Part shown: piece after piece, positions 1-64,000 of the stretch
Layout of the letters: the number at the start of each line of letters is the position of its first letter
Position numbering within the stretch: the first letter of the stretch is position 1
Assembly: GCA_934167755.1 (NCBI GenBank)
Contig: CAKPLT010000001.1
Span: 161,753 to 225,752, forward strand
Origin: an uncultured Clostridia bacterium
GTDB lineage: Bacteria > Bacillota > Clostridia > TANB77 > CAG-508
Reading direction: 5' to 3'
DNA length: 64,000 nt
Position numbers and translations under genes: made by a program
Notes under the pieces: generated by a model
The model's input: the letters and a program-made list of their open reading frames with translations, nothing else
Told to the model about the DNA's origin: nothing
Database searches by the model: none

Positions 1-770
1 CCAATATTTGCAATAGTATGAATAAAGTCATCATAGTGTCCAGCATTTAACGGTCTAATACAAGTTCTAGTGCCAATTAATAGTGAATTTTCTCTTCCAG
101 CCTTTACTCGAGCATTACATAATTTATCCAACAAATGAATTGCATCATTATATGAAAAATTCATATTTATAGATTTCTGGTTGGAATAAATTCTATAAGA
201 TTCTGGCGAAATTCCTGGAAAACTAATTCTAATAAAAGCAACATTGTTAACCAAACAATCTAATAATTCATCTGATATTTGGCTTCCAGTACTTACATAA
301 ACTACTCCCATATTGCATTTCTGATTAGCATATTCTAACATTTTAATTCTATCTTTGTATAAGTCAGGATTTCCTTCTCCACAAACTTCAAATCTGACTG
401 TATTAAATCCACGTCTATTTGAGTAAGCAGAAATTTCATCCAAGATTTTTTTATACATATCAATAGGAATAATAGGATACTTGATGTGCTGATCTGTAAC
501 TGCCCACTTTCTACTTGGACAAGCTAAACAGTCCATACAATCAAAATCACAATAAGGAAAATCTTTAGCACTTACTGAAAGAATTGGCATTTGGTCTATT
601 CCATATTGAACTGCATATTTAATTGCCTCACAGTAATCTTTTTCTGTTAAGGGATAAAGATGCTGTGGAGACCGTGAACGAGAAAACCATATTGTTTTAC
701 CAGTTTTCATGTCTACTGCTGAAAATTGTTTTGCGGTTATAATACTATCCTTGTAAGACATTTTTTTCAT
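1..770 (-). CDS. Radical SAM domain protein, partial (C-terminus runs off the window start)
   Basis: Own translation of the minus strand from the ATG at 768-770: MKKMSYKDS...FPYCDFDCMDCLACPSRKW carries the CX3CX2C radical-SAM cluster motif. The reading frame stays open to position 1. Not in the ORF track because it is partial. Confidence 0.55.
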   Translation of the reverse strand, partial: MKKMSYKDSIITAKQFSAVDMKTGKTIWFSRSRSPQHLYPLTEKDYCEAIKYAVQYGIDQMPILSVSAKDFPYCDFDCMDCLACPSRKWAVTDQHIKYPIIPIDMYKKILDEISAYSNRRGFNTVRFEVCGEGNPDLYKDRIKMLEYANQKCNMGVVYVSTGSQISDELLDCLVNNVAFIRISFPGISPESYRIYSNQKSINMNFSYNDAIHLLDKLCNARVKAGRENSLLIGTRTCIRPLNAGHYDDFIHTIANI

Positions 771-1323
771 GTTATACCTCCTCCTGTTATAATCTTATGG
801 AAAATAGTGGTAAATTAATATTAATATTTTTTATGTTAACACTTTTAAGGGCTTTTGTCAAGTAAATTAATAGACTTTTAGGAGTAATTTATAAAAAATA
901 AAAAATGCATTGACAAAATGTTGAAATATGCATATAAAAGTGTTATCAAAAAGGAAAGTGCTAGACTCTTTTTTGATTGGTTATAACAGATAAAGAATAA
1001 TCTATATCTGTTTTTTTTGAAGTAATAAATTATATGTAGAGACATATACATTTAAAAAGAAAGAGGTGGAAATGAATGTAACGCGAACTTTTTTACACGA
1101 AGGAAAAACATTACAAGAAATGATGGAAATACTATTACCAATATACATACAAGAAAAGACTTGCAATATAAATGAAGAAGAGTTAGAATTCACACAACAA
1201 AAAATTCTAAAATAACTTGTCATCTAAAACAAGAAGGAAGGGATGGAAACAAATGAATTTAGATACAAGTATATTAGACAGTAAAACATATAAAGTACGG
1301 ACTGTATTTAAGACTTTCAAGAG

Positions 1324-2826
1324 ATGATGAAGGGAGTCGGAACTTCAGAAAGTATTATAAATCAAAAAGAATTTCTAACAAAATATGTAGCCCAACAACC
1401 TAATTGGTTATTAATAGACTGTTACATAGACGACGGATTCACAGGAACAAACTTTAACAGACCATCATTTATAAGATTAAAAGAAGATATTGAACAAGGA
1501 AAAATAGATATGGTAATAACCAAAGATTTGTCTCGTTTAGGAAGGGATTACATAGATACTGGTTATTATTTAGAAAAATATTTTCCTGCTAAAAATGTAA
1601 GATATATTGCAGTAAATGATGGAATAGATACATTTTCTAAAAATAGTAATAATGATATTGGACCTTTTATGTCTGTTGTAAATGATATGTATGCAAAAGA
1701 TATTTCTAAAAAGGTAAGAACAGTAAAAAGAACAAAAGCAGAAAAAGGTGAGTTTATAGGTGCATTTGCACCATATGGATATAAAAAGCATCCAAATGAT
1801 ATTACTAAATTAGTAATAGATGATGAAGCAGCAGAAATAGTAAAATATATATTTAATGAATATGTAAATGGAAAGGGATTAGCATATATAGCACATAGAT
1901 TAAATGAAAGGAAAATACCTTGTCCATCTGTGTATAAACAACAAAGTTGTAACTATTACTGTAAAACGATATCAGGTTTATGGGGGCACAATACCATTAA
2001 AAAGATTCTTACAAATAAAGTTTATACTGGAGACCTAATTCAACATCAAGGTGAAATGGTAAGTTATAAAGTAAAAAAATATAGATTATTGCCAAAATCA
2101 GAACATTTAGTTAAAGAAAAAGCACATGAACCAATTATAGATAATCAAATTTATGAATTGGCACAAGACATATTAAAAAGAAAAGCACATAACATACATA
2201 GAAAAGAAAATTCAAAGCATTTATTGGCAGGGCTTTTATATTGTCCAAGATGTCATAATAAATATACATATCAGATTCAAAGTGGACTAAAGAATGATAT
2301 GGTAGCAATTTGTAGTATGTATAATCGTTACGGAAAAGACTATTGCACAAGAATAGCAGTAAGAGAAAGCGTTTTAAATGAATTTGTAGTGCAAGATTTA
2401 AGAAAAATCCTGCAAGAAAAAATTGATAAAGAAAAGCTAATAAATTCAATAGATAAAACTAAAATTAATAATGATAAAAAAATATTACAAAAGAAAGTTG
2501 CAGATAATAACAGAAGAATAGAAGAAATAGCAAAAATAATAAAAACAGCTTATGAAGATAGAGTAAATGGATTACTAGATACGGAAGAATTTGTTTCTTT
2601 TACGGAAAGCTACAAAAAAGAAAAACAAGAATTAATAGAAAAAACAGAAAAGCTAAATATTAAATTGAGTGATTTTGAAAATAATAAAGAAAATGAATTA
2701 ATGAAATATATAAAAGAAATAGTTAGTTTCAAAGATATTAATAGAAATATAATACTTAATTTAATAGATAGTATAGAAATTATAAATAAAGAAAATATAA
2801 AAATAAATTATAAATTTACAGTATAG
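1324..2826 (+). CDS. Large serine recombinase (resolvase/invertase N-terminal domain + recombinase domain + coiled-coil C-terminus). The catalytic Ser motif is encoded upstream in other frames, so this is a probable pseudogene or sequencing frameshift
   Basis: SESIINQKEFL...DDGFTGTNFNRPSF...KDLSRLGRDY matches the large serine recombinase family. The expected upstream YxRLSRDDEG motif (catalytic Ser) lies in a different frame at 1296-1334, and a possible ATG (1253) lies in a third frame. Confidence 0.85.
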   Translation: MMKGVGTSESIINQKEFLTKYVAQQPNWLLIDCYIDDGFTGTNFNRPSFIRLKEDIEQGKIDMVITKDLSRLGRDYIDTGYYLEKYFPAKNVRYIAVNDGIDTFSKNSNNDIGPFMSVVNDMYAKDISKKVRTVKRTKAEKGEFIGAFAPYGYKKHPNDITKLVIDDEAAEIVKYIFNEYVNGKGLAYIAHRLNERKIPCPSVYKQQSCNYYCKTISGLWGHNTIKKILTNKVYTGDLIQHQGEMVSYKVKKYRLLPKSEHLVKEKAHEPIIDNQIYELAQDILKRKAHNIHRKENSKHLLAGLLYCPRCHNKYTYQIQSGLKNDMVAICSMYNRYGKDYCTRIAVRESVLNEFVVQDLRKILQEKIDKEKLINSIDKTKINNDKKILQKKVADNNRRIEEIAKIIKTAYEDRVNGLLDTEEFVSFTESYKKEKQELIEKTEKLNIKLSDFENNKENELMKYIKEIVSFKDINRNIILNLIDSIEIINKENIKINYKFTV

Positions 2827-2924
2827 AGTTAAGTAGATAAAATCTGCTTTTAATTTTCAGTACAATCTATCATAAAAGTAATTGTTACTGGAATGCAGAT
2901 GACATAGACAGTATACTAGACACC

Positions 2925-3461
2925 TTGAAAAATAATGATGTACATATAACTTTTTTTATAGTAGGAGACTGGGCTGATAAATATCCAGAAGCAGTAAAAA
3001 AGATATATGAAGCAGGCCATGAAATAGGGAGTCATAGTAATACGCATCCACATGTAAATAATTTATCATCAGAAAAGAATTTAGAGGAGATACAGTTAAG
3101 TGTAAACAAACTAGAAAAAATAACAGGAAATAAAACTATATTATATAGAGCACCATATGGAGAATATAATGATACAGTAATAAAAACGGCACAAAAGAAT
3201 GGGTATTTTACTATACAATGGAATTTAGATACATTAGATTATAAAGGATTAACTGGTGAGGAAATGTGGAATAGGCTAAAGAATAAACTAAATAAAGGTT
3301 CAATAATTTTGAGTCATAATGGAACAAAACATACTGCTGATAGTTTAGATATGCTTATAAAGAATATAAAAGCAGAAGGGTTTCAAATTACTACTGTTTC
3401 AGATTTAATATATCAAGATAATTATACTATTAATAATAATGGTACACAGATTAAGAATTAG
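2925..3461 (+). CDS. Polysaccharide deacetylase (NodB domain), 5'-truncated. Motifs 2-5 are present, motif 1 (TFDDG) is missing, and there is no ATG (ORF-track TTG start)
   Basis: HEIGSHSNTHPH (HSxxH), YRAPYGEY (RxPY), WNLDTLDY and IILSHNG (LxH) are NodB motifs. The frame is open upstream to 2841 without a start codon or a TFDDG motif. Confidence 0.7.
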   Translation: MKNNDVHITFFIVGDWADKYPEAVKKIYEAGHEIGSHSNTHPHVNNLSSEKNLEEIQLSVNKLEKITGNKTILYRAPYGEYNDTVIKTAQKNGYFTIQWNLDTLDYKGLTGEEMWNRLKNKLNKGSIILSHNGTKHTADSLDMLIKNIKAEGFQITTVSDLIYQDNYTINNNGTQIKN

Positions 3462-3519
3462 TAGTTATAAAAGTATAAAAAAAGAAGTTTAGGAAATAAT
3501 GACAACAAAGGAGAAAGTT

Positions 3520-4011
3520 ATGCCATTAATTGGAATAATTGCGAAAAAGAGAGAGATTCAGAGTATAAAAAAATGCATAAAGGAAAGTAGCATCGAGATT
3601 ATAGGAATTACGAAAGATGCTTTAAAAAATGTTAAGAATATAGTGTTTGAAGAAATAATAATTTTAGAAGATATAAAATTAGAAGAAGAAGAATACAAAT
3701 ATATGAATGAGATAATTTCAAAGACAAAATATTTAATATTAAATGTTGATATTAAAATTGAGTTTTTGAAACAAATGAGTATTGACAAGCCAATAAAAGT
3801 AATAACATTTGGTTTTAATACAAAATCGACAATAACAATATCAAGTGTAAAAGAAGAAAAAATAATAGTATGTTTACAAAGAGACATAAAAATGCTAAAT
3901 GGAAAAATAATAGAAAGTCAAGAAAAGGAAATTAAGTTAAACAAAGAAAATGATAAAAAAATATACAATAAATTAGTAATTTTTATAGTAAATGAATTGC
4001 ATAATTTATAA
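3520..4011 (+). CDS. Hypothetical protein
   Basis: ORF with an AAGGAG RBS 7 nt before the ATG at 3520 (the ORF-track start at 3499 is less likely). Lys/Ile-rich, no recognisable motif. Confidence 0.4.
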   Translation: MPLIGIIAKKREIQSIKKCIKESSIEIIGITKDALKNVKNIVFEEIIILEDIKLEEEEYKYMNEIISKTKYLILNVDIKIEFLKQMSIDKPIKVITFGFNTKSTITISSVKEEKIIVCLQRDIKMLNGKIIESQEKEIKLNKENDKKIYNKLVIFIVNELHNL

Positions 4012-4180
4012 AAATAGCTCAAAAATGCTAATATATAAATAAAAAAATAGAAAAAATTAACTTTTTATGTAGACAAATCCAAAAAAATGTAGTATAATAA
4101 GAAATGTAGAAAATTTAAAAAAAGAGAAGCAAGAAGAGAAATTTACAATTGATAAAGAAAAAAATAAGGAGGAAATAAAA

Positions 4181-4882
4181 TTGGATACAAATTATTTAGA
4201 AAACAACTACTTAACATTGGTAGGAAAAGTTACAGGCGAAAAAAGATTTAGCCATGAAATTTACGGAGAGAAATTTTACACATTCAACTTATCAATACCA
4301 CGTTTAAGTGGAAATGCAGACATTATACCAATAACAATATCAGAAAGATTAATAACTGATGAAATGTTACAAGAAGGTAAGAAATTATTAATTAAAGGTC
4401 AATTCAGATCATACAACAGTTATGAGAATGAAAGAAACAAATTAATATTAACAGTATTTGCTAAAGATGTTGAAGAACTTAAGGAAGTTGAAGAACAAGA
4501 AGAAAGTGACATAGTTAAAAAAGACGAAACAACAAACGAAGTTGTACTTATCGGATTTGTATGTAAAAAACCAATTTACAGACAAACACCATTTGGAAGA
4601 GAAATTGCAGATTTATTATTAGCAGTAAACAGAGCATATAATAAATCAGATTACATTCCAACAATAGCATGGGGAAGAAATGCAAGATTCTGCCAAAACT
4701 TAGAAGTTGGAGCTCAAGTAAAAATAATAGGAAGAGTTCAATCAAGACAATATGAGAAGAAATATGAAGATGGAACATCAGAAATGAAAGTAGCTTATGA
4801 AGTTTCAATTTGTAGCTTAGAACTAATAAATGAAGAGGGAACAGAAAACAAAGAAGAAACTGAAAATCAAGAAGCTGTTTAA
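4181..4882 (+). CDS. OB-fold / SSB-like protein with acidic tails (uncertain)
   Basis: 233-aa ORF with TTG start and AAGGAGG RBS. Has two OB-like segments and acidic EEQEE stretches. Confidence 0.4.
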   Translation: MDTNYLENNYLTLVGKVTGEKRFSHEIYGEKFYTFNLSIPRLSGNADIIPITISERLITDEMLQEGKKLLIKGQFRSYNSYENERNKLILTVFAKDVEELKEVEEQEESDIVKKDETTNEVVLIGFVCKKPIYRQTPFGREIADLLLAVNRAYNKSDYIPTIAWGRNARFCQNLEVGAQVKIIGRVQSRQYEKKYEDGTSEMKVAYEVSICSLELINEEGTENKEETENQEAV

Positions 4883-5000
4883 TATAAAAACTAAAATCCA
4901 AAAAGTATAGTCTTTTTGGATTTTTTCTGCTATAATATGGATATTATAATAAAGAAAGGAGAATATAGCTTTCATAATATAAAAAGTTATATAAAAACAT

Positions 5001-6527
5001 ATGAAAAATAAAAAAGCAATTTATTTTGAAATTATGGCAATAATTTTAATTGCAATATTTTGTATAAGTTTAACACCAAAAACTTTGCAAAATGATACAT
5101 TTTATACAATCAAAATAGGAGAACACATAATTGAAAATAAAGGGATTGACATGATGGACCCATTTTCGTGGCATCAAAATTTAGAATATACATATCCACA
5201 TTGGCTATATGATGTAATAATATATCTAATATACTTAGCAGGAGGAATGACTGGAATATATATATCAACATGTATTTTTTCAGCAATATTAGGAATAACG
5301 ATATATAGAACAAACTCTAAATTAGTAAAAAATAAAGTAGTATCATTTGTAATTACAATTGGAGCAATGTATATGCTAAAAGATTATATTGCTGCAAGAG
5401 CTCAGCTCGTAACATTTATATTATTTGCTTTACAAATATATTTGATGGAACAATTAGCGAATACAAGTAAGAAAAGATATGGAATTGGACTAATAGTAAT
5501 ATCAATATTGATAGCCAATTTGCATGTTGCTGTTTGGCCATTCATGTTTGTTTTATATTTACCATATATAGCAGAATATATAATAACTATTATAAAAACG
5601 AAAACAGCAAGAAAATTTGGAAAAGAATTAAAAAAAGGATATAAGATTTCATTAACCAAAAGAGATGGAGTAAAATATTTAATAATAGTAATGATAATAT
5701 GTACATTAACAGGATTTTTGACACCATTAGGAACTACACCATATACATATTTAATTAAGACAATGCAAGGAAATACAACTCAAAATATAAATGAACATTT
5801 ACCAATGACACTTATAAATTGTATGGAAATATTGTGTGTGCTTATAGTATTTATTGCTTTATTAACATTTACAGATGTCAAAATTAGATTAGTTGATTTA
5901 TTTATGTTTGGAGGACTAATATTATTAATGTTATATTCAAAAAGACAGTCAACAATGTTTGTATTAATTTGTTCAATTATATTAAACAGACTAGCATATG
6001 ATTTTATAAAAAAAGATGGTGATGATGTAGATGAAAGACTAATAAATGTATTTACAACATTATTTGGTGGATTTATGATATCAGCATTAATTATAATATT
6101 AAGTTTGTATTTTATAAAAGGAAAAATAAAATCTAAATATATAGATGAGAAATCATATCCAGTAGAAATGAGTGAATTTATTTTACAATATTTTGATGAA
6201 AATAATATAAACCTAGAAGATGTAAGATTATATAATGAATATAATTATGGAAGCTATTTATTATACAAAGGAATCCCAGTATTTATAGATTCTAGATGTG
6301 ATTTATATGCCCCAGAGTATAATGGTGGAAGAGATATATTTATGGATTTTATAAAAAGTTCAAAATTGGACATATGGTTTGAAGACATTTTCAAAAAATA
6401 TGATATAACATATGTTATATTATATAAAGACTCAAAAATGAATATGATTATTCAAGAAGCAAATTTAGGAAGATATAAGCTATTAAAAGAGGATAAAAAT
6501 TTTGTATTTTATGAAGTAATAAAGTAA
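5001..6527 (+). CDS. Polytopic integral membrane protein, possibly a GT-C-like glycosyltransferase or YfhO-like protein
   Basis: 508 aa with about 12 hydrophobic segments and a C-terminal soluble domain. Confidence 0.5.
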   Translation: MKNKKAIYFEIMAIILIAIFCISLTPKTLQNDTFYTIKIGEHIIENKGIDMMDPFSWHQNLEYTYPHWLYDVIIYLIYLAGGMTGIYISTCIFSAILGITIYRTNSKLVKNKVVSFVITIGAMYMLKDYIAARAQLVTFILFALQIYLMEQLANTSKKRYGIGLIVISILIANLHVAVWPFMFVLYLPYIAEYIITIIKTKTARKFGKELKKGYKISLTKRDGVKYLIIVMIICTLTGFLTPLGTTPYTYLIKTMQGNTTQNINEHLPMTLINCMEILCVLIVFIALLTFTDVKIRLVDLFMFGGLILLMLYSKRQSTMFVLICSIILNRLAYDFIKKDGDDVDERLINVFTTLFGGFMISALIIILSLYFIKGKIKSKYIDEKSYPVEMSEFILQYFDENNINLEDVRLYNEYNYGSYLLYKGIPVFIDSRCDLYAPEYNGGRDIFMDFIKSSKLDIWFEDIFKKYDITYVILYKDSKMNMIIQEANLGRYKLLKEDKNFVFYEVIK

Positions 6528-6530
6528 TAA

Positions 6531-6600
6531 AAGGTAAATTATGTACCCGGTCCCAAATTGCCAAGAAAAGAAAATGGAAATTATGTACCCGGTCCTAAAT
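6531..6600 (+). repeat. Two direct copies of the motif ATGTACCCGGTCC (6541-6553, 6583-6595), 42 bp apart, in the rluD leader
   Basis: Seen directly in the sequence. The first copy sits in a 45-bp block nearly identical to 7681-7728. Confidence 0.8.
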
Positions 6601-6621
6601 TTTATAAATGGAGGAACAAAA

Positions 6622-7533
6622 ATGGAAACTTATAAAGTAAAACCAGAAGAACAAGGAAAAAGATTAGACACTTATGTAACAAATCAAAATAATGAATTAA
6701 CAAGAACAGCAGTACAAAGGTTAGTTGAACAAGAAAAGATATTGGTCAATGGAAAAAAACAAAAAGTAGCATATAAGGTCACTGAAGGAGATATGATTAC
6801 AATTGAAGAAACAGAAGCTAAAACAATAAAATTAAAGGCGCAGGAAATACCTATAGACATTATATATGAAGACAAAGATATAGTTGTTGTAAATAAACCT
6901 AAAGGAATGGTTGTACACCCTGCTAATGGAAATATAGATGGAACATTAGTAAATGCAATAATGGCAATCTGTAAAGACAGTTTATCAGGAATAGGTGGAG
7001 AAATAAGACCTGGAATAGTACATAGATTAGATAAAGATACATCAGGATTATTAATTGTGGCCAAAAATGACAAAGCACATGTAAATATGAGTGAACAGAT
7101 AAAAAATCATGAAGTTAAAAAAACATATATTGCTTTAGTTAGAGGGATTGTTAAGGAAAATGAGGCAACTATAGATATGCCAATTGGAAGAAGTCGTTCA
7201 GATAGAAAAAAGATGGCTGTAGACAGAAATGGAAGGAATGCAGTAACACATATTAAAGTATTAAAAAGATATGACAAATATACATTATTAGAAGTAAATA
7301 TAGAAACTGGCAGAACACATCAAATTCGTGTACACTTATCACATATAGGATATCCTATAATTGGTGATTGTACATATTCAAATGGCAAAAATGAATTTGG
7401 AGTTGTAGGACAATGCTTACATGCTAAATGTTTAGAATTTAAACATCCTGTAACAGGAAAAGAAATTAAATTAGAGGCTCCTTTACCAGACTATTTTGAA
7501 AATATATTAAAAAAACTGGATGAAAGAGTATAG
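6622..7533 (+). CDS. rluD: 23S rRNA pseudouridine synthase, RluA/RluD family (S4 domain + PseudoU_synth_2)
   Basis: HRLDKDTSGLLIVAKND catalytic Asp motif. Start chosen at METYKV with a GGAGG RBS; the longer ORF-track start at 6541 would translate the repeated leader motif. Confidence 0.88.
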   Translation: METYKVKPEEQGKRLDTYVTNQNNELTRTAVQRLVEQEKILVNGKKQKVAYKVTEGDMITIEETEAKTIKLKAQEIPIDIIYEDKDIVVVNKPKGMVVHPANGNIDGTLVNAIMAICKDSLSGIGGEIRPGIVHRLDKDTSGLLIVAKNDKAHVNMSEQIKNHEVKKTYIALVRGIVKENEATIDMPIGRSRSDRKKMAVDRNGRNAVTHIKVLKRYDKYTLLEVNIETGRTHQIRVHLSHIGYPIIGDCTYSNGKNEFGVVGQCLHAKCLEFKHPVTGKEIKLEAPLPDYFENILKKLDERV

Positions 7534-7560
7534 CGGATGTAGATTATTAAATAATAAAAT

Positions 7561-7581
7561 CCGGCAAGAGAATCTTGCCGG
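7561..7581 (+). terminator. Weak hairpin (ccggcaag-agaat-cttgccgg) after rluD, with no clear U-tract
   Basis: Inverted repeat seen in the sequence. Confidence 0.35.
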
Positions 7582-7680
7582 AGAATCTATATAAAGCCTT
7601 TTAGAAAAGTAAAAGGAATTAATATATAATATGCTAAAACATAAAAAAAAGAACCAGTCCTAAAATAAAAGAATAATGAA

Positions 7681-7750
7681 AAAAGGTAAATTATGTACCC
7701 GGTCCTCAATTGCCTAGAAAAGAAAAAGTAAATTACGTACCCGGTCCCAA
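7681..7750 (+). repeat. Two more copies of the same motif (7693-7705 and 7735-7747, A/CGTACCCGGTCC), again 42 bp apart, in the leader of the second pseudouridine synthase gene
   Basis: Seen directly in the sequence. Confidence 0.8.
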
Positions 7751-7777
7751 ATTACCAACAGAAAGAAGGAATATTAA

Positions 7778-8494
7778 GTGGAAGAAAGATTGCAAAAATA
7801 CTTGGCAAATTGTGGAATAGCCTCAAGAAGAAAATGCGAAGAATATATTTTTCAAGGAAAAGTACAAGTTAATGGAAAAATAGTTACAGAGCTAGGAACT
7901 AAAATAAATCCATACAAAGATATTGTAAAATTTGATGGAAAAATTGTAAAGCAAACAAAAAAATTAGTGTATATTTTACTAAACAAACCAATTGGATATG
8001 TTACTACTGCAGAAGATCAATTTGGAAGGGATACAGTGTTAGATTTGGTAAAAGTAAGTGAAAGAATTGTACCAGTTGGTAGATTGGATATGTATACATC
8101 AGGAGCTTTAATATTAACGAATGATGGTGATTTTGTTTATAAAGTTACACATCCAAAACATGAAATAGAGAAAACTTATACTGTAACAGTAAAAGGAATT
8201 GTAGAAAATAGTGAAGTTGAACAACTAAAAAATGGTGTTAAGATAGATGATTATATAACAAAGCCAGCAAAGGTGAAAATTTTAAAAACAGATACAGAAA
8301 AAGATATTTCAAGACTAGAAATAACAATTCATGAAGGAAAGAATAGACAAGTAAGAAAGATGTGTGAAGCAATTGATAGAAAGGTCTTAGCTTTACATAG
8401 AAGTAAAATAGGAAAGATAGGAGTTAAAAATCTAGAACTTGGTAAGTGGAGATTTTTACAAACAAATGAAGTACAAGAATTGATAAAAAAATAA
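7778..8494 (+). CDS. rluB: Pseudouridine synthase, RsuA/RluB family (S4 + PseudoU_synth_2), GTG start
   Basis: N-terminal S4 (LANCGIASRRK) and the GRLDMYTSGALILTNDG catalytic motif. Confidence 0.82.
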   Translation: MEERLQKYLANCGIASRRKCEEYIFQGKVQVNGKIVTELGTKINPYKDIVKFDGKIVKQTKKLVYILLNKPIGYVTTAEDQFGRDTVLDLVKVSERIVPVGRLDMYTSGALILTNDGDFVYKVTHPKHEIEKTYTVTVKGIVENSEVEQLKNGVKIDDYITKPAKVKILKTDTEKDISRLEITIHEGKNRQVRKMCEAIDRKVLALHRSKIGKIGVKNLELGKWRFLQTNEVQELIKK

Positions 8495-8567
8495 TTAAAA
8501 TAGTTGAAAATCTATTTTAGAAAAGATATAATAATATTGAAACAAAAGAAAAAGGAGCAAAAGAAAA

Positions 8568-9023
8568 ATGAAAATAAGACAAGGGCAAATAGTTGAAGGA
8601 ACGGTAACAGGAATACAACCATATGGTGCTTTTATAAAAATTGAAAGTGGTGTGGATGGACTTGTATATATAGAAGATTTATCGGTCGCAAGAATAAAAT
8701 CACCAGAAGAAAGAGTAAAGATTGGACAAAAAATAAAATGTATGGTAAAATATATAGACCCCAATACTGGAAAAATTAATTTGTCATATAAAACTTGCTT
8801 AGGAACATGGGATGATAATATAAAAAGTTTTAAGGAAGGAATGACAGTAAAGGGAATAGTAAGAGATGCTGAAAAGAATAAAAATGGTATATTTATTGAA
8901 CTTACACCTAATTTAGTTGGAATGGCAGAGTATACAGAAAAATTAAAATATGGCGAAACAATAGATGTATGCATAAAAAAAATTTTACCAGAGAAGAGAA
9001 AGGTAAAACTAATAGTAGTTTAA
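8568..9023 (+). CDS. S1 domain RNA-binding protein (two S1-like repeats)
   Basis: GQIVEGTVTGIQPYGAFIKI...GLVYI and a second GMTVKGIVRD...GIFIEL S1 signature. Confidence 0.75.
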   Translation: MKIRQGQIVEGTVTGIQPYGAFIKIESGVDGLVYIEDLSVARIKSPEERVKIGQKIKCMVKYIDPNTGKINLSYKTCLGTWDDNIKSFKEGMTVKGIVRDAEKNKNGIFIELTPNLVGMAEYTEKLKYGETIDVCIKKILPEKRKVKLIVV

Positions 9024-9083
9024 AATAACTGGTTATAAGTAATGGGCTAAAGTTAGCAATTAAAAATATAAGGAGGGATTGAA

Positions 9084-10025
9084 ATGGTTGAAGATAACCA
9101 AATCAAAGCACAAGTATCACCATTTGCAATAAGAGAAGGTGAAATAAAAACATTTGATGGTAAAGATGGATATGTTTCTATGAATCAAATTATACACAAA
9201 ATTAATATAGGACATATAGCAGATATTCATTTTGCAATATTGGAATTGGTAAATGAATTTGAATTTATAACATCTAGACAAATATATCAAATGCTAGAAT
9301 GGAAGGGAATAGACCCAAAATCACAAGATAAATTAAATAACAAATTAGATCAACTTGTAAAATCTAAAATTTTAACAAGATATTATTTTACATCTGAAGA
9401 AGGAAAAGGGATATATAGAATATATTGTCTTGAGAAGATGGGGAAATATTTATTAACTTCAAAAGAAATTGAATGTAAATGGCAACAAACAGATAATGTA
9501 AAGCCAGTTGCTATGATAAAGAAAAGATTAGCAGGAAATCAAACATTAATTGCTTATTTAAGAAAGGTAAAAGCATTTGATAGCTATGTTGTTAAACCTG
9601 CATTAAATGCAAAAATATCAGGAAAAATATTTAAAGCAACAGGTGGTTCTGTAAAACTTACTAAAAATAATAAGTCAATAACATTTTTATTTGAAGTAAT
9701 TAGAAGAGAAGCTGATTGGCAGAAAAAACTTATAGACAAAATGGCTATGTATAAAGAATTTTACGAGAATTTTGTGCCAGGAGATTCAGCATTTTCTGCA
9801 TTACCACAATTAATATTTGTATGTGAAGACGATAAACATACTGTTGAAACTTTTAAAGAAATAGTAAAAAATAAAATGGAAATTCCTCAAATTAAACTAT
9901 ATTTTACAACAGATTTGAGACAGAACAGTGAAAGTCTTGAAAATACATTAATAGAGTTTAAACTAGATGAGACAACTAAAAAATATAAGATGTTTAATGT
10001 TGAAGCAAAAATATTAGGCATCTAA
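9084..10025 (+). CDS. Hypothetical protein (313 aa)
   Basis: Long ORF with a GGAGGG RBS and no confident motif. Confidence 0.45.
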   Translation: MVEDNQIKAQVSPFAIREGEIKTFDGKDGYVSMNQIIHKINIGHIADIHFAILELVNEFEFITSRQIYQMLEWKGIDPKSQDKLNNKLDQLVKSKILTRYYFTSEEGKGIYRIYCLEKMGKYLLTSKEIECKWQQTDNVKPVAMIKKRLAGNQTLIAYLRKVKAFDSYVVKPALNAKISGKIFKATGGSVKLTKNNKSITFLFEVIRREADWQKKLIDKMAMYKEFYENFVPGDSAFSALPQLIFVCEDDKHTVETFKEIVKNKMEIPQIKLYFTTDLRQNSESLENTLIEFKLDETTKKYKMFNVEAKILGI

Positions 10026-10046
10026 GGAACAAAAGGGGAAAAGAAG

Positions 10047-10901
10047 ATGTTTGGACATAGACCAGATGGTAAAAAAATAAAGAATTTGCCACCAATTTTT
10101 AAGATTATGCCTTGTGTAATGCTTGATAGAGCTGATTCTCAAGTATATTTTAAACAAGACATAGCTTTAAAAAATTTAGATGAATATATTGATAAAAAAG
10201 CAAAAGAAGGAATACGATTATCATATATGAACATTATATATGCTGCTATTGTAAAAATTGTAGGTCAAAGACCTAATTTAAACAGATTTGCAATGAATGG
10301 GGCATTATATAAAAGAGATAAAATATATGTTTCCCTTGTTATAAAAAAGAGTTTAACAGATGATGGACCTGAAACTCCATTAAAATTAGACTTTAATGGA
10401 AATGAAAATATTTTTGAAATAAAAGACAGACTGGATACTGCAATAGAACAAAATAAAGAATTAGAAAATTCAAATAAAACAGATAAATTGGTTGCTGTTT
10501 TAAATATAATTCCAAGTGGTTTGATTAGAGCTGTTGTAAAATTTTTAATGCTTTTAGATAAATATGGAATAATGCCAAGAAAAATAATTGATGCAAGTCC
10601 ATTCCACACAAGTGTATTTATAACTAATGTTGGGTCTCTTGGAATTGATAGTATATATCATCATATATATAATTTTGGAACAACAAGTATGTTTTTCTCA
10701 ATGGGAAAAAAGAAAAAGAGTTATATTTATGAAGACGATGAAATTAAAGAAGAAAAATGTATAACATTGGCTTTTGTTGGTGATGAGAGAATTTGTGATG
10801 GATATTATTATGCTTCATCTTTTAAACTTTTATCCAAATACTTAAAAAAGCCAGAATTATTGGAAGATATACTTGAAGAAAAAGAAGAAATTGCAAATTA
10901 A
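10047..10901 (+). CDS. 2-oxoacid dehydrogenase acyltransferase catalytic-domain-like (CAT-like fold) protein. The DHRxxDG motif reads DERICDG, so the catalytic His is replaced
   Basis: C-terminal AFVGDERICDGYYYASSF resembles the E2 catalytic motif. Confidence 0.35.
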   Translation: MFGHRPDGKKIKNLPPIFKIMPCVMLDRADSQVYFKQDIALKNLDEYIDKKAKEGIRLSYMNIIYAAIVKIVGQRPNLNRFAMNGALYKRDKIYVSLVIKKSLTDDGPETPLKLDFNGNENIFEIKDRLDTAIEQNKELENSNKTDKLVAVLNIIPSGLIRAVVKFLMLLDKYGIMPRKIIDASPFHTSVFITNVGSLGIDSIYHHIYNFGTTSMFFSMGKKKKSYIYEDDEIKEEKCITLAFVGDERICDGYYYASSFKLLSKYLKKPELLEDILEEKEEIAN

Positions 10902-11003
10902 GATTAGTTATAAAAAATGAACTTTTCAAATAAAATTAAAAATTTTTAAAAAATTATTGACTTTGATAATAATATGTGTTATTATATTTAGGTGTTAAGA
11001 AAT

Positions 11004-11080
<77 letters not shown>

Positions 11081-11109
11081 CAACAATTATATATTAACAC
11101 ATATAATGA

Positions 11110-11150
11110 AAAAACATTACTATTTTTCAATTAGTAATGTTTTTTACTTT
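11110..11150 (+). terminator. Rho-independent terminator after tRNA-Arg
   Basis: Perfect 13-bp stem aaaaacattacta/tagtaatgttttt followed by a T-run. Confidence 0.7.
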
Positions 11151-11176
11151 ATTAATGATAATGTGAGAAAATAGGA

Positions 11177-11458
11177 GTGAATTTTATGGATAATAAAGAT
11201 TTAAAAAAATTTATAATAAATTTTATAAAAACAAAGGAAAAAGAATGCCATAATAAAGATTATATTGAGTATTCTTATTATGAGTTAAAAATAAAAGCAA
11301 ATTTAACTGAAGAAGAAATAGATGAGTTGTTACGAGTAAGTAGAGACTATTTTCAAAATAAAAATTATAATGTCTATTTTACTAATGCTGAATTTGAATA
11401 TAATGGTCAAAAAAGAAAGGTTGAAGCTAACGATTATATGGTAGCAATAAAACAATAA
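11177..11458 (+). CDS. Hypothetical protein (93 aa)
   Basis: ORF with a GGAG RBS. Confidence 0.4.
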   Translation: MNFMDNKDLKKFIINFIKTKEKECHNKDYIEYSYYELKIKANLTEEEIDELLRVSRDYFQNKNYNVYFTNAEFEYNGQKRKVEANDYMVAIKQ

Positions 11459-11483
11459 ATAGAAAGTTATTGTGGAGGTATTT

Positions 11484-11879
11484 ATGAAAAAGAAAATTGT
11501 ATTAACAATATCATTCTTAATTAGTTTATTACCAATGTTATTAAATCAATATGGAGGAATGAAAGGTGTACAAGAAATTAGTGGCTTAATTAATTTGCTT
11601 AATCCAATAGGAATAATATCTGTATTATTATTTATTATAGGTGTATGGGTATCTTTTAAGAATAAAAAAATAAATAAAATATTAGGAGCATTTGGAACAA
11701 TAGGAATTGTAGCTTCAGAAATATATAAGTTTTTTACTTGGCACATAATGAATATAACAGGGAAAATGAGTATTCATAATAGTATTGAATTTGCTTTTCC
11801 AGAGTTTTATATTGGATTAGCAATTTCTTTAATTATGATATTTATCTATTTTTTTATTGATAAAATAGTAAAAGAATAA
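11484..11879 (+). CDS. Small membrane protein (3-4 TM helices)
   Basis: GGAGG RBS before the ATG at 11484; hydrophobic segments. Confidence 0.5.
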   Translation: MKKKIVLTISFLISLLPMLLNQYGGMKGVQEISGLINLLNPIGIISVLLFIIGVWVSFKNKKINKILGAFGTIGIVASEIYKFFTWHIMNITGKMSIHNSIEFAFPEFYIGLAISLIMIFIYFFIDKIVKE

Positions 11880-11929
11880 CAAATTAGTAATTAGTTAGAA
11901 AAATAGTAATTTATGGAGGATATAAAAAT

Positions 11930-12400
11930 ATGAATATTAGAAATGCACAAATAGAAGATGTAAATAAAATTAGTGAACTAATGTTACAAGTAGCAAAAAT
12001 TCATAGTAATGCCAGAAAAGATATTTTTAAAGAAAAAAGTATTGAAGAAATAAAGACGGAATTTAATAATAGAATAAATAACAAGGAAAATATATTAGTT
12101 GCAGAAGAAAATAATAATATATATGGAGTTGTTGTTTACAAAATTAAAGAAGTTAAAGAACATATAAATCTAAAAGATAGAACAACTTTATATATAGACG
12201 AATTAGTTGTAGATGAAAAAGTTAGAAAAATGGGAATAGGTAAAAATTTATTTTCTGAAGTAAAAAAAATTGCAAAAGAAAAAAATTATGATGCAGTTGA
12301 ATTGAATTGTTGGAAGTTTAATGAAAGTGCAATTCAATTTTATGAAAAATGTGGAATGAATATACAAAGATTAATAATGGAGATAAAAACAGATATATAA
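11930..12400 (+). CDS. GNAT family N-acetyltransferase
   Basis: IDELVVDEKVRKMGIGKNLF acetyl-CoA binding motif (Q/RxxGxG/A). Confidence 0.8.
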   Translation: MNIRNAQIEDVNKISELMLQVAKIHSNARKDIFKEKSIEEIKTEFNNRINNKENILVAEENNNIYGVVVYKIKEVKEHINLKDRTTLYIDELVVDEKVRKMGIGKNLFSEVKKIAKEKNYDAVELNCWKFNESAIQFYEKCGMNIQRLIMEIKTDI

Positions 12401-12468
12401 ATTATAGTAACAACTTACAAGATTTAGAGCAGATAGTTAGTTGATAATTATCTGCTTTTATGATAGGA

Positions 12469-13004
12469 TGAGTAAAAATAAAATTAATGATAGGTTTAAT
12501 ATTTATTCTGCAAAATTAACAGACACTGGATTCGAGTTTGGTATGACTATAAAAGATGAACATAAGCCAACATATCCTGAAGAAATGAAAAATGAAAGAA
12601 AAAATATAATAGAAAAATATGGGGTGTTAGATGAAGATGGATTATATACATCAGAAAGCCAAAAAATAATGAGTCAAAAGATGAATGAATTGAGTGTAAC
12701 ATCACCATATAAAGAAATGCTAGAGAAATATGAGAAAGAAGATACACCGATTTTAAGTCGCGGTTTGACAATAGATGTAAAATCAGATATTGAAAATGGT
12801 TGTTATGTTATGAATAATAAAGGAGAAAAGTTTGAATGTACTATGAGTCCATCAAGAAAATGTAACTATAATTTCATTGATGGAGATAAATACGATTTTT
12901 ATGAAACATATTCGATGACTAAATATGATGCAACTGATGATATTACAATGGTTGTAAATTACAGAGGTACATTAGAATATATAAGGCTACAGAAAGTAAA
13001 ATAA
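12469..13004 (+). CDS. Hypothetical protein
   Basis: ORF; the start at MSKNKI is preferred over 12441, which lies inside the upstream terminator hairpin. Confidence 0.4.
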
Positions 13005-13192
13005 ATATTGATAGCAGATATATTATCAAAAAATTATGACATATGACAAATATAAAGAATGTAATAAACAATGGAATAATATGACAGATTTGTGGATAAT
13101 TTTATTATGGATATTTCAATGTAGATGTGCACCATGCTGATAATTGTGCATGACCATTTACAAATTCAATTTTTAAGAGAGGGAAAAAAATA

Positions 13193-13240
13193 TTAAAAAA
13201 AACACAGCCATTATTTTTTTAAATGGCTGTGTTTTATAGG
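13193..13240. terminator. Bidirectional hairpin terminator (aaaacacagccatt/aatggctgtgtttt)
   Basis: Inverted repeat flanked by A-run and T-run. Confidence 0.6.
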
Positions 13241-13248
13241 TATTTCTC

Positions 13249-14184
13249 CTATAATGATTTATTAACTTGAATATTAGAATAGTTATTCATGAACACATCA
13301 TCATCTTTTTTATAGAATTCAGGGTAAACTGCCTGTATCCATATTCTTGCTACACAATATGCCAATATAATATCACTATCTTTTACTTTTTTTGTTGTGC
13401 ATACGCATTGAACAATATGACTTAACACTCTTTCTATTGGATTGACTATGAATCCAAGTGTATCAATTAGAAATAAATCAATTAAAGAACTAGTTATATT
13501 GTAAATAACAAGAATAATAATGAATTGTATTATGGTAATTTCAAATAAACCAATATGTAAAATGTTTGGTACAACTAATATAATTGCTGAAGAAGCTAGT
13601 ATTTCAGAGATAAGCTCTCTGACAGATTCTTCAGTCAAAAACCGACTACCACAGTCTGAACAAAATCTGGAAGATTTTCGTATTTCTTGCATATTTTTTG
13701 GTAATCTCTTATTTTTTTCAAGAAAATTAACCATCATATGTTCTGCTGAATGCTTGCTTTTTAATGAATGAGAAATAGTTAATGCGTTTACAATTGAAGT
13801 TATTATTTCAAACATTGAAAGGAATATAGATATATTAAAAAGGACAATAAATGCACTATCAATACATTCATTTATTGCAAAAAGAATTGTAACTAAAACC
13901 ACATCGATAGGAATTAATATAAATAAAGATTTAATTAATCCTTTAAAGACTGCTTTATTTTTAAACATTGTCAAAATGCTTACTTTATTTTCTTCCTCTT
14001 TTTCTTCCTCCATTTTTTTTATTAAAATATTTCCTTCACATTTTTCAATTGCTGTAATGTATGTGGTGTCGTCATCAAGATAAAAGCGTATTTCATCTTG
14101 TGAGCTTGACGCGTGATATACTATGAGTTCTTCAAGGTTATTATCCTTAAAAATAGTGTTGTTTTCTGTGTTCCGGTTTTCCAT
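13249..14184 (-). CDS. Membrane protein, possibly DUF1385/YqhQ-like (HSAEHM motif)
   Basis: 311 aa with multiple TM segments and an SAEHMMVN motif. Confidence 0.4.
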   Translation of the reverse strand: MENRNTENNTIFKDNNLEELIVYHASSSQDEIRFYLDDDTTYITAIEKCEGNILIKKMEEEKEEENKVSILTMFKNKAVFKGLIKSLFILIPIDVVLVTILFAINECIDSAFIVLFNISIFLSMFEIITSIVNALTISHSLKSKHSAEHMMVNFLEKNKRLPKNMQEIRKSSRFCSDCGSRFLTEESVRELISEILASSAIILVVPNILHIGLFEITIIQFIIILVIYNITSSLIDLFLIDTLGFIVNPIERVLSHIVQCVCTTKKVKDSDIILAYCVARIWIQAVYPEFYKKDDDVFMNNYSNIQVNKSL

Positions 14185-14446
14185 TTTTTGATTACCTCCG
14201 TAATAAGTTAATAATTTTTTATAATTTTCGTTGGAATTTTTACTATTTTATCATATATTTATAAAATTTTCAACACTGAAATGTTCAATTAGTAACTCAA
14301 GAATTATATTTATGGTATATATGGTATTAGTAAAACACATTTAGCTTGTTGTATTGCAAATGAATTAATAAAAATTCTGAAATCAGTAATATTTGAATTT
14401 ACCATAAAACTCTTATACTTGATGACAATTGTTAAGCTATTAGTTA

Positions 14447-15061
14447 TTAAATATTATTTCTATTAATCTTTAACCTAATAAACTCACCGTTATTTAATTT
14501 TGTAATTTGTATATTATTTTCTTTTTCGTATTTTTCAATTTTTTCTTTTAGTTCTTCATCAGCTTCATCATAATGAGGATATATGCGAAAAGTTGTTAAG
14601 CTTAATCCTTTATATGTTTTAAATACTTTATCATATTTAGATTTTGTTCCTTTTTTTATGTCATATACCCACTTGCAATCTTCTCCCATTATTATACTAC
14701 CAGCACTTTCACCAATGTATATTCCTTTTTTTAGGAATTCAATTATATATTCTTTAAAATTACTTGTGTTATTTAATTCTATCAGTTCCCCAGGATCTCC
14801 ACCTAATACATATATTACATCATATTCTAGAATTTTTTCTAAATTTGATTCATCAATATCAAGTAAATCAACCTGTCTAGCTCCTATTTTTTCAAAATTA
14901 TCTTTTACATCTTTTCTAGAATTTATATTAGTTGTTTTTGCTGCATTTCCTATTAATAAAACTCTTTTTCCTTTTGATATTTCTTCAAATAATTTTTCTA
15001 TTTTTTTACTTCTTTTTCCATTATTATTAAAGCCATTAGCTGTTAAAATTATATTTTTCAT
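14447..15061 (-). CDS. Peptidase S51 (dipeptidase E / cyanophycinase-like) family
   Basis: IGESAGSII nucleophile motif. Start chosen at MKNIILTANGF. Confidence 0.65.
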   Translation of the reverse strand: MKNIILTANGFNNNGKRSKKIEKLFEEISKGKRVLLIGNAAKTTNINSRKDVKDNFEKIGARQVDLLDIDESNLEKILEYDVIYVLGGDPGELIELNNTSNFKEYIIEFLKKGIYIGESAGSIIMGEDCKWVYDIKKGTKSKYDKVFKTYKGLSLTTFRIYPHYDEADEELKEKIEKYEKENNIQITKLNNGEFIRLKINRNNI

Positions 15062-15189
15062 ATTAAATTCTATTCCTTTCTTGCCTTGTTTAAATGCACA
15101 CACAGCAATGAAAACCTTGGATTTAAAGTATTTTAACTATAAATCAAAATTGAAAATAAGAATAAAAAAAACAGAAACCTGTTTTTTTC

Positions 15190-15272
15190 TGGTGCCCAAA
15201 GTGGGACTCGAACCCACATGGTTTCCCGCACGATTTTGAGTCGTGTGCGTCTGCCAGTTCCGCCATTCGGGC
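15190..15272 (-). tRNA. tRNA-Leu (anticodon CAA), long variable arm
   Basis: Reverse complement folds into a cloverleaf: acceptor gcccgaa/tttgggc, anticodon loop cuCAAaa, T-loop ggttcgagtcc, CCA end. Confidence 0.85.
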
Positions 15273-15427
15273 AAATAATTTAAAATATTACAAAATAAAT
15301 TTGCATCTCAAATATATTATCACAAAAAGAAAATTTTGTCTAGTCCCAAAATGCATTTTCTATTGACTATTTGGAAAAATTAATGTATTATATATAATAT
15401 TAAAAAAGAAAAGAGGAAAATTTATAT

Positions 15428-17845
15428 ATGTTATGTTCAGATTGCAATAAAAACAATGCAGAAATATTTATAAATAAAATCGAAAATGGCCAATCATCAA
15501 TGGAAGGGCTATGTAGAGAATGTGCTCAAAAAAGAGGCATAGATATTCCTAATATGCCACCAGTAGACAATAAGCAAGAAAAACAAAACAATAGCGGAAA
15601 TAGCCAGAAAACAAAGCAAAATAGTAATAATAGTAATATACCACCAATAAATAATATAGATATGACAAATATGTCAAAACAACTTGAAAGTTTATTTAAA
15701 GATTTATCAACAAATTTAAAAATGGAAAATCTTGAAGGACTAGAAGACTTTGATCCAGAAGATTTTGAACAAGAAGACTATGAAAATGATGAAGAAGGAG
15801 AAAACAATTCAGGAAATCCATTAGGAATTCCAATTGGTTCTATATTTGCTAGTATCGTACCAAGAAAGCAAGGACAAAATGAGGAAGAATCAAATGGAAG
15901 ACAAAAAGTAAAAGTTGACAAAAAGAAAAGCAAAAAGAAGAAAAAATATTTAGATGTTTATGGAACAAATCTTACAGTAAAGGCAAAAAACAATGAATTA
16001 GATATGGTAATTGGTAGGGACAAAGAAATACAAAGGGTAATTCAAATTTTAAATAGGCGTACAAAAAATAATCCATGTTTAATTGGGGAACCTGGTGTTG
16101 GAAAAACAGCAATAGCACAAGGGCTAGCCATTAAAATTGCAAATAACAATGTACCAGCAAAACTTTTAAATAAAGAAGTATATTTATTAGATATGACAGC
16201 TGTTATAGCAGGAACACAATTTAGAGGACAATTCGAAGCTAGAATGAAAGGCATTATTGATGAATGTAGAGAATATGGAAATATAATACTTGTAATTGAT
16301 GAAATTCACAATATTATAGGAGCAGGTGATGGAGAGCATTCAATGAATGCTGCTAATATTTTAAAACCATCATTATCTAATGGAGAAATTCAGTTAATTG
16401 GTACAACAACATTAAAAGAATATAGAAAGTATATAGAAAAAGATTCTGCATTAGAAAGAAGATTCCAACAAGTAATAGTTGAAGAACCAGATATTGAAGA
16501 ATCAATTAAAATCTTAGAAGGAATAAAAAAATATTATGAAGAATATCATAAAGTAAAAATTTCAAATGATGTAATAAAACAAACTGTTATAATGTCAGAA
16601 AAATATATACATGATAGGTTTTTGCCTGATAAAGCAATAGATATACTTGATGAAGCATGTTCAAGAATTAACTTAGAAAATAAAGAATTATTTAAATTAG
16701 AAATGTTAAAACAAGAATTAGCACAAGTTCAAGCACAAAAAGAAGATGCAGCACAAGCAGATTCAACAGAAGATTATCAAAAAGCTGCAGATTTAAAAAC
16801 ACAAGAATGTAGACTAATTGAAGAAATAGACCAATTAAATAGTACAATTCAATTAAAAAATCTTACAACACAGGATATAGCACAGGTAATTGAAAATTGG
16901 ACTAAGATTCCTGTTAAGAAAATAACAGAAGCTGAAACTCAAAAATTGTTAAACTTAGAAACAAATCTTCATACAAGAATAATTGGTCAAGACAAGGCTG
17001 TTAGTGCAGTATCTCGTGCAATAAGAAGAAATCGCGCAGGACTACAAAGCACAAAACGTCCACCATCATTTATATTCGTAGGTCCAACAGGTGTTGGTAA
17101 AACAGAATTAGCTAAAAGCTTAGCATATGAAATGTTTGGATCAGAGGACTCAATAATTCGTGTTGACATGTCAGAATATATGGAAAGTCATTCAACATCA
17201 AAATTAATAGGTGCACCTCCAGGATATGTTGGATATGATGATGCAGGTCAACTTACTGAAAAAGTTAAAAGAAAACCATATTCAATAATACTTTTAGATG
17301 AAATAGAAAAAGCTCATCCAGATGTATTTAATATATTACTTCAAGTTCTAGATGATGGTAAACTTACAGATTCACAAGGAAATACAGTAAGTTTCCAAAA
17401 TACAATAATTATTATGACATCAAATGCTGGTTCAAACTTAAATAATAATTCAATTGGATTTGCAAAACAAACAGTTGATACAAGTAAAATTGAAGAAAAT
17501 TTAAAACAAGTATTTAGACCCGAATTTTTAAATAGAATTGATGAAATTATTGTATTTGATTCATTAACAAGACCTGAATTAATACAAATAGTTGATTTAA
17601 TGTTAAAAGATACAAAGAAAGCATTAGATGATAAAAATATAAATTTAACAGTTTCAGAAAGTGCAAAAGATTTTATATTAGACAAAGGTACTAATCTAAA
17701 ATTTGGTGCTCGTCCTTTAAGAAGAGCAATTCAAAGATATGTAGAAGATGAAATTTCAGAAATGATTTTAAGAGCAGATGTTCATGAAGGGCAAAACATT
17801 AATGTAAACTTAGAAAATGATAATTTGAAATTTGAGGTAAACTAA
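15428..17845 (+). CDS. clpE: Clp ATPase, ClpE-like (N-terminal Zn finger, two AAA+ modules)
   Basis: N-terminal CSDC...CREC zinc ribbon; GEPGVGKT and GPTGVGKT Walker A motifs; Clp signature regions. Confidence 0.85.
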   Translation: MLCSDCNKNNAEIFINKIENGQSSMEGLCRECAQKRGIDIPNMPPVDNKQEKQNNSGNSQKTKQNSNNSNIPPINNIDMTNMSKQLESLFKDLSTNLKMENLEGLEDFDPEDFEQEDYENDEEGENNSGNPLGIPIGSIFASIVPRKQGQNEEESNGRQKVKVDKKKSKKKKKYLDVYGTNLTVKAKNNELDMVIGRDKEIQRVIQILNRRTKNNPCLIGEPGVGKTAIAQGLAIKIANNNVPAKLLNKEVYLLDMTAVIAGTQFRGQFEARMKGIIDECREYGNIILVIDEIHNIIGAGDGEHSMNAANILKPSLSNGEIQLIGTTTLKEYRKYIEKDSALERRFQQVIVEEPDIEESIKILEGIKKYYEEYHKVKISNDVIKQTVIMSEKYIHDRFLPDKAIDILDEACSRINLENKELFKLEMLKQELAQVQAQKEDAAQADSTEDYQKAADLKTQECRLIEEIDQLNSTIQLKNLTTQDIAQVIENWTKIPVKKITEAETQKLLNLETNLHTRIIGQDKAVSAVSRAIRRNRAGLQSTKRPPSFIFVGPTGVGKTELAKSLAYEMFGSEDSIIRVDMSEYMESHSTSKLIGAPPGYVGYDDAGQLTEKVKRKPYSIILLDEIEKAHPDVFNILLQVLDDGKLTDSQGNTVSFQNTIIIMTSNAGSNLNNNSIGFAKQTVDTSKIEENLKQVFRPEFLNRIDEIIVFDSLTRPELIQIVDLMLKDTKKALDDKNINLTVSESAKDFILDKGTNLKFGARPLRRAIQRYVEDEISEMILRADVHEGQNINVNLENDNLKFEVN

Positions 17846-17848
17846 GAT

Positions 17849-17890
17849 AAGGGCAAAATGGGACGGTTCTCTTTTTGCCCTTGTGATTTT
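17849..17890 (+). terminator. Rho-independent terminator after clpE
   Basis: aagggcaaaa...ttttgccctt stem followed by a T-rich tail. Confidence 0.65.
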
Positions 17891-17908
17891 GTGAAAGGAA
17901 ATAATTAA

Positions 17909-18448
17909 ATGAAGAAAGAAAATATACCAAATATTTTAACAATAATACGTTTTATTTTAATACCATTTATTTTTACATCTGTAGTAAATAATGATTATTT
18001 AGTAGCACTGATATTTTTTACAGTTTCTGCAATAACTGATGTTCTTGATGGTTATATTGCACGAAAATATAATTATATAACAGATCTTGGAAAATTGATT
18101 GATCCGCTTGCAGATAAATTAACACAAGTTTCATTACTATTATCATTGGCTATTTTAAAAATTTTACCATGGTGGATTTTTGCAATAGTCTTTATAAAAG
18201 AATGCGTTATGGTAATATCAGCATCATTGCTGTATAAAAGAAAAGATGTAGTTGTTTATAGTAAATGGTATGGAAAACTTGCAACTGTATTATTTTATTT
18301 GGCAATAGTATTTTCATTAATTATAAATCAATTCCATATCCAAATTCCATTTAAAATTGATTTATATTTATACTATCTAGCAATAATTGCCACAATATTT
18401 TCTTTAATTATGTATTCAATAAAATTTAAAATAAAAAAAGAAATGTGA
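17909..18448 (+). CDS. pgsA: CDP-diacylglycerol--glycerol-3-phosphate 3-phosphatidyltransferase
   Basis: CDP-alcohol phosphatidyltransferase motif DVLDGYIARK...DPLADK. Confidence 0.85.
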   Translation: MKKENIPNILTIIRFILIPFIFTSVVNNDYLVALIFFTVSAITDVLDGYIARKYNYITDLGKLIDPLADKLTQVSLLLSLAILKILPWWIFAIVFIKECVMVISASLLYKRKDVVVYSKWYGKLATVLFYLAIVFSLIINQFHIQIPFKIDLYLYYLAIIATIFSLIMYSIKFKIKKEM

Positions 18449-18462
18449 AAATTCTGTGAATT

Positions 18463-18489
18463 TTAGCAATCTACTATTGACACTGCTAA
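18463..18489 (+). promoter_or_regulatory. CIRCE-like inverted repeat (TTAGCAATC-N9-CACTGCTAA) overlapping the hsp20 promoter
   Basis: Three mismatches to the HrcA operator consensus TTAGCACTC-N9-GAGTGCTAA; overlaps a TTGACA...TATAAT promoter. Confidence 0.45.
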
Positions 18490-18599
18490 AAACTAGATAT
18501 ATAATAAGTATGTAAATAGAAATTAACCAAATGGTTAATAATATATTATGTGCAACCGAATAGGTGTCAACACATAAAATTATAGGGAGGTAATGTATT

Positions 18600-19019
18600 A
18601 TGATGATGATACCAAGAAGAAATGGAAATGGATTAGATTTTTGGGATGAGGTTTTACCTGATTCATTTTTCACAGAAAAAGAAAGTAAATTAATGAAAAC
18701 CGATTTAAAAGAAAAAGATGGAAAATACTTTTTAGAAATTGATATACCAGGATATGACAAAGAAGATATAAGAATAGAATTACACGAAGGATATTTAACA
18801 GTAACAGCAGAAAGAAATGAAGAAAAAGAAGATAAACATGCTAAATATCTAAAAAGAGAAAGATTCTCAGGAATGTGTTCAAGAAGCTATTATGTTGGAG
18901 AAAATGTAAGTGAAGAGGACATTAAAGCAAATTTCAAAAACGGAATATTAACTATAGAATTTCCAAAAGAACCTGAAAAGAGAATTGAAGAAAAGAAATA
19001 TATTCCAATTGGAGAATAA
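18600..19019 (+). CDS. Hsp20/alpha-crystallin small heat shock protein
   Basis: Alpha-crystallin domain (YFLEIDIPGYDKEDIRIELHEGYLTVTAE...GILTIEFPK). Confidence 0.9.
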   Translation: MMMIPRRNGNGLDFWDEVLPDSFFTEKESKLMKTDLKEKDGKYFLEIDIPGYDKEDIRIELHEGYLTVTAERNEEKEDKHAKYLKRERFSGMCSRSYYVGENVSEEDIKANFKNGILTIEFPKEPEKRIEEKKYIPIGE

Positions 19020-19150
19020 AAGTGAAAAAATGTATTGATAATTTTCTAAAAAAATGATAATATATTAATATGATTATGATAGATTAAAAAAAAACCGATT
19101 TTGTAGTTTTTATTTTAATCTATTTTTTTTATTTAATAGGAGGAGAAACA

Positions 19151-20749
19151 ATGAACACAAAATATGTATTTGTAACAGGTGGAGTAGTATCAGGACTAGG
19201 AAAAGGAATAACAGCAGCATCATTAGGAAGATTATTAAAAAATAGAGGGTATAAAGTAACAATTCAAAAATTTGATCCATATATAAATGTAGATCCAGGA
19301 ACAATGAGTCCATATGAACATGGAGAAGTATTTGTAACAGATGATGGAGCAGAAACAGACTTAGATTTAGGACATTATGAAAGATTTATAGACGAAAATT
19401 TAACAAAGAACTCAAGTGTAACAATGGGAAAAGTATATTCAAGTGTTATAGAAAAAGAAAGAAGAGGGGATTACTTAGGAAAAACAGTTCAAGTAATACC
19501 ACATATAACAAATGAGATAAAAGAAAAAATTTATAGTTTTGAAAATACTGACACAGATATAGTAATAACAGAAGTTGGTGGAACTGTAGGAGACATAGAA
19601 GGTTTATCTATAATAGAAGCAATTCGTCAAGTAGGATTAGAAAAAAATCCGGAAGATGTTGTATACATACATGTAACATTATTACCATACATATTTGGTT
19701 CAAATGAAATAAAATCAAAACCAACACAACATTCAGTAAAGGAATTACAAAGTTTAGGAATACAACCTAATATATTAGTATGTAGAACAGAACAAGAAAT
19801 TCCAGAAACTATAAAAGATAAATTAGCATTATTCTGTAATGTTAGAAAAAGTAGTGTAATTGAAAATAAAACAGCAGATAATTTATATGCAGTACCATTA
19901 ATGCTTGAAGAAGAAGGATTAGGTAGAGAGGTATGTAATCACTTAAGACTTGATAAATATGTGCCAGATAATAGAGAATGGCAAGAAATGATTGATAATG
20001 TAAGAAGTATTGGTGATGAATCTGTAAATATTGCAATTGTTGGAAAATATATCAAATTAGATGATTCATATTTATCAGTAATTGAAAGTTTACATCATGC
20101 GGGATTTACGAATAAAGTTAAAGTAAATATAAAATTAATAGATTGTGAATCAATAAATCCAGAAACCGCAAAAGAAAAATTATCAGGATTACAAGGAATT
20201 ATAGTTCCTGGAGGTTTTGGAAATAGAGGAGTAGAAGGAAAAATTGAGACAATTAAATATGCAAGAGAAAATAATATCCCATTTTTAGGAATTTGTCTAG
20301 GAATGCAAATGGCAGTTGTTGAATTTGCAAGAAATGTATTAGGATTAAAGGATGCAAATTCTGCTGAATTTGATGAAAAGACAACAAATCCTGTTATACA
20401 TATTATGGATGACCAAATAGGAGTGGATAAAAAAGGCGGAACAATGAGACTTGGAGCTTATCCATGTATAATAAAAGATGGAACTCTTGCTAAAGAGTTA
20501 TATGGAACAGAAAAGATTTCTGAAAGACATAGACATAGATATGAATATAATAATGAATATAAAGAAAAATTAGAAGATGCTGGTTTGATTTGTTCAGGAA
20601 TATCTCCTGATAGTAAATTAGTTGAGATTGTAGAATATAGAAACCATCCATATTTTATTGCTGGACAATTTCATCCAGAATTAAAGTCTAGACCCAATAG
20701 ACCAGCTCCATTATTTGTTGGTTTAGTGAAAGCTGCTAAAAGTATATAG
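19151..20749 (+). CDS. pyrG: CTP synthase
   Basis: [19 protein letters not shown] start and the glutamine amidotransferase motif GICLGMQ. Confidence 0.95.
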
Positions 20750-21064
20750 TTTAGAGACTAGAAAAGAAATATATAATTTTATCGTTTAACTGCGGACGCT
20801 TTGCTATTTTAAATTTGTTTTTAACAAATTTAAAACACCTTGTTAAACTTTAAAATTATATATTTCTTTTTTGTATTTAAAGGGCTATTATTAGCTTTTT
20901 GAACTTTTTCTTGTAATCTAAAATTAAAATTAAAAGAAAAAATTTAAAAAATTTATTTGTTCTAAAATTGAAACAACTTGCATAAAATAATTTGAATGCA
21001 ATTGTGAATATTATGTGAAATTTGAATAAATGTATTGACAAAGGATAAAAATGGGTATATATTA

Positions 21065-21091
21065 TTAGCAGTCAAACAAAAAGAGTGCTAA
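21065..21091 (+). promoter_or_regulatory. CIRCE (HrcA operator) TTAGCAGTC-N9-GAGTGCTAA, downstream of a TTGACA-17-TATATT promoter
   Basis: One mismatch to the consensus, in the expected place upstream of groES. Confidence 0.8.
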
Positions 21092-21150
21092 TGCAAGGTG
21101 TTAGCAATACAATTATTCTTTTACAAATTATTTTAAAGAAAGGAATGTGA

Positions 21151-21438
<288 letters not shown>

Positions 21439-21477
21439 AAAAGAAAAATTTTGTAAATTAAAAGAGAGGAGAAATGA

Positions 21478-23118
<1,641 letters not shown>

Positions 23119-23142
23119 AAAAGTGGCGAGAGCCACTTTTTT
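23119..23142. terminator. Bidirectional terminator (aaaagtggc-gaga-gccactttt)
   Basis: Perfect 9-bp stem between convergent genes. Confidence 0.65.
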
Positions 23143-24219
23143 AGTTATATGGTTTGAAATCAAAATCAAATCCTATATAAGTATGTAATTTCATATTTAA
23201 AAAATTATTTATATCATTATTAGCTTGAGAAGAAACATCAGAAATTCTACAAGCTTTATTATTGTAAATAACCAAAGGATTAATATATCTTTTTTTGCCT
23301 TTTACAGTTGTACAATAAATTTTATCATTAGGAAAGTCACTTTTATATACAGAACTTCTAGTAACATTCTCAAAAAGATTAAATGAATTTCTTATATAAG
23401 AATCATCACAGGTTTTAATCAATTGTAATACTTCTGCTTCTGAAAGAGTGTATAAATCATCAATAGTGATATATCCTTTTTTATGCATTGATTTCATAAT
23501 ATCTGCAATGAATTGCATACATAATCTATCTTCATCTTCAATCCAACGAGGCCATAGTTTTGAAATATCATGGATGAAACTTTCACATATTTTAACATCT
23601 TTAAATGTAAGTTCATCAATATTGTTTTCATTTTTTGATATAATTACATTATTATAATATTTTTCAATAGAATCAAGCTCGAAAACTCTAACTTGATAAA
23701 GTCCACCAGATAATGTATATTCGAAACGGTCGGCACTTAACATTGGTGTATCATTATCAGCAATTGGATAAATGTGATAATCAGAAACTTCTTCAATTTT
23801 GATATTATCTTTATTTAGTAAATTCATTATTTCTTTTGAATTTCTAATTATTTGTTCAGTTCTTTCTTCGGTAGACTCTTGAGTTTCTGAATCTCCATTC
23901 ATAAAGTCTATACAATGCTTAAATGTTGGTGTTGCAATATCATGAAATAAACCAGAAAGAGTTTGTTTTTTATCATGTGTAAAATTCCATATTATAAGTG
24001 CTACTGCTACACTATGAGTTAATGATGAATAAAAATATTTATCAGTATATACTTTTGTATATAAAGTACCACAAGACATGCCTATTTTATCTAATCTTAA
24101 CATTTCTGGTGTATATATGTAGTCTAATAACCATTCAGGAAATTGTGGAGATAATATTTTTAGGTAATTTTGTATTTCTTCATTTAAACTTTCTATATAT
24201 TTGTTCATGTTTTGTTTCA
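23141..24219 (-). CDS. HD domain phosphohydrolase family protein
   Basis: HSVAVA...LFHDIA HD motif. Start chosen at MKQNMNKYIESL. Confidence 0.65.
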
Positions 24220-24353
24220 TTCCTTTCCTAGTTGAAATTATAAATTTTTTAACTTTTGCTTTTTTATACATAAGTTATATCATAAATTATAAAAAATTTC
24301 AAAAAAAACTTGAAAAATCACTAAAATAACAGTATAATAGTTATTGTGTAGAT

Positions 24354-24430
<77 letters not shown>

Positions 24431-24744
24431 ACGATATATTTGTTCGAATTTTTTATAGAGTAGATGATATAAAATCAATCAGAAATGGTTGATTTTTTAT
24501 ATACTAGGATCATAGTATATAAAAAGCTACAATCTCCAGGCATTCTAGATTTCATAGCTTCGATTGGAAACTCAAATGGAGCGAGAACAAATTAAAGAAA
24601 AATTAAAAATTTTTCTTATTTGTTCTCAATCTGACAATACAAAAATTTAAAAGCATCTCAGAAAATGTAGAGACATTTTTCTGTAAAAGGTAACTATCTA
24701 TTTGAGGGGGAAAGAAATTTAAATTCGAAAGGAGTTTTTAATTT

Positions 24745-25434
24745 ATGAAGGATATGAATTATATTCAAATTTTATGGGACTATATGAAAATGAATCATGA
24801 TCTTAAAAAATCAGATTGTATTATTGGGTTAGGGACAATTGATATAAATGTTGCTAATATTACATCAGAATTATATTTAAACGGATATGCTAATAAAATA
24901 ATATTTTCTGGAGGTTTGGGAAAAATTACATACAAATTATGGAATGAAACTGAAGCAGAAAAATTTACTGAAATTGCTATAAAAAAAGGAATTTCAAGAA
25001 AAGATATATATTTAGAAAAAGAGTCAACAAATACAGGAGATAATTTTAGATTTTCAAAAAAATTAATAGAAAAGGAAAAATTAAATATAAAATCATGTAT
25101 AGTTGTGTGTAAACCATATGATGAAAAAAGGGCGTATGCAGCATTTAAGAAAATAATGCCAGAATATGATGTTATAATTCATTCAGAAAACATTAGCTGT
25201 GAAGAATATTATAAAAGGTATGACAATGAATGGATTGATGTTTTGGTTGGGGATGTTCAGAGAATGAAAGCATTTTACGAAAAAGGGTGGCAAATAAAAA
25301 TGGAAATTCCACAAGAAGTATGGAATGCGTATGAAACTTTAGTAAAAAGAGGATACAATAAATTTGTTTTGAAAAATATATATGATGAAGGAGATAAGAA
25401 AAATATTGAGAAAAAATTAAATGAGGTTTTATAA
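24745..25434 (+). CDS. YdcF/DUF218 family protein
   Basis: GLG...SGG...ESTNTGDN pattern typical of DUF218. Confidence 0.55.
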   Translation: MKDMNYIQILWDYMKMNHDLKKSDCIIGLGTIDINVANITSELYLNGYANKIIFSGGLGKITYKLWNETEAEKFTEIAIKKGISRKDIYLEKESTNTGDNFRFSKKLIEKEKLNIKSCIVVCKPYDEKRAYAAFKKIMPEYDVIIHSENISCEEYYKRYDNEWIDVLVGDVQRMKAFYEKGWQIKMEIPQEVWNAYETLVKRGYNKFVLKNIYDEGDKKNIEKKLNEVL

Positions 25435-25701
25435 TTGCAAAAGAAATAATTAAATAAAAAATTAATATTAATTTCTGTAAATAATTTTTTTATATAGATT
25501 ATACTATATAATTATGATGAATAGATTTAGAAAAAATTTATGGGGGAAATTGAAAGGAAAATTGTTGTAGGCAGAAGTATTGAAAAGGATAATAAAAACA
25601 ATATTTTAAATGCTTGAAGATAATAAGATATATCCTTTAGATTAATGGGTAAAAACATAATAAAAAATTGCTTGCTAAAATTGCAAACAACTTTTAATAT
25701 T

Positions 25702-25777
25702 TGGTTGCGGGAGTAGGACTCGAACCTACGACCTTTGGGTTATGAGCCCAACGAGCTGCCAACTGCTCCATCCCGCG
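25702..25777 (-). tRNA. Initiator tRNA-fMet (anticodon CAT)
   Basis: Reverse complement cgcgggatggagcagttggcagctcgttgggctcataacccaaaggtcgtaggttcgagtcctactcccgcaacca has the C1xA72 mismatch and three G-C pairs in the anticodon stem, the initiator hallmarks. Confidence 0.88.
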
Positions 25778-26076
25778 ATGTAACAATTATTATTATAAGA
25801 CTAAACAATAATTTTGTCAATAGATTTCAATAAATTCATAAAAATTATATATATTTTATTGTATATTATATTCAGTTGTAAAAAATTTATTACATAATTT
25901 TAATAGTATTATCATTGATTTTATTAAAAATCCATGATATAATATTTACATAATTTTGTAAATATTATGGAGTAACATTTTTTCCATAATAGTAACAAAT
26001 GTCTATAAAAAGGAGAGTGATACCACAAGTAAATTTGTAACAATTAAAAAACAAAACAAAAAGGAGGACTACAATA

Positions 26077-27210
26077 GTGTTACAGTTTCAAACAAAATCT
26101 ATTGACATCTGCCGGATTAGTAAAATACTTGTAAAATATAATATTAAGTCTAGTATAACTGATTCGGTAATTACTTTAGAGGGCGATATTTCTGATGATT
26201 TGCTTATGAAACTTTGTGATGCCATTAACATCAATAGTGTTCAAAACTTCATAAGTCAAGAACCATTATTTGATCTTAATGAAACATCATTTTTTAAAAA
26301 TGAAAAAAATACTCAAACTGAAGTTAGGGAAAAACCTACTTTATCACATAATACTTCCGAATATGATTTAATATATTCTAAAGTTAAGCGTGGTGAAGTA
26401 TATTTATGTGATTATGGAAAACCTTATGGTTGTGAACAAGGACTTGAGAGATATGCTATTATTGTACAAAATGATGAGGGGAATTTATATTCTCCGACAA
26501 CCATTGTAATTGCTTGTACTTCAAGAACCAAAAAAAGCCTTCCTGTTCATGTAGAGAGCAGATTTTCTTCTAGCAATATGGTTGATTATGACTTGAAAAG
26601 AGTAGGAACTGCTAAAAGTGTAATTATGGCAGAGCAAATTCGAACAATTGACAAAAGTAGACTTCGCAAATATATGGGAATGTTGACAGAAGAGTTTATG
26701 GAAGAAATTGATGAAAAGCTTAACATTTCATTACAGTTAAGTCAAAAAGTAAAAATCATAGAAAAAAAGGTGTATGTTGAAAACACACCCAAAGTTATGG
26801 TTGCTCCTAATGAACCAAAAGTACGAAAAGATGTGAATAAGGTTCAAATTCAGTTATTGTCATTTGTTGATATAAATGAACTTTTGAAAATTTCACAAAA
26901 GCATGTTACAGATGAAGTTAAAGCTGAGAAAATTTTAGAATTATTCGGTTTTGATTTTAATAAAAAAGGCGTTTCATATGTACTTAAAGCAATTATTACT
27001 TCTCCCAAAGATGCTTACTTTAACCTTGAAACCTTATCAGAGAGTATTTCTAAAGAAGAAGGCATTGATAAAGAAGAAGTAAAGCGCTTAATCGTTGCAA
27101 GAATAAAAGAAACTTTTGGATTTAGAAAAGCTCCAACAGTGGATTTTATTCGTTTAGTTAATAGTTTTTTGTTAAAACAGGAGGATGACAATGAAGAAAT
27201 TAACTTTTAA
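26077..27210 (+). CDS. 377-aa protein with an internal PemK/MazF-like (Kid toxin fold) domain flanked by N- and C-terminal extensions. GTG start with AAGGAGG RBS
   Basis: RGEVYLCDYGKPYGCEQGLERYAIIVQND...TTIVIACTS...IMAEQIRTIDKSRLRKYMGMLTEEFMEEIDEKL aligns by eye with the Kid/MazF core (RGEIW...GHEQQGTRPVLIV...PVTS...CDQPRTID...L..V). Confidence 0.6.
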   Translation: MLQFQTKSIDICRISKILVKYNIKSSITDSVITLEGDISDDLLMKLCDAININSVQNFISQEPLFDLNETSFFKNEKNTQTEVREKPTLSHNTSEYDLIYSKVKRGEVYLCDYGKPYGCEQGLERYAIIVQNDEGNLYSPTTIVIACTSRTKKSLPVHVESRFSSSNMVDYDLKRVGTAKSVIMAEQIRTIDKSRLRKYMGMLTEEFMEEIDEKLNISLQLSQKVKIIEKKVYVENTPKVMVAPNEPKVRKDVNKVQIQLLSFVDINELLKISQKHVTDEVKAEKILELFGFDFNKKGVSYVLKAIITSPKDAYFNLETLSESISKEEGIDKEEVKRLIVARIKETFGFRKAPTVDFIRLVNSFLLKQEDDNEEINF

Positions 27211-28507
27211 AGTAAGTTCACAAAAAGAAGGATCATTAATTTCATTAATAAAAGAGGTTGATAAAATATCTTGTCGAATTTCTTTTGATTTTGAAAACGG
27301 TATCGTAGCAGTTAAAAATGTCAATGATATTATGATTGATTCAGTTATAGAATTAGTCGATAATTATTACACTATTCTTGGTGTTGATATTGATAACACA
27401 CTTGAAGAAAACACAGAAAACACGACAACAGCTGTTTCATCAGAATCTTCTTCTGATGTATCTAATAATACAGTAGAAACAGATGAAACTGTAAATGAGA
27501 TCAAGCCAACAGTTTTAGAACCTCAAACAGAAGATGATTTAATCATCAAAAAGGTTGAATTCCAGAACGAATATCTTGAAGGATTAATCAATAAACTTGT
27601 AAAAACTATATCTTGGGCAATGTTCAAAATGAATATTTCTGAAAAAGAAGCTGGTGATTACATTTATACTACTATAAATGAGATTTCTATGAGATACAAT
27701 AAAAAAGAATGTATCGATTTTGCAATCGGAGATATTGTTGACTGTACCTATGGTGTTCATTTACCAGGAGAAATCAATGGTGGGCATGTTTCTGCAATAG
27801 TATGCGATATTTCTCACAATTCTATGGCATATTTAGTACCTATTACAAAGATACAGACAGACATTGTATCTAATTCTTATTTAATTTTCAAAGCTCCAGA
27901 AGATGTAGTTTATGAAAATGATTATTACAAAGGTGGTACTGCTTTATTAGATAAGGCAAAATATGTTCGTGCTGAAAGATTCAATGCAGTAATTGGTAAA
28001 ACAACTCCTGCTTTCTTTGAGAAAATTCTAAGAAAGTTGGCAAATACCTTTGACTTTACAAAAAAATTTGCAGAAAGAGTTGAAGAAGAAAGTGAAAAAA
28101 CTGTAATTACAACCCAAAATACTGAAGAAGTAGTTACAGAATCTTCTAAAAAGTATAATAATGTTGAAAATGCTTTGTTGGAAGTTATTGGATTTGCTTT
28201 CGACAAACTTGACCCTTCCAAAAAGGTTGAAGACCAGGTAGAAAGCTTTTTAGAGGATATTGGTATGGTATCTAACAAAATGATTACACAGTCCTTTATT
28301 ATTGCTTGTGATATAAAAAAAATCAAGTATGACAATGTTGCTCTTAGGTTGCATGAAGAGTTTTCAGAAGTAGATGAGGAAACTATCAAAAATACCTTAA
28401 AAGAAACATTTAAAAATTGGTTAGAAAAGTATCCTATTTTAGCAGAAAAATGCCCTAAAATTTCTATTATATATATGCTTAAATTATTTGCTAAGAAATT
28501 TGCATAA
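27191..28507 (+). CDS. 438-aa paralogue: N-terminal domain, acidic linker, PemK/MazF-like domain, and a C-terminal domain shared with the preceding protein. Overlaps the upstream gene by 20 nt
   Basis: GDIVDCTYGVHLPGEINGGHVSAIVCD...LVPITK...RAERFNAVIGKTTPAFFEKILRKL is MazF-like. C-terminal EVIGFAFDKLD parallels ELFGFDFNKKG of the upstream protein. Confidence 0.5.
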   Translation: MKKLTFKVSSQKEGSLISLIKEVDKISCRISFDFENGIVAVKNVNDIMIDSVIELVDNYYTILGVDIDNTLEENTENTTTAVSSESSSDVSNNTVETDETVNEIKPTVLEPQTEDDLIIKKVEFQNEYLEGLINKLVKTISWAMFKMNISEKEAGDYIYTTINEISMRYNKKECIDFAIGDIVDCTYGVHLPGEINGGHVSAIVCDISHNSMAYLVPITKIQTDIVSNSYLIFKAPEDVVYENDYYKGGTALLDKAKYVRAERFNAVIGKTTPAFFEKILRKLANTFDFTKKFAERVEEESEKTVITTQNTEEVVTESSKKYNNVENALLEVIGFAFDKLDPSKKVEDQVESFLEDIGMVSNKMITQSFIIACDIKKIKYDNVALRLHEEFSEVDEETIKNTLKETFKNWLEKYPILAEKCPKISIIYMLKLFAKKFA

Positions 28508-28529
28508 CTGCTGATTTGACTTTGACTAG

Positions 28530-28580
28530 GCGAGAGAATTTTCTCTAGCCTAGTTTTCTTTATATTTTTTAAAATTTTGA
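28530..28580 (+). terminator. Long hairpin (ctaggcgagagaa/ttctctagcctag) plus T-run after the PemK-like pair
   Basis: Inverted repeat with one mismatch, followed by ttttctttatatttttt. Confidence 0.55.
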
Positions 28581-28670
28581 AGAAATCTCAAAAAAACAAG
28601 TAAAGTATTGATATTCTGAGAAAAATTAGATATAATAACCATTAATAAATATATATAAAAGGTGAAATAT

Positions 28671-30140
28671 ATGAACGATGAATGCAAAAGAAAATGTCAA
28701 ATATTTACTCCAAAGGAAAATGTCATACAATTATTAGACTGGGTAGGATATAAAAAAGATTTATATGGAAAAAAAATAATTGAAAATTCATGTGGAGATG
28801 GACAAATATTAACTGAGATAGTAAATAGATATATTAAAGAATGCAAAAAAAATAATATAAATTCAAAACAAATAAAAAAAGGGTTAGAAAATGATATATA
28901 TGGTGCAGAAATAGATGCTGTTCATTATAGAAAATGTATCAACAATCTAGATGATATAGCGAAAAAAAATGATATTAATGATGTAAGGTGGAATATTATA
29001 CAAAAAGACATATTACAAGAAAAATTAGAAATTAAATTTGATTATGTAGTAGGAAATCCACCATATATAAAATATAAATTGTTAGATAAGGAAACTAGAG
29101 AATTTGTAAGGAAAAATTTCGAAGTATGTTCAATAGGAAAATTTGATTATTGCTATGCATTTATTGAACATGGAATAAAGAACTTAAATGAAAATGGAAA
29201 AATGGCGTATTTAATACCTAATAGCATATTTAAAAATGTTTTTGCACAACAATTAAGAAACTATATAAAAGCCAATTTAACAGATATATATGACTATACG
29301 ACAGAAAAATTGTTTACAAAGAAAAACCTTGAAAGCATAGAAAAAGATATACTTACATCTTCAGCAGTTATTATAATAGATAAAAGTAAAAAAACAAGAA
29401 ATATTAAATATCATGATATTGTAAATAAACAAGAAATAAAAATTTCGAAGAATAATTTAAATGGTAAGTGGATATTTAATAAAAATGGTGAAGAAGAGCA
29501 ACAAAATAGAACTGCAAAATTTGGGGATTATTTTAAAGCTTCAAATACAATTGCAACATTATATAATAAAGCATTTGTTATAAATCATTACCAAGATGAA
29601 GAAGAATATATAGTAACAGAAGACAATTATAAAATAGAAAAAGCAATATTAAAAGAAGCAGTCAGTCCAAGAAGTTTAAACAGTAATACAGCGGAAAAAA
29701 TTATATTTCCATATTATTTTAAGAATGGAGAATTAAAAAAATACACAGAAGAAGAAATCAAAACAAAATTTCCAAATGCATATAAATATCTAGAAATACA
29801 TAAAGAAAAATTATTAAAAAGAAAATCAGATACTAGTGCAAAATGGTATGAATATGGGAGAAGTCAGGCTATTAGTCAATCAAATGAAAAAAAACTATTA
29901 TTATCAACAGTAATAACAAAAGAAGTAAAAGTATATGATTTGTCAAATGAAACAATACCATATTCAGGAATATACATTACAAGTGAAGAAGAAAATCTTG
30001 ATAGAGCTAAAGAAATATTGGAAAGTGAAGAGTTTTTACAATATGTAAAAAACATAGGAATAAATGCTAGTGGAGAATCCATTAGAATAACAAGTAAAGA
30101 TATTAATAATTTTGAATTTTATATTGGAGAAAATATATGA
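28671..30140 (+). CDS. N6-adenine DNA methyltransferase, gamma class (M.TaqI/Eco57I-like; FxGxG before NPPY, C-terminal TRD)
   Basis: Motif I IENSCGDGQIL and motif IV VVGNPPY. Start chosen at MNDECKRK with an AAGGTG RBS. The stop overlaps the next start (ATGA). Confidence 0.82.
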   Translation: MNDECKRKCQIFTPKENVIQLLDWVGYKKDLYGKKIIENSCGDGQILTEIVNRYIKECKKNNINSKQIKKGLENDIYGAEIDAVHYRKCINNLDDIAKKNDINDVRWNIIQKDILQEKLEIKFDYVVGNPPYIKYKLLDKETREFVRKNFEVCSIGKFDYCYAFIEHGIKNLNENGKMAYLIPNSIFKNVFAQQLRNYIKANLTDIYDYTTEKLFTKKNLESIEKDILTSSAVIIIDKSKKTRNIKYHDIVNKQEIKISKNNLNGKWIFNKNGEEEQQNRTAKFGDYFKASNTIATLYNKAFVINHYQDEEEYIVTEDNYKIEKAILKEAVSPRSLNSNTAEKIIFPYYFKNGELKKYTEEEIKTKFPNAYKYLEIHKEKLLKRKSDTSAKWYEYGRSQAISQSNEKKLLLSTVITKEVKVYDLSNETIPYSGIYITSEEENLDRAKEILESEEFLQYVKNIGINASGESIRITSKDINNFEFYIGENI

Positions 30141-32392
30141 GCAAGAAAATAAGATTTAATGTAAATGCATATACTGCAAAATTAATAGGAAGAGAAAATG
30201 TTTCAAACTTAGAAGGTGCAATCCTTGAATTAGTAAAAAATACATATGATGCTGATGCTACAAAATGTATATTATATTATGACGAAGAAAATAAAACATT
30301 ATATATTATGGACAATGGTACAGGAATGTCAGAAGAAATTATTGAAAAACACTGGATGACAATAGGAAATTCTTCTAAAAGTACAAACTTTATTACCCAA
30401 AGTGGTAGAGTGCAAACAGGAGCAAAAGGGATAGGAAGATTTGCATTAGACAGAACTGGTGATACATGTGTGATGTACACAAAAACTCAAAAAAATGATG
30501 ACATAATACAATGGAAAGTTGATTGGAGAGATTTTGACAGAAAAGAAAACTTAACAGATATAACTGCAGAAATTGACTATGTTAAAGGAAAGTTATATGA
30601 CAATGTACAAGGAAATAAATATTTAAATGAAATTTTAAAAACACATTTTAGTGGTACTGGAACAATTTTTAAAATTACAAATTTAAGAGAAGAATGGAAT
30701 ATTGACTTAATAAAAAATATAAAGAAAAGCTTAGCAACACTTATTCCACCAGATATAGAAAACGAATTTGCTATATATTTTTTCTATGAAGATCAAAGTG
30801 AAAAAGAGGCATTAATCATATCAGATAATATAGATGCATATGATTATAAAATTGAATTCAATGTATTAGATGATGGAAAAACAATTATAAAATTAGATAG
30901 AAACGAATTTGACTTTAAAGACAAATTAGATGAAATAATTCAAAAAGCAGGATTTAAAGAGGAAGACAAAGATTATTTTTTAGGAAAAGAAAAAATTATA
31001 AATACTACATTAGAAGCATTGATAGGAAATAAAGATGCAGAAGAATTAGGAAAATTTGATGGAACTATATATTTTAATAAAATTACAGTAACAAAAGAAG
31101 ATGCGAAGAAATACTATTATAAAGACATAACAGGAAGAAAAAACTTTTCTGATATATTTGGTGGAATAAAATTATATAGAGACAATTTTAGAGTAAGACC
31201 ATATGGAGAAAAAGAATCATCTAGTTATGACTGGTTACTTTTAGGAAATAGACATGCAAAATCACCTGCTGCTATAAGCCATCCAACAGGAAAGTGGAGA
31301 GTTTCAACAGACCAAGTATCAGGTGTAATAAATATATCAAGAATGAATGTGAACTTACCAGATCAGGCAAATAGACAAGGAATAGTAGAAACAAAAGAGT
31401 TCAGACTATTAAAAGAAATACTTATAGATATTATTTCCGAATTTGAGGAAGATAGGCAATATGTTGGTAGGAAATTAAACAAATTATATTATGAAGAAAA
31501 TGAAACACAACAAACTCAAGAAGAAGTAAGAAAAAAGGCAAAGAAGCAACAAAAAGATAAAGAAAAAAATAGTGATAATGATGATTATAAAGTAGACGCA
31601 GAAAAAGTACATAAAGTTTTTGAGGAAAAAGATGAACAAATAAGAGACTTACAAGACGAAAACAGAATGTTGAGAAATTTGGCTACAACAGGAATAGTAG
31701 TAAATCAATATATACATGAAACAAAAGAATCAGTTAATAATGTGGGAACGAATATTATGGTAGTGAAAGAATTATTAATTGAAGATAGAGACATAGAAAA
31801 AGCAATAGAGAAAATAACAGATGCACAAAAATATGTTGAAACAATGAATTCTTGGTATGATGTTACATTAGGTTCAATAAGAAGAGATAAGAGAACAATG
31901 AAATATAATGATATTAATTCATTAATATCAACACAGATGAATTTATGGAAAAAAGTATTAGAAAGACAAAATATTGATATAATATATACAGGAAGAGATA
32001 TTCCAGAAATAAAATGTTTCCCATATGAAATAGAAAGTATAATTAGTAATTTAATAGCTAATAGTGTATATGCATTTAAAGGGATAAAAGACAAAAAAAT
32101 ATATATTAATTTATTGGAAACAGATCATGGTATAAAAATCGAATACCATGATACAGGATCTGGGCTAATATCGGAATATAAAAAACAGCCAGAGAAGATA
32201 TTAGAAGCATTAGAAACAAGTAAAAAAAATCGTATAGGTGAAACTGTAGGAACTGGAATGGGAATGTGGATAATATCTGGAATTGTTAATAATTATAATG
32301 GAGATATAGACTTAAGCAAAAACTTAAAAGAAGAGACAGGATTCTATATAGACATTAATTTGAAAGCATTGAAAAGAAATGAAGGTGAATAA
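30137..32392 (+). CDS. Two-module ATPase: N-terminal MORC/MutL-like GHKL ATPase, and C-terminal histidine-kinase core (candidate H-box + HATPase_c)
   Basis: N-terminal ELVKNTYDADAT (N box), DNGTGMS (G1), GAKGIGRFA (G2). C-terminal NQYIHETKES (candidate H-box), IISNLIANSVYAF (N box), YHDTGSGLI (G1), GTGMGMWII (G2). Confidence 0.65.
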   Translation: MSKKIRFNVNAYTAKLIGRENVSNLEGAILELVKNTYDADATKCILYYDEENKTLYIMDNGTGMSEEIIEKHWMTIGNSSKSTNFITQSGRVQTGAKGIGRFALDRTGDTCVMYTKTQKNDDIIQWKVDWRDFDRKENLTDITAEIDYVKGKLYDNVQGNKYLNEILKTHFSGTGTIFKITNLREEWNIDLIKNIKKSLATLIPPDIENEFAIYFFYEDQSEKEALIISDNIDAYDYKIEFNVLDDGKTIIKLDRNEFDFKDKLDEIIQKAGFKEEDKDYFLGKEKIINTTLEALIGNKDAEELGKFDGTIYFNKITVTKEDAKKYYYKDITGRKNFSDIFGGIKLYRDNFRVRPYGEKESSSYDWLLLGNRHAKSPAAISHPTGKWRVSTDQVSGVINISRMNVNLPDQANRQGIVETKEFRLLKEILIDIISEFEEDRQYVGRKLNKLYYEENETQQTQEEVRKKAKKQQKDKEKNSDNDDYKVDAEKVHKVFEEKDEQIRDLQDENRMLRNLATTGIVVNQYIHETKESVNNVGTNIMVVKELLIEDRDIEKAIEKITDAQKYVETMNSWYDVTLGSIRRDKRTMKYNDINSLISTQMNLWKKVLERQNIDIIYTGRDIPEIKCFPYEIESIISNLIANSVYAFKGIKDKKIYINLLETDHGIKIEYHDTGSGLISEYKKQPEKILEALETSKKNRIGETVGTGMGMWIISGIVNNYNGDIDLSKNLKEETGFYIDINLKALKRNEGE

Positions 32393-33004
32393 ATGTATAA
32401 AATAGCATTAATAGATGATTGTAAGGACCAATATGAAAACTATAAATACAGGTTAGGAAAAAAAGGAATAGATTTGTTATTTATGGAATATAAAGAAGAT
32501 TATACAGAAATAATTGATTGGTTATTAGATAATCAAATACAATTTGTATTAATAGATTATAAGCTAGACTTACAATATGATTTTTGTGGTTCACAATTAA
32601 TGCAATATATTAATAATGCAATACCGGATTTACAATGTGTATTATTTACATCTAATACAGTTGATGATGATCTAGTAATGGACAGATTAAAAATAGATAA
32701 AAGTGTATTTAATACAGACGGAAAAGAATATGTGGAATTTATAGATACCATAAAACAAGCTGTAAATGTATTTGAAAAAAGAAAGAAAATGATGGAAGAA
32801 CATTATTTAAAGCTTAAAGAAAAAAAGGATAGTGGAAAAATTTCTGCTTTAGAAGAGGAAGAATTAGCAAGATATTATAAAATATTAAGTACTTATGGAA
32901 TTGTAGAAAAAATACCACAAGAAATGTTATCAACAAAGGTAGAAGAAAAAATCGATAAATTGATAAAAGAAGTAGAAGAATATTTAATAAATAAAAGAGG
33001 ATAG
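32393..33004 (+). CDS. Stand-alone receiver (REC/CheY-like) domain protein with a C-terminal coiled-coil tail
   Basis: KIALIDDC (acidic pocket), FVLIDYKLD (phospho-acceptor Asp position), CVLFTSNT (T/S), then K; starts 1 nt after the upstream stop. Confidence 0.5.
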   Translation: MYKIALIDDCKDQYENYKYRLGKKGIDLLFMEYKEDYTEIIDWLLDNQIQFVLIDYKLDLQYDFCGSQLMQYINNAIPDLQCVLFTSNTVDDDLVMDRLKIDKSVFNTDGKEYVEFIDTIKQAVNVFEKRKKMMEEHYLKLKEKKDSGKISALEEEELARYYKILSTYGIVEKIPQEMLSTKVEEKIDKLIKEVEEYLINKRG

Positions 33005-33005
33005 A

Positions 33006-33590
33006 ATGGAAAGAATACACGGAATAAAAACGATAAAAAGGAGAAAATATACAATAAGGAGAGACTATACTGAATGTAAAGATATTCTTGCAGAGGATTT
33101 TCAACAGATGTGTGGATATTGTGGAAAACATCGAAAAACATTACTTAAACAATTTCAAATAGATCACTTTGCACCACAAAGTAAATTCCCAGAAAAGAGA
33201 GACATATATAAAAATTTAGTATTAGCTTGCCCTCAATGTAATAGATTAAAATCAGACAAATGGATTGGTAATAATCCAGAAGTAAGCAATGATGGAAAAA
33301 GGGGATTTGTAGATCCTGCAACAGAAGAATATGATCAACACCTATATAGAGAAGATGATGGAAAAATTATGTATAAAACTGAAGTCGGAAAATATATGTA
33401 TGATTTACTTAAATTTAACATTAGAAGAACTGATTTAATTTGGAAAATTATTAAATTGAGTGAATTGAAAGAAGAATTGAAGAGCTTTTTGAGAGATAAT
33501 CCGGACGAAGAAGGGAATAGAAAATTTGTAGAAATACAGATGCAATTAGATGAACTACTAGACTATATTACATATAATGAAAGAGAATAA
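33006..33590 (+). CDS. HNH endonuclease
   Basis: CGYCGK...QIDHFAPQS...NLVLACPQCNRLKSDK HNH/Zn-finger motif; begins 1 nt after the REC gene. Confidence 0.78.
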   Translation: MERIHGIKTIKRRKYTIRRDYTECKDILAEDFQQMCGYCGKHRKTLLKQFQIDHFAPQSKFPEKRDIYKNLVLACPQCNRLKSDKWIGNNPEVSNDGKRGFVDPATEEYDQHLYREDDGKIMYKTEVGKYMYDLLKFNIRRTDLIWKIIKLSELKEELKSFLRDNPDEEGNRKFVEIQMQLDELLDYITYNERE

Positions 33591-33784
33591 TAGCTATTTA
33601 AACTGTAATTTCAATAGGAGCTAATGTTTGGGTATGTGTTATGTACATTTGGAAAGAATAGATTTAAATGGCGACCATATAGATAATAAAAATAAATGTG
33701 ATTTAATCTGTTAACTGGTATTGTAACATTTGGACAATTATTGAGTAGAGTTACTATACAATAAGGTTGAGTGGATGAATGTGG

Positions 33785-33797
33785 GGGCTCATAACCC
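33785..33797 (+). other. 13-nt exact match to the tRNA-fMet anticodon stem-loop (gggctcataaccc), in a roughly 400-bp non-coding gap; possible att-core remnant
   Basis: Identical to positions 26-38 of the tRNA-fMet sense sequence (gene at 25702-25777); a GC-rich 13-mer is unlikely by chance in this AT-rich window. Confidence 0.35.
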
Positions 33798-34016
33798 GTA
33801 TACCAATAATTTGATACTAGACTCGGAAAATATAATAAAATGAAGCATTTGCTAGATTTTGGCAGGTGCTTTTTTCTTGCTTTTTCAAGTGAAAATGTCA
33901 CACTTTGGTCACAGTTAGGGCGAGAAAAGACTGAGTTAGACAAGTTTTAACAAGGAATGTATTTGAATTATTCACAGGAAGTGGTATAATTGGGGTAAAT
34001 GAAAGGAGAGATTTAT

Positions 34017-34490
34017 ATGGATATAACAATTGATGTAGATAATTATAAGTTAAATGTAAGAGCAGCAGGAGTAATGATACATAATGGCAAAATTTTGGTT
34101 CATAGAAATATTAATTCTGACCACTATGCATTAATTGGAGGAAGAGTAGAAATAGGAGAAAATTCAGCTGATACAATTAAAAGAGAAATTAAAGAAGAAT
34201 TAGGAAAAAACATAGAAATAACAGGATATATATCAACAATAGAAAACTTTTTTGAGATGAAAGGTTCAAAATACCATGAAATAATGTTTGTACATAAAAT
34301 AGAATTTACAAATGAAGATGATAAAAAAATAGAATATACAATGAAAAATATTGAAGGAAAAGATTATTTGCAATATGAATGGATAGAGATAAATAAAATT
34401 GATGAGTATCCACTATTGCCAAGAGATGTAAAAGAAGTTTTAAAAGAAAATAAATTTCCAATACATAAAATAAATAATGATTTGAAATAA
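34017..34490 (+). CDS. NUDIX hydrolase
   Basis: NUDIX box GGRVEIGENSADTIKREIKEELG. Start chosen at MDITID with an AAAGGAGAG RBS. Confidence 0.85.
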   Translation: MDITIDVDNYKLNVRAAGVMIHNGKILVHRNINSDHYALIGGRVEIGENSADTIKREIKEELGKNIEITGYISTIENFFEMKGSKYHEIMFVHKIEFTNEDDKKIEYTMKNIEGKDYLQYEWIEINKIDEYPLLPRDVKEVLKENKFPIHKINNDLK

Positions 34491-34502
34491 AACAGGTGAA
34501 AT

Positions 34503-34886
34503 ATGAAAGTATTAACAATAAAACAACCTTGGGCAACATTAATAATGCAAGGAGATAAAAGATTTGAATTTAGAAGTTGGAAAACTAAATATAGAGGAGA
34601 TTTATTAATACATGCAGGAAAAGGAATAGATAAAGAAGCAATGAAAAGATTAGCAAAATATATTACAAAAGATATGCCAACTGGAAAAATATTAGGAAAA
34701 GTAACATTAGTAGATTGCATAAAATGTGATGATAATTTTAAAGAAATGTGCTTAAAAGAAAATAAAGATGTCTATGCTAAAAGTACTTTTGTAGAAAAAT
34801 ATGCATGGCAGCTGGAGAATGTAGAAGTATTTGATGAACCGTTAGAGGCAAAAGGAAAATTGAGTTTGTGGGAGTATGATATATGA
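34503..34886 (+). CDS. ASCH domain protein
   Basis: MKVLTIKQPWATLIMQGDKRFEFRSW...LLIHAG is the canonical ASCH N-terminus. Confidence 0.8.
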   Translation: MKVLTIKQPWATLIMQGDKRFEFRSWKTKYRGDLLIHAGKGIDKEAMKRLAKYITKDMPTGKILGKVTLVDCIKCDDNFKEMCLKENKDVYAKSTFVEKYAWQLENVEVFDEPLEAKGKLSLWEYDI

Positions 34887-35461
34887 AAAATATAGAAAGA
34901 TATTATAAAAATACAACAGATGCAAAACCTAATTATACTATAAAAAAATTTATTGAATTGAAAATCAAACCAGGAAATGCAATTGAACTTGGATGTGGAG
35001 CAGGAAGAGATACGGTATGTTTAATAAAAAATGGATGGAATGTAATGGCAATAGATAAAGAAAATGTTGAATCAAGAATTGTAGCAAAATTAGAAGCAAA
35101 AGAATTAAAACAGTTTAAATTTTTAAAGCGAAAATTTGAGGAGATTGAATTAGAAAATAATAATTTGGTAGTTGCTAATTTTAGTCTTCCATTCTGCAAT
35201 AAAAATGATTTTAAAAAATTATGGAATAAAATAGATGATAGTATTTTAAAAGATGGATATTTTGTTGGTAATTTCTTTGGAGATAACGATGAATGGAAAA
35301 ATACAAAAGAAGAAATGATGTTCTTAACAAAAGAACAGGTAATAGAATTATTTGAAAATTTTGAAATTATAGAGTTTAATGAAGTAGAAAAAGATGATTT
35401 TACCGGTTTAGGGAAAATGAAACATTGGCATATATTTAATGTAATAGCAAAGAAAATTTAG
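34883..35461 (+). CDS. Class I SAM-dependent methyltransferase (TehB-like)
   Basis: ELGCGAGRDTVCLIKNGWNVMAIDK SAM-binding motif I. Confidence 0.72.
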   Translation: MKNIERYYKNTTDAKPNYTIKKFIELKIKPGNAIELGCGAGRDTVCLIKNGWNVMAIDKENVESRIVAKLEAKELKQFKFLKRKFEEIELENNNLVVANFSLPFCNKNDFKKLWNKIDDSILKDGYFVGNFFGDNDEWKNTKEEMMFLTKEQVIELFENFEIIEFNEVEKDDFTGLGKMKHWHIFNVIAKKI

Positions 35462-35487
35462 AATTATTATAATTTAAGGAGATTAGT

Positions 35488-35898
35488 ATGGTAAAAGAAA
35501 TAGTAAAAGATGTAATGTTTTTATCACAAAAAGCCGAAAAAGCAACAGAGAAAGATAAATATATAGCAAATGACTTACTAGATACATTAAAGGCTAATAG
35601 GGATAGATGTGTAGGACTTGCCGCAAATATGATAGGATACAACAAAGCAATAATTTGTGTATCAGGTGGATTGTATGATTTTGTAATGATAAATCCTGTT
35701 ATTACGAATAGAAGCGGAGAGTATGAAACAGAAGAAGGTTGTTTGTCTTTAATTGGAGAAAGAAAATGTAAAAGATATAAAGAAATTGAGGTTGATTATT
35801 TGGATATAAATTTTAATAAACAACATGGAAAATATACAGAATTTGTTGCCGAGATAATACAACATGAGATTGACCATACAAATGGGATAATAATATAA
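35488..35898 (+). CDS. def: Peptide deformylase (short form)
   Basis: GLAANMIG, EGCLS and HEIDH, the three PDF motifs. Confidence 0.85.
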   Translation: MVKEIVKDVMFLSQKAEKATEKDKYIANDLLDTLKANRDRCVGLAANMIGYNKAIICVSGGLYDFVMINPVITNRSGEYETEEGCLSLIGERKCKRYKEIEVDYLDINFNKQHGKYTEFVAEIIQHEIDHTNGIII

Positions 35899-36104
35899 TT
35901 ATAGAAATAGTAATTACTTAAGTAGTTACTATTTTTTTTATGTGATAATCGGTATAAATTTAAGAAAAATATTGAAATATAAATAAAAAACATATACCGG
36001 AAAATATAAAAACACCCCCGCCTTTAATCTCTACGAGATAAAAAGGGGGAACGGCGAGGGGAGTCATGTAAAAACTTTCGGGAAATAGGAAGGGGAGGGG
36101 GTAA

Positions 36105-36377
36105 TTATTTCTTCGAAAGAGCTTCTAATAGTAACGATACAGCTAATGCAAAACCTTCAATAAAGGCCTCTTCAGATTCAATATCAGATAATTCATTCAT
36201 ACAATCTAATACATTATCAATTAGAGAAAAAGTTTCTTTATCAACCAAATGTGTCAGTTCTTCTTGAAGTAATGTACATTTTGATAGTGTTTTAGAATAT
36301 TTGGAATTTTCAAGTATTGGTTTCTCAATACAAGTGTAATCTCCATTGTATAGAGATTTAATTGTTTTATTGTTCAT
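36105..36377 (-). CDS. Small hypothetical protein (90 aa), divergent from hsdR
   Basis: ORF with a GGAGGTG RBS and no motif. Confidence 0.4.
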   Translation of the reverse strand: MNNKTIKSLYNGDYTCIEKPILENSKYSKTLSKCTLLQEELTHLVDKETFSLIDNVLDCMNELSDIESEEAFIEGFALAVSLLLEALSKK

Positions 36378-36560
36378 ATCTTCACCTCCAGTTGGTTGTG
36401 TATTTAAACTTAAAAATGATTAAATATCAAGTAATATTTAAAATTAAATATAGTAAAAAGTATTTACAAAATATACCAAAATCAGACACATTATATTGTT
36501 ATTTTTATTACTTTGTGATATAAATATATTGAGAAAGTATATAAGTTTGGGGGCTAATAT

Positions 36561-39314
36561 ATGTCTAAAGAATATGAAAGCGAGGCAATGCTTGAAGAAA
36601 AATTAATAAAACACTTAGAATTATTAGGTTATACTAGGATTAATCTAAAAAATCTAGATGATGTAAAAGAAAATTTTAGAAAACAAGTAAACAAGCATAA
36701 TATAGATGAATTAAAAGGAAAAGAACTATCAGATAGAGAATTTGATAGACTATATACAATGATTACTGGAAAAGGTGTTTATGCCAGTAGCAAAATTTTA
36801 AGAGAAAAACAATGTTTAGAAAGAGATAATGGAGAAAAAATATATATAGAATTATTTAATACCAGACAATGGTGTAAAAACATATACCAAGTTTCCAACC
36901 AAATAACCAGTATTACAGGAGAAAGAGAAACAAGATATGATGTAACACTTTTTATTAACGGATTACCACTAATTCAAATAGAATTAAAAGCACGTGGAAA
37001 AACATTAAAAGAAGCAGTAAATCAAATTGAAAGATATAGAAGGACTTCATATAAAGAATTATATAAATTTATTCAGATTTATGTTGTAAGTAATGGAGTA
37101 AATACAAAATACTTTGCAAATACAGATGGAGAAATAAACTTTGGATATACATTCTTTTGGACAGATGAAGAAAACAACAGAATTAGTAATCTAAGTGAAT
37201 TTTCAATGTATTTCTTAGAAAAATGTTTTGTATCTAAAATGATTGCTAGATATATGGTTATTAATGAAACAGACAAACAATTAATGGTAATGAGACCATA
37301 TCAAGTATATGCAGTAGAAGCACTAGTAAATCAGGCTAAAGAAACTAGTAATAATGGATATATATGGCATACTACAGGTTCAGGAAAAACATTAACATCC
37401 TTCAAAGCAAGTCAAATTTTAGCAAATGAACCAGATATTAAACAAGTCTTTTTCTTAGTAGATAGAAAAGATTTAGATACGCAGACATTCGATGAATTCA
37501 ATAAATTTGAGCCAGGTTCAGTAGACTTTACAAATAGTACATATAAATTAGTTAAAAATATACAAGATTCAACAAAGCCATTAATCATAACTACTATTCA
37601 AAAAATGGCTAATGCTATAAATAGTCCAAGATATTCAGAATTAATGGAAAAATACAGAGATGAAAAGGTTGTGTTTATTATAGATGAATGTCATAGAAGC
37701 CAATTTGGTGATATGCATAAAGCTATAAAAATGCATTTTAATAGAGCTCAATATTTTGGATTTACAGGTACACCAAGATTTCCGGAAAATAAAAGTCAAG
37801 ATGGGAGAACAACAGCAGATATATTTGAAAAATGTTTACACAAATATTTATTAAAAGATGCAATAAATGATGGAAATGTATTAGGATTTTCAGTTGATTA
37901 TTATAAAACAATAGATGCTAATTTAGATAATATAGATTATGTTGAAGTTGAAGGTATAAACACTGAAGAAGCTTATATGGCTGATGAAAGAATAAACAAC
38001 ATTACTGAAGGAATACTTACAATGCATCCATTAAAAACTAATGATATGACATATACTGCTATATTTGCAACTGCTAGTATACCACAATTAGTAAAATATT
38101 ATGATTGTTTTAAAACTAAAAAAACAGATTTGAAAATAGCAGCAATATTTACATATGGACCAAATGAAGATTATGAAGGAAAAGATGAACTTTCATGTCA
38201 AAGTTTAGAAAGAATTATAAATGATTACAATAAAATGTTTGATACCAACTATTCAGTAAATGCATTCGATGGATATTTTAAAGATGTTTCTAAAAGAGTA
38301 AAGAATGCAGAAATAGATATTTTAATTGTAGTAAATATGTTTTTAACTGGATTTGATAGCAAAAAATTAAATACATTGTATGTGGATAAAGCTTTAAAAT
38401 ATCATGATTTAATACAAGCTTTTTCAAGAACAAATAGAGTAGAAAAAGCAACAAAAACGCAAGGAAATATAGTAAGTTTTAGAACAACGAAAAAAGCTGT
38501 AGATAATGCTATAAGGATTTTTTCTGATACAAGTGATCCAGATGAAGTTTTATTAAAACCATATGAATATTATAAAGAAAAATTTATTGAAATAGCAAAA
38601 AAATTAAAAGAAACTGCTCCGACAGTAGAATTTGTCGATGCAATACAATCAGAAGAAGAAAAGAAAAAATTTATTGTTATATTTAGAGAGTTAACTAAAA
38701 TATTAATAAAACTTAGAATATTTAGAGAATTTAAATTTACAGAAGAAGAAGTTTATATTTCACATCAGGAATATTTAGATTATAAGAGTAAGTATTTAGA
38801 TTTAGCTACAGGTAAAGAATCACAAAATAAGGTTAGTATATTAAATGATATTGATTTTGAATTAGAATTAATGTACACAGATAAAATAAATGTAGACTAT
38901 ATTTTAAATTTAATGAGATCAATCGATTTAACTGATAAAGAGCAGACAGATAAAGATATTAAGGACATTTTAAATAAATTGGAAAATGCAGATAATAAGG
39001 ACTTAAGGCTAAAATCTGATTTGATTAGAGAATTCTTAAATAAAATTATTCCAACTCTTAATGAAAATGATTCAGTTGAAGAAAATTATTATAACTTTAT
39101 GGATGAACGCCGACACAAAGAAATTGAAGATATTGCCAAGAAATATGATATTGATATAAATCTATTAAATGATATCATAGGGGAATATGAATATTCTGGA
39201 ATCTTAGATACAGGTAAAATAAAAGAAAAAATAGATAAGCCTTTGATAGAAAAAGTTAATATAACAAAGTCAATTAAAGAATTTATAGTAAATTTAATAA
39301 ATAGATTCAAATAG
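36561..39314 (+). CDS. hsdR: Type I restriction enzyme R subunit
   Basis: N-terminal PD-(D/E)xK nuclease (RYDVTLFINGLPLIQIELK); helicase motifs HTTGSGKT, IIDECHRSQ, FTGTP. Confidence 0.9.
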   Translation: MSKEYESEAMLEEKLIKHLELLGYTRINLKNLDDVKENFRKQVNKHNIDELKGKELSDREFDRLYTMITGKGVYASSKILREKQCLERDNGEKIYIELFNTRQWCKNIYQVSNQITSITGERETRYDVTLFINGLPLIQIELKARGKTLKEAVNQIERYRRTSYKELYKFIQIYVVSNGVNTKYFANTDGEINFGYTFFWTDEENNRISNLSEFSMYFLEKCFVSKMIARYMVINETDKQLMVMRPYQVYAVEALVNQAKETSNNGYIWHTTGSGKTLTSFKASQILANEPDIKQVFFLVDRKDLDTQTFDEFNKFEPGSVDFTNSTYKLVKNIQDSTKPLIITTIQKMANAINSPRYSELMEKYRDEKVVFIIDECHRSQFGDMHKAIKMHFNRAQYFGFTGTPRFPENKSQDGRTTADIFEKCLHKYLLKDAINDGNVLGFSVDYYKTIDANLDNIDYVEVEGINTEEAYMADERINNITEGILTMHPLKTNDMTYTAIFATASIPQLVKYYDCFKTKKTDLKIAAIFTYGPNEDYEGKDELSCQSLERIINDYNKMFDTNYSVNAFDGYFKDVSKRVKNAEIDILIVVNMFLTGFDSKKLNTLYVDKALKYHDLIQAFSRTNRVEKATKTQGNIVSFRTTKKAVDNAIRIFSDTSDPDEVLLKPYEYYKEKFIEIAKKLKETAPTVEFVDAIQSEEEKKKFIVIFRELTKILIKLRIFREFKFTEEEVYISHQEYLDYKSKYLDLATGKESQNKVSILNDIDFELELMYTDKINVDYILNLMRSIDLTDKEQTDKDIKDILNKLENADNKDLRLKSDLIREFLNKIIPTLNENDSVEENYYNFMDERRHKEIEDIAKKYDIDINLLNDIIGEYEYSGILDTGKIKEKIDKPLIEKVNITKSIKEFIVNLINRFK

Positions 39315-39326
39315 AAGGAGAAAAAA

Positions 39327-40901
39327 ATGAATGTAGCAGAAAAACAAAATAAGCAACAATCAGAATTACACTCTAAATTATGGAGTATGGCAAATGATTT
39401 AAGAGGAACAATGGATGCTTCTGAATTTAAAAATTATATATTAGGATTAATATTTTATAGATTTTTATCAGAAAGATTAGTAAGTTACATAGAAGAAAAA
39501 CTTTTAAATAAAGATAAACTAACATATGAACAAGCATGGAAAAAAGAAGAATATAGGGAAGCAATAATTGAAGATCTAACAAAAGATAGTGATGTAGGAT
39601 ATGTTATTGAGCCAGAATATTTATTTTCTAATTTGATAAAATTAGTAGAAACAGGTGATTTTGATATATCAATATTACATAAAGCAATTAATAAAGTTTC
39701 AGAATCAACACTTGGAAATGCTAGTCAACATGATTTTGAAAATTTGTTTGAAGATATGGACTTAAGTTCTTCAAAATTAGGTAGAGGTGAAAAAGAAAGA
39801 AGTAAGTTAATAGGAACAATTATGCAAAAGATAAATGATATAGATTTTGCATTTGAAGATACAGAAATTGATGTTTTAGGAGATGCATATGAATATCTAA
39901 TAGGACAATTTGCAGCAAGTGCAGGTAAAAAAGCAGGAGAATACTATACACCACAACAAGTTTCAAACATACTTGCTAAAATAGTAACAATGGATATTAA
40001 AGACTTAAAGAATGTATATGATCCAACTTGTGGTTCTGGTTCATTATTGTTAAGAGTAGCAAGACAAAAAGATGTAAAAGTAAGTGCGTTTTATGGACAA
40101 GAAAAGGTTAGTACGACATACAACTTGGCTAGAATGAATATGTTACTTCATAGAGTTCCTTTTAATAGATTTGACATATATAATGGAGATACTTTAGAAG
40201 ATCCTTGTGAAGAACATATGAAAATGAGATTTCAAGCGATAGTTGCAAATCCACCATACTCTGCTCAATGGTCAGCAGACCAAAAATTTTTAAATGATGA
40301 GAGATTCAGCAATTATGGTAGATTGGCACCAAAATCAAAAGCAGATTATGCATTTATTCAACATATGATTTATCTATTAGATGATAATGGAACAATAGCA
40401 GTAGTATTACCACATGGTGTATTATTTAGAGGAGCAAGTGAAGGGACAATAAGAAAATATTTAATAAAAGATAAAAATTATTTGGATGCAGTAATAGGAT
40501 TACCAGCTAATATATTCTACGGAACTTCTATTCCTACTTGTATATTAGTATTTAAAAAGTGCAGAACAAGTGATAATGTATTATTTATTGATGCCTCAAA
40601 GGACTTTGAACCTGGAAAAAATCAGAATAGATTAAGAGATGAAGATGTAGACAAAATTATAAATACATATAAAAATAGAAAAGAAATAGAAAAATATTGT
40701 CACTTAGCTACTATGGATGAAATAAAAGAAAATGATTACAATTTAAATATACCACGCTATGTAGATACATTTGAAGAGGAAGAAGAAATAGATTTAGATG
40801 CTGTTCAAGTAGAATTAGAAAAAATAGATGAAGAAGACAAAAAAGTAACTGAAGAACTTAATAAGTATTTAAGAGAGTTGGGATTAAAAGAATTAAAATA
40901 G
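39327..40901 (+). CDS. hsdM: Type I restriction-modification methyltransferase M subunit
   Basis: LGDAYEYLIGQFA...GEYYTP..., YDPTCGSGSLLL (motif I), NPPYS (motif IV). Confidence 0.95.
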   Translation: MNVAEKQNKQQSELHSKLWSMANDLRGTMDASEFKNYILGLIFYRFLSERLVSYIEEKLLNKDKLTYEQAWKKEEYREAIIEDLTKDSDVGYVIEPEYLFSNLIKLVETGDFDISILHKAINKVSESTLGNASQHDFENLFEDMDLSSSKLGRGEKERSKLIGTIMQKINDIDFAFEDTEIDVLGDAYEYLIGQFAASAGKKAGEYYTPQQVSNILAKIVTMDIKDLKNVYDPTCGSGSLLLRVARQKDVKVSAFYGQEKVSTTYNLARMNMLLHRVPFNRFDIYNGDTLEDPCEEHMKMRFQAIVANPPYSAQWSADQKFLNDERFSNYGRLAPKSKADYAFIQHMIYLLDDNGTIAVVLPHGVLFRGASEGTIRKYLIKDKNYLDAVIGLPANIFYGTSIPTCILVFKKCRTSDNVLFIDASKDFEPGKNQNRLRDEDVDKIINTYKNRKEIEKYCHLATMDEIKENDYNLNIPRYVDTFEEEEEIDLDAVQVELEKIDEEDKKVTEELNKYLRELGLKELK

Positions 40902-40905
40902 AAAA

Positions 40906-40935
40906 AGGATTACATTTTGAAGTGTAATCCTTTTT
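40906..40935. terminator. Bidirectional terminator hairpin between convergent hsdM and hsdS
   Basis: aggattaca/tgtaatcct stem with T-runs on both strands. Confidence 0.65.
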
Positions 40936-41479
40936 AGATAAACATTTGCTGTAGTAGAGATTTTTTTAAAATATTTAAGTTATTTAAAGTATTTTTTTGC
41001 AAATTTATTTTTCTATCCAAATTTGACAAAATTTTTGCAATTTTTCTTTGATTCTCTAAACATGGAAAAACATCAGTATGTTTTAAAAAATCTTCTACAT
41101 TTACAGACATTCTTTCATAAACAGTTCCTTGTTCATATTTTCTAACTTTATTAATAAAATCAATTCTAGTAAAATAATATTTACAAAAAGATACATCCAT
41201 GATATTAGGATTAATTTCTAAAGTAACATATATTGGGGAAAAAATAGCACTTCCATATTCGTTAATACAAATAACACCAAATTTTAAATTGGCAGGATTA
41301 TAACATAAGTCATTAAGAAGAGTAATTTTATATTCTTTATTATTGGACATAACTAGAAAATCTCTATTGTATCTATCGGATTTATCCAAAATCCCATCTT
41401 TTGATAAAGTTACATGAGGATATTCTAATCCTTTTTCAGAATAGATCTTTCTTTCTTTCAAAAATTTACTAATTTGCAT
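40934..41479 (-). CDS. hsdS: HsdS distal half (TRD2 + C-terminal conserved helix). Out of frame with the upstream TRD1 ORF because of the T8 tract
   Basis: Ends LNILKKSLLQQMFI. The frame stays open upstream of the ATG to 41560 and reads ...KKTGVCQKLFQSIKDD..., the HsdS central conserved region. Confidence 0.75.
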   Translation of the reverse strand: MQISKFLKERKIYSEKGLEYPHVTLSKDGILDKSDRYNRDFLVMSNNKEYKITLLNDLCYNPANLKFGVICINEYGSAIFSPIYVTLEINPNIMDVSFCKYYFTRIDFINKVRKYEQGTVYERMSVNVEDFLKHTDVFPCLENQRKIAKILSNLDRKINLQKNTLNNLNILKKSLLQQMFI

Positions 41480-41495
41480 TTTAAATGTAGTTTTA

Positions 41496-42119
41496 TCATC
41501 TTTTATAGATTGAAATAATTTTTGACATACCCCTGTTTTTTTTATATATCTTAAGGGCTTCTATTTTTCTCTGTTGTAGTTCTATTTTTTTGCTTAAAAA
41601 TTCTAATAATTTAGATACTTTTTCTTGTTCTTCAATTGTGGGCAAATCAATATTTATATTTTTTATTTTTTCACCATATAAATGAACAATAGAATCTCCT
41701 TGAGCATATCTGGCAATAACAATCCTTTTTTTGTTAGATAATAAATAGCTTAAATATTTTCCATTTTGAAATTTTGGTCTCAATACATTTAAATCTCCAC
41801 CAAGAATTACATGATCTTGCAATATACAAGTTGATGTAGAAATATCTAATGCAGTTTCGCCACTACATGGAATTAAAACGTCGTTTATTTTGCTATGAAA
41901 AAGATTTTTATCACTTCTATCAGTATAACTTATAACTTTATCTGTTATTTCATCATACTGTGTATACAACTCTCCATATAGAATACAAGGAAACTTTCCG
42001 TTTTCTTTAATATCAGATTTAGATAATGTGTTTCCTTTATAGAAATCTACTATATCATTTAATTTATATGTATTATATTCATCTTTAAATTCTTTAAATC
42101 TTAGCTTTGGTACTAGCAA
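41496..42119 (-). CDS. hsdS: HsdS proximal half (TRD1 + start of central conserved region), terminating 13 codons after the T8 tract
   Basis: MLVPKLRFKEFKDEY... typical HsdS N-terminus; ...LPTIEEQEKVSKLLEFLSKKIELQQRKIEALKIYKK then frameshifted NRGMSKIISIYKR*. Confidence 0.8.
   Translation of the reverse strand: MLVPKLRFKEFKDEYNTYKLNDIVDFYKGNTLSKSDIKENGKFPCILYGELYTQYDEITDKVISYTDRSDKNLFHSKINDVLIPCSGETALDISTSTCILQDHVILGGDLNVLRPKFQNGKYLSYLLSNKKRIVIARYAQGDSIVHLYGEKIKNINIDLPTIEEQEKVSKLLEFLSKKIELQQRKIEALKIYKKNRGMSKIISIYKR
41536..41543 (-). repeat. Homopolymeric T8 (A8 on the coding strand) tract inside hsdS; removing 1 nt fuses TRD1 and TRD2 in frame
   Basis: Seen in the sequence. With 7 A the reading is ...KIYKKTGVCQKLFQSIKDD... 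in a single frame. Confidence 0.8.
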
Positions 42120-42196
42120 TTTTTCACCTTCATTCTGTCCTTTAGTTTAACCTTAAAGGTCAAGAAAAGTATATCATAAAAAATTTAAAATTGGAA

Positions 42197-43192
42197 TTAT
42201 TTTAGAATTTTTTCTTGAAAATTTTTACAAATTAAATTTATACATTTCTTTTTTTGAGACATTTGAGGATGCACATATAAATTTAAAGTAATATTTACAG
42301 TAGCATGTCCTAATAATTCACTAACCGTCTTATAATCTACACCTAATTTGATACAATTAGTTGCAAAAGTGTGCCTAAGGCCATGAAAATTAATTTTATC
42401 TATTTGGGCTTTTTTTGAAATTCTTTCAAAATATCTCCTATATGTTCTTGGCTCTATCCATTTGTTGTTACAAGATAATATATAATCATTTGAATTGGTT
42501 TTATATTTCTTTAATTCGTATGCAAATTCTTTATTAAGTGGTATTTCTCTTTCGGCATTGTGAGTTTTTGGATTTGTTATTATAACTTTTGAAGCATTAA
42601 TGTGTGTATCTTTAATATATACCCTTTGAAGGGTTTTATTTATATGTAAAATATTGTTTTTAAAATCAATATCCTTCCATTGTAATGCACATAGTTCGCC
42701 TATTCTAATTCCAGAATATAAAGTCAACAAAATTCCTAAACTTTTAATAGACTGATTCTTTAAAATGTAATTTGTTAATTTATCTTGATTTTGCTTTGAG
42801 AGAGTATATATCTTATCTTTTATATTAGTTTTCGGATAAATAAAATCAAGGCTTACACTTTCAATTAATCCTTCCTTAGTTGCAGCTTTTAGACTGCTTT
42901 TTATTATAGCAATTATATCCCTAATTGTTTTGCTTGATAGTCCTCCTGAATTATCCAATCTACCATTTTTATATTTTTCTAATAAAAATTTTTGAATTAT
43001 CTTATTATTTAATTCATTAAGATAATATTTTCCTAAATCTGGTACTATATGGTTAGAAATAATATTAGAATAATTTGCATATGTGGATTCTTTAATATAA
43101 TCTTTTTTATATGATAGCCAATCCCAAATCCAATATTCATATAATATTTTGTTTTTTGCTTTAAATAGCATCTTTTTCACCTCCATATACAT
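42197..43192 (-). CDS. Tyrosine site-specific recombinase (phage integrase family) directly upstream of hsdS
   Basis: C-terminal catalytic region ...INFHGLRHTFATNCIKLG...LLGHATVNITLNLYVH (R...H-x-x-R...Y). Confidence 0.85.
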   Translation of the reverse strand: MYMEVKKMLFKAKNKILYEYWIWDWLSYKKDYIKESTYANYSNIISNHIVPDLGKYYLNELNNKIIQKFLLEKYKNGRLDNSGGLSSKTIRDIIAIIKSSLKAATKEGLIESVSLDFIYPKTNIKDKIYTLSKQNQDKLTNYILKNQSIKSLGILLTLYSGIRIGELCALQWKDIDFKNNILHINKTLQRVYIKDTHINASKVIITNPKTHNAEREIPLNKEFAYELKKYKTNSNDYILSCNNKWIEPRTYRRYFERISKKAQIDKINFHGLRHTFATNCIKLGVDYKTVSELLGHATVNITLNLYVHPQMSQKKKCINLICKNFQEKILK

Positions 43193-43248
43193 TATACAAC
43201 GAGTGTCTTTTTAGTATATTAAGGTTAAAAAAAGGACTAATTCAAAAA

Positions 43249-43818
43249 ATGTATCAGAAAAATTATAATAATAAAATAAAAATGGAAAAGATTCTTATAC
43301 AAAAATCTATAAGAAATACTAATGATGAAAATTATAATGTATATAGCGTTAGCAACAAAGATGGTTTTATATTACAAACAGAACAGTTTAAAGATAGAAT
43401 CGTAGCAAGTGAAGATACTAAAAATTATAAAGTGGTAGAAAAAGATGATTTTGCATATAACCCGGCACGTATAAATGTGGGATCTATTGCAAGAATGAAA
43501 AAAGATACAAAGGGCATAATAAGTCCTATGTATATATGTTTTAAATGTAATGAAGAAATACTACCAGAATATTTAGAATATTTTTTTGAATCATCTAAAT
43601 TTACATATGAAATGAATAAAAGGCTTGAAGGAAGCGTAAGAATGTGTTTATCATACGAATCAATGTTAAATATACCGATAGAATTACCAAATAAAAATGA
43701 ACAAGAAGAAATATCAAAAATTCTTAACAATTTAAGTGATAAAATAAAATTAGAAGAAGAAAAGTGGATTAAATTAAAGAAATTAAAGAGAGGATTATTA
43801 CAGAAAATGTTTATATAG
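43249..43818 (+). CDS. hsdS: Half-size HsdS (single TRD + C-terminal conserved helix) in opposite orientation to the main hsdS
   Basis: YNVYSVSNKDGF...FAYNP...GSIA and a C-terminus LKKLKRGLLQKMFI nearly identical to the hsdS C-terminus. Confidence 0.72.
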   Translation: MYQKNYNNKIKMEKILIQKSIRNTNDENYNVYSVSNKDGFILQTEQFKDRIVASEDTKNYKVVEKDDFAYNPARINVGSIARMKKDTKGIISPMYICFKCNEEILPEYLEYFFESSKFTYEMNKRLEGSVRMCLSYESMLNIPIELPNKNEQEEISKILNNLSDKIKLEEEKWIKLKKLKRGLLQKMFI

Positions 43819-43891
43819 AGTAGCAAAAAAGCTACTCTATATTGCTATATATAAAAAAATGTTATAGAATGGCAATAAGAGGTAGATAAAA

Positions 43892-44254
43892 ATGTATAGT
43901 GAAATAGTAAAAAAATATTTTGAAAATCCAACAAATTTAGGGACAATTGAAAATGCTGATGCAATAGGAATAATAGAAAATGAAATTTGCAGTGATATAA
44001 TAAAAAAATATATAAAAGCAGGTGAACAAAAAAATATCATAGAAGATGCAAAATTTGAAGCTAAAGGATGTCCTCCAGTTATAGCATCATGTTGTGTGGT
44101 AACAGAAATGATTAAAAAAATGGAAATAGAAAAAGCTAAAACCTTAACTGCAAATGAAATAATTAATAAATTAAATGGTTTGCCAAAAGAAAAAGAACAT
44201 TGTGCAGAGTTAGTTATAAAAACATTAAGAAAGGCAATAGAAAATATAAATTGA
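43892..44254 (+). CDS. NifU/IscU-like Fe-S cluster scaffold domain protein
   Basis: Cys ligands in ENEICSD, KGCPPVIAS, HCAELV at IscU-like spacing. Confidence 0.55.
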   Translation: MYSEIVKKYFENPTNLGTIENADAIGIIENEICSDIIKKYIKAGEQKNIIEDAKFEAKGCPPVIASCCVVTEMIKKMEIEKAKTLTANEIINKLNGLPKEKEHCAELVIKTLRKAIENIN

Positions 44255-44255
44255 A

Positions 44256-44274
44256 AAAGAGCCCAAGGCTCTTT
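44256..44274. terminator. Hairpin terminator (aaagagcc-caa-ggctcttt)
   Basis: Perfect 8-bp stem between convergent genes. Confidence 0.55.
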
Positions 44275-44275
44275 T

Positions 44276-45460
44276 CTACTTCATAGAAACATTACTAACC
44301 AACATATTCTCCAACAACTCTGCACTAGCCCTATCAGTAGACTCCAAATCATGAACATAAAACTTCAAAGTAGTATCAGTACTAGCATGACCTAATTTAT
44401 GAGAAACAGTCTTAACATCAACATTACCAGAAATAAGCAAAGTAGCAAAAGTATGTCTCAAATCATGAAAACGAATATGAGGAAAACCATTCCTAGTTAA
44501 GAAAGAACTAAACCATTTAGGACCAGTTGCAGGATTCATAATTCTACCATCAGCAGTAGTAAAAACATTTTTAGCACTTTTCCAAGATTTACCCAGAGCA
44601 AGTCTCATCTTACTTTGCTCACATCTCCATTGTTTAAGCAAATCAAAGCAAATACTAGGTACTGCTATTGTACGAGTACTTAAATCCGTTTTAGGACTCT
44701 TCTCAGAAGTAGGTTGACCACTTAAATAATAGGCACTTCTTTTAATACTTATTTTATGATTTTTAAAATCAATATCATCCCAATGCAAACCAACTAATTC
44801 ACCACGTCTAAAACCAGTTAATATAGCAAGAATAACAAAACATTTATATTTTATAGGAGCCTTTTTAAGTAGGACATTTATTAATCTTTTAGATGTTTCT
44901 TCATCATAACATGTCATTTTAGTACGTTTAAATTTAGGTTGAACAACTTTAGTACATGGATTATATGAAACCATGTCCCACCTGAGAGCATTACTGAAAA
45001 TGCTAGATAATATTTCATGAGCGCGATGTACACTAGCTGGAGATAAAGTTTTATAATTACCATTTTTGTCTTTTCTATTAGTTGGTTTAGTTAGCAAAAA
45101 ATCATACAGATTATCCAAATCCAAAAGTTTTATTTTATCAAGTCGCTTATTACCTAAATATGGCAAAATATGTTTATTTAATTTTTCGTTATAACTTTGG
45201 TAAGTTGTAGGCGAAAGATTAGGTTTTACATATGTTTCTAACCATTGCTTACTAAAATCATTTAATGTCACTTTTTTCGCAGAATATGTGCAACCGCCTT
45301 CAATTGAAGTGATAAATTTTGCAAGTTCTTTTTCGGCTTCTCTTTTAGATGAACAAGTAACAGTTTTATTAAAATATTTTCTTTTACCATTTGAATCGAA
45401 ACCATTACTAACACGAAGTCTATATTTTTCATTTCCCATATATAGAATGTTTCCTGCCAA
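44276..45460 (-). CDS. int: Tyrosine integrase (element 1)
   Basis: N-terminal MAGNILYMGNEKYRLRV...; C-terminal RFHDLRHTFATLLISGN...LGHASTDTTLKFYVH. Confidence 0.9.
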   Translation of the reverse strand: MAGNILYMGNEKYRLRVSNGFDSNGKRKYFNKTVTCSSKREAEKELAKFITSIEGGCTYSAKKVTLNDFSKQWLETYVKPNLSPTTYQSYNEKLNKHILPYLGNKRLDKIKLLDLDNLYDFLLTKPTNRKDKNGNYKTLSPASVHRAHEILSSIFSNALRWDMVSYNPCTKVVQPKFKRTKMTCYDEETSKRLINVLLKKAPIKYKCFVILAILTGFRRGELVGLHWDDIDFKNHKISIKRSAYYLSGQPTSEKSPKTDLSTRTIAVPSICFDLLKQWRCEQSKMRLALGKSWKSAKNVFTTADGRIMNPATGPKWFSSFLTRNGFPHIRFHDLRHTFATLLISGNVDVKTVSHKLGHASTDTTLKFYVHDLESTDRASAELLENMLVSNVSMK

Positions 45461-45472
45461 ATATATTACCTC

Positions 45473-46189
45473 CTACTTATTAATCCAATCTTGATTGTCT
45501 TTTAGCCATTTTGAAAGTTCATCAAATTTGATTTTATTATCTTTACAAAGTTTATACATTTTCTTAGCTTCAGAAGCCCAATTAGAAAATAGTTTATCTA
45601 CATTAGCAATATTTTTATTTCTTTGTTTCTTGGCATTTTGAGTTTTATATGCATTTCTATATAACTTTGTTATTTCATCAGATTGTACAGAGAGTTCATA
45701 ACCGATATCTCTACAAGTCTTACCATTTCTAAAAACACGAGTGCAATATATTTCATTACTCTTAGTTGTAGGAACAAAATATTTGCCACAATTTTTACAT
45801 TTATTAAATTGAATATTTAAAGCAGCGGCCCTATATAAAATGAATAAAATAAAATCATGATAAGATTTAAAAGTATAAATTTCTAATGGCATTTGTAAAT
45901 CATTTTCTATTTTAATTCCACTAAAAATTCTACATTCGAATGATCCCATTTTTGACAATTCATTACCTAAAGCTTTATATAATGAATCTGCATGATTATT
46001 TAACAAAAATTCAATTAAATGTTTTTCAGTTGCATTAGTTTCTTCAAATAATTCAATTACAAAATTACCTAAATTAAATTCTTTAGTAACAGCCTTTCTT
46101 TCAATATCTATAAGATAACATGTATCATTATTTATATATAGATAAATTTGCTTAGAGTCTTGTTTCATAACTATCTCCTTTTTAGACAT
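45473..46189 (-). CDS. Zn-ribbon protein (CKNCGKYF...C...C), co-transcribed upstream of int; paralogue of 54946-55941
   Basis: Shares the C.NCGKYF.P...YC..VF...KTC...G.EL block with the protein next to the second integrase. Confidence 0.5.
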   Translation of the reverse strand: MSKKEIVMKQDSKQIYLYINNDTCYLIDIERKAVTKEFNLGNFVIELFEETNATEKHLIEFLLNNHADSLYKALGNELSKMGSFECRIFSGIKIENDLQMPLEIYTFKSYHDFILFILYRAAALNIQFNKCKNCGKYFVPTTKSNEIYCTRVFRNGKTCRDIGYELSVQSDEITKLYRNAYKTQNAKKQRNKNIANVDKLFSNWASEAKKMYKLCKDNKIKFDELSKWLKDNQDWINK

Positions 46190-46307
46190 TTTAAAATAAA
46201 TTTCAAAAATGTCTTAACTTAAATTTGAATCTATTGTAACATATAGACATATTAAAAGTCAAGAATAATCTGTCAATTGCTTCAAATAATTCCAAGGAGG
46301 TGAGATT

Positions 46308-46502
46308 ATGCAAGAAAAAACAGATATTCCAGAGTTATTAACTGTTAAAGAAATTCAAGAAAAAATGAGAATTTCAAAAGCAGGAGTATATAACTTAATA
46401 AATTCTGGACAAATTCCATTATTAAAAATAGGGAATAGAAAATTAATACCTAAAAAAGAATTTTTAATTTGGTTAAAGAAACAGGAGGTGAATACAAAAT
46501 AA
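46308..46502 (+). CDS. xis: Excisionase/HTH DNA-binding protein (Xis-like)
   Basis: LLTVKEIQEKMRISKAGVYNLINSGQIP HTH; divergent from the int module. Confidence 0.6.
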   Translation: MQEKTDIPELLTVKEIQEKMRISKAGVYNLINSGQIPLLKIGNRKLIPKKEFLIWLKKQEVNTK

Positions 46503-46503
46503 A

Positions 46504-46722
46504 ATGGATGAAGAAGAATTCTTAACAAAACAACAGGTCATAGAAAAATATAAACCAATGTTTACAGAGTGGTCTCTTTCAAAATTAATTAGAGAAAGAA
46601 AAATAAAATTTGTAAGAATTGGTAGAAGAATATTTTTCACTAAAAAATCAGTAGATGATTTTATAAAATCTCAAGAAGAAAATAGTATTTTAAATGAAAG
46701 AAGGAATTTTCACATTGTATAA
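46504..46722 (+). CDS. Second small HTH (AlpA/Xis-like) protein
   Basis: FLTKQQVIEKYK...WSLSKLIRERKIKFVRIGRRIFF. Confidence 0.5.
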   Translation: MDEEEFLTKQQVIEKYKPMFTEWSLSKLIRERKIKFVRIGRRIFFTKKSVDDFIKSQEENSILNERRNFHIV

Positions 46723-46863
46723 AATAAAAAATTGTCCTTTCAATTGGTACTTGAAAGAACAATATAATTGAATATAAAGGCTAACCTATATAAACAATCT
46801 CTAAATATATTATATACGATTAGCCTAAAATATTCAATGATTTAACGAAAAGAGGTAAGAAAA

Positions 46864-49077
46864 TTGAATATTTATGAGCAAATAAAAAATAGTGTAACAA
46901 ACAAAGAGGTAGCAATTCATTATTTAGGACAACCAGTTAGAAAATCTGCAAACTATTTATTATATTCCTCACCTTTTAGAAAAGATAAAAATCCATCTTT
47001 TGCAGTTAATGATAAAGGTTTTATAGACTTTGGAGATAAAGAACATTGTGGAGATATGATTCAATTTGTAAAACAATTAAAAGGGTGTCAATATCCACAT
47101 GAAGCAGCAAAAATAATAGTAGAAGACTTGGGACTAAATATAACAATTCCAGAGAATATAAAAAATGTAAAAGAGAAGAAAAGTAAGAAAAAGTTTAGTG
47201 AATTATGTTTTGAAAAAGGAAATAAATCTAATAATATAATTTGCATGTTTGACTCACAAAAATATAATTCAAAACCAGCAAAGGAGCAAATAGGATATAT
47301 AAAAAATAGAATTTCAAAACTAAGAATGCAGGAATATAGATTAGAAGAAATAGAAAATAATATAATAAATGGCATGACAATAATACCAAGTGGAATAAAA
47401 GGAAATGCACAAGAAAATTGGAAAAAACAACAAATATTTTTAGTTGATTTTGATAACACATATAAAGGGGAAAAGTTATATAGTGATAACCCAAAACACA
47501 TAACAATTGAAAAAATTTTGAATTATTGCAAAAGTATAAACTTTGAATCGACATTTATATACACAACTTTTAGCAATTCTGAAAAACAAACAAAATTTAG
47601 ATTAGCATATGTATTTGAAGAACCAATTACGGAATATTTACTAGCATCTCAGATACCACAAAAATTATTAGAAATTTTTGAAGACTATTATCCAGATACA
47701 TCAAAACAGAATTTATCAGATATGTTTTTTGGAGGGCAAGAAATTCTATACACTTCTGACAACTATTATAAAATTTCAAAAAAGGAATTAGAAATTGAAC
47801 AAATAGAATACCAAGACATAAGTGAACCAGAAAAGATGTCTCATAATGTTATTGCTAATCAACTATTAGAGGAAAATGAAATCCGAGTGTATGAAAATAC
47901 ACTATACATATATGAAAATGGAGTATATAAAAAGAATGAAAAGAGCATCCATAGAAAAATTATAGAAATATATCCTAAATCAACAATTAGAATGCAAAAA
48001 GAAGTTATATCATATTTATTAACAATTGCTCCAGAGGCAGAACTACAATATGACAATTTTATTAATTTTAAAAACGGATTATTTGATTTAAGAACAAATC
48101 AGATAATACAGCATTCACCCCAATATTTTACAGTGAATCAAATAAATATAAATTTAAATTTAAATATTGATCCAATAAAAATTAGTGCAGTAGATAATTT
48201 TTTAGATAGAATAACTTGTGGCAATAACGAAAGAAAGAATGCAATACTGGAGATGATAGGATATTCTATGACTAGTAGTGTAAAGATGCAAAAAGCATTT
48301 GTATTATATGGTAAAACCGCAGGAAATGGAAAGTCTACTCTCTTAGAAATTATTGAAAGATTAATTGGAAGAGAAAATATAAGTCATGTAACATTGCAAG
48401 ATTTTGTTAGTAATAGATTTAGTGTTTCTGAAATAAAGGGAAAATTGGTTAATATAGTATCTGAAATGACAAAAGAATTTTTAAAAGATAGTAGTGTTTT
48501 CAAGCAAATTGTTACTGGAGATATTATAACTGTTGAAGAAAAGTTTAAAGATAGATATACAATAAAGCCATATGCTAAATACATTTTTACAGCAAATGAA
48601 CTGCCAAAAGTCGCAGATACTAGTAATGGATATTTCAGAAGACTTTTTATAATTCCATTTGAGGCTGTATTTACAGAAACAGAAAAAAGTAATTTCAACT
48701 TTAATGAATTGGTAACGCAACAAGCATTAGAATATTTGGCAGCAATATCATTAAAAGAATATATAAAAGCAGTAAGAAAAAATAAATTCTCTAATGTAGA
48801 GGAAAGTCAAAACATTATAGAATCATATAAAATGGATAGTAATACAGTAATAGCGTATTTATATGATAAAGATAGAATGAGAAGTTTATTAAGAAGCGGA
48901 AGAGTTAAAAAAAGAAATGAAGTATTTGCAGATTATATCAATTATTGCAAAGACTCTGGTTATATACACAAAGGCAGAAATAAGTTTTATGAAGAAGTTG
49001 AATCAACAGGGGTAGTACAAAAAGGTGTATATAATGGATATGATACATATATTTTTGATAAATCACTAATAAAATAG
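46864..49077 (+). CDS. Phage/plasmid primase-helicase (N-terminal CHC2 zinc finger primase + P4/D5-type SF3 NTPase), TTG start
   Basis: CHC2 region ...SPFRKDKNPSFAV...HCGD...; Walker A VLYGKTAGNGKST; Walker B/arginine-finger region. Confidence 0.78.
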   Translation: MNIYEQIKNSVTNKEVAIHYLGQPVRKSANYLLYSSPFRKDKNPSFAVNDKGFIDFGDKEHCGDMIQFVKQLKGCQYPHEAAKIIVEDLGLNITIPENIKNVKEKKSKKKFSELCFEKGNKSNNIICMFDSQKYNSKPAKEQIGYIKNRISKLRMQEYRLEEIENNIINGMTIIPSGIKGNAQENWKKQQIFLVDFDNTYKGEKLYSDNPKHITIEKILNYCKSINFESTFIYTTFSNSEKQTKFRLAYVFEEPITEYLLASQIPQKLLEIFEDYYPDTSKQNLSDMFFGGQEILYTSDNYYKISKKELEIEQIEYQDISEPEKMSHNVIANQLLEENEIRVYENTLYIYENGVYKKNEKSIHRKIIEIYPKSTIRMQKEVISYLLTIAPEAELQYDNFINFKNGLFDLRTNQIIQHSPQYFTVNQININLNLNIDPIKISAVDNFLDRITCGNNERKNAILEMIGYSMTSSVKMQKAFVLYGKTAGNGKSTLLEIIERLIGRENISHVTLQDFVSNRFSVSEIKGKLVNIVSEMTKEFLKDSSVFKQIVTGDIITVEEKFKDRYTIKPYAKYIFTANELPKVADTSNGYFRRLFIIPFEAVFTETEKSNFNFNELVTQQALEYLAAISLKEYIKAVRKNKFSNVEESQNIIESYKMDSNTVIAYLYDKDRMRSLLRSGRVKKRNEVFADYINYCKDSGYIHKGRNKFYEEVESTGVVQKGVYNGYDTYIFDKSLIK

Positions 49078-49341
49078 AAAAGCCCACTTACTGTAAAATA
49101 TAACCATATAGGTAGCTATACGACATTTTAGTGGTATTCTTATAATAAAAAATATATAATAATTATTATTGTATATATTTTTATGATTATAAAAATTGAA
49201 AAGAAAATATTAAAAGAGAAAAAACACCACTAAAAAAATTACACATGTTTTTAAAATGTGCGTAATTTTTTAAATTTTTTACACATATTTATTGCATATG
49301 TGTAAATTTTATATTATAATACACATATGGAGGTATGAAAA

Positions 49342-50400
49342 ATGAAACATGAATTAAAAATGTTGCCACCAGAAGATAATTTCAGAACAGTAAGAATATT
49401 AGAACAATTAGCAAGAACTAATAGAGCACTTGCAGAATTAAAAGGATATGCAAGAACAATACCAAATCAACATATATTAATAAATGCTATAACAATAAAT
49501 GAAGCAAAAGACAGTAGTGAAATAGAAAATATAGTTACTACACATGATGAAATATATAAAGCAATGACTCAAAGTAATTATAAGAATGAAAGTGCTAAAG
49601 AAGTAGTAGATTACAGAAGCGCTATATGGAGAGGCTATAGTTTAGTAAAAGAAAAAGAAATGATAACTACTAATATTTTGGTAGAGATTCAATCAATAAT
49701 AGAACACAACAATGCAGGAATCAGAAAAATTCCAGGAACAGTTTTAAAGAATTCCAAAACTGGAGAAATTGTATATACTCCACCAGAAACAGAAAAAGAA
49801 GTTAGAGAATATTTGAAGAATTTAGAAGAATATATAAATACTGATGATATGATAGATCCTCTAATAAAACTTGCGATTATCCATTATCAATTTGAATCAA
49901 TTCATCCATTTTATGATGGCAACGGAAGAACAGGAAGAATATTAAATATTTTATATTTAGTATTAAAGGATTTATTAGATAGTCCAATTCTATATTTAAG
50001 TAGGTACATTAACGACAATAAACAAACATATTACAAATTATTTAAAGAAGTAAGAGAAACAAATAATTTTGAAGAGTGGATTATATATATATTAATTGGA
50101 ATTGAAGAAACAGCAGAAGAAACAATGAAATTAATTAAAGACATTCAAGGTGAAATGGAAAAATATAGTGAAGAATTGAAAGAAAAATTGCCTAAGATAT
50201 ATAGTAAGGAACTATTAGAAGGACTATTTTTCGAAGTTTATACAAAAATAAATTATATTGAAAATATATGTGGAGTTACAAGAAAAACGGCAATGTCATA
50301 TTTAAGTCAATTAGAAGAAGCGGGATTCCTTACATCAGAAAAAATAGGAAGAGACAGAATATATAAAAATGACAGATTAATTAATCTATTAAAAAAATAA
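49342..50400 (+). CDS. Fic family protein (AMPylator/Doc family)
   Basis: Fic motif HPFYDGNGRTGR. Confidence 0.9.
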   Translation: MKHELKMLPPEDNFRTVRILEQLARTNRALAELKGYARTIPNQHILINAITINEAKDSSEIENIVTTHDEIYKAMTQSNYKNESAKEVVDYRSAIWRGYSLVKEKEMITTNILVEIQSIIEHNNAGIRKIPGTVLKNSKTGEIVYTPPETEKEVREYLKNLEEYINTDDMIDPLIKLAIIHYQFESIHPFYDGNGRTGRILNILYLVLKDLLDSPILYLSRYINDNKQTYYKLFKEVRETNNFEEWIIYILIGIEETAEETMKLIKDIQGEMEKYSEELKEKLPKIYSKELLEGLFFEVYTKINYIENICGVTRKTAMSYLSQLEEAGFLTSEKIGRDRIYKNDRLINLLKK

Positions 50401-50556
50401 ATAAAAGTGTGATGAGCTTCACAAATATTATATTAGAAAACTTAAATACAATCTAGAAAACCTAGGTTGTATTTTTTTTGTCGAAATTTATATTTTACTT
50501 ACAACATTCGACAAATTTTGCAGTAAAAAATTGATATGATATTTAAGGGGATATAT

Positions 50557-51270
50557 ATGAGAAAAAACAAGAAAAAAATAATATCAATTTTGTTAATTAT
50601 TTTAAGTATAATTTCAATAGGAGTAAATGTATATGCACATTCTGGAAGGACAGATTCAAGTGGAGGACATAAAGATAATAACAATAAAAGTGGTTTAGGA
50701 AGTTACCATTATCATTGTGGAGGACATCCAGCTCATTTACATACTAATGGTATTTGTCCATATTCATCTAGTTCATCAGCAAGTAGAAGTAGTACATCAA
50801 GTTCTTCATCATCAAGTACAAAAACAACATCTACGGTACCAACTGCAATAGCAGTAATAGATATTAAAATAAATGAAAATGTAACAAATATGGAAGAAGG
50901 AGAAAGTAAAAAATTAACTACTACAATAACACCGGACAATGCAACTGATAAAAATATTATGTGGAAATCAAGTGATGAAAGTATTGCAACAGTTAATACA
51001 ACAGGAGAAGTGACTGCAAAAAAATATGGAACAGTAGATATAACTGCAACTAGTGCTAATGGAAAAACAAGTACGATAAAAATAAATATAAAAGAATCAC
51101 CAAAAACTGAAAATAGTGCTATAATAAATACATCATCAACTAACAAAAACAATATAACTAATACTACAACAAATAGCAATGAAGATTCAAATCCGTTAGG
51201 AGGATTCTTAACACTAGGTTTATTAGGCGGAGGAAGTTATTTGGGATATAAAAAATATAAAAAAGCATAA
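50557..51270 (+). CDS. Secreted/cell-surface protein: signal peptide, His-rich YHYHCGGHPAHLH motif, Ser-rich linker, Big_2 Ig-like domain, C-terminal hydrophobic anchor + KKYKKA tail
   Basis: MRKNKKKIISILLIILSI signal peptide; Big_2-like KKLTTTITPDNATDKNIMWKSSDESIATVNTTGEVTAKKYGTVDITATS. Confidence 0.55.
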   Translation: MRKNKKKIISILLIILSIISIGVNVYAHSGRTDSSGGHKDNNNKSGLGSYHYHCGGHPAHLHTNGICPYSSSSSASRSSTSSSSSSSTKTTSTVPTAIAVIDIKINENVTNMEEGESKKLTTTITPDNATDKNIMWKSSDESIATVNTTGEVTAKKYGTVDITATSANGKTSTIKINIKESPKTENSAIINTSSTNKNNITNTTTNSNEDSNPLGGFLTLGLLGGGSYLGYKKYKKA

Positions 51271-51425
51271 TAAAATGGAAATGTTTTTATGGATTTTTGG
51301 ATGATAAAATCAAGTATAAAAAAGATACAGCAGAGAGAACAAGAGAAATAATAAAGATAATCATAAAAAGTTATAATACTGGATATGGAAAATATGGAAT
51401 TATTTAAATGGTGAGGAAGAGTAAT

Positions 51426-52868
51426 ATGGAAGATAATAGCTACAAATTTCCAAATAGTGAGATATTAATAAAAAATAATAAAGAAAGTAAAATAAACATT
51501 GAAACTGAAAAGAAAAAGATAGAAAATTTTTTCGAAAATTATAAAATTGATATAGATTGTAAAGAGGTATATGTAAGTATTAATGCTATAACATATGTAA
51601 TTGATTTAAAATGTAAAACTAAAGTTAGTACAATAAAAAGTTATAAAGATGATTTAAAGATGATTTTTAATGCAATAGATGTAGAATTTCAAGTTGCAAT
51701 TAACGGAACAGCTTATTTAGGCATACATTTTATAAAGCATAAAGATAAGGTATTAATGTTAGGTGATTTAATACAAGACAAAGAGTTTGTTGAAGCTAAA
51801 CAAAAAATTCCCATAATAATAGGAAAAGATTTTAATGATAATATTGTAATCGAAGATTTAACACAATTACCACATTTATTAGTTGCAGGAACAACAGGAA
51901 CAGGTAAAAGCAATTTTTTAAGTACAATTATTGTGGATATAATATATAAATTCAAACCATCAGAAGTAAAATTAATTTTAGTAGATACTAGAAAAACTAA
52001 TTTCCAAAGGTTTAATGCACTACCACATGTATTGATTCCTGTTATTACAGAATCACAGAAAGCCATTGGAATGCTAGCGTATTTAATACAAGAGATGAAT
52101 AATAGATATGATTTATTTGCGAATAAAAAAGTAGATAATATAGATAGCTATAATAAAATTTCTGAAGAAAAATTACCAAGAATTATAGTAATTATAGAAG
52201 ATTTTTATGATTTAATGATGGAGACAGAAAAAGAAATTGATATGTATATAAAAAGATTAATTTAAATGTGTAGAGCGTCAGGAATAAATATAATTATATC
52301 TACACAAAGACCATCTACAAATGTTATCACTGGAATAATAAAAGCAAATATGCCATCTAGAATAGCTTTTAAAGTACCATCAAAAATAGATTCAAAAACT
52401 ATAATAGATGTAGCAGGTGCAGAAGAACTATTAATATATGGAGATATTCTTTTTAATAAAGTGGGAGAATGTAAAATAAAAAGAGTTCAAACTCCATATA
52501 TTAGTGATAAAGAGATAGAAGATATAATGAATGAAATGAAAATTAATAACGAGTTACATTATAATACAGAATTATTTGATATGATAAATAAAAATGATAT
52601 AGATTTGAACCAAAAGAACATTATTGAATATGAAGAGGATGAAAAAGATCCATTTCTAGTAGATGCAATTGAAAGTGTAATAGAAACAGGACAAGCTTTA
52701 ACATCATTTATACAAAGAAGGTTTAAAGTAGGATATGCAAGAGCAGGAAAAATAATAGATCAAATGGAAGAAAGAGGTATAATATCTGGTTATCAAGGAA
52801 TCAAACCAAGAGAAGTTTTAATAACATTAGAAGAATGGAATAGATTAAAAAATATGAAAGGGATATAA
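51426..52868 (+). pseudogene. FtsK/SpoIIIE-family DNA translocase (conjugative-transfer type) interrupted by an in-frame TAA at 52263-52265
   Basis: Walker A LLVAGTTGTGKS in the first ORF; ...YIKRLI*MCRASGINIIISTQRPS continues the FtsK RAAGIHLILATQRPS motif in the same frame; C-terminal gamma-like winged helix. Confidence 0.6.
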
Positions 52869-52869
52869 T

Positions 52870-53277
52870 ATGAATTTTAGTAGTTTATATAGTGGAATAA
52901 AAGAATTAGGAAAAATATATCAAAAAATAGATAATATAGAAATACAAAAGAAATTACTAGACTTAAGTGAACAAGCCTTAGAAATGCAAAATGAAATATT
53001 AAGACTACAAGAAGAAAATATTAAATTAAAACAAAAGGAAGATGTAGTATCAAAAATAGAAAGACATAAAGATGCATTTATTACATTAAAAGATGATAAG
53101 AAAGGAATAATATATTGTTCTAATTGTTGGGATTCAAAAGGGTTATTAGTACAAGGACAATCCGATAATGATGGAACTTATTATTGTTATAATTGTAAAG
53201 AGAAAAAATATTATGATATAGATTTATATAATAGAATATATCATGACAATGAATATGATGATAGTAATATAATTTAA
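52870..53277 (+). CDS. Hypothetical coiled-coil + Zn-ribbon protein (CSNCW...CYNCKEKKY)
   Basis: ORF; four Cys in two CxxC pairs. Confidence 0.4.
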   Translation: MNFSSLYSGIKELGKIYQKIDNIEIQKKLLDLSEQALEMQNEILRLQEENIKLKQKEDVVSKIERHKDAFITLKDDKKGIIYCSNCWDSKGLLVQGQSDNDGTYYCYNCKEKKYYDIDLYNRIYHDNEYDDSNII

Positions 53278-53476
53278 TTAAATGTATTTATTGCAAGGAG
53301 TAGTATGATACTCCTTTTTTCTACGGTTTCTTTGTCACACATTGGTCACACTCTCCACAAAAACACCCAAATTTAAACACAATTTAACACAAACAAAAAA
53401 TCACCAATATCACCGAATAACTTACTCTAACAAGGTAAAACACAAATCTACAAAATTCAACAATATCAGCACTTAC

Positions 53477-53524
53477 GGGCTCATAACCCAAAGGTCACAA
53501 GTTCGAGTATTGTCCCCGCAACCA
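53477..53524 (+). other. Diverged 3' half of tRNA-fMet (anticodon loop to CCA end); att-site-like remnant next to the second integrase
   Basis: gggctcataacccaaaggtc + acaagttcgagtattgt + ccccgcaacca versus the tRNA-fMet sequence gggctcataacccaaaggtc gtaggttcgagtcctac tcccgcaacca. There is no 5' half. Confidence 0.6.
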
Positions 53525-53717
53525 AGAATTTAACTAGAGTCGCAAGAGATTGTGGCTCTTTAATTTTTTTGCTAAAAATCTATTTTTATAAAAGTGGGGA
53601 CAATTTGGGGACAGTCCCTACATTTTTATGCATTAAATAGCACATTTTAGCCTTACTAATTTATATTAAACTTAGAAAATCAAAAAAGTAATTTTTGAGA
53701 AATTTTGAAAAGAGTTT

Positions 53718-54893
53718 TTATGCGAGCACTTTCTCTAAAACATTACCAGCTTCCTTATTATTAGCCTCAACTGGATGCACATAGAAGTTTAAGGTAGTTG
53801 TTATTTGAGCATGCCCTAATCTTGATGCTATAACTGCTACATCCACATTTTGTGAAACGAGCAAAGTAGCATTTGTGTGTCGCAAACCATGGAAAGTAAT
53901 TTTTGGTAGATTGTTCTTTTCAATGAAAGAACGAAACCAATCTGTAACAGTATCAGGATGCATTGGCTTACCATTCCAAGTAACAAATAGTCTATTTGAG
54001 TTAACCCATAAGTTGCCACATTTTTCTTTTTCTTGATCATACCAAGCTTTATACTTATTAAGCGTATTTATTACAATATCAGGTATTCCGACTTTCCTAA
54101 TTGAACTACGAGTCTTTGGATCTTTTACGAAAATGCCTTTATCTGCAATATACTGACTAGACTTAGTAATATTAACAAATCCATTCTCAAAGTCGATATC
54201 TGACCATTCTAAGCCCAATACTTCGCCTCTACGCATACCAGTAAACAATGTTAATATAACAATAGTTTGAAATTTGATTTCTTCATTTTCTAATGCCTCT
54301 AGTAATTGTTTACATTGAACATCATCATAGTATTTAATTTGAGGTCTTTCATGCTTAGGTGGTTTTACTCTATCTGCTGGATTATAAGGTAGTATTTGCC
54401 AATATACAGCATTTTGTAACATAGCGTGTAGTAAGCGATGGTGCTCTAGTATTGTTTTAGAGGATAAGCCTTTCATTACAGTCTTTCCATTATGATTTTT
54501 ACATCTTTTAAGTTGATGATCTTTTGAAAGATAATCGTAAAAACTCATAATGTGAGTTGGTTTAATATTGCATAACTTATAATGACCGAAGTAGGGGATA
54601 ATTCGTGATTTTAGCATTTCTTTATATCTTTCATAAGTTTTAGGTGCTAATTCTTTTTCACCATAATTTTTAGCCCATAAATCTGTAAATTCTTTAAAGG
54701 TCATTGAAGAGTTCTGTAAAACAATACCATTTTCTATCTCATAAACAAAGTTCACAAGTTCTTTGTCTGCTTCACGTCTACTATTTGCTTTAATGCTTTT
54801 GGTATATCTAATTCTGTTACCATAGCTGTCATAACCATGAGATACAATTAATCTCCAAGAGCGTTTGCCTCTCTTTTCAAGATACCCTGCCAT
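53718..54893 (-). CDS. int: Tyrosine integrase (element 2), paralogue of 44276-45460
   Basis: MAGYLEKRGKRSWRLIV... with an AGGAGGTG RBS; C-terminal ...ITFHGLRHTNATLLVSQN...LGHAQITTTLNFYVH. The ORF-track N-terminal extension is rejected. Confidence 0.9.
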   Translation of the reverse strand: MAGYLEKRGKRSWRLIVSHGYDSYGNRIRYTKSIKANSRREADKELVNFVYEIENGIVLQNSSMTFKEFTDLWAKNYGEKELAPKTYERYKEMLKSRIIPYFGHYKLCNIKPTHIMSFYDYLSKDHQLKRCKNHNGKTVMKGLSSKTILEHHRLLHAMLQNAVYWQILPYNPADRVKPPKHERPQIKYYDDVQCKQLLEALENEEIKFQTIVILTLFTGMRRGEVLGLEWSDIDFENGFVNITKSSQYIADKGIFVKDPKTRSSIRKVGIPDIVINTLNKYKAWYDQEKEKCGNLWVNSNRLFVTWNGKPMHPDTVTDWFRSFIEKNNLPKITFHGLRHTNATLLVSQNVDVAVIASRLGHAQITTTLNFYVHPVEANNKEAGNVLEKVLA

Positions 54894-54945
54894 TACTTTT
54901 TCACCTCCTTTCAGCATACCTATGGCAAGGATTTTATATATTAAA

Positions 54946-55941
54946 TTATTTTTTCCTAACTTTAGTACTATTAATCCAGTCTTGAAATTCTTTTGCTGTA
55001 ATTTCTCCATCAATAAATTTTTTCCTAATTGTAGGACCTTCTTTTTTGAAATATTCATACATTTCATGTTTTTCTCTTTCAGATGCTTGCTTTGAAAGAG
55101 TTTGATATCTACTTCTATAAGCTTTAAGAATAGGCTTCTGCGCTAAACTTTCTTTATAGGCTAGTTCTCTACCAAATTCTTTACATGTTTTATTATCTTT
55201 AAATACTTCATCGCAATATTTAGTATCATGCATAGTTTTTGGAATAAAGTATTTACCACAATTAGCACATTTTTTTATCTTAATATTACTATCTAAAGAC
55301 AATAACTGTTTATATGAGATAAATAACACATTAAGATAATCATCAGTTCTAAAAGAATATGGAATACTTTTAGGCAGATTAAGTTCTTTATGAAAATAGT
55401 AAAAGTCATCCATAGTAAAATCTAATGTTAAATCATTTATCCTATAACTTAAGTTTATTAAATCAAAATTAGCAGATTCATCTTCAAATAAATCAGGAAA
55501 TTCTGCTCTAAAATCAGCCTCGATTTTATCGAATTCTTTAGGGCTTATATTTTCTTTTTCACTTGTTATAAGATTAATAAATATATCTTGATAAAATTCA
55601 AAGTCATCTTCATATTCAGATTGTAAGGTAAAGAATAAGTCTGATAATGCCTGTTCTGTTATGTAAAAGTTATCATTTTTATAATATTTAGATATATTTA
55701 ATTTGGATTTTTTAGCCAATTTGAATAATAAATCCTCTAAACAGTAATTAGCTATAAAGTTAACCATATCTTCACCGTTTTCAATATCTATATTGAGAAA
55801 ATCTAAAAGAATGCTACCAATAGGTCTTATTTCACAACGATTTACAGATTTGAATATAAATCCTTTCTTTTTCTTAATAGAAAAGTGATTTAAACATTCT
55901 GTTTTATTATTAGTATCGAAAGCAATATTATATAGTGACAT
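54946..55941 (-). CDS. Zn-ribbon protein (CANCGKYF...C...C), paralogue of 45473-46189
   Basis: Shared motif block with the element 1 protein. Confidence 0.5.
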   Translation of the reverse strand: MSLYNIAFDTNNKTECLNHFSIKKKKGFIFKSVNRCEIRPIGSILLDFLNIDIENGEDMVNFIANYCLEDLLFKLAKKSKLNISKYYKNDNFYITEQALSDLFFTLQSEYEDDFEFYQDIFINLITSEKENISPKEFDKIEADFRAEFPDLFEDESANFDLINLSYRINDLTLDFTMDDFYYFHKELNLPKSIPYSFRTDDYLNVLFISYKQLLSLDSNIKIKKCANCGKYFIPKTMHDTKYCDEVFKDNKTCKEFGRELAYKESLAQKPILKAYRSRYQTLSKQASEREKHEMYEYFKKEGPTIRKKFIDGEITAKEFQDWINSTKVRKK

Positions 55942-56131
55942 CTTTACCTCCTAATATCTACAAATTAAAAATTTTTGAACTTTTTTCAATTGTAAGGTTA
56001 CATATATCAGAAAAATATTATATAAAAGAGCCATACAATCAAAAACAAAAATAATAATTGTATGACAAAATAATACCATAATAATTTATATATGTCAACT
56101 ACAATTATAAAAATATTAGGAGGTGAAAGAA

Positions 56132-56338
56132 ATGGCACTAGATAACATTAAAAGAACAACTCTAACTGCAAAAGAAGCAGCAGAATATTTAGGAATTTCA
56201 TATTGGTTAATTACGCAATTAGTTAAAAGAAAACAAATTCCTTGCTCTAGAGTTGGAAAAAGAGTTTTATTCAGAAAAGAAGCCTTAGATATTTATCTAA
56301 GCAAAAAAGAAAATGATTCTATTGAAGAATCTTGCTAG
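56132..56338 (+). CDS. xis: Excisionase-family HTH protein
   Basis: LTAKEAAEYLGISYWLITQLVKRKQIPCSRVGKRVLF. Confidence 0.6.
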   Translation: MALDNIKRTTLTAKEAAEYLGISYWLITQLVKRKQIPCSRVGKRVLFRKEALDIYLSKKENDSIEESC

Positions 56339-56352
56339 AAAGAAGGGAGGAT

Positions 56353-56823
56353 ATGGGACAAGTTGGATGGATAAAAGTAAATACAAGTATATTTTCAAAT
56401 AGAAAAATTAAAATCCTACTAAAAGAAAGGGAAGGGGACACCTATTTTAGAATATGGATTCAGATTTTAACTATTGCTGGAGAATGTAACAGAGATGGTG
56501 GACTATATATTAGCGATAATACACCATTTAAAATCAAAGATTTTACCAATATTATTGGAAAATCTTCGAAAACATTTACGAGAATTTTACAAAAATTTAT
56601 CGATTTAGGAGTGCTAATTTATAAAAATGATACATACTTCGTAAAGAATTGGAGCAAGTATCAAAGTGCTGAAAAGCTAAAGAAAATTGGAAAATCAAAT
56701 AAAGTAGTTGAAGAAAATTTAATTGAAAAAAGTTTGAATAAAGTTACAGAAGAAAAGACAAGAAAAGAAGAAAATAGAAAGGAGAGCAGAATAGATGAAT
56801 CAAATTTTGAAACCCTCGATTAA
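56353..56823 (+). CDS. Phage replisome organiser N-terminal domain protein (DnaD-like)
   Basis: MGQVGWIKVNTSIFSNRKIKILL...GDTYFRIWIQIL is typical of the phage_rep_org_N family. Confidence 0.55.
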   Translation: MGQVGWIKVNTSIFSNRKIKILLKEREGDTYFRIWIQILTIAGECNRDGGLYISDNTPFKIKDFTNIIGKSSKTFTRILQKFIDLGVLIYKNDTYFVKNWSKYQSAEKLKKIGKSNKVVEENLIEKSLNKVTEEKTRKEENRKESRIDESNFETLD

Positions 56824-57664
56824 CAAAAGGGATTCCATTGAATGTGAATATTGCAAAAATACATTATACAGAAGAACAATAGAATGGGAACTATATGGTA
56901 CTAAGAGAATAATAACTTTAGACTATGAAAGATGCAAATGTAAGGATGCCCAGAAATATTGGAATGAATATGATCTGAAAAAATTAAGAATAATTGAAGA
57001 AGAAAAAAAGCTAGAATTAATGCAAGGGTTTTCGAGAAAAGTTGAAAAAATTATAAAAAACAGTAAGATGAGTAAAAGAAACTTGAGCTATAAATTTGAC
57101 AATTTTGAAATTAATAATAGCAATAAGAAAGCATTTAATAATTTAAAAAATTATAGTGAAAAATTAGTAAATAACATAGAGAAAAAAGGACTCATTTTAG
57201 TTGGGAATAATGGAGTGGGTAAAACACATTTAGCATGTAGTATTGCAAATAAATTTATAGAAAATGGAATACCAGTAATATACGGAACATTAATTAATTT
57301 ATTAGCAGAATTACGAAATTCATATGAAATAGATAATAGTATTTCTGAGATGGAAATTATCAAATTATATGAAAATGTTGATCTATTAATTATAGATGAT
57401 TTAGGAAAAGAAAAGCCAAGTGAATGGGGATTAGAAAAATTATTTACTATCATAAATAGTAGATATGAAAATAGTTTACCAGTAATTATAACAACAAATT
57501 ATAATCAAAATTCTTTAGTAAAAAGGCTAAGCATTAATGAAGAAATTGAAACAGCAAAGTCAATTATTTCTCGACTATATGAGATGTGCTATTTAGTAAA
57601 AATTGATGATATAGATCATAGAATTCAAAAGAAAAAAGTTAGTAATTGCGGTAACAATAACTAA
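56795..57664 (+). CDS. DnaC/IstB-like AAA+ helicase-loader ATPase
   Basis: Walker A LVGNNGVGKTHLA; Walker B LLIIDDLGKE. Confidence 0.8.
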   Translation: MNQILKPSINKRDSIECEYCKNTLYRRTIEWELYGTKRIITLDYERCKCKDAQKYWNEYDLKKLRIIEEEKKLELMQGFSRKVEKIIKNSKMSKRNLSYKFDNFEINNSNKKAFNNLKNYSEKLVNNIEKKGLILVGNNGVGKTHLACSIANKFIENGIPVIYGTLINLLAELRNSYEIDNSISEMEIIKLYENVDLLIIDDLGKEKPSEWGLEKLFTIINSRYENSLPVIITTNYNQNSLVKRLSINEEIETAKSIISRLYEMCYLVKIDDIDHRIQKKKVSNCGNNN

Positions 57665-57799
57665 CTAAAAAGATAACTTTTTTAAATATTTTATATAAAA
57701 ATTATAATTGATTCTTTTAAAAAAGTAAATAGAAATTGATGAAAAAATTAGGACAAGAAAGTATAAATTTTTGTATATATTTGTCCTAATTTTTATAAT

Positions 57800-57925
57800 A
57801 AAAATATCCCTCGGAGAGCAAAAAGGGTATTAGGGCATTTTGCCCTAAACAGTGAAAAGGGTGTCAAGACACCAGGCTGGCGAATATTAGGTACTAAAAA
57901 ATACTACCTAAATTCGAGCAAAATA
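57800..57925 (+). other. Non-coding region with three consecutive stable hairpins (gggcattttgccc; ggtgtcaagacacc; ggtactaaaaaatactacc); candidate structured RNA or protein-binding site
   Basis: Inverted repeats seen in the sequence; no ORF. Confidence 0.3.
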
Positions 57926-58106
57926 AATTTTGCTAATTATTAATGCTTTGTAAACTAGCATTAATAAATTTTATATTAAGAAAGTGATTAAAAATGAAGA
58001 GAGATTCAGAACAAGTTTTAGATAGTATTTTCTTATCGTATAATAAAATTTTAAAGAGATTACATTTATTAGGAATAACAACTAAACATGGAAAAAAATA
58101 ACTCAT

Positions 58107-58337
58107 ATGGATTTAAGAAAAGCTGTAGATGTTATGGTAAAAAAACATCCAACATGTAGATGGAGAAGTGAGAAAATTAGAAGTAGAAAATATTTTATTT
58201 TAATAGAGGGTTATGAATGGTTAAAGCGAGTATATTTTCAAAAAGAAAAATCACTAATTGATGCTGATGTAGATTTTTTTAAAACAAGAATTAAATTATA
58301 TGAAGAATTTTTAAAATTAGAGCACAATGAAAATTGA
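58107..58337 (+). CDS. Hypothetical small protein
   Basis: ORF only. Confidence 0.35.
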   Translation: MDLRKAVDVMVKKHPTCRWRSEKIRSRKYFILIEGYEWLKRVYFQKEKSLIDADVDFFKTRIKLYEEFLKLEHNEN

Positions 58338-58349
58338 TGGAATGAAGAT

Positions 58350-58616
58350 ATGAATAAAAAACAATTATGTAAGTATTTTGATAGAAAAGATATTACTGTT
58401 AGAAAAGCAATTAAAAAAATGTGCGACTATGGATTGAGTGAATATAAATTTTTAATAAATAATAAAGTTGTAATTTCAAAAGAAGGAGTGAAATGGATTT
58501 GTAAAAATGTATTTAAACAAAAGTATTTAGAATTATTAGAAAAGCACAAAATGGAATTGACAGAGAAGTATATAAAAGCTGGTTACATATATGATAATTT
58601 CTTTTGGAGAAATTAG
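58350..58616 (+). CDS. Hypothetical small protein
   Basis: ORF only. Confidence 0.35.
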   Translation: MNKKQLCKYFDRKDITVRKAIKKMCDYGLSEYKFLINNKVVISKEGVKWICKNVFKQKYLELLEKHKMELTEKYIKAGYIYDNFFWRN

Positions 58617-58738
58617 AAATATTACAGAAATATTATTTTTATTTTACATTTTTGTAATAAATATTGACTAAATATAGATATTTTCATATATTAACTATAA
58701 ACTGCTAGTTTATAGTTAATATATGAAAGGTCATACAA

Positions 58739-59083
58739 ATGAGTAAATTTAAAACTTTTTTGAATAAAAAATTAAAAAGCAAAAAAATAAGCCAGAACAA
58801 ATTTGCAAGAATGATTGATGTTACACCGACCTATGTAAATAAAATGATAAATGGTACAAGCGGACCACCAGACAGGGGTTTACAAATAAAAATTGCAAAT
58901 AGTTTAGAAATAGAAGGGGAAGAAAGAAATAAGTTCTTCAATAACTTAGCAAAAGAAAAAGACGATATTCCTTCCGATATATATGAAGGTATTTTTTGCA
59001 ATAAAAATAGCTGGGACAAAATAAGAGAACTATTAAAAAAAGAAAAAATTATAAAAATAAATTTATCTGGCAGAAAAGGATAG
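58739..59083 (+). CDS. XRE-family HTH transcriptional regulator, directly upstream of hsdM2
   Basis: ISQNKFARMIDVTPTYVNKMINGT Cro/C1-type HTH. Confidence 0.7.
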   Translation: MSKFKTFLNKKLKSKKISQNKFARMIDVTPTYVNKMINGTSGPPDRGLQIKIANSLEIEGEERNKFFNNLAKEKDDIPSDIYEGIFCNKNSWDKIRELLKKEKIIKINLSGRKG

Positions 59084-59098
59084 ATATAGGGGGATAAG

Positions 59099-60673
59099 AT
59101 GATGGATAATAAAAAAGAAAAAGAAAGAGATGAACTTCATAAAACAATATGGAAAATGGCGGATGAATTAAGAGGCGCTGTTGATGGATGGGATTTTAAA
59201 CAATATGTATTAGGACTATTATTTTATAGATTTATATCAAAAAATATAGAAAACTATGTTAATACTAATCAGAGAAAATTAGGAAAAAAAGACTTCGAGT
59301 ACAAAAATCTTTCTAATGAGGACGCAGAATATGGTAGGGAAGATATTTTAAATGATAAGGGATTCTTTATTTTGCCAAGTGAGTTATTTTGTAATGTTAG
59401 AAAAAAGGCAAAAGTAAATCCTGATTTAAATATAACAATACATAAAGTTTTTGAAAATATAGAAGCATCTGCTAAAGGGACAGCATCAGAAAAAGCAGTT
59501 AAAGGTTTATTTGATGATTTTGATGTTAAAGGAAATAAATTAGGAAATACAGTAGATGAAAAAAATGAGAAATTAATTAAAATGCTAGATGCAATTGGAG
59601 ATTTGAAATTAGGTAATTACTCAGATAATACAATTGATGCTTTTGGAGATGCATATGAATATTTAATGACAATGTATGCATCCAATGCTGGTAAGTCTGG
59701 AGGAGAATTTTTTACACCACAAGAAGTTGGTGAATTGCTTGCTAAAATTGTAATAATGGATAAAAAAGAAGTAAATAAAGTATATGATCCATGCTGTGGA
59801 TCTGGAGGATTATTGTTAAAGTTCGCAAAAATACTTGGAAAAGAAAACATAAAAAATGGTTTTTATGGGCAAGAAATTAATTTAACGACATATAACCTAG
59901 CTAGAATAAATATGTTTTTACATGACATTAATTATAATAATTTTGACATATCTAGAGGAGACACTTTAACAAATCCTATGAATTGGGATGATGAGCCTTT
60001 TGATGCAATAGTATCTAATCCACCATATTCTATTCATTGGGCGGGAAAATCAGACCCGTTATTAATAAATGATGAAAGATTTGCACCAGCAGGAATACTT
60101 GCACCAGAATCAAAAGCAGATCTTGCATTTACGATGCATATGTTATCATGGTTAAGTCAAAAAGGAACAGCTGCAATAGTTCAATTTCCAGGAGTATTAT
60201 ATCGTGGTGGAGCAGAACAAAAAATTAGAAAATATATGGTAGATAACAATTTTGTAGATACTGTTATTCAATTGCCAAGTGATTTATTTTTTGGTACATC
60301 TATAGCAACATGTATATTAGTATTAAAAAAATCAAAAAAAACTAACGATATACTAATTATTGATGCTTCAAATAAATTTATAAGAAACTCCAATAAAAAT
60401 AAGTTATCTCCAGATAATATAAATTGGATTATAGACAAAATCAAAAATAGAAAAGGCAAAGAAAATGAACCAGTAGTAGTAGTAGCTAATGAAGAAGTAG
60501 AAAAAAATAATTATAATATATCAGTCAATACATACATAAAGAATAATTTGGAAGAAGAAAAAATTGATATAAAAGAAGTAAATAAAAATATAAAAGAAAT
60601 AGTGAAAAGAGAAAACAAAATTAGAATTGAACTTGATAAAATAATCCAAGAATTGGAGGAAGATAATGAGTAA
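59099..60673 (+). CDS. hsdM: Type I R-M methyltransferase M subunit (system 2)
   Basis: FGDAYEYLMTMYA...GEFFTP; YDPCCGSGGLLL; NPPYS. Confidence 0.95.
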   Translation: MMDNKKEKERDELHKTIWKMADELRGAVDGWDFKQYVLGLLFYRFISKNIENYVNTNQRKLGKKDFEYKNLSNEDAEYGREDILNDKGFFILPSELFCNVRKKAKVNPDLNITIHKVFENIEASAKGTASEKAVKGLFDDFDVKGNKLGNTVDEKNEKLIKMLDAIGDLKLGNYSDNTIDAFGDAYEYLMTMYASNAGKSGGEFFTPQEVGELLAKIVIMDKKEVNKVYDPCCGSGGLLLKFAKILGKENIKNGFYGQEINLTTYNLARINMFLHDINYNNFDISRGDTLTNPMNWDDEPFDAIVSNPPYSIHWAGKSDPLLINDERFAPAGILAPESKADLAFTMHMLSWLSQKGTAAIVQFPGVLYRGGAEQKIRKYMVDNNFVDTVIQLPSDLFFGTSIATCILVLKKSKKTNDILIIDASNKFIRNSNKNKLSPDNINWIIDKIKNRKGKENEPVVVVANEEVEKNNYNISVNTYIKNNLEEEKIDIKEVNKNIKEIVKRENKIRIELDKIIQELEEDNE

Positions 60674-61850
60674 AATTAATGATTTAATTAAAAAGATGTG
60701 TTCGGATGGCGTTGAATACCGTAAATTAAATGAATTGTTGGATTATATTCAACCTTCAAGGTATATTGTAAAAAACACAAATTATGATAAAAACTATACA
60801 ATACCAGTTCTAACTGCTGGACAGACTTTTATATTGGGATATACCAATGAAATCGATGGTATTTATAAGGCATCTAAAGAAAAACCAGTAATAATATTTG
60901 ATGACTTTACAACTTCAAATCATTGGGTAGAATTTGATTTTAAAGTAAAATCATCTGCAATGAAAATTCTTGTGCCTAAGACCAATGATTCATTTAAGTT
61001 TATTTATTATTGCATGCAAAATATTGAATATATCCCAAAAGAGCATTCAAGACAATGGATTCAGAAATATAGTGAATTTAAAATACCTTTGCCAAAAAAA
61101 GAAATACAAGAGAAAATAGTAGAGATACTTGATAAATTTGGTGAGTTGGAAGCAGAGTTGGAAGCAGAGTTGGAAGCAAGAAAAAAACAATACGAATTTT
61201 ATAGTAAAAAGATTTTTAAATTTAAAAAACCAGTTAAATATGTTCCAATTGGAGAAATATCTAGCACTATTACAGATTATGTTGCAAATGGTAGTTTTGC
61301 AGAAATAGCAAAAAATGTTCAATATAAAAGCGAACCAGATTATGCGGTATTACTTAGAACAGTAGATTATTCAAATGGATTTAATCCTGATAAATTTGTT
61401 TATATTGATAAACATGCATATGGTTTTTTAAAAAAATCAAAGCTATTTGGTGGAGAGATTATAATTAATAATGTAGGAGCAGGTGTTGGAACCACATTTC
61501 TTTGTCCAAAATTAGATATAAATATGAGCTTGGCTCCAAATTCGATTATGATAAAAACACCGAACAATAAGTTTTATTATTATTGGTTAAAAAGCATATA
61601 TGGACAAGAAGCTATAAAAAGTATTGTATCTAAAAGTGCTATGCCCAAATTTAATAAAACTGAATTTAGAAAAATAATGGTTCCAGTTTTACCGGAGCAA
61701 CAACAAAATGAAATTGTAAATATATTAGAAAAAATTGATAATCTCATAAATGACATATCAGAAGGATTGCCTGCCGAAATTAAACTCAGAAGGAAACAAT
61801 ATGAATATTATCGAAATAAATTATTAAACTTTAAAGAGGTGATTGCTTAA
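60666..61850 (+). CDS. hsdS: Type I R-M specificity subunit (two TRDs) with LEAE x3 in the central conserved region
   Basis: Two TRDs separated by ...GELEAELEAELEARKKQYEFYSKK; C-terminus ...RRKQYEYYRNKLLNFKE. Confidence 0.9.
   Translation: MSKINDLIKKMCSDGVEYRKLNELLDYIQPSRYIVKNTNYDKNYTIPVLTAGQTFILGYTNEIDGIYKASKEKPVIIFDDFTTSNHWVEFDFKVKSSAMKILVPKTNDSFKFIYYCMQNIEYIPKEHSRQWIQKYSEFKIPLPKKEIQEKIVEILDKFGELEAELEAELEARKKQYEFYSKKIFKFKKPVKYVPIGEISSTITDYVANGSFAEIAKNVQYKSEPDYAVLLRTVDYSNGFNPDKFVYIDKHAYGFLKKSKLFGGEIIINNVGAGVGTTFLCPKLDINMSLAPNSIMIKTPNNKFYYYWLKSIYGQEAIKSIVSKSAMPKFNKTEFRKIMVPVLPEQQQNEIVNILEKIDNLINDISEGLPAEIKLRRKQYEYYRNKLLNFKEVIA
61143..61178 (+). repeat. Perfect 12-bp tandem repeat gagttggaagca x3 inside hsdS (central spacer-length region)
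   Basis: Seen in the sequence; encodes (LEAE)3. Confidence 0.9.
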
Positions 61851-62947
61851 TGGATGAATATAATTCAATTGAAGCAGTTTCTGACAAAATAAAAAGCAAT
61901 TTAAATTCAAACAATCAAAATAAGAATGTTTCTATTTTGTATGCTTTTAATGCAACTGGAAAAACAAGATTATCTACAACATTAACTGACGAGATGGATG
62001 ATGGAAAAACATTATGTTATAATGCTTTCGTAGAAGATCTTTTTACATGGGATAATGATAATTATATTTTCAAAATTAATCCATCCTGTTGGTTGGTAGA
62101 ATTTATTAAAGAACAGGGTCTTGAAAATCAAATTATAGAAAATTTTACGAGTATTATTAATTCAAAGGTTGAACCAAGTTTTGAATTAGATAGAGGTGAA
62201 ATTATTTTTAGCATTGCTTCAGGTGATAGTGACTATGATAAAGGAATAAAAATATCTAAAGGAGAAGAAAGCGTATTTATATGGTCAATTTTCTACACAA
62301 TTTTAGAGACAGCAATAGATACATTAAATATGGAAAAAGATGACAGATTTACTGAATTTTTTGATAGTTTAGAGTATGTTATTATAGATGATCCAGTCTC
62401 ATCGATAGATGATTCAAAGATTATTTCAATTGCAATGATGTTGATAAAAGTAATAGATAAATATAAAAACAATAGTAATCATAAATTGAAATTTTTAATA
62501 ACAACTCATCACGCATTATTTTATAATGTTATATATAATCAATATAGGAAAAATAAAGAATATAATTTTAAACCATTCATATTGAAAAAGAAGAATAAAA
62601 TATATGAACTAAAAAATCAGAAAATAGATAGTCCATTTGGATATCATCTAATGGTCAAAGAAGAAATAGAACGAGCCATACAAGAAGAAGATATTCAAAA
62701 ATATCATTTTAATTTATTTAGAAGCTTATTAGAAAAGACAGCAAATTTTTTAGGATATGGTAATTGGGTTGACTGTATTGAAAATGATAAAAAACAAGAA
62801 TTTATAAGAATCATTAATTTATATAGTCATAGTAGATTGTCAGATATTGAATATAGAGAATTAACATATGATGATAAAGAATTATTTATAGATACATATA
62901 ATAAATTTGTTAAGAATTTTAAATGGGGGAAAATAGATGGAGAATAA
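61850..62947 (+). CDS. ABC-ATPase-like protein embedded between hsdS and hsdR; PrrC-like anticodon nuclease candidate
   Basis: Walker A-like NATGKTRLS; Walker B/D-loop-like YVIIDDPVSSID; C-terminal R-x3-E...(32)...H (FRSLLEK...YSHS), the spacing of the PrrC ACNase triad. Start and stop overlap the neighbouring genes. Confidence 0.55.
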   Translation: MDEYNSIEAVSDKIKSNLNSNNQNKNVSILYAFNATGKTRLSTTLTDEMDDGKTLCYNAFVEDLFTWDNDNYIFKINPSCWLVEFIKEQGLENQIIENFTSIINSKVEPSFELDRGEIIFSIASGDSDYDKGIKISKGEESVFIWSIFYTILETAIDTLNMEKDDRFTEFFDSLEYVIIDDPVSSIDDSKIISIAMMLIKVIDKYKNNSNHKLKFLITTHHALFYNVIYNQYRKNKEYNFKPFILKKKNKIYELKNQKIDSPFGYHLMVKEEIERAIQEEDIQKYHFNLFRSLLEKTANFLGYGNWVDCIENDKKQEFIRIINLYSHSRLSDIEYRELTYDDKELFIDTYNKFVKNFKWGKIDGE

Positions 62948-64000
62948 AAGAAATATTATATCTGAGAGTGATAATTCAACAGTATTAACAGAATATAAGC
63001 CATTAGAAAGAAAAGAAACATCATATCAAAGTGAAGCAGAACTTGAGAAAAATTTTATTAAAATATTGCAAGAGCAATCTTATGAATATTTAAATATAAA
63101 TAATGAAAAAGATTTAATAAAAAATCTAAAAGAGAAATTAGAAAAACTAAATAAAATTAAATTTACAGATAAAGAGTGGGAAGATTTATTTAATAACATT
63201 ATTGCTAATCCCAATGATGGAATAATAGAGAAAACAAAAAAAATTCAAGAAGATTATAAGCAAATATTAACATTAGAAAATGGAGAATTAAGAAATATTT
63301 ATTTAATAGATAAAGATAATATTCATAATAATAGCGTTCAAGTAATTAATCAATATGAAGTAGAAACGGATAAAAGAAAAAATAGATATGACGTTACGAT
63401 TTTAGTGAATGGACTCCCTATGGTTCATGTAGAACTGAAAAGAAGAGGTGTTGAATTAAGACAAGCCTTTAATCAAATAGAGAGATATCAAAGAGATTCA
63501 TTTTGGTACAATTCTGGATTATATAATTATGTTCAAATATTTGTTATAAGTAATGGGACATTTACTAAGTATTATTCAAATACTACAAGATATAAACATC
63601 TTGATGGAAAAACTGTAAAAAAGTCTAATTCATTTGAATTTACATCATATTGGGCAGATCAAAATAATAATGGGATTTGTGATTTGGAAGATTTTGCAAG
63701 AACTTTCTTTAGCAAAAGAACATTACTAAATATAATAACTAAATATTGCATTCTTACTTCTGAAGAAGATTTATTAGTAATGAGACCATATCAAATTACA
63801 GCAACAGAAAAAATAATAAATAAAATAGAAATAGCAAATAATTACAATGAATATGGAACAATTGAAGGTGGTGGCTATATATGGCATACAACTGGATCAG
63901 GAAAAACATTGACTTCTTTTAAAACAGCTCAAATAGCAAGTAAGCTTGAATATATAGATAAGGTTATATTTGTAGTAGATAGAAAAGATTTGGATTATCA
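62937..64000 (+). CDS. hsdR: Type I restriction enzyme R subunit (system 2), N-terminal part; continues beyond the window
   Basis: RYDVTILVNGLPMVHVELK nuclease motif; MRPYQITATE...HTTGSGKTLTSF helicase motif I. Open to the window end. Confidence 0.88.
   Translation, partial: MENKRNIISESDNSTVLTEYKPLERKETSYQSEAELEKNFIKILQEQSYEYLNINNEKDLIKNLKEKLEKLNKIKFTDKEWEDLFNNIIANPNDGIIEKTKKIQEDYKQILTLENGELRNIYLIDKDNIHNNSVQVINQYEVETDKRKNRYDVTILVNGLPMVHVELKRRGVELRQAFNQIERYQRDSFWYNSGLYNYVQIFVISNGTFTKYYSNTTRYKHLDGKTVKKSNSFEFTSYWADQNNNGICDLEDFARTFFSKRTLLNIITKYCILTSEEDLLVMRPYQITATEKIINKIEIANNYNEYGTIEGGGYIWHTTGSGKTLTSFKTAQIASKLEYIDKVIFVVDRKDLDY

Follow-up and report, generated by a model that had tools for sequence, protein, structure and literature searches.

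Ambrosia, a Pseudomonas aeruginosa system made up of AbrR/A/B/C/D, guards strain PAO1 against phages (preprint by van den Berg et al., bioRxiv 10.1101/2025.09.30.679545). Each of four genes is individually required, and the substitutions N40A in AbrB, D60A in AbrC and H60A in AbrD each abolish defence. Host toxicity was not seen during defence, and phage methylated by AbrA was still sensitive to the system. With mNeonGreen put in place of abrA or abrD, expression was minimal in the absence of phage and strong once cells were infected; the authors interpret AbrC as a winged-helix transcription factor. The preprint reports 537 instances, in Gammaproteobacteria only, and sets HMM bit-score cut-offs of 100 for AbrA, 500 for AbrB, 150 for AbrC and 200 for AbrD. 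In addition, kinases of the paraMORC type, with HATPase_c_3, DHp and HATPase_c domains, have been described together with receiver-like genes adjoining restriction-modification (R-M) genes (Bellieny-Rabelo et al., 2021; PMC8011034). For these HEF_HK/Response_reg_2 pairs the link is mainly with C5 methylases and Vsr, and the HEF_HK kinases have been interpreted as derived from the paraMORC ATPases (Iyer et al., 2008; PMC2292703).

The window analyzed here is a stretch of 64,000 nucleotides from a low-GC, Bacillota-like genome. Four genes lie on its + strand at 28671-33590, overlapping or abutting one another and having one promoter-like site in common. The features of the locus are as follows.

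28608..28636, + strand: promoter-like site, TTGATA-17-TATAAT, 11/12 (consensus match only)
28671..30140, + strand: AbrA-like gamma-class N6-adenine DNA methyltransferase, 489 aa (Pfam Eco57I, 3e-20; PADLOC MTase_II, 1.5e-52, residues 38-485)
30137..32392, + strand: AbrB-like soluble paraMORC-histidine kinase, 751 aa (Pfam, 19 homologues, AF2, Foldseek, identity to AbrB)
32393..33004, + strand: AbrC-like receiver protein, 203 aa (alignment A2 with AbrC, AF2, Foldseek, hhalign)
33006..33590, + strand: AbrD-like PtuB-type HNH nuclease, 194 aa (Pfam HNH, 1.4e-11; PADLOC PtuB, 2e-18; 33% identity to AbrD)
33842..33872, + strand: terminator-like hairpin and T-run (pattern match only)

All four open reading frames and their junctions are as originally predicted. 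Read from the sequence, the methyltransferase and kinase genes overlap in the ATGA of 30137-30140, which has a GGAG 5' of it, the TAA of the kinase gene is followed without a gap by the receiver ATG at 32393, and the TAG of the receiver gene is separated by one base from the HNH ATG at 33006. The methyltransferase starts at ATG 28671, preceded by an AAAGGTG ribosome-binding site, the longest open reading frame beginning at GTG 28662. The promoter-like site is placed between a hairpin/T-run 3' of the upstream gene and this start, and the terminator-like hairpin, about 250 nt 3' of the HNH stop, probably closes the transcription unit. Neither between the upstream gene and the methyltransferase nor 3' of the HNH gene is there an open reading frame of at least 20 aa for an AbrR/XRE-type regulator. 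The predicted defence-island setting also holds: two Type I R-M loci are present, a gene for a PemK-domain protein lies at 26077 and tRNA-Met occupies 25702-25777; the island around the operon carries several unrelated systems.

We compared the locus with Ambrosia gene by gene. The CDS numbers in Table S1 of the preprint indicate a shared gene order, and the components are shared too: an N6A methyltransferase, a HATPase_c_3 histidine kinase of about 750 aa, a receiver of about 205 aa and a PtuB-like HNH protein of about 200 aa. Three of the four proteins have significant homology. The kinase aligns collinearly with AbrB (residues 1-399) by BLASTP, with 29% identity over 420 aa (E 2e-50), and the HNH protein is 33% identical to AbrD (E 1e-20). 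For the receiver, pairwise BLASTP against AbrC is weak (E 0.005), and the family profile matches AbrC by hhalign (92.9%, E 3.6e-7, 165 columns). The essential Ambrosia residues Asn40, Asp60 and His60 correspond to Asn35, Asp55 and His54 in the window, none of which varies in the respective alignment (A1, A2 or A5). What sets Ambrosia apart from the window is its HipB-like XRE regulator AbrR, its other methyltransferase subfamily and its gammaproteobacterial hosts; at only 29-33% identity the window proteins probably fall below the authors' HMM cut-offs, 500 bits in the case of AbrB. By homology, the locus is a distant relative of Ambrosia and so a new member of a described architecture. The original prediction had called this architecture undescribed, which no longer stands, as the gene order is already found in Ambrosia and related pairs are in PMC8011034; its proposal that a His-Asp phosphorelay controls a restriction-like defence cassette gains support from homology to a validated system.

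We propose, with a probability of about 0.6, that the locus is a self-contained, mobile anti-phage or anti-plasmid cassette of the Ambrosia family, in a four-gene form without the XRE regulator, in which the receiver would gate the HNH nuclease directly. The low identity to the validated system (29-33%), a receiver detectable only by profile, and the fact that Ambrosia has so far been described in a preprint alone were counted against this explanation.

The N-terminal half of the 751-aa protein is the candidate sensor. Pfam places HATPase_c_3 at residues 25-145 (2e-20) and HATPase_c at residues 632-742 (4e-14). In the protein as a whole, about residues 1-415 form a GHKL ATPase and a transducer-like middle domain, 420-581 are long coiled helices, and about 589-745 make up a CA domain. 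The AF2 model has moderate scores (pLDDT 73.5, pTM 0.46), a further point against the explanation. Foldseek matched its N-half to MORC2 (in the MORC2-DNA complex), SMCHD1 and Hsp90, and its C-part to the DHp and CA core of HK853 and ZraS. Among 19 homologues (A1), the Bergerat Asn35 (codon 30239-30241), His527, Glu528, Asn638, Asn642, Asp672, Gly674, Gly676 and Gly705-Gly709 are invariant; His527-Glu528, the H-box, sits in the coiled helices (His527 codon 31715-31717). No Pfam match to HisKA was obtained, even at E<=10 on isolated regions, nor to HEF_HK (PF19191) at E<=0.1 or, on isolated regions, at E<=10. The domain matches, invariant boxes and structural neighbours bear out the predicted combination of a MORC/MutL-like GHKL module with a histidine-kinase core. 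In the proposed mechanism, the MORC-like ATPase would act as the sensor, probably an ATP-driven dimerizing clamp that reads invading or unmarked DNA, and the long coiled helices would carry its state to the DHp/CA core, leading to autophosphorylation of His527.

From His527 the phosphoryl group would move to Asp55 of the 203-aa protein. Its Response_reg Pfam score is sub-threshold (19 bits against a cut-off of 30.2), and Response_reg_2 (PF19192) gave no match at E<=0.1, nor at E<=10 on isolated regions. The AF2 model (pLDDT 82) has a (beta-alpha)5 REC fold followed by an all-helical, acidic C-terminal extension (residues ~111-202). Asp8, Asp55 (codon 32555-32557) and Thr86 are conserved, Asp55 and Thr86 being invariant across the family (A2), where AbrC D60 aligns to Asp55. 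Predicted fold and invariant residues together confirm the protein as a receiver. It had been described as a CheY-like receiver only, and this second part does not hold, given the conserved helical extension of about 90 aa; Pfam and structure searches found no recognizable DNA-binding or enzymatic output domain. We suggest that the receiver is a phospho-switchable adaptor whose acidic helical tail would license or release the adjoining nuclease.

That nuclease, predicted as an HNH endonuclease and recognized as such by Pfam, has a zinc knuckle (Cys36/Cys39/Cys75/Cys78), catalytic His54 (codon 33165-33167), invariant in A5, Asn70 and Asn79, and a helical C-terminal tail. Its nearest solved relatives are the retron/Septu PtuB proteins (PDB entries, E 3e-5 to 8e-4); solved members of this clade were entered there as parts of Septu and retron systems. 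A target-recognition domain was not found by Pfam or alignment. Once released, the HNH protein would cut DNA without sequence specificity.

The preprint's model would instead have the kinase sense infection and phosphorylate a DNA-binding receiver, which would switch on silent methyltransferase and nuclease genes and leave the enzymes themselves ungated. In its favor, the Pseudomonas mNeonGreen reporters at abrA and abrD were phage-induced and D60A in AbrC kills defence; the strong in-operon induction during Ambrosia infection was also counted against our explanation. In at least 12 of about 65 related loci, the immediately preceding gene, in the same orientation, is for an XRE-type regulator, so that transcriptional control does belong to the family's biology. 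However, AbrR alone could account for the reporter induction, and the receiver tail does not resemble a winged helix: it is all-helical, lacks wing strands in the AF2 model, is acidic (median net charge -3, pI 5.3, n=77), and has neither a Pfam HTH match nor structural similarity to HTH domains. AbrC itself gave no Pfam match at E<=0.01, and the structural neighbours of the receiver have only the REC domain in common with it, full-length NarL-type regulators aligning only at 9-16 A rmsd. In the window copy, moreover, the promoter-like site is close to consensus and a regulator gene is absent. We therefore regard control by transcription as unlikely here. The modelled features favor direct, phosphorylation-dependent control of the nuclease, because the tail is acidic, all-helical and without a recognizable DNA-binding fold, because the HNH protein belongs to the PtuB clade with its solved Septu and retron members, because the window operon combines such a promoter-like site with the absence of a regulator gene, and because in a variant on a Campylobacter plasmid the REC domain is fused to a 220-aa C-terminal domain and a separate HNH gene is missing.

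The methyltransferase carries the motifs FTP, GDG and NPPY and a C-terminal target-recognition half, in keeping with its predicted gamma class. Its gene stands where abrA does, ahead of the operon's other enzyme genes (by ORFs and Pfam), and its identity to Pseudomonas AbrA is 19% over 217 aa (E 0.009); on this comparison its role and class are those of AbrA, but it is of another gamma-class subfamily. In related loci the gene is found upstream or downstream of the core and is swapped between subfamilies, of which there are at least three (gamma-N6A), uncoupled from the kinase phylogeny. By these distributions the methyltransferase is modular and interchangeable between systems. In the proposed mechanism it would supply an epigenetic 'self' mark, or serve as an interchangeable DNA-recognition module consulted by the sensor. 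Simple protection by methylation fits poorly, because AbrA-methylated phage is still sensitive, and the originally proposed R-M pairing of methyltransferase and HNH, which in Type II systems means one recognition sequence for both enzymes and methylation that blocks cleavage, is doubtful, the nuclease being PtuB-type without a recognition domain and AbrA methylation alone giving the phage no protection. A Type IV-like suicide, in which the methyltransferase makes the nuclease target and the activated HNH protein cuts m6A-marked host or phage DNA to abort infection, would draw on a weak PADLOC mREase_IV match (4e-8). The PtuB matches are far better, however (PADLOC and PDB), a domain for reading modified bases is absent from the 194-aa protein, and Ambrosia defends without visible host toxicity. 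By analogy with BREX, a methyltransferase expressed alone may be inactive, which would equally explain the unprotected phage. We consider the suicide explanation quite improbable.

Of the 80 related loci retrieved, which come from many bacterial phyla and include one decayed archaeal copy, nearly all keep the kinase, receiver and HNH genes side by side; the neighbourhood is co-conserved across phyla and not scattered, as the original prediction had asked to be checked. The family comprises about 610 clusters at 50% identity (E<=1e-30). In 61 distinct loci, found in Bacillota, Bacteroidota, Pseudomonadota, Gastranaerophilales, Brachyspira (spirochaetes), CPR and others, the median gaps are 3 nt from kinase to receiver and 4 nt from receiver to HNH, which places the arrangement far from chance. 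R-M genes and regulators do often cluster in defence islands, the window's own included, but an ordinary Type II R-M pair with an unrelated two-component pair inserted is effectively refuted by this co-conservation across phyla with differing flanks, and by the individual requirement for all four Ambrosia genes. Close relatives have the same four genes in different neighbourhoods, and members also occur on plasmids, including conjugative ones; from these two observations the cassette appears to be horizontally mobile. Across the retrieved loci the XRE regulator is, by gene content, optional.

A core architecture named and validated only in Gammaproteobacteria thus spans most major bacterial phyla and plasmids among the 80 relatives, with a dispensable XRE regulator and a swappable methyltransferase. 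The absence of a recognizable DNA-binding fold in the family receiver calls the published transcription-only model into question, and the receiver features suggest that the PtuB-type nuclease is switched at the level of the protein, a testable idea. If that idea is right, a single pathway in these systems would join MORC-type ATPases to two-component signalling and restriction. More tentatively, the Ambrosia family might be a large cross-phylum R-M-like class in which a MORC-like clamp feeds a His-Asp relay, a receiver-adaptor and a post-translational switch on a Septu-type HNH nuclease, with exchangeable methyltransferases setting 'self'; at this breadth the claim is possible rather than probable. 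If true, it would be the first restriction-like immunity with protein-level phosphorelay gating and a bacterial case of MORC ATPase signalling.

Other known systems share parts of this design. The window kinase has the DHp His-Glu H-box and the N, G1 and G2 boxes of classical two-component systems, and the receiver their acidic pocket, Asp and Thr, whereas a recognizable output domain belongs to the classical type only. The HEF_HK/Response_reg_2 pairs likewise combine a soluble HATPase_c_3...HATPase_c protein, open to the same paraMORC-derived reading, with a small divergent receiver-like gene and nearby R-M genes, but they match PF19191/PF19192, and the window partners are an N6A methyltransferase and a PtuB-type HNH protein. 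Detocs, made up of the kinase DtcA, the buffer receiver DtcB and DtcC, also uses two-component parts in defence and has a small stand-alone receiver; its effector is a receiver-fused nucleosidase (DtcC), in contrast to the separate HNH gene without REC, the MORC-like sensor and the methyltransferase of the window. The predicted likeness to Detocs stands as an analogy and goes no further, since no PADLOC model matched the kinase or receiver at E<=0.1 (version 2.0.0, which we take to include Detocs models). In Septu and retron I-A, a PtuB-clade HNH effector adjoins an ATPase that presumably restrains it; that ATPase is the ABC-type PtuA, of which the four-gene operon has no counterpart by ORFs and Pfam, whereas the window has a GHKL/MORC-like ATPase-kinase, a receiver and a methyltransferase. 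BREX is distinguished by the core genes PglZ, BrxC and BrxL, none of which is present here, but BREX and Type IIG-L systems share with the window an Eco57I/MmeI-like gamma N6A methyltransferase, seen in weak matches to PglX and DrmMI, and this likeness hints at a 'self' mark whose readers are non-classical partners.

Direct reading of the sequence bears out the predicted coupling of the four genes, in which start and stop codons overlap or abut. The open reading frames, as read, are:

28662/28671-30140, + strand, methyltransferase ORF (protein 1)
30137-32392, + strand, kinase ORF (protein 2)
32393-33004, + strand, receiver ORF (protein 3)
33006-33590, + strand, HNH ORF (protein 4)

The methyltransferase and kinase genes overlap by ATGA at 30137, with GGAG ahead of it; the ATG of the receiver gene at 32393 directly follows the TAA of the kinase gene; and the TAG of the receiver gene is separated by 1 base from the ATG of the HNH gene at 33006. 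A promoter-like site at 28608-28636 (11/12 consensus match, the best in the region) lies 3' of a hairpin/T-run trailing the upstream gene. The operon is followed by:

33591-33998, non-coding spacer of ~400 nt between the HNH stop and a NUDIX gene, with a hairpin at 33842-33872, the sole terminator-like site in the region by pattern scan, and a promoter-like site at 33963-33990

No credible ORF was present in this spacer, and an Rfam scan of the 400 nt after the HNH gene gave chance-level matches only. An ORF scan of both flanks found no regulator-sized small ORF at either end of the operon.

HATPase_c_3 spans residues 25-145 of protein 2, and HATPase_c residues 632-742 (Pfam). No Pfam DHp model matched protein 2, including when the region was isolated, so that the kinase call rests on invariant residues and on fold. 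Both the C-terminal kinase residues (His527-Glu528, Asn638/Asn642, Asp672-x-Gly-x-Gly and Gly705-Gly709) and the N-terminal Bergerat residues (Glu31, Asn35, Asp59-x-Gly-x-Gly and Gly95-Gly100) are invariant in 19 homologues. The AF2 model (pLDDT 73.5) resembles the MORC2-DNA complex, the SMCHD1 ATPase module, Hsp90/HtpG and MORC3 over ~500 columns, and the cytoplasmic DHp+CA cores of HK853 and ZraS over ~240 columns. These matches make protein 2 a soluble ATPase of MORC/paraMORC type to which a complete class I kinase core is fused, in agreement with the original prediction of a MORC-like GHKL N-terminus joined to a histidine-kinase core. PADLOC gave no match for either the kinase or the receiver, and no full-length homologue of the kinase was found in the phage collection.

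Protein 3 gave a sub-threshold Response_reg match (19 bits, Pfam), and its model (pLDDT 82, pTM 0.71) consists of a (beta-alpha)5 receiver followed by helices at 111-146, 152-167 and 183-202, without strands. Foldseek searches with this model returned receiver domains only, NarL-type full-length regulators lying at 9-16 A rmsd. Across 29 receiver orthologues, including AbrC, the receiver of the Ambrosia defence system of P. aeruginosa, Asp55, Thr86 and Gly66 never vary, and Asp8 hardly does. The acidic tail (median net charge -3, pI 5.3, n=77) has no HTH match in Pfam. JGI labels receiver homologues 'HPt domain protein'; we rejected this label, as no His is conserved in the helical tail.

In protein 4, an HNH nuclease, there is a four-Cys knuckle, and the residues His54, Asn70 and Asn79 of the protein do not vary; PtuB models match it best (PADLOC, 2e-18; NCBIfam PtuB, 3e-9). 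A PDB search with the single sequence returned nothing, and the solved PtuB chains of retron I-A and Septu were reached by the family profile only (E 3e-5 to 8e-4). Protein 1 belongs to the Eco57I/MmeI-like gamma-class N6-adenine methyltransferases (Pfam, 3e-20) and contains NPPY; the PADLOC MTase_II model covers almost its full length (1.5e-52). The rate of divergence is similar for all four proteins in close relatives (76-86% identity), and no target-recognition-domain swap was seen in this set.

The architecture had been thought undescribed, a view overturned by the published Ambrosia system, which comprises AbrR (XRE), AbrA (N6A methylase), AbrB (kinase/HSP90-like ATPase), AbrC (REC) and AbrD (HNH), and defends P. 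aeruginosa PAO1 from siphophages and from Pbunavirus (van den Berg et al., bioRxiv 10.1101/2025.09.30.679545). Point mutants in every Ambrosia gene lose defence, and phage from AbrA-expressing cells are still sensitive to the system (10.1101/2025.09.30.679545). Compared with the first 400 residues of AbrA and AbrB, as given in Table S1 of the preprint, the window kinase aligns with AbrB at 29% identity (420 residues, E 2e-50), and the methylase with AbrA at only 19%. Identity between the window HNH protein and AbrD is 33% (E 1e-20), and the receiver family profile aligns with AbrC at 92.9% probability over 165 columns, part of the tail included (hhalign). Residues N40, D60 and H60, mutated in the Ambrosia work, correspond to Asn35, Asp55 and His54 of the window proteins. 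These similarities, together with the conservation of essential residues, uphold the defence interpretation. Judged by sequence, the operon belongs to the Ambrosia family as a new and distant member, without AbrR and with a different methylase; membership, and hence a predicted role in defence, is well supported.

Relatives of the kinase are numerous: more than 4,330 of ~750 aa were word-indexed, and the family forms ~610 clusters at 50% identity (E<=1e-30). Conservation was assessed in 80 fetched genome loci, drawn from Clostridia, Paenibacillus, Streptococcus, Haemophilus, Bacteroidota, Gastranaerophilales, Brachyspira, Deferribacteraceae, a deltaproteobacterium, a Microgenomates bacterium and Methanocorpusculum. 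The order kinase-receiver-HNH is preserved in nearly all of them, with median gaps of 3 nt (kinase-receiver) and 4 nt (receiver-HNH) in 61 distinct loci. A methyltransferase is near-universal, lying either upstream, as in the window, or downstream of the HNH gene; loci without a phmmer methylase match have a 'TGSFYTP' methylase of 515-575 aa in the downstream position. The methylase type is uncoupled from the core: in four loci kinase identity is only 35% and methylase identity 51-57%, and in six others the kinase is 50% identical and the methylase is of the other type, at ~25% identity. Close relatives (81-86% kinase identity) have the same four genes in different neighbourhoods, and the cassette also occurs on a Bacteroides plasmid. 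In a Ferruginibacter MAG (L074, 7971-11486) an apparently intact kinase-receiver-HNH block has no adjoining methyltransferase gene; it may be an orphan core, or the methylase may be encoded elsewhere. The only archaeal copy is:

L046 8064-13084, Methanocorpusculum MAG OY781078.1, kinase in four ORFs, receiver truncated, downstream methylase fragmented

This disrupted state marks it as a decaying, horizontally acquired cassette. At least 12 loci have a small gene for an XRE-type HTH protein immediately 5' of the cassette, in the same orientation; such genes are absent from the window and from most loci. Those found include:

L016 5831-6127, same strand, XRE-type HTH gene
L019 6211-6507, same strand, XRE-type HTH gene
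L053 7664-7873, same strand, XRE-type HTH gene
L072, L076 and L079 7790-7990, same strand, XRE-type HTH genes

Two forms are conserved, one of 98-107 aa preceding the methylase gene in Bacillota and one of 66-69 aa preceding the kinase gene in Bacteroidota; both probably correspond to AbrR or to C-proteins.

The surroundings of the operon in the window contain the following:

26077-28507, + strand, two genes with a 26-nt overlap, just upstream of the operon
33999-35461, NUDIX hydrolase, ASCH (PUA-like) domain protein and TehB-like SAM methyltransferase, directly downstream of the cassette
36561-45460, Type I R-M locus, with hsdR at 36561-39314 and hsdM at 39327-40901
40934-41479, 41496-42119 and 43249-43818, both strands, three short hsdS-like ORFs
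42197-43192 and 44276-45460, two tyrosine recombinase genes interleaved with the hsdS-like ORFs
59099-62947, second Type I hsdM-hsdS pair, then an AAA_13 ATPase gene

The product of the first upstream gene (377 aa) has a PemK/MazF toxin domain at residues 104-219, flanked by long N- and C-terminal extensions; the second encodes a 440-aa protein with no family match, and the two show weak, non-significant collinear similarity. This pair, which travels with the operon in same-species contigs and not in relatives, may be a separate toxin-based module. The NUDIX/ASCH/TehB-like genes are likewise linked to the cassette in same-species contigs only. The segment at 36561-45460 is arranged like a phase-variable locus with shuffling specificity, and no hsdR was seen near the second Type I pair in the examined part of its region.

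How a signal reaches the nuclease is not well supported; we favour gating at the protein level, in which the MORC-like module of the kinase would sense DNA, His527 would pass phosphate to Asp55, and the receiver-adaptor would control the adjacent PtuB-type HNH. The Ambrosia authors propose instead transcriptional control via AbrR, with AbrB phosphorylating AbrC, which is said to contain a winged helix, and their operon reporters are induced during infection of Pseudomonas, which weighs against protein-level gating (10.1101/2025.09.30.679545). A model of transcription only is questionable on structural grounds, because the receiver tail lacks DNA-binding character and AbrC has no HTH detectable by Pfam. 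Further points favour gating at the protein level: the solved PtuB relatives were deposited as parts of Septu and retron systems; a related variant lacks a separate HNH gene and instead has a C-terminal domain fused to REC; and in the window operon a strong promoter-like site is present without a regulator gene.

The HNH protein has no modified-base reader domain which, taken with the modular exchange of methylases, suggests that the methylation mark is read elsewhere. In BREX, the methylase is not known to be active alone; by analogy, a lack of activity on its own would explain why AbrA alone does not protect phage.

Among other known systems, HATPase_c_3+HEF_HK+HATPase_c proteins paired with Response_reg_2 genes, beside R-M genes (mostly C5 methylases and Vsr), were derived earlier by Bellieny-Rabelo et al. 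(PMC8011034) from the paraMORCs of Iyer et al. (PMC2292703). Neither the HEF_HK nor the Response_reg_2 Pfam model matched the window proteins, which makes the window system a sister lineage of that type, with the same architecture. A figure legend of the DefensePredictor paper also names a predicted HATPase+REC system. A related pair is found on a Campylobacter plasmid:

L086 4001-8454, Campylobacter coli pCCDM224L, NZ_CP017877.1

In all, 41 Campylobacter conjugative plasmids of ~50 kb encode a 732-aa HATPase_c_3+HK protein and a 340-aa fusion protein, with an N-terminal REC and a 220-aa C-terminal domain; a convergent Dcm C5 methylase adjoins the pair and there is no HNH gene. This variant resembles the HEF_HK/Response_reg_2 type (PMC8011034). 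Ambrosia itself was reported in 537 instances, all in Gammaproteobacteria, under high HMM cut-offs (10.1101/2025.09.30.679545). To that published work, the present analysis adds a much wider distribution, a facultative regulator and a swappable methylase.

Follow-up and report, generated by a model that had tools for sequence, protein, structure and literature searches.

A Type I specificity locus in an uncultured Clostridia bacterium, probably the phase-locked relic of a four-way inversion switch

The window analysed here, i.e. the whole 64-kb stretch of DNA, carries a Type I locus with the gene order hsdR (+), hsdM (+), hsdS (-), tyrosine recombinase (-) and half-hsdS (+). In the following, near hsdS designates the gene next to hsdM, and far hsdS the gene on the other side of the recombinase. 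The features of the locus are listed below.

36561 to 39314, plus strand: hsdR, 917 aa, intact, with an EcoR124-type C-terminal domain (Pfam HSDR_N, SWI2_SNF2, T1R_D3-like and EcoR124_C).
39327 to 40901, plus strand: hsdM, 524 aa, intact (Pfam N6_Mtase at 5.6e-114, and HsdM_N).
40902 to 40935, no strand: hairpin with a 13-bp stem that separates the convergent hsdM and hsdS, terminator-like both ways (terminator scan).
40934 to 41479, minus strand: hsdS 3' fragment, a 181-aa ORF with TRD2w and the distal conserved helix (Pfam Methylase_S).
41496 to 42119, minus strand: hsdS 5' fragment, a 207-aa ORF with TRD1w and most of the central helix (Methylase_S at 4.5e-19).
41526 to 41557, minus strand: central recombination site of hsdS, damaged, reading CCCTTAAGATATATAAAAAAAACAGGGGTATG, with an A8 run at 41536-41543 (alignments with sister alleles).
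42137 to 42156, minus strand: near 5' recombination site, one base short, reading TTAAGGTTAAACTAAAGGAC (relatives: TTAAGGTTAAAACTAAAGGAC).
42168 to 42176, minus strand: putative promoter, an extended -10-like element (TGATATACT) that points towards hsdS and lies in the interval from the recombinase stop codon to the near 5' site.
42197 to 43171, minus strand: tyrosine recombinase (hsdS invertase), 324 aa, intact (Pfam Phage_integrase and Phage_int_SAM_3).
43219 to 43248, plus strand: hybrid scar site, made of the left half of the far 5' site (TTAAGGTTAAAA) joined to the right half of the far central site (AAAGGACTAATTCAAAAA).
43249 to 43818, plus strand: half-hsdS, the second TRD (TRD2') and distal helix of a once full-length far hsdS (Pfam Methylase_S).

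Judged by their Pfam domains, the Type I genes hsdR and hsdM are both full length, and their products share 98.9 and 99.0% amino acid identity, respectively, with the copies at locus L019. The hairpin that follows hsdM has the sequence AAAAAGGATTACA...TGTAATCCTTTTT. All three hsdS pieces of the window match Methylase_S. They lie in opposite orientations at one locus (40934-42119 on the minus strand versus 43249-43818 on the plus strand), and no other copy of hsdS or of a recombination site was found in the 64-kb window. This layout agrees with the initial annotation, which had placed hsdS (40934-42119) convergent to hsdM and a half-hsdS with a single TRD on the strand opposite to the recombinase. 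Its proposal that the convergence of hsdS and hsdM reflects a switched state is refuted, since every relative, whatever its inversion state, has its near hsdS convergent to hsdM.

The near hsdS had been described as one gene spanning 40934-42119, which does not hold: a frameshift at the A8 run splits it into the 207-aa and 181-aa ORFs. The 5' fragment begins with a TTG preceded by GAAGGTG, and its N-terminus (LLVPKLRFKEF) is common to the relatives. In L107 and L108, where the near hsdS is full length, its second half is colinear with the 3' fragment at 95–96% nucleotide identity. The frameshift results from four extra nucleotides at the central site, where the sister alleles have A4 and are in frame. 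The central motif is found as a single copy in the 64-kb window, this one with the four extra nucleotides, and no intact full-length hsdS is present at the expressed position. The peptide KKTGVCQKLF, cited earlier as a conserved helix of hsdS, is indeed encoded there, but in the second frame of the frameshifted gene. A sequencing error was considered and rejected because A8 is present in every independent window-type assembly read.

The frameshift may liken the window to NgoAV-type HsdS, in which a homopolymer-linked central frameshift leads to an HsdS with a single TRD, possibly functional as a homodimer (PMC7394358). The A8 run could in that case be a simple-sequence phase-variation switch, A7 giving a full-length HsdS and A8 a truncated one with a different, symmetric specificity. 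Tract length does set the reading frame at this position, and one A fewer (A7) restores it (...YKKTGVCQKLF...); truncated and full-length NgoAV HsdS are moreover known to differ in active specificity (PMC7394358). Nevertheless we hold such a switch to be quite unlikely. In contrast to NgoAV, the tract did not vary in length at the assembly level, being of eight residues in all window-type loci read, and the downstream 181-aa ORF carries a further nonsense change, at 41431, in one sample (L007). Because the sister alleles have A4 in frame, the A8 run is better understood as a +4 lesion in a recombination core than as a maintained repeat tract.

The recombinase ORF extends over 42197-43192 (331 aa), and the start codon with a Shine-Dalgarno sequence (GGAGGTG) lies at 43171, which gives a protein of 324 aa. 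Gene, strand and ORF therefore remain as annotated, and only the start has to be moved. A protein look-up with the 331-aa ORF returned no match because of this wrong start, whereas matches were obtained with the 324-aa version. The protein has zero deviations at the columns conserved in at least 97% of 120 homologues, and a dN/dS of about 0.10; from these sequence comparisons it looks constrained. An identical 324-aa protein is encoded in the intact, rearranging loci L104, L107, L108 and L110, and identity to the other family members is 64–92%. Scanning with NCBIfam gave generic Xer/integrase models alone, all below cut-off. A gap in the recombinase of L008, which could be mistaken for a deletion, is a run of N in the scaffold.

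An integrative element lies close by, with a separate integrase (44276-45460) at 1.1 kb, DUF6076, two HTH_17 genes, a D5-type primase and Fic, and the recombinase could belong to it and stand beside hsdS by coincidence. A search of a plasmid collection goes in the same direction, as its best matches, at 36–40% identity, are ordinary integrases outside hsd loci, among them a copy on Ruminococcus albus pRUMAL02. This explanation is highly improbable and can be regarded as already refuted by the gene order of the relatives and by crossover mapping. In every relative of at least 64% identity with readable flanks, the gene lies between two inverted hsdS genes beside hsdM-hsdR, whatever the surroundings and across unrelated genomic contexts; the positions of crossover are found at the hsdS genes; and the neighbouring element has an integrase of its own. 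The initial annotation had named membership in an integrative element among the findings that would speak against it, and its assignment of the recombinase to the hsd locus is borne out.

The same recombinase was found between two full-length, head-to-head hsdS genes (348–416 aa) in at least 17 loci of uncultured gut Clostridia and Bacilli, and the relatives with the recombinase span metagenome-assembled genomes of Clostridia, Erysipelotrichaceae and Bacilli. The loci that encode the identical 324-aa protein count among these intact two-hsdS relatives. Exact inverted repeats are present at two positions in 17/17 intact loci, namely immediately upstream of both start codons (5' repeats, 14–82 nt) and in the central conserved region (14–94 nt). 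Where both 5' arms are readable they are identical, and their spacing is constant in the Clostridia group. Independent samples of the relatives display three of the four inversion states at 99–100% identity. In lineage P0002, the groups L011/L015, L012-L014 and L016-L018 differ from each other by a first-TRD swap or a flip of the recombinase, at 98–100% identity, with the 5' crossover located within a 19-nt core. Likewise, the loci with the identical recombinase represent three states (L107, L108/L110 and L104), and here the central crossover falls within ATAGAAGCCCTTAAGATATATAAAA. Flips of the cassette only are seen between L011 and L016 and between L107 and L108, and the 1.1-kb contig L020 terminates exactly at the 5' repeats. 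Since sister loci encoding the same recombinase protein exist in alternative states, the earlier proposal of an inverting system is supported as to its kind, and four-way hsdS inversion is a known kind of switch.

The repeats through which inversion had been proposed are different ones. The similarity between the C-terminal peptides KRGLLQKMFI and KKSLLQQMFI is real, and the corresponding DNA repeat, given as about 80% identical over 23 bp, reads as about 79% over 24 nt. Its 10-nt exact core (AAATGTTTAT) is however no better than chance, because hsdS and half-hsdS also share two off-register 11-mers and several other 10-mers. The C-terminal helices are not the recombination repeats, as the relatives recombine upstream of the start codons and in the central conserved region. 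Between hsdS and half-hsdS, exact inverted repeats do not reach 12 nt, let alone the 15 bp or more that the initial annotation had itself asked for; the longest is 11 nt and off-register, and the repeat at the residual 5' site is also 11 nt. By comparison, a published criterion for inverting hsdS genes is inverted repeats of at least 20 bp with 100% identity within 30 kb (PMC7394358), and the shortest repeats experimentally shown for hsdS inversion are of 14–15 bp (PMC7672463). Searching the 64 kb for repeat partners of either hsdS gene gave scattered, distant AT-rich 14-15-mers and nothing longer than 15 nt. A whole-region repeat search returned low-identity AT-rich matches alone; the residual 5' site escaped it owing to an indel between the two arms.

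The window has retained the layout of the head-to-head family, including the convergence, but its far gene has shrunk to the second TRD and its near gene carries the frameshift. The far hsdS of L107 encodes 392 aa, and the half-hsdS shows 98% nucleotide identity with its 3' half; the ATG of the half-hsdS corresponds to an internal Met of the ancestral central helix (KKGLIQKM). The hybrid site in front of it is the junction of a deletion that took out the first TRD of the far gene. Window positions 46500-43228 are colinear with L019 2137-5412 at 95.9%, after which the alignment skips to L019 5926, and the sequence 3' of the scar matches the central regions of L107, L108 and L019 exactly. The far copy of the central site survives by its right half alone, within the scar. 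A scan of JGI metagenomes for the scar junction in either orientation gave zero matches and is uninformative on flipped isoforms. The lost TRD was located between two sites of the same orientation that have the pattern TTAAG-N12-GGAC in common. This is reminiscent of the SpnIV (tvr) system of Streptococcus pneumoniae, where TvrR acts by excision-reintegration between direct repeats and hsdS segments can be lost (PMC7672463). In contrast to tvr, the junction in the window is 2 nt short of the in-register site-specific product, and no evidence of reintegration was found at the window locus. A role of the recombinase in the TRD deletion is hypothesised rather than concluded here because of these two nucleotides.

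Both remnants of the 5' sites are found at homologous positions. Their spacers are of 7 and 8 nt (8 nt for the near site), versus the constant GGTT + 9 nt + GGAC of the Clostridia-group relatives with a readable site, and the residual cores, GGTT-A7-GGAC and GGTT-AAACTAAA-GGAC, are unequal in sequence and length inside the crossover region. In the window, accordingly, no two 5' sites have the same core and no two central sites match. What is left is an 11-nt exact inverted repeat (TTAAGGTTAAA) plus AAAGGAC bracketing the recombinase. Next to the near 5' site is the -10-like element, whose pattern TGnTAwAhT occurs at the homologous position in 16 of 20 loci and on the opposite side of the recombinase in 1 of 20. 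We infer from this conservation a promoter inside the recombinase cassette, pointing at the downstream hsdS. A generic sigma-70 promoter scan (23 sites versus 28 expected) was uninformative because the DNA is AT-rich (26% GC), and the conservation test with a single motif was used instead.

These remnants could mean that the switch is still active in a reduced form, the cassette flipping between the residual 5' sites (42137-42156 and 43219-43237). The outward promoter would then alternate between the frameshifted hsdS and the half-hsdS, as a two-state expression switch, and a flipped cassette would carry the junction …CTTGACCTTTAAGGTTAAA…AAGGACTAATTCAAAAAATG. Several observations are in line with this: the intact recombinase has the same protein sequence as in rearranging loci, the 64 kb contain exactly two copies of TTAAGGTTAAA, in inverted orientation around the recombinase, a promoter-like element is located within the cassette, the relatives undergo cassette-only flips, and repeats of 14–15 bp suffice for hsdS inversion elsewhere (PMC7672463). 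Yet the exact repeat is of just 11 nt, the two cores are unequal whereas the readable relatives have identical arms, and a single orientation was seen in all window-type assemblies read, as opposed to three states among 8 and among 4 contigs of the relatives. We regard a reduced switch as unlikely.

Window-type contigs were read from 11 distinct samples. At the assembly level all are colinear in gene order and all contain the three lesions described above, i.e. the far TRD deletion, the +4 insertion and the shortened near 5' site, which were mapped against sister alleles sharing the second TRDs at 95–98% identity. This comparison is one of assemblies, which represent the majority state, and 6–10 further contigs collapsed as "similar" are left out of the counts. 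No alternative arrangement was found among the window-type assemblies read, whereas the sister loci show three states, so that the inversion expected from the initial annotation has no evidence at this locus at the assembly level. The within-lineage SNPs indicate that the window-type lineage is nearly clonal across the hsd region. For this reason the constant orientation is partly a matter of shared recent ancestry, and the data have no power for detecting relaxed selection since locking.

Taken as a whole, the locus probably derives from a four-way inverting switch of Type I specificity and has recently decayed into a phase-locked state. In the intact family, hsdR-hsdM is followed by a convergent hsdS, a recombinase cassette of about 1.1 kb and another hsdS, also of full length and in head-to-head orientation to the first. 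Two pairs of inverted sites serve the recombinase. Inversion at the 5' pair, located immediately upstream of both hsdS start codons (core TTAAGGTTAAAACTWAAGG), flips the recombinase cassette only, and inversion at the central pair, whose sites (core around CCCTTAAGATATATAAAA) lie in the conserved central part of each gene, exchanges the first TRDs. As the cassette carries the putative outward promoter, its orientation would presumably choose the hsdS that is expressed. In the window lineage, the far hsdS has lost its first TRD by a deletion that fused the 5' and central sites of this gene, the central site of the near hsdS has gained the four nucleotides that cause the frameshift, and the near 5' site has lost one nucleotide. 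All three surviving recombination cores in this lineage bear a lesion.

Tyrosine recombinases need matching overlap regions in their partner sites, and for this reason no recombination would be expected between the unequal cores of the window. With no matched pair of sites left, the recombinase, although intact, would be without substrate and the arrangement fixed. Rare flipping of the cassette may occur at the residual 11-nt repeat, and the three half-size HsdS fragments may give an enzyme of fixed specificity. The inverting hsdS shufflon of the initial annotation is hence right for the kind of system and wrong for the window copy, whose sites are lost or indel-bearing and whose assemblies are colinear.

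The intact relatives of the window share with Efa4125I/EfaH25I (efiA) of Enterococcus faecalis and SSU1271-1274 of Streptococcus suis two full-length hsdS genes flanking a recombinase (PMC7394358, PMC7672463), as well as repeat pairs before the first TRD and between the TRDs and four possible TRD combinations. However, the order in E. faecalis is hsdR-hsdM-hsdSA-efiA-hsdSB, whereas the hsdS genes are head-to-head in the relatives described here, and central inversion exchanges the second TRDs in E. faecalis (PMC7672463) but the first TRDs in these relatives. The first hsdS of E. faecalis is reported to be co-transcribed with its upstream neighbours (PMC7672463), in contrast to its counterpart here, which is convergent to hsdM and lies behind a hairpin. 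Also unlike E. faecalis, inversion at the 5' sites of the relatives flips the recombinase cassette only. The window copy itself differs from the E. faecalis and S. suis systems in that its repeats are lost and no intact hsdS is left. SpnD39III of S. pneumoniae (ivr/cod, PsrA/CreX) is likewise a Type I system with several hsdS copies, a locus-encoded tyrosine recombinase, inverted repeats in the hsdS genes and TRD shuffling (PMC7394358). It differs in that a single hsdS is expressed, on a common transcript with hsdR and hsdM, in that its partial copies are silent and in that six states exist, and the window copy, unlike SpnD39III, lacks inverted repeats of the length required by the published criterion.

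The gene pattern of two hsdS plus an integrase is insufficient for calling a phase-variable methyltransferase: the window copy would be a phasevarion false positive in spite of passing the gene-content test. It constitutes a natural locked allele beside unlocked sisters with an identical recombinase in one gut species complex, and this pairing is the comparison needed for asking what switching is worth in the gut. The comparison narrows the cores at which this uncharacterised family of invertases recombines to about 19–25 nt. It also suggests a layout, absent from the characterised systems compared here, in which the genes are fixed and a promoter/recombinase cassette moves. It is possible, though we would not count on it, that the family of this relic constitutes an undescribed mirror-image four-way switch, with fixed head-to-head hsdS genes, a flipping cassette of about 1.1 kb that carries the only hsdS promoter, and two types of sites. 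Inversion at the 5' sites would be a promoter switch and inversion at the central sites would shuffle the first TRDs, both performed by one recombinase on two site types that share the TTAAG-N12-GGAC core with the same spacing. Since each gene would have its 5' site and its central site in direct orientation, excision of a first TRD by this enzyme would also be conceivable, and the scar in the window would be the trace of such an excision. If true, the switch would have a built-in path to its own destruction and to the birth of half-size hsdS genes.

The gene order proposed in the initial annotation is correct, as judged from the ORFs and domain assignments in the window, the GC content of which is about 26%. 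The features are listed below in window coordinates.

36561–39314, plus strand: hsdR, 917 aa
39327–40901, plus strand: hsdM, 524 aa
40902–40935: hairpin with a 13-bp stem
40934–42119, minus strand: hsdS-homologous region, frameshifted
42197–43171, minus strand: tyrosine recombinase, 324 aa
43249–43818, plus strand: single-TRD hsdS, 189 aa
43892–44254, plus strand: nifU-like gene
44276–45460, minus strand: second integrase, with DUF6076, two HTH_17 genes, a D5-type primase and Fic

This integrase and the genes listed with it make up an integrative element separate from the hsd locus. This element (44276–50400 and beyond) adjoins nifU and encodes a 394-aa integrase, DUF6076, two HTH_17 proteins, a D5/DUF5906 primase-helicase and Fic; in sister contigs, Big_2 and FtsK-like genes come next. 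Among the samples with contigs colinear with the window (window-type), two (L002 and L004) carry 25 linked SNPs in an integrase patch at 44492–44750 that looks like a recombined segment. A DUF6809 gene (36105–36377, minus strand) lies directly upstream of hsdR, a position kept in the same-context sister locus L019.

The hsdS gene next to hsdM (near hsdS) is present as annotated initially, but not as a single intact gene, since an A8 run at 41536–41543 breaks its reading frame. A 207-aa ORF comprises the first target recognition domain (TRD) and the central helix, and a 181-aa ORF the second TRD and the distal helix; the peptide KKTGVCQKLF, cited initially as an hsdS helix, is in the second frame. 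The inverted repeats proposed between this gene and the half-hsdS are no better than chance. The longest exact matches in inverted orientation are two off-register 11-mers, then several 10-mers, and the C-terminal match has an exact core of 10 nt (AAATGTTTAT) with about 79% identity over 24 nt. In the whole 64 kb, no exact inverted repeat that involves either hsdS exceeds 15 nt, and no further hsdS fragments were found.

Homologues of the recombinase number in the thousands, many of them the only gene on a contig of about 1.1 kb. Close relatives (86–88% identity) and loci with the very same 324-aa protein have the intact order hsdR-hsdM, a convergent full-length hsdS, the recombinase, and another full-length hsdS placed head-to-head to the first one. 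This arrangement extends to relatives with as little as 64% identity, found in metagenome-assembled genomes of uncultured gut Clostridia, Erysipelotrichaceae and Bacilli/'Tenericutes'. Both orientations of the recombinase relative to hsdM occur among relatives. The hsdS adjoining hsdM is convergent to it in every relative; this is a fixed design of the family, which refutes the earlier suggestion that convergence reflects a switched state. Exact inverted repeats are found at two positions in 17/17 intact loci examined.

5' site: upstream of both hsdS starts, 34–79 nt beyond the ends of the recombinase ORF; exact repeat of 14–82 nt
Central site: conserved middle region of each hsdS gene; exact repeat of 14–94 nt

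In the Clostridia group, the 5' core is TTAAGGTTAAAACTWAAGG, extending into a shared Shine-Dalgarno sequence and N-terminal codons, and the central core lies around CCCTTAAGATATATAAAA. Crossovers could be mapped at both. In one lineage of relatives (P0002), contigs from different samples are 98–100% identical; first TRDs are swapped in L011/L015 versus L012–L014, and L016–L018 differ in having just the recombinase cassette (the segment of about 1.1 kb between the 5' sites) flipped, the 5' crossover mapping within the 19-nt core. Among the sister loci encoding the identical recombinase, L107 differs from L108 and L110 solely by a cassette flip, within TTAAGGTTAAAACTAAAGGACAGA, and L104 is inverted at the central site, the crossover falling within ATAGAAGCCCTTAAGATATATAAAA. 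The 1,111-nt contig L020 has both ends exactly at the 5' repeats. The L110 contig (5630–5658, coverage about 3x) extends 14 nt beyond the central core before it stops, following the continuation of the other hsdS gene; there are hints that both inversion isoforms are present in this sample. With two exact inverted-repeat positions and mapped crossovers, the relatives fit the published definition of inverting Type I systems, in which a four-way switch has repeats ahead of the first TRD as well as between the two TRDs (PMC7394358; PMC7672463). By manual alignment, the 5' core TTAAGGTTAAAACTAAAGGAC and the central core TTAAGATATATAAAAAAGGAC match at 15/21 positions with equal spacing, and from this shared pattern a single recombinase could plausibly use both site types.

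Several variations were observed among relatives. In L030–L038 (Bacilli/'Tenericutes'), a third inverted-repeat pair is located in the distal conserved helix (e.g. TAAAAAAAGGACTTATGCAAA), about 1140–1270 nt to either side of the recombinase, and central and distal regions cross-match (TTATTTAAAAAAGGACT); the number of inversion site pairs in these loci may exceed two. L020, L033, L039 and many others in the homologue list are contigs of about 1.1–1.25 kb holding only the cassette; assemblies break at the 5' repeats, a handy signature for spotting active family members in short-read data. Other forms of disruption are a 311-aa ORF inserted between recombinase and downstream hsdS (L024:1761–2696) and an rve-family transposase immediately past the far hsdS, the copy beyond the recombinase (L104:6365–7336).

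The window and the sister loci have their second TRDs in common (95–98% nucleotide identity; 97–99% for the recombinase). Compared with them, the window carries three lesions, every one at a recombination core. In the far gene, the first TRD, the central helix and most of the 5' region are missing: window 46500–43228 is colinear with L019 2137–5412, then jumps to L019 5926. The junction, TTAAGGTTAAAA-AAAGGAC-TAATTCAAAAAATG, combines the left half of a 5' site with the right half of a central site, and the half-hsdS ATG is an internal Met of ancestral KKGLIQKM. The recombinase may have made this deletion between two directly oriented sites; this is put forward as a hypothesis because the junction falls 2 nt short of the in-register product, and slippage in A-runs is the alternative. 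The second lesion is at the near-gene central site (TATAAAAAAAACAGGGG versus TATAAAACAGGGG in in-frame sister alleles), where 4 extra nt cause the hsdS frameshift. The third is at the near 5' site, which reads TTAAACT versus TTAAAACT in relatives. The spacing GGTT + 9 nt + GGAC is constant in Clostridia-group relatives with a readable site, versus 7 and 8 nt in the window's two 5' remnants, and no matched pair of recombination sites is left in the window. Tyrosine recombinases require identical overlap regions in partner sites, so these unequal remnants should not recombine efficiently. The reading as an inverting switch holds for ancestry but not for present function. The window locus is a relic of an inverting Type I locus and, lacking the defining repeats, is not to be filed as an inverting one.

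In 16/20 loci, an extended -10-like motif, TGnTAwAhT, is found in the interval that separates the stop codon of the recombinase from the downstream 5' site, versus 1/20 on the opposite side. Because hsdM and the near hsdS converge with the hairpin between them, hsdS expression would have to come from the cassette side, and the conservation of the motif suggests that a cassette flip would select which hsdS is expressed. The window's promoter-like element (42168–42176) faces the frameshifted hsdS. Some truncated HsdS proteins are active, NgoAV being an example cited in PMC7394358, and the window could possibly encode a restriction-modification system with fixed specificity from half-size HsdS subunits.

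The closest characterised systems are the four-way switches of E. faecalis (Efa4125I/EfaH25I) and S. suis, which, like the intact family, combine a pair of full-length hsdS genes separated by a recombinase with two pairs of repeats. The E. faecalis loci place the first hsdS after hsdM, with reported co-transcription from the genes upstream of it, and exchange the second TRDs by central inversion. In the family described here, by contrast, the hsdS genes face each other head-to-head, central inversion exchanges the first TRDs, and the other inversion turns around nothing but the recombinase cassette. No description of this mirror layout was found in a limited full-text literature search. The window locus itself belongs to a known class of system, as an ordinary member that became locked recently; it is of modest interest for the family design and the site-specific decay pattern.

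All the window-type contigs read (L001–L010 and L109), which represent 11 different gut metagenome samples, follow the window colinearly at 99.8–100% identity and have all three lesions, none of which occurs in the four intact-type contigs (0/4). Relatives, in contrast, show three arrangements in a set of 8 contigs and three in a set of 4. In its hsd genes the window-type lineage is almost clonal. One window-type sample (L007) has a nonsense mutation in the 181-aa ORF at 41431. The same sample has 8 clustered SNPs across the hsdR/hsdM junction (39245–39373), which may be a small imported patch. The recombinase shows no deviation at columns conserved in at least 97% of 120 homologues and a dN/dS of about 0.10; therefore, either the locking is recent or the enzyme is still in use.

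Follow-up and report, generated by a model that had tools for sequence, protein, structure and literature searches.

Does this locus hold two integrative elements in tandem and, if so, where do they end and at what site did they integrate? The window, i.e., the whole 64,000-nucleotide stretch analysed from an uncultured Clostridia bacterium, had been taken in a sequence-only reading for two such elements, one at about 44.3–53.3 kb and one from 53.5 kb, serially integrated at one site as a defence-cargo array. Serial integration is supported by a shared core, by pairs of arm motifs and by relatives, and two related integrative elements very probably stand in tandem at this locus, both recombining at a core from the anticodon stem-loop of initiator tRNA-fMet. 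The two islands are arranged head-to-tail, the site they occupy being a copy from the initiator methionine tRNA gene, and each carries anti-phage genes.

Attachment cores, arm motifs and limits

The att core comprises 15 bp, CTCATAACCC(A/G)AAGG, equal to the anticodon stem-loop of initiator tRNA-fMet; the core is also written CTCATAACCCRAAGG. Its 10-mer CTCATAACCC occurs three times in the window, against 0.10 copies expected: in the true tRNA-fMet on the minus strand, and at 33788 and 53480 on the plus strand. A third plus-strand core lies ~6.5 kb past the window end, where the sequence-only reading had suggested looking for a repeat; it is found at 12942 of L012, a contig that matches the window end at 100% identity. 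The same 10–15 nt tRNA-fMet core thereby delimits both Element 1 and Element 2.

Core 1 (CTCATAACCCG..., 33788..33802, plus strand) is the left end of Element 1 and has a homologous left end at position 21088 of L120; no recognisable tRNA 5' half lies upstream of 33788, and the sequence downstream of this core is not tRNA-like. Core 2 (53480–53494) is embedded in a tRNA-fMet 3' half that runs, by alignment, from the anticodon stem to CCA (53477..53525, plus strand), with a 20-nt exact match to the real tRNA and no accompanying 5' half; this is the repeat that had been anticipated within 53300–53530. The segment is at once attR for Element 1 and attL for Element 2, and the same segment is what makes a real tRNA-fMet complete in L037 and in 12 further loci. 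Its T-stem contains a mismatch that is not present in L040 and L062. The window holds no complete tRNA-fMet that anchors the array: the sole complete copy (25702..25777, minus strand; ARAGORN, Rfam and sequence), with a CAT anticodon, a C1/A72 mismatch and a GGG/CCC anticodon stem, has the opposite orientation. This copy is inverted relative to the array and lies outside both elements.

Arm motifs come in pairs, a different pair in each element, and the two members of a pair lie at mirrored distances inside their cores. In Element 1, the left motif TGTCACACTTTGGTCACA (33896..33913, plus strand) lies 108 bp inside core 1 and the right motif TGTCACACATTGGTCACA (53333..53350, plus strand) 147 bp inside core 2; their consensus TGTCACAC[A/T]TTGGTCACA occurs only at these two places, +108 from core 1 and −147 from core 2, i.e., twice in the window against 0.08 copies expected. 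The left motif is kept in L120, and the right one in the right arms of L117, L120 and L122. In Element 2, the left motif GGGGACAATTTGGGGACA (53596..53613, plus strand) lies 116 bp inside core 2 and its partner GGGGACAAATTGGGGACA (12806–12824 of L012) 136 bp inside core 3, giving GGGGACAA(T/A)TTGGGGACA at +116 from core 2 and −136 from core 3. By position and conservation, these motifs are candidate arm-type integrase sites, with the two integrases, int1 and int2, presumably acting on the cores.

Element 1 spans 33788 to ~53494 (~19.7 kb). Its left limit is placed at 33788 and not at 44276 because of the paired arm motifs and because L120 contains an independent element of the same build, with an int 83% identical, two cores and the same arm motifs, in the order left arm, ASCH, DUF6809, defence cargo, int, DUF6076, xis, xis, primase, Big_2 and right arm. 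The limit of ~44.3 kb in the sequence-only reading was thus ~10.5 kb too far right, the att core and arm motif being at 33788 and 33896; the direct repeat suggested near 44260 does not exist, and the 21 bp between the int1 stop codon and the adjacent NifU-like gene contain no repeat. Element 2 does start at 53.5 kb, at the core at 53480, but extends to ~70.5 kb (~17 kb), of which 6.5 kb lie beyond the window. The CBAH gene to the right of Element 2 also stands to the right of the L120 element, so the L120 genome carries the Element 1 type without Element 2. In the mechanism we propose, Element 2 would have arrived second, using the right-hand att site of a resident Element 1, and both elements may still be able to excise.

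Shared modules and defence cargo

The paralogous modules of a zinc-ribbon protein and a tyrosine integrase, on which the two-element proposal was built, are real and homologous. Int1 (394 aa; 44276..45460, minus strand) and int2 (391 aa, true start MAGYLEK; 53718..54893, minus strand) both contain Pfam Phage_integrase and SAM_3 domains and are 37% identical over their full length (E=2e-99); their N-termini, described earlier as near-identical, are homologous instead. Gene calls on window-identical contigs also give int2 a length of 391 aa. Upstream of each int, on the same strand, a DUF6076 gene encodes a protein whose zinc ribbon reads C-x-N-C-G-K-Y-F: protein 1 (238 aa; 45473..46189, minus strand; Pfam PF19553, 6.8e-14) and protein 2 (331 aa; 54946..55941, minus strand; Pfam 1.4e-13), 34% identical across the C-terminal ~150 aa (E=2e-18). 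For protein 2, 33 homologs were found, and its AlphaFold model (pLDDT 81) gave no fold match. DUF6076 was detected by HMM in 61 of 80 loci, in every such case upstream of int on the same strand; a more distant int (L183, 38% identical) also follows DUF6076 and adjoins a complete tRNA-Met. Position and conservation thus suggest that DUF6076 may regulate the integrase switch or act in it as an accessory factor. In both elements, int and DUF6076 share a strand and, together with divergent HTH_17 excisionase-like genes, make up the switch/recombination module; each element further has a replication-initiation module of its own and variable cargo slots with anti-phage genes.

The left module of Element 1 (33999..36377; Pfam labels on identical contigs) encodes NUDIX (33999–34490), ASCH (34503–34886), a TehB-like methyltransferase (34883–35461), the peptide deformylase Def (35488–35898) and DUF6809 (36105–36377, minus strand), the ASCH and DUF6809 segments being conserved in the L120, L117 and L121 elements. 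A cargo hotspot follows (36561..43818) with a Type I R-M system, consisting of hsdR (36561–39314), hsdM (39327–40901) and hsdS pieces at 40934–41479 (minus), 41496–42119 (minus) and 43249–43818 (plus), amid which lies a tyrosine recombinase gene (42197–43192, minus strand); this hsdS is invertible/rearrangeable. The final gene of the cargo interval, likewise inside Element 1, is NifU/IscU-like (43892..44254, plus strand), as judged from position and an NCBIfam match below cut-off. Since Element 1 includes this whole stretch, Element 2 is not the sole carrier of Type I R-M, as had been supposed. The DUF6809–int interval holds Type I R-M and a kinase in L117, and methyltransferase through Abi_2 genes in L120.

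To the right of int1, whose relatives (83–89% identical) have a matching gene context, Pfam confirms the genes assigned to Element 1 earlier. Divergent from DUF6076–int are two HTH_17 (AlpA/Xis-like) genes (46308–46502 and 46504–46722, plus strand; also in PHROGs excisionase families), followed on the plus strand by a primase-helicase with CHC2 zinc finger, D5_N and DUF5906 (46864..49077; PHROGs DNA primase 6.7e-98), which is the replication-initiation module, a SoFic-type Fic protein (49342..50400; PADLOC SoFic 5.2e-114) and a Big_2-domain protein with a signal or transmembrane N-terminus (50536..51270), conserved in the L120, L062 and L041 units. The FtsK-like ATPase gene (51408..52868, plus strand) does encode alpha, motor and gamma domains, but is broken by an in-frame TAA (52263–52265). 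When the stop is read through, the product aligns on both sides of it to a 519-aa homolog that is intact in L066, and L166 has an intact copy of 480 aa; in the present lineage the gene is probably a pseudogene. The last gene of Element 1 encodes a 135-aa coiled-coil and Cys-rich protein (52870..53277, plus strand). Element 1 may be in decay, as no tRNA can be rebuilt from its left arm and its FtsK-like reading frame is disrupted.

The gene list proposed for Element 2 was likewise recovered by Pfam and PADLOC. On the plus strand, it comprises an excisionase-like HTH_17/Tn916-Xis gene (56123–56338), a replisome organiser (Phage_rep_org_N; 56332–56823) and a DnaC/IstB-like loader (56795–57664), all three matched in Pfam and PHROGs and the latter two constituting the replication-initiation module, then two small conserved ORFs (58107–58337 and 58350–58616), an XRE-type HTH protein (58739–59083; Pfam) and a prr-type Type I R-M cassette (59099..64000; PADLOC, Pfam). 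The cassette consists of hsdM (59099–60673), hsdS (60666–61850), prrC (61850–62947; PADLOC PrrC 2.7e-103) and hsdR, which starts at 62937, runs past the window end and is complete (1053 aa) on window-identical contigs extending past that end (L012). After hsdR come an HTH-Fic gene and a RecD-like helicase gene (PADLOC candidate family PDC-S53). With its triad R291/E295/H327 in the same R-x3-E-x31-H spacing as R320/E324/H356 of EcoPrrC (PMC1484252), the Element 2 protein is a true PrrC, predicted to act as an anticodon nuclease that the R-M complex would keep latent and a phage anti-restriction factor would release.

Relatives and alternative readings

Relatives do not show the region as conserved core genome lacking repeats; they differ from one another. 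Relatives of int (~55–99% identity) directly adjoin a complete tRNA-fMet in 13 genomes. Across 80 GTDB loci, the core just past int belongs to a complete tRNA-Met(CAT) in 13, to a tRNA-like 3' half only in 29 and to non-tRNA sequence in 12; a complete tRNA stands 2–9 kb further on in L041, L044, L073, L085 and L088, which are arrays, and many other genomes hold int relatives in mixed arrays. The Element 2 backbone (53480–58615) is 95–98% identical in L037, L039, L040, L042 and L062, and such identity in different species implies recent horizontal movement. Copies of int2 that are 89–99% identical occur in many gut Clostridia MAGs, and L021 and L023, with int 90% and 99% identical, have different R-M cargo. 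A metagenome scan places right arms of the Element 1 type and of the Element 2 type, on different contigs, against identical host flanks; right arms of both types also abut many different left arms. Samples with the identical 135-aa Element 1 protein have, at the same junction, another Element 2 variant with Eco47II endonuclease cargo. Neither a circular (attP) junction nor an empty site from the same species was found. Element 1 is present in all contigs with identical flanking proteins, so it may be fixed and immobile here.

As to transfer between cells, neither packaging nor conjugation genes were recognised. PICI master repressors sit where DUF6076 sits here, and the layout of int, divergent regulator, AlpA/Xis and primase or rep genes plus cargo hotspots matches satellite architecture. 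Defence hotspots are moreover known in P4-like satellites (PMC9122126), and conjugation genes are missing here, so that PICI- or P4-like phage satellites, induced and packaged by a helper and using their defence cargo in satellite–helper competition, are a possible if doubtful reading: among the genes tested, Pfam and PHROGs reveal no terminase small subunit, capsid-remodelling, head or packaging gene, and IMG/VR contains neither a close relative of int1 or int2 nor an attP junction. FtsK-like translocases power the transfer of some Gram-positive elements, and the FtsK alpha/motor/gamma protein of Element 1, intact in L166 and L066, could be the DNA translocase or coupling protein of an integrative mobilizable element. 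However, the gene itself is interrupted in the window and lacking both in Element 2 and in the Element 1-type elements of L117 and L120, and neither a relaxase or type IV secretion gene nor an oriT was seen; this reading is highly improbable.

The number of units and their mobility can also be read differently. Mini-units made of the left module alone exist, as in L038, where a 2-kb unit between cores has only the left arm, NUDIX, ASCH and sequence adjoining DUF6809, and therefore 33788–36443 could be an older element's remnant fused to Element 1. Extended to a third unit, 33788–44275 would be the remains, without integrase, of an older element of the Element 1 type (left arm, NUDIX–ASCH–TehB–Def–DUF6809, Type I R-M and NifU), joined to 44276–53494 by an att-removing deletion. 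Decay and deletion are clearly frequent in such arrays: L117 retains a decayed Element 1-type left arm and NUDIX after a complete Element 1-type element, and a NUDIX paralog is also found right of the array in L012. Yet L117, L120 and L121 (int1 in two variants, with 88% and 83% identity) have DUF6809, defence cargo and int as one block, which in L120 sits within one core pair with matching arm motifs; moreover, the Element 1 arm motif occurs in the window only at 33896 and 53333, and no core or arm remnant was found between 36443 and 44276, which makes three units quite improbable. An island that is no longer mobile, the remains of old integrations retained only for their defence genes, would explain why the Element 1 layout is identical in every contig with identical flanking proteins, and would suit the unanchored array, the broken FtsK-like gene and the T-stem mismatch in 53477–53525. 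We regard this as rather unlikely, since every core and arm motif is intact, as are both integrases and both xis genes, the right-junction partner of Element 1 varies between samples sharing the identical Element 1 protein, and the near-identical Element 2-type backbones span several species.

Comparison with known systems

The elements belong to a known class of integrative islands, those that target tRNA genes and have hotspots of defence cargo, akin to tycheposons or phage satellites, while the element family itself seems undescribed. Islander catalogues tRNA-targeting islands with tyrosine integrases, including tandem and accreted ones, in which integration splits the tRNA gene, the island's 3' copy restores it and the displaced fragment marks the far end (PMC4383910). 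Repeated use of such a site builds arrays (PMC4383910), and Element 2-type elements behave in just this way in 13 genomes, where the 3' part that they bear restores the split tRNA-fMet. In contrast, the array in the window lacks an anchoring complete tRNA, Element 1-type elements carry no tRNA-restoring sequence, and the target is the initiator tRNA anticodon stem-loop.

Prochlorococcus tycheposons likewise combine a tyrosine recombinase, an excisionase, primase/helicase or other replication genes and cargo, integrate at tRNA genes, with newcomers displacing earlier elements deeper into the island, and leave partial tRNAs and decayed remnants across it (bioRxiv 10.1101/2020.12.28.424599). The likeness is drawn at the level of layout; the host here belongs to another phylum (gut Clostridia), the cargo is almost wholly anti-phage whereas that of tycheposons consists of nutrient genes, and DUF6076 is a hallmark gene. 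P4-like satellites and PICIs share the integrase, the AlpA/Xis-type HTH, the primase-helicase or rep module and the defined slots in which defence systems are swapped between near-identical backbones (PMC9122126), but here neither capsid-redirecting or packaging genes nor a helper phage could be identified, and IMG/VR holds no close relatives.

The Element 2 cassette compares with the E. coli prr locus, which pairs the EcoprrI Type Ic R-M system with the PrrC anticodon nuclease (PMC1484252, PMC3458546). The PrrC here differs in being a 365-aa protein of a low-GC Clostridia host, and the likeness is drawn at the sequence level: in both, prrC lies in the Type I R-M operon between hsdS and hsdR, and the strong PrrC HMM match, the P-loop N-domain and the Arg-x3-Glu...His triad with identical spacing agree with the E. 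coli protein.

Attachment sites and extents of the two elements

The junction between the two tandem elements holds the 3' half of a tRNA-fMet gene (53477-53525, + strand), which runs from the anticodon stem to the CCA and is missing its 5' half. A stretch of 20 bases in this 3' half, GGGCTCATAACCCAAAGGTC, is identical to the complete tRNA-fMet gene at 25702-25777 (- strand). The 10-mer CTCATAACCC, a short repeat from the anticodon stem-loop that we refer to as the core, occurs three times in the window, in the tRNA-fMet gene, at 53480 (+) and at 33788 (+), against 0.10 expected. A further core on the same strand lies past the window end, at position 12942 of L012, a contig identical to the window end; this corresponds to ~70,483 on the window scale, and a decayed tRNA-fMet 3' half follows the core there (L012 12942-12990). 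Both elements are thus bounded by same-strand direct repeats from the target tRNA (33788, 53480 and L012 12942). The sequence-only reading had proposed a search for repeats near 44260, at 53300-53530 and beyond the window end; the last two places hold the half-tRNA with its core and the core of L012, respectively, and a generic direct-repeat search of 43-64 kb returned no att repeats, including none near 44260. Rfam at permissive thresholds gave no tRNA match at either junction, because only half-tRNAs are present there.

The cores are accompanied by candidate arm-type integrase sites. Element 2 has the arm motif GGGGACAATTTGGGGACA 116 bp inside its left core and GGGGACAAATTGGGGACA 136 bp inside its right core, and the window contains just two copies of the Element 1 arm motif, TGTCACAC[A/T]TTGGTCACA, where 0.08 would be expected: one lies 147 bp inward from the core at 53480, the other 108 bp inward from that at 33788. 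The stop codons of the NifU-like gene (44254) and of the integrase gene int1 (44276) are separated by 21 repeat-free bp. These paired motifs, together with the lack of a repeat between the two stop codons, place the left end of Element 1 at 33788 rather than at int1 (~44.3 kb), where it had been drawn, and Element 1 therefore also holds a left module, a Type I R-M system and the NifU-like gene. Element 2 runs on past the window end to the core at L012 12942, L012 extending the window by 9 kb. The tandem pair itself therefore stands as read from the sequence, with the limits of both elements moved, to 33788 and ~70,483, and with their attachment site identified. With slashes marking the core, the attP junction of Element 2 is predicted to read ...CACAATTAAATT/CTCATAACCC/AAAGGTCACAAGTTCGAG and that of Element 1 ...CAGCACTTACGGG/CTCATAACCC/GTATACCAATAATTTG, and loss of Element 2 would leave ...CAGCACTTACGGG/CTCATAACCC/GAAGCCTCAAAATTC.

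Gene content and cargo

The left module of Element 1 (33999-36377) encodes NUDIX, ASCH, TehB-like methyltransferase, peptide deformylase and DUF6809 proteins. In its Type I R-M system (36561-43818), hsdS pieces surround a tyrosine recombinase: three pieces in both orientations flank the recombinase gene at 40934-43818, the layout of an invertible specificity switch. Because no inverted repeats turned up among the hsdS pieces with a 12-nt seed, it is the gene layout only that suggests an invertible R-M specificity. The right part was borne out by Pfam and PADLOC as originally listed, and comprises two HTH_17 genes, a CHC2/D5_N/DUF5906 primase-helicase, Fic (PADLOC SoFic, 5e-114), a Big_2 protein, an FtsK-like ATPase and a 135-aa Cys-rich protein. 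The FtsK-like gene (51408-52868) is interrupted by an in-frame stop, TAA at 52263-52265, which every contig of the window lineage shares (e.g., L001, L011 and L167-L171); its read-through translation aligns past this codon to a 519-aa homolog that is intact in L066, and an intact 480-aa copy is present in L166.

Contigs carrying int1 relatives of 83-88% identity share the order DUF6809, defence block, int, DUF6076, two HTH_17 genes and primase. In one of them, L120, the whole unit lies between cores at 21088 and 1830, and an arm motif of the Element 1 type is found at the expected distance from each. Comparison by blastn shows that L120 and the window are conserved at both ends (core and arm on either side), in ASCH, in the region of DUF6809, from int1 to the N-terminus of the primase, and in Big_2; the stretch at 36443-44288 is replaced in relatives and is therefore a cargo slot, filled by genes from a methyltransferase through Abi_2 in L120 and by a Type I R-M system and a kinase in L117. 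The L120 element is followed on its right by a choloylglycine hydrolase (CBAH) gene with 87% nucleotide identity to the CBAH gene right of Element 2. L120 thus represents a related genome in which this locus has an Element 1-type element but lacks Element 2, the kind of relative that the sequence-only reading had proposed to look for.

In the window, Element 2 encodes an HTH_17/Tn916-Xis protein, Phage_rep_org_N, an IstB/DnaC-like loader, an XRE regulator, HsdM, HsdS, an AAA_13 protein (PrrC) and HsdR, in agreement with the earlier gene list (Pfam, PADLOC). Beyond the window, L012 continues with hsdR, HTH-Fic (PADLOC PDC-S04), a 914-aa RecD-like helicase (PDC-S53) and a 97-aa gene, and then, right of the element, with the decayed tRNA 3' half, a 245-aa gene and the CBAH gene. 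L012 and L013, both identical to the window through Element 2, diverge after CBAH, with NUDIX in one and a YgjP-like gene in the other; the right flank is therefore also strain-variable. NUDIX paralogs right of the array (L012 14942-15406 and L117 1827-2300) are ~77% identical in nucleotide sequence to the NUDIX gene of Element 1, that of L117 sitting behind a decayed Element 1-type left arm, and are probably remnants of further elements.

The genes of the R-M cassette are ordered hsdM, hsdS, prrC, hsdR, with overlapping or abutting ORFs. hsdR leaves the window incomplete, but contigs with 100% identity to the window end carry it in full (1053 aa). For the AAA_13 protein, PADLOC gives a PrrC match of 2.7e-103 that covers positions 21-347 of the 372 in the model, and its residues R291-x3-E295-x31-H327 are spaced as in the catalytic triad of EcoPrrC, R320/E324/H356 (PMC1484252). 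Linkage of PrrC genes to R-M loci of the EcoprrI type is consistent (PMC1484252, PMC3458546). The cassette read as a complete Type I R-M system with a PrrC-like gene is hence confirmed as such, and the AAA_13 protein is, by sequence, a PrrC family member, a predicted anticodon nuclease that would be silenced by the R-M complex and set free by a phage anti-restriction factor.

The integrase-DUF6076 module and its family

Both integrases, int1 (44276-45460, - strand) and int2 (53718-54893, - strand), contain the PF00589 and PF14659 domains, so each element has the tyrosine integrase of a tRNA-gene genomic island. int1 and int2 align end to end with 37% identity (E=2e-99), which upholds their paralogy and shows the near-identical N-termini claimed for them to be overstated; int2 is 391 aa on identical contigs, the longer ORF of the window being an upstream extension. 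As noted from the sequence, a CxNCGKYF zinc-ribbon protein precedes each integrase on the same strand; Pfam assigns both to DUF6076, and the pair shares 34% identity across the C-terminal ~150 residues.

One genome per GTDB species was scanned by integrase alignment, which yielded 80 loci with an integrase 54-99% identical to int2. A DUF6076 HMM built from 30 homologs found the protein in 61/80 loci, in every such case upstream of int on the same strand; at some loci, inserted genes totalling 1-4 kb separate the two. Such insertions occur in many of L041-L116 (up to ~4 kb) and, as an acetyltransferase gene, at L021 11047-11457, which points to a second cargo slot within the module. The order DUF6076, int, complete tRNA-Met is kept even on an IMG/VR contig whose integrase is only 38% identical. 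Other predicted viral contigs of IMG/VR (L175-L182 and L184) encode distant DUF6076 homologs, 27-42% identical over the zinc-ribbon domain, near which no related integrase was detected. The AlphaFold model of DUF6076 is confident (pLDDT 81), and Foldseek gave no significant match for it in PDB or BFVD; neither PHROGs nor NCBIfam has a matching family, and a literature search returned no paper mentioning the family. From its position beside int, divergent from the xis-like genes, we would guess that DUF6076 regulates the integration switch or serves it as an accessory factor.

The backbone of Element 2 (53480-58615) is 95-98% identical in five MAGs and the cargo beyond it differs; L021 (int 90% identical) and L023 (99%) carry other R-M systems. 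Among the 80 GTDB loci, considering those with a core within 1.6 kb after int, the core lies within a complete tRNA-Met(CAT) in 13 (e.g., L037), is part of a tRNA-like 3' half only in 29, and continues into non-tRNA sequence, i.e., a non-tRNA left arm, in 12. A complete tRNA lies 2-9 kb further along in L041, L044, L073, L085 and L088, which are therefore arrays; in L041 an Element 1-like unit (ASCH/TehB, Fic remnant, Big_2) is situated between the tRNA and an Element 2-like element. A metagenome scan for right-arm junctions (right arm plus core) found the same host flank behind Element 1-type and Element 2-type right arms (L124/L163 versus L129, L162 versus L127, L157 versus L145), and right arms also adjoin many differing left arms, with identity between junctions stopping after CTCATAACCC(G/A)AAGG. 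In some samples the identical 135-aa Element 1 protein faces another Element 2 variant, with Eco47II endonuclease cargo, at the same junction, L165 having a different partner there. Occupancy of the site thus varies between relatives (L120, L165 and the shared host flanks).

The Element 1-type left arm past the core is not tRNA-like (window 33798-33830; L120 21088), and by sequence Element 1 is predicted to be unable to rebuild the tRNA, unlike the Element 2 type with its proper 3' half (window 53490-53525). A tentative reading is that 'restoring' members of the Element 2 type, bringing their own tRNA-fMet 3' half, would be able to enter a live gene. 'Non-restoring' members of the Element 1 type, which cannot rebuild the tRNA, would therefore depend on leftover att sites of others or destroy a redundant tRNA-fMet copy.

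Order of events, mode of transfer and relation to known islands

The G+C content is ~26% across the whole window. Every contig encoding window-identical proteins comes from a human-gut metagenome, and the nearest genomes are uncultured gut Clostridia, e.g., 'Clostridium sp. CAG:575/440/571' and UMGS and Hadza MAGs. An ~8-kb gene cluster (26077-33590) separates the inverted tRNA-fMet gene from the first core of the array. It encodes a 377-aa PemK-domain protein, a 440-aa protein, an Eco57I/MmeI-like methyltransferase, a 751-aa HATPase_c_3 protein, a 203-aa protein and a PtuB-like HNH nuclease, of which PADLOC matched the methyltransferase and the HNH protein only; the cluster looks like an unclassified defence system.

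No complete tRNA, and hence no regenerated integrase-proximal tRNA, is present at 33788 or 53480 in the window, and the sequence upstream of 33788 bears no likeness to a tRNA 5' half. The only complete tRNA-fMet gene of the window (25702-25777) is inverted relative to the array and lies 8 kb to its left. L062, L066 and L068 show this inverted layout as well, and in L105 there is a divergent pair of tRNA-fMet genes ~550 bp apart; the ancestral locus may therefore have held two tRNA-fMet copies, one of which was consumed by the array. The same recurring layout and divergent pair would also fit an integrase-mediated inversion that gave rise to the inverted tRNA-fMet gene and the first core, but the real tRNA has no arm sequences on its flanks, and the 8 kb in between are unmatched in the 80 genome loci except for one methyltransferase stretch in L077; we did not adopt it. 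The simplest history is that Element 1 was already in place, as it is in L120, when Element 2 inserted at the right att site of Element 1; the reverse order is possible. Element 1 is present on every contig that encodes an identical NifU-like, HNH or 135-aa protein, and none of these contigs offers a same-species empty site.

The elements may be satellite-like, mobilised by conjugation or completely immobile. A satellite-like lifestyle would agree with the satellite-type set of integrase, AlpA/Xis-type regulator and primase or rep module that is present, but no packaging or helper-hijack gene (terS, cpm/sid/psu-like or capsid) was found among the genes scanned with Pfam and PHROGs, several small ORFs being without annotation. 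Mobilisation by conjugation has its coupling-type candidate limited to the interrupted FtsK-like gene of Element 1; the genes scanned contain no relaxase or type IV secretion domain of the kind expected in an ICE or IME. IMG/VR contained neither an attP junction nor close relatives of int1 and int2.

Taken together, the tandem integration of related elements seen in the sequence was a sound observation, and the core of its interpretation holds, given the shared cores and the varying occupancy. Going further, we suggest tentatively, with rather more doubt than confidence, that DUF6076-integrase elements constitute undescribed, widespread initiator-tRNA-targeting islands of uncultured gut Clostridia that form combinatorial defence arrays and have two lifestyles, with DUF6076 as a family-specific regulator or accessory factor. 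Such islands carry anti-phage genes (R-M, PrrC, Fic, Abi and others) among uncultured Clostridia that are abundant in the human gut, and their stacking explains the pile-up of defence genes beside a single tRNA locus. DUF6076 is flagged as a conserved integrase partner with neither literature nor fold match. As the ends are now given exactly for the island family, along with a target of 15 bp and candidate arm sites, excision and integration become directly testable.

The region is an instance of a known phenomenon, tRNA-targeting islands, represented by an apparently undescribed family. tRNA-targeting islands, tandem accretion and defence cargo hotspots are already known in general; the value of the present analysis therefore lies in annotation and an experimental handle, not in a new concept. 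The site use found here matches the general rule of tRNA islands (PMC4383910), and the building of arrays matches that described for tycheposons (bioRxiv 10.1101/2020.12.28.424599), a likeness, by the preprint text, of architecture only.

What the first reader, a model, noticed from the sequence alone, without database searches (positions are those of the whole stretch)
61143..61178. 3 x 12-bp perfect tandem repeat (LEAE)3 in the central conserved region of hsdS, system 2
In Type I HsdS the number of 4-aa repeats in the central helix sets the spacer length of the bipartite target. The EcoR124I versus EcoR124II difference (2 versus 3 TAEL repeats, giving N6 versus N7) is the established precedent. 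Here gagttggaagca is repeated three times exactly, a substrate for slippage or unequal recombination that would change specificity.
Basis: partly seen in the sequence, partly recalled or inferred. Interest (0 to 1): 0.55.

Follow-up and report, generated by a model that had tools for sequence, protein, structure and literature searches.

The report
Variable 12-bp repeat in HsdS spacer helix
A perfect three-copy 12-base repeat sits in the helix that spaces the two DNA-reading domains of a restriction-system specificity protein. Nearly identical copies of this system in other gut samples carry two, three or four units, so it is a natural new example of a known way of changing a restriction enzyme's target.

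Summary
Window 61143-61178 is (GAGTTGGAAGCA)x3, perfect and in frame, encoding (ELEA)3 at residues 160-171 of a 394-aa HsdS (60666-61850). The gene lies in an hsdM-hsdS-prrC-hsdR operon of the type IC (EcoR124I/EcoprrI) family. The operon sits on an integrative element of an uncultured, 26% GC gut Clostridia bacterium.

The repeat aligns without gaps onto the TAEL repeat of EcoR124I HsdS. In an AlphaFold model it lies in the middle of the single long inter-TRD helix (residues 145-183).

Operons 99.9% identical or more from independent metagenomes carry 2, 3 or 4 units. In some pairs there is no other difference across 1.1-2.1 kb.

Across the family the segment is quantised at 9, 13 or 17 residues, and at 5 in one three-TRD protein. 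By length, the window's 3-unit form equals EcoR124I (N6) and the 4-unit form equals EcoR124II (N7).

The change of target spacer is inferred from precedent (EcoR124I/II, NgoAV), not shown here. Rapid within-clone switching is also not shown: the window's own lineage had 3 copies in all 13 sequences.

Verdict: real, correctly interpreted, and a new member of a well-known kind.

The parts
61143..61178 (+). Perfect 3 x 12-bp tandem repeat GAGTTGGAAGCA, encoding (ELEA)3 at HsdS residues 160-171
   Evidence: TRF; sequence; codon register
60666..61850 (+). hsdS, 394 aa, the specificity subunit of a type IC system. Its start overlaps the hsdM stop by 8 nt, and its stop overlaps the prrC start.
   Evidence: ORF list; Pfam Methylase_S; PADLOC Specificity_I E=2.6e-97; EcoR124I HsdS 7bst_A E=3.8e-68
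60666..61097 (+). TRD1 (about residues 1-144). It is about 55% identical to EcoR124I TRD1, and 74% in the core residues 40-105, so a GAA-like half-site is possible but is an inference.
   Evidence: Alignment, counted; nt 92-302 match E. coli plasmid hsdS genes at 75%
61098..61214 (+). Central conserved region: one continuous alpha-helix, residues 145-183. It is the first arm of the inter-TRD coiled coil and contains the repeat.
   Evidence: AlphaFold secondary structure; alignment to EcoR124I
61215..61694 (+). TRD2 (about residues 184-343). It shows no similarity to EcoR124I TRD2, so its half-site is unknown.
   Evidence: Pfam stretch 216-373; one search aligns only residues 329-390 in the C-terminal part
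61695..61823 (+). C-terminal conserved region: helices 344-362 and 367-386, the second arm of the coiled coil. The equivalent segment here is 17 residues with no repeat, and it is unchanged between the 2- and 4-copy alleles.
   Evidence: protein sequences
59099..60673 (+). hsdM, 524 aa
   Evidence: Pfam N6_Mtase E=6.5e-109 and HsdM_N
61850..62947 (+). prrC-like anticodon nuclease gene, 365 aa, embedded between hsdS and hsdR
   Evidence: PADLOC PrrC E=2.7e-103; Pfam AAA_13
62938..64000 (+). hsdR, 5' part only; it runs off the window. In identical loci it is 1053 aa with an EcoR124_C domain.
   Evidence: Sequence; gene tables of L001-L012; window identical to L002 over 11 kb
58739..59083 (+). 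HTH_3 (Cro/C1-type) protein just upstream of hsdM; a possible controller, function not tested
   Evidence: Pfam

Best explanation
The repeat encodes three ELEA turns in the central helix of a type IC HsdS. That helix pairs antiparallel with the C-terminal helix and sets the distance and twist between the two target-recognition domains.

Because the three units are identical at the DNA level, they can misalign, either by replication slippage or by unequal recombination. Misalignment adds or removes exactly 12 bp (4 residues, about one helical turn) without disturbing the frame. In nature this has happened repeatedly: 2-, 3- and 4-unit alleles circulate on otherwise almost identical operons.

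[quoted passage not shown] The 3-unit window allele is length-equivalent to EcoR124I, so the predicted spacers are about N5, N6 and N7 for 2, 3 and 4 units. Each step would create a new restriction and methylation specificity with the same two half-sites.

Shown: the position, the structure context, the family and the natural copy-number polymorphism. Inferred: the spacer change, the mutational mechanism and the rate.
For: Repeat and frame.

Type IC family:
- Best PDB sequence match is EcoR124I HsdS, and it is also the best fold match.
- HsdR of identical loci carries EcoR124_C.
- Gene order is hsdM-hsdS-prrC-hsdR, with prrC identified by PADLOC at E=2.7e-103, as in EcoprrI.

Position: the repeat aligns without gaps to the TAEL region and lies inside helix 145-183.

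Polymorphism:
- The 90% cluster holds members of 390, 394 and 398 aa. They read FGELEAELEARKK, the window's FGELEAELEAELEARKK, and FGELEAELKAELEAELEARKK.
- At the DNA level there are 2 units in L011, L016, L017 and L022; 3 units in the window, L001-L010, L023 and L026; and 4 units in L012-L015, L024 (four perfect units) and L018-L021.
- L012-15 (4 units) against L016-17 (2 units): 0 mismatches in the other 1149 nt of hsdS.
- L023 (3) against L022 (2): 1 mismatch in 3.5 kb. L024 (4) against L016 (2): 0 in 2.1 kb. L023 (3) against L024 (4): 3 in 4.7 kb.
- All alleles are in frame, and the C-terminal helix is identical in the 2- and 4-unit alleles.

Recent homogenisation: more diverged relatives (P0001, P0002, P0005) keep three units, but those units differ at synonymous and fourth-codon positions. 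The perfect identity here is therefore recent duplication or homogenisation, not amino-acid constraint.

Family-wide quantisation: central segments of 9, 13 and 17 residues occur in 6, 58 and 19 proteins, and a 5-residue segment occurs in P0102.

Precedents: EcoR124I/II, EcoDXXI hybrids and EcoprrI (PMC3874165); NgoAV with 0-3 LEAT repeats and motifs with N6, N7 and N8 spacers (PMC6789123); M. pneumoniae hsdS 12-bp repeats that vary between strains and between passages (PMC4537597).
Against: - No methylome or recognition sequence is available for any of these alleles, so the spacer change is an extrapolation.
- The window's own hsdS backbone had 3 copies in all 13 sequences examined (window, L001-L010, L026, L025's intact part), and the exact 394-aa protein was indexed in 33 blocks. 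The array is therefore not visibly unstable on short time-scales.
- Only three units of 12 bp is a weak slippage substrate.
- The operons are mosaic: hsdM of L012 differs at 49 of 1572 sites while the rest is nearly identical. Some copy-number states could therefore have spread by allelic recombination rather than arising in situ.
- Activity of the 2-unit form is assumed from its intact frame and recurrence in 4 samples, not shown.
Confidence: 0.85

Rival explanations
1. True phase variation. The array switches at high frequency and reversibly within a clonal population, giving a three-state (N5/N6/N7) methylome and defence switch comparable to a phasevarion.
For: Copy number differs between operons that are 99.9% identical or more. 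That implies a rate far above the per-site substitution rate. 12-bp hsdS repeats in M. pneumoniae change even between laboratory passages.
Against: No read-level data were available. No sample yielded two alleles; the sample accessions are all different. The window lineage was uniformly 3 copies in 13 sequences. Three units is a short array, whereas M. pneumoniae arrays reach 10-33 units. The one contig that ended at the repeat (L114) ended in Illumina adapter, not at a variant bubble.
Confidence: 0.2
2. A static structural motif. ELEA turns are just the usual sequence of this coiled coil. The DNA identity of the units is incidental, and copy number is fixed within the lineage.
For: Three units (a 13-residue segment) is the commonest state in the family, 58 of 83 proteins. 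The diverged relatives P0001, P0002 and P0005 all keep three units. The window lineage is invariant.
Against: 2-, 3- and 4-unit alleles occur on the same backbone with 0-3 other differences. Perfect identity at synonymous sites contrasts with the diverged units in relatives.
Confidence: 0.05
3. Assembly artefact. The copy-number differences among metagenomic contigs come from mis-assembly of a repeat.
For: All comparison sequences are short-read metagenome assemblies. One related contig carries adapter sequence.
Against: The arrays are 24-48 bp, shorter than a read and shorter than the final k-mers used (for example k141). Each state recurs in several independent samples and assemblers: 2 units in 4 samples, 4 units in 9 samples, 3 units in more than 12. 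Two of the 4-unit alleles carry their own point substitutions inside the array. All alleles stay in frame.
Confidence: 0.03
4. Copy-number states are old and are moved around by homologous recombination between hsdS alleles, using the conserved central region as the crossover point. They are not generated in situ by slippage.
For: There is clear mosaicism. hsdM of L012-14 differs at 49 of 1572 sites while hsdS-prrC-hsdR differ at 8 of 4920 or fewer. P0005 has a different TRD1 joined to the same central region and TRD2. The same GELEAELEA segment occurs in hsdS genes with other TRDs, P0083 and P0097.
Against: Unit sequences in the 2-, 3- and 4-copy alleles of backbone B are the same 12-mer, and the flanks on both sides are identical. 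A local gain or loss is therefore the simplest account. This rival changes the mutational route, not the functional outcome.
Confidence: 0.25

Closest known systems
EcoR124I / EcoR124II (type IC; TAEL repeat in the central conserved region of HsdS)
   Same: Best sequence match (E=3.8e-68) and best structure match. The 12-bp, 4-residue repeat is at the same position in the first inter-TRD helix. HsdR carries the EcoR124_C domain. Natural alleles differ only in unit number. TRD1 is about 55% identical.
   Different: The unit is ELEA (GAGTTGGAAGCA), not TAEL. The window's three perfect units fill the same 13-residue segment that EcoR124I fills with two TAEL plus a degenerate unit. Three natural states (2, 3, 4) are seen rather than two. 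TRD2 is unrelated. The host is an uncultured gut Clostridia bacterium, and the system is on an integrative element rather than an enterobacterial plasmid. Specificities have not been measured.
EcoprrI (prrA-prrB-prrC-prrD locus; type IC R-M with embedded PrrC anticodon nuclease)
   Same: Same operon layout, hsdM-hsdS-prrC-hsdR, with a strong PrrC match (PADLOC E=2.7e-103). It is type IC, and its HsdS has the tetra-amino-acid repeat (three TAEL; CCA N7 RTGC).
   Different: Different TRDs and a different repeat unit. No evidence here on PrrC activity or its regulation. No copy-number polymorphism was found for EcoprrI in the review read here.
NgoAV of Neisseria gonorrhoeae (type IC; LEAT/EATL repeats)
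   Same: Among strains, 0-3 tetra-amino-acid repeats occur in the central region of HsdS, and they are associated with motifs that differ in spacer length, N6, N7 and N8 (PMC6789123).
   Different: NgoAV also uses a poly-G frameshift that truncates HsdS. No homopolymer switch is present here. The repeat unit and the host differ.
Mycoplasma pneumoniae hsdS genes (12-bp AELS/TELS tandem repeats)
   Same: A 12-bp in-frame repeat in the first dimerisation helix, with copy number varying between strains (PMC4537597).
   Different: The mycoplasma arrays are much longer (up to 33 units) and change between passages. That system lacks a functional hsdR. Here the array has 2-4 units, and an hsdR ORF is present: its 5' part in the window, and a full 1053-aa ORF in identical loci.

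Membership tests
Type IC restriction-modification (EcoR124I family) | HsdS homologous to the EcoR124I/EcoDXXI/EcoprrI S subunits, including both conserved regions | tested here: met
   phmmer against PDB: 7bst_A E=3.8e-68, matching residues 6-200 and 329-390. Foldseek top hit 7bst_A, TM 0.75-0.77.
Type IC restriction-modification (EcoR124I family) | HsdR of the EcoR124I type (C-terminal EcoR124_C domain) | tested here: met
   The 1053-aa HsdR in L001-L012 carries PF12008 EcoR124_C. L002 is 100% identical to the window over 11 kb. The window itself holds only the first 354 codons of hsdR.
Type IC restriction-modification (EcoR124I family) | Gene order hsdM-hsdS-hsdR. That this order is typical of type IC, unlike hsdR-hsdM-hsdS in IA/IB, rests on my own knowledge. 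| tested here: met
   ORFs 59099-60673, 60666-61850 and 62938 onwards, all on the + strand, with prrC inserted as in EcoprrI.
Type IC restriction-modification (EcoR124I family) | Tetra-amino-acid tandem repeat in the central conserved region of HsdS | tested here: met
   (ELEA)3 aligned onto the TAEL region. 1-4 units occur across homologues.
Type IC restriction-modification (EcoR124I family) | Subunit complementation or antibody cross-reaction with family members (the classical definition) | not testable with these tools
   Needs experiments.
prr locus (R-M-linked PrrC anticodon nuclease) | A prrC homologue embedded between hsdS and hsdR of a type IC operon | tested here: met
   PADLOC PrrC PDLC02360, E=2.7e-103, residues 11-360 against profile positions 21-347 of 372. 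The ORF overlaps both neighbours.
prr locus (R-M-linked PrrC anticodon nuclease) | Latent tRNA-Lys anticodon nuclease activity, masked by the R-M complex | not testable with these tools
   Needs biochemistry.
Repeat-driven specificity variation of HsdS (EcoR124I/II type) | Alleles that differ only in the number of 12-bp units | tested here: met
   2, 3 and 4 units occur with 0-3 other differences per 1.1-4.7 kb.
Repeat-driven specificity variation of HsdS (EcoR124I/II type) | Each unit changes the spacer of the recognition sequence by 1 bp | not testable with these tools
   No methylome data. Inferred from EcoR124I/II and NgoAV.
Phase-variable type I system (phasevarion sense, Atack et al. 2020) | A simple-sequence repeat whose length changes shift the frame and switch expression ON/OFF or full-length/truncated | tested here: not met
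   The unit is 12 bp, divisible by three, and all alleles are in frame. That survey explicitly excluded such repeats (PMC7383803).
Phase-variable type I system (phasevarion sense, Atack et al. 2020) | High-frequency reversible switching within a clonal population | not testable with these tools
   No reads were available. No sample gave two alleles. The contig end in L114 is adapter sequence.

The most novel reading that the evidence does not exclude
The array is a genuine in-frame contingency locus. Within single populations of this uncultured gut Clostridia bacterium it toggles between 2, 3 and 4 units often enough to keep subpopulations with N5, N6 and N7 specificities. This would diversify both phage restriction and the methylome, on a mobile prr-type element in which the same R-M complex also gates a PrrC suicide nuclease. 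That would be a class of type I phase variation, in-frame and spacer-changing, that systematic surveys have deliberately left out.
Probability: 0.15. Interest if true: 0.55.

Novelty: new member of a known kind. Interest (0 to 1): 0.38.

Why it matters
It gives a clean natural replicate of the textbook EcoR124I/EcoR124II case, in a distant and uncultured gut anaerobe. Three length states of the HsdS spacer helix sit on otherwise near-identical mobile operons.

It offers a ready-made allelic series for testing how one extra helical turn in only one arm of the coiled coil is accommodated, a point the type I review (PMC3874165) calls unresolved.

It also shows that in-frame 12-bp repeats, which phase-variation surveys excluded, do vary in natural populations. 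Practically, methylation motifs used to bin or host-link these MAGs may differ by spacer length between otherwise identical strains.

It does not reveal a new mechanism.

Tried and rejected
- A pattern scan for the array with 1-6 units and exact flanks found nothing in genome contigs or viral contigs. The element is absent from species-representative genomes and from IMG/VR.
- The same scan of metagenome contigs gave 4 loci, which I used.
- P0127, a 160-aa fragment ending exactly at the repeat, looked like a possible assembly break caused by within-sample heterogeneity. Its contig (L114) ends in Illumina adapter AGATCGGAAGAGCGTCGTGTA, so I rejected it as evidence.
- L025 looked like a TRD2 swap. 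In fact identity stops at about nt 590, and the frame downstream is full of stops. It is a disrupted or chimeric contig, so I did not use it as a TRD-exchange example.
- System 1 in the window (hsdS pieces at 40934-42119 and 43249-43818) has no tetra-amino-acid repeat in its conserved regions. It is not a partner for repeat exchange.
- A plasmid search (blastn, 'distant' mode) found only TRD1-core similarity to enterobacterial and lactobacillus hsdS genes, with no full-length relative.
- The exact-sequence cluster look-up said the window protein is not in the collection, yet the contig index found it in 33 blocks. I treated this as a difference between the two indexes.
- The regex survey of the C-terminal segment gave spurious lengths of 6, 10 and 13 from alternative anchors. 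I rely only on the central-segment counts.

Full report
**Observation.** Window 61143-61178 reads GAGTTGGAAGCA three times without a mismatch (sequence). Tandem Repeats Finder gives period 12, 3.0 copies, 100% matches and score 72. No other array in the 64-kb window has three or more perfect copies of a unit of 8 bases or longer. With the window's base composition (26% G+C), 24 consecutive matches at lag 12 are expected about 6e-8 times per window at one lag. The array starts at the first base of codon 160 of the ORF 60666-61850, so it encodes ELEA-ELEA-ELEA within ...ILDKF-G-ELEAELEAELEA-RKKQYEFY....

**Gene and locus.**
- The ORF is a 394-aa HsdS: Pfam Methylase_S and PADLOC Specificity_I, E=2.6e-97.
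- It sits in a tightly packed + strand operon with overlapping stops and starts. The order is an HTH_3 protein (58739-59083), hsdM (59099-60673; N6_Mtase E=6.5e-109), hsdS, a 365-aa ORF (61850-62947) and hsdR, which starts at 62938 and runs off the window.
- The 365-aa ORF is a PrrC anticodon-nuclease homologue (PADLOC E=2.7e-103).
- In loci that are 100% identical to the window over 11 kb (L002), HsdR is 1053 aa and carries the EcoR124_C domain.
- The layout hsdM-hsdS-prrC-hsdR is that of the E. coli prr locus, whose R-M part (EcoprrI) is a conventional type IC enzyme (PMC3874165).
- Upstream lie an integrase, DUF6076, HTH_17, Phage_rep_org_N and IstB-like genes. The same module sits in different chromosomal neighbourhoods in different metagenomes, so it is an integrative mobile element.
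- A ClpB/ClpC-family AAA+ ATPase gene elsewhere in the window is 72-75% identical to MAGs labelled 'uncultured Clostridia bacterium' or 'uncultured Clostridium sp.' from gut samples. The host is therefore an uncultured low-GC gut Clostridia bacterium.

**Where the repeat lies in the protein.**
- The best match among solved structures is EcoR124I HsdS (7bst_A, E=3.8e-68).
- The alignment runs without gaps through the region: query ILDKFGELEAELEAELEARKKQYEFY against [26 protein letters not shown]. The ELEA units therefore occupy exactly the TAEL-repeat position.
- An AlphaFold model built on 55 homologues (mean pLDDT 90) has one continuous helix from residue 145 to 183, with the repeat (160-171) in its middle. 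It also has C-terminal helices 344-362 and 367-386.
- The model's best PDB fold match is again 7bst_A (TM 0.75-0.77).
- One refinement: the segment between ILDKF and RKKQY is 13 residues both here (G-ELEA-ELEA-ELEA) and in EcoR124I ([13 protein letters not shown]). By length, the window's three-unit allele therefore corresponds to EcoR124I (two perfect TAEL; GAA N6 RTCG), and a four-unit allele to EcoR124II, EcoDXXI and EcoprrI (N7).
- The equivalent segment of the C-terminal helix is 17 residues (ILEKI-DNLINDISEGLPAEIKL-RRKQY). Only the four-unit form makes the two arms equal in length.

**Copy number in relatives.**
- A protein search found close relatives. The 90%-identity cluster around the nearest one contains full-length members of 390, 394 and 398 aa.
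- Their sequences differ from the window protein essentially only in having ELEA-ELEA, or ELEA-ELKA-ELEA-ELEA (or ELET-KLEA-ELEA-ELEA), at this site.
- I fetched the encoding contigs and scanned JGI metagenomes with a gapped pattern.
- At the DNA level there are 3 units in the window, L001-L010, L023 and L026.
- There are 2 units in L011, L016, L017 and L022.
- There are 4 units in L012-L015 (unit 2 is GAGTTGAAAGCA), in L024 (four perfect units) and in L018-L021 (a more diverged backbone with two altered units).

**How close the alleles are outside the repeat.**
- The 4-unit L012-L015 and the 2-unit L016-L017 show no difference in the remaining 1149 nt of hsdS.
- Over hsdM-hsdS-prrC-hsdR, L023 (3 units) differs from L022 (2 units) at 1 site in 3.5 kb.
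- L024 (4) differs from L016 (2) at 0 sites in 2.1 kb.
- L023 (3) differs from L024 (4) at 3 sites in 4.7 kb.
- At least two copy-number changes have therefore occurred within a clade whose overall divergence is about 0.1%. As a rough order-of-magnitude inference, the array changes about a thousand times faster than a single nucleotide site, and diversifying selection could inflate that figure.
- The C-terminal helix is identical in the 2- and 4-unit alleles, so there is no compensating change in the partner helix.

**Why this is not an artefact.** The arrays (24-48 bp) are shorter than reads and shorter than assembly k-mers. Each state recurs in several unrelated samples and assemblers. Two 4-unit alleles carry private substitutions inside the array. 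All alleles are in frame.

**Limits on the claim of instability.**
- The window's own backbone had 3 units in all 13 sequences seen, and the exact protein is indexed in 33 blocks of the collection. Nothing points to very rapid switching.
- No sample yielded two alleles, and I had no read access.
- One truncated contig ended at the repeat (L114). It ended in Illumina adapter, not at a variant bubble.

**Origin of the perfect identity.** More distant relatives keep three units, but the units have diverged: GAG TTG GAA ACA / GAG TTG GAA GTA / GAA TTG GAA GCA in P0001, and others in P0002 and P0005. The protein tolerates T, V or A at the fourth position and synonymous changes elsewhere. The perfect DNA identity in the window lineage therefore reflects recent duplication or homogenisation, not amino-acid selection.

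**Family-wide pattern.** Among the 120 best homologues, the central segment is quantised at 9, 13 or 17 residues (6, 58 and 19 proteins). It is 5 residues in one three-TRD protein, P0102. The steps are always four residues. H. pylori HsdS pairs differ as TELNTELK versus TELNTELNTELK.

**Mechanism.** It is established for type IC enzymes that the number of four-residue units in the first inter-TRD helix sets the spacer.
- EcoR124I has 2 TAEL and recognises GAA N6 RTCG. EcoR124II has 3 TAEL and recognises GAA N7 RTCG. The two are interconverted by unequal crossing-over at the 12-bp repeat.
- EcoR124I/EcoDXXI hybrids changed spacer exactly as predicted when repeat number was changed (PMC3874165).
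- In N. gonorrhoeae NgoAV, 0-3 LEAT repeats occur among strains, together with motifs having N6, N7 and N8 spacers (PMC6789123).
- In M. pneumoniae, 12-bp AELS/TELS repeats in hsdS vary between strains and between passages (PMC4537597).

By analogy, the 2-, 3- and 4-unit alleles here should recognise the same two half-sites with spacers of about N5, N6 and N7. TRD1 is about 55% identical to EcoR124I TRD1, and 74% in its core, so the first half-site may be GAA-like. TRD2 is unrelated to EcoR124I. These points are inferences, because no methylome exists for these uncultured organisms.

Whether units are gained and lost by replication slippage or by unequal recombination cannot be told from sequence. 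The operons are clearly recombining: hsdM of L012-L014 differs at 49 of 1572 sites while the rest of the operon is nearly identical, and P0005 carries a different TRD1 on the same central region and TRD2.

**Comparison and novelty.**
- The locus meets every testable defining feature of a type IC system, of a prr-type locus, and of EcoR124I/II-type repeat variation.
- It does not fit the frameshift (ON/OFF or truncation) definition of phase-variable hsd genes used by Atack et al. That survey excluded repeats divisible by three and noted that analysing them would add weight to its analysis (PMC7383803).
- It is a new member of a known kind. The repeat unit (ELEA), the host, the mobile context and the three co-circulating natural length states are new. 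The principle is not.
- A specialist would find it expected but tidy. Its main value is as a natural allelic series for testing how a coiled coil copes with an extra turn in one arm only, which the review calls unresolved, and as a caution for methylation-motif-based strain and host linking in gut metagenomes.

Noticed in passing
window 61850-62947 (+): A 365-aa PrrC anticodon-nuclease homologue (PADLOC E=2.7e-103) is embedded between hsdS and hsdR and overlaps both neighbours. This is a prr-type suicide-defence locus in an uncultured gut Clostridia bacterium.
   Followed up: partly
window 36561-43818: A second type I system: hsdR with EcoR124_C (36561-39314), hsdM (39327-40901), two adjacent half-size hsdS ORFs on the minus strand (41496-42119, 40934-41479), a tyrosine recombinase (42197-43192, minus) and another half-size hsdS on the plus strand (43249-43818). 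It looks like an invertible hsdS cassette. No convincing inverted repeats of 20 nt or more were found (best 70-83% complementary), and no full-length expressed hsdS is obvious.
   Followed up: partly
window 53718-58616; L001, L002, L005, L011, L012: The R-M/prrC operon is carried by an integrative element with integrase, DUF6076, HTH_17, Phage_rep_org_N and IstB/DnaC-like genes. Downstream in relatives are Fic and helicase genes. The element sits next to different chromosomal genes in different metagenomes. The window is 100% identical to L002 (ERZ28614431) over 11 kb.
   Followed up: partly
L012-L014 versus L011, L023, L024 (hsdM): hsdM of L012 differs at 49 of 1572 sites from L011, L023 and L024, while hsdS-prrC-hsdR differ at 8 of 4920 or fewer. 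L013 shows the same upstream divergence (49-51 of 2041), and the shorter L014 shows 22-24 of 1193. This is a mosaic operon, implying recombination inside the R-M locus.
   Followed up: partly
L025 (OGWY01023446.1): Identity to the window's hsdS stops abruptly at about nt 590, just after the central helix. The downstream frame is full of stop codons. The contig is either a disrupted hsdS or chimeric.
   Followed up: no
L114 2605-2627 (ERZ27310171 k141_73703): This public contig ends in Illumina adapter sequence (AGATCGGAAGAGCGTCGTGTA), fused right at the start of the repeat. That created a false 160-aa truncated HsdS in the protein collection.
   Followed up: yes
window 44276-49077: A second phage-type integrase (44276-45460, minus) and a primase/D5_N/DUF5906 protein (46864-49077) lie between the two R-M systems. 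This suggests another integrated element.
   Followed up: no
window 30137-32392 (+): A 751-aa protein with two GHKL ATPase domains (HATPase_c_3 at the N-terminus, HATPase_c at the C-terminus). Function not examined.
   Followed up: no
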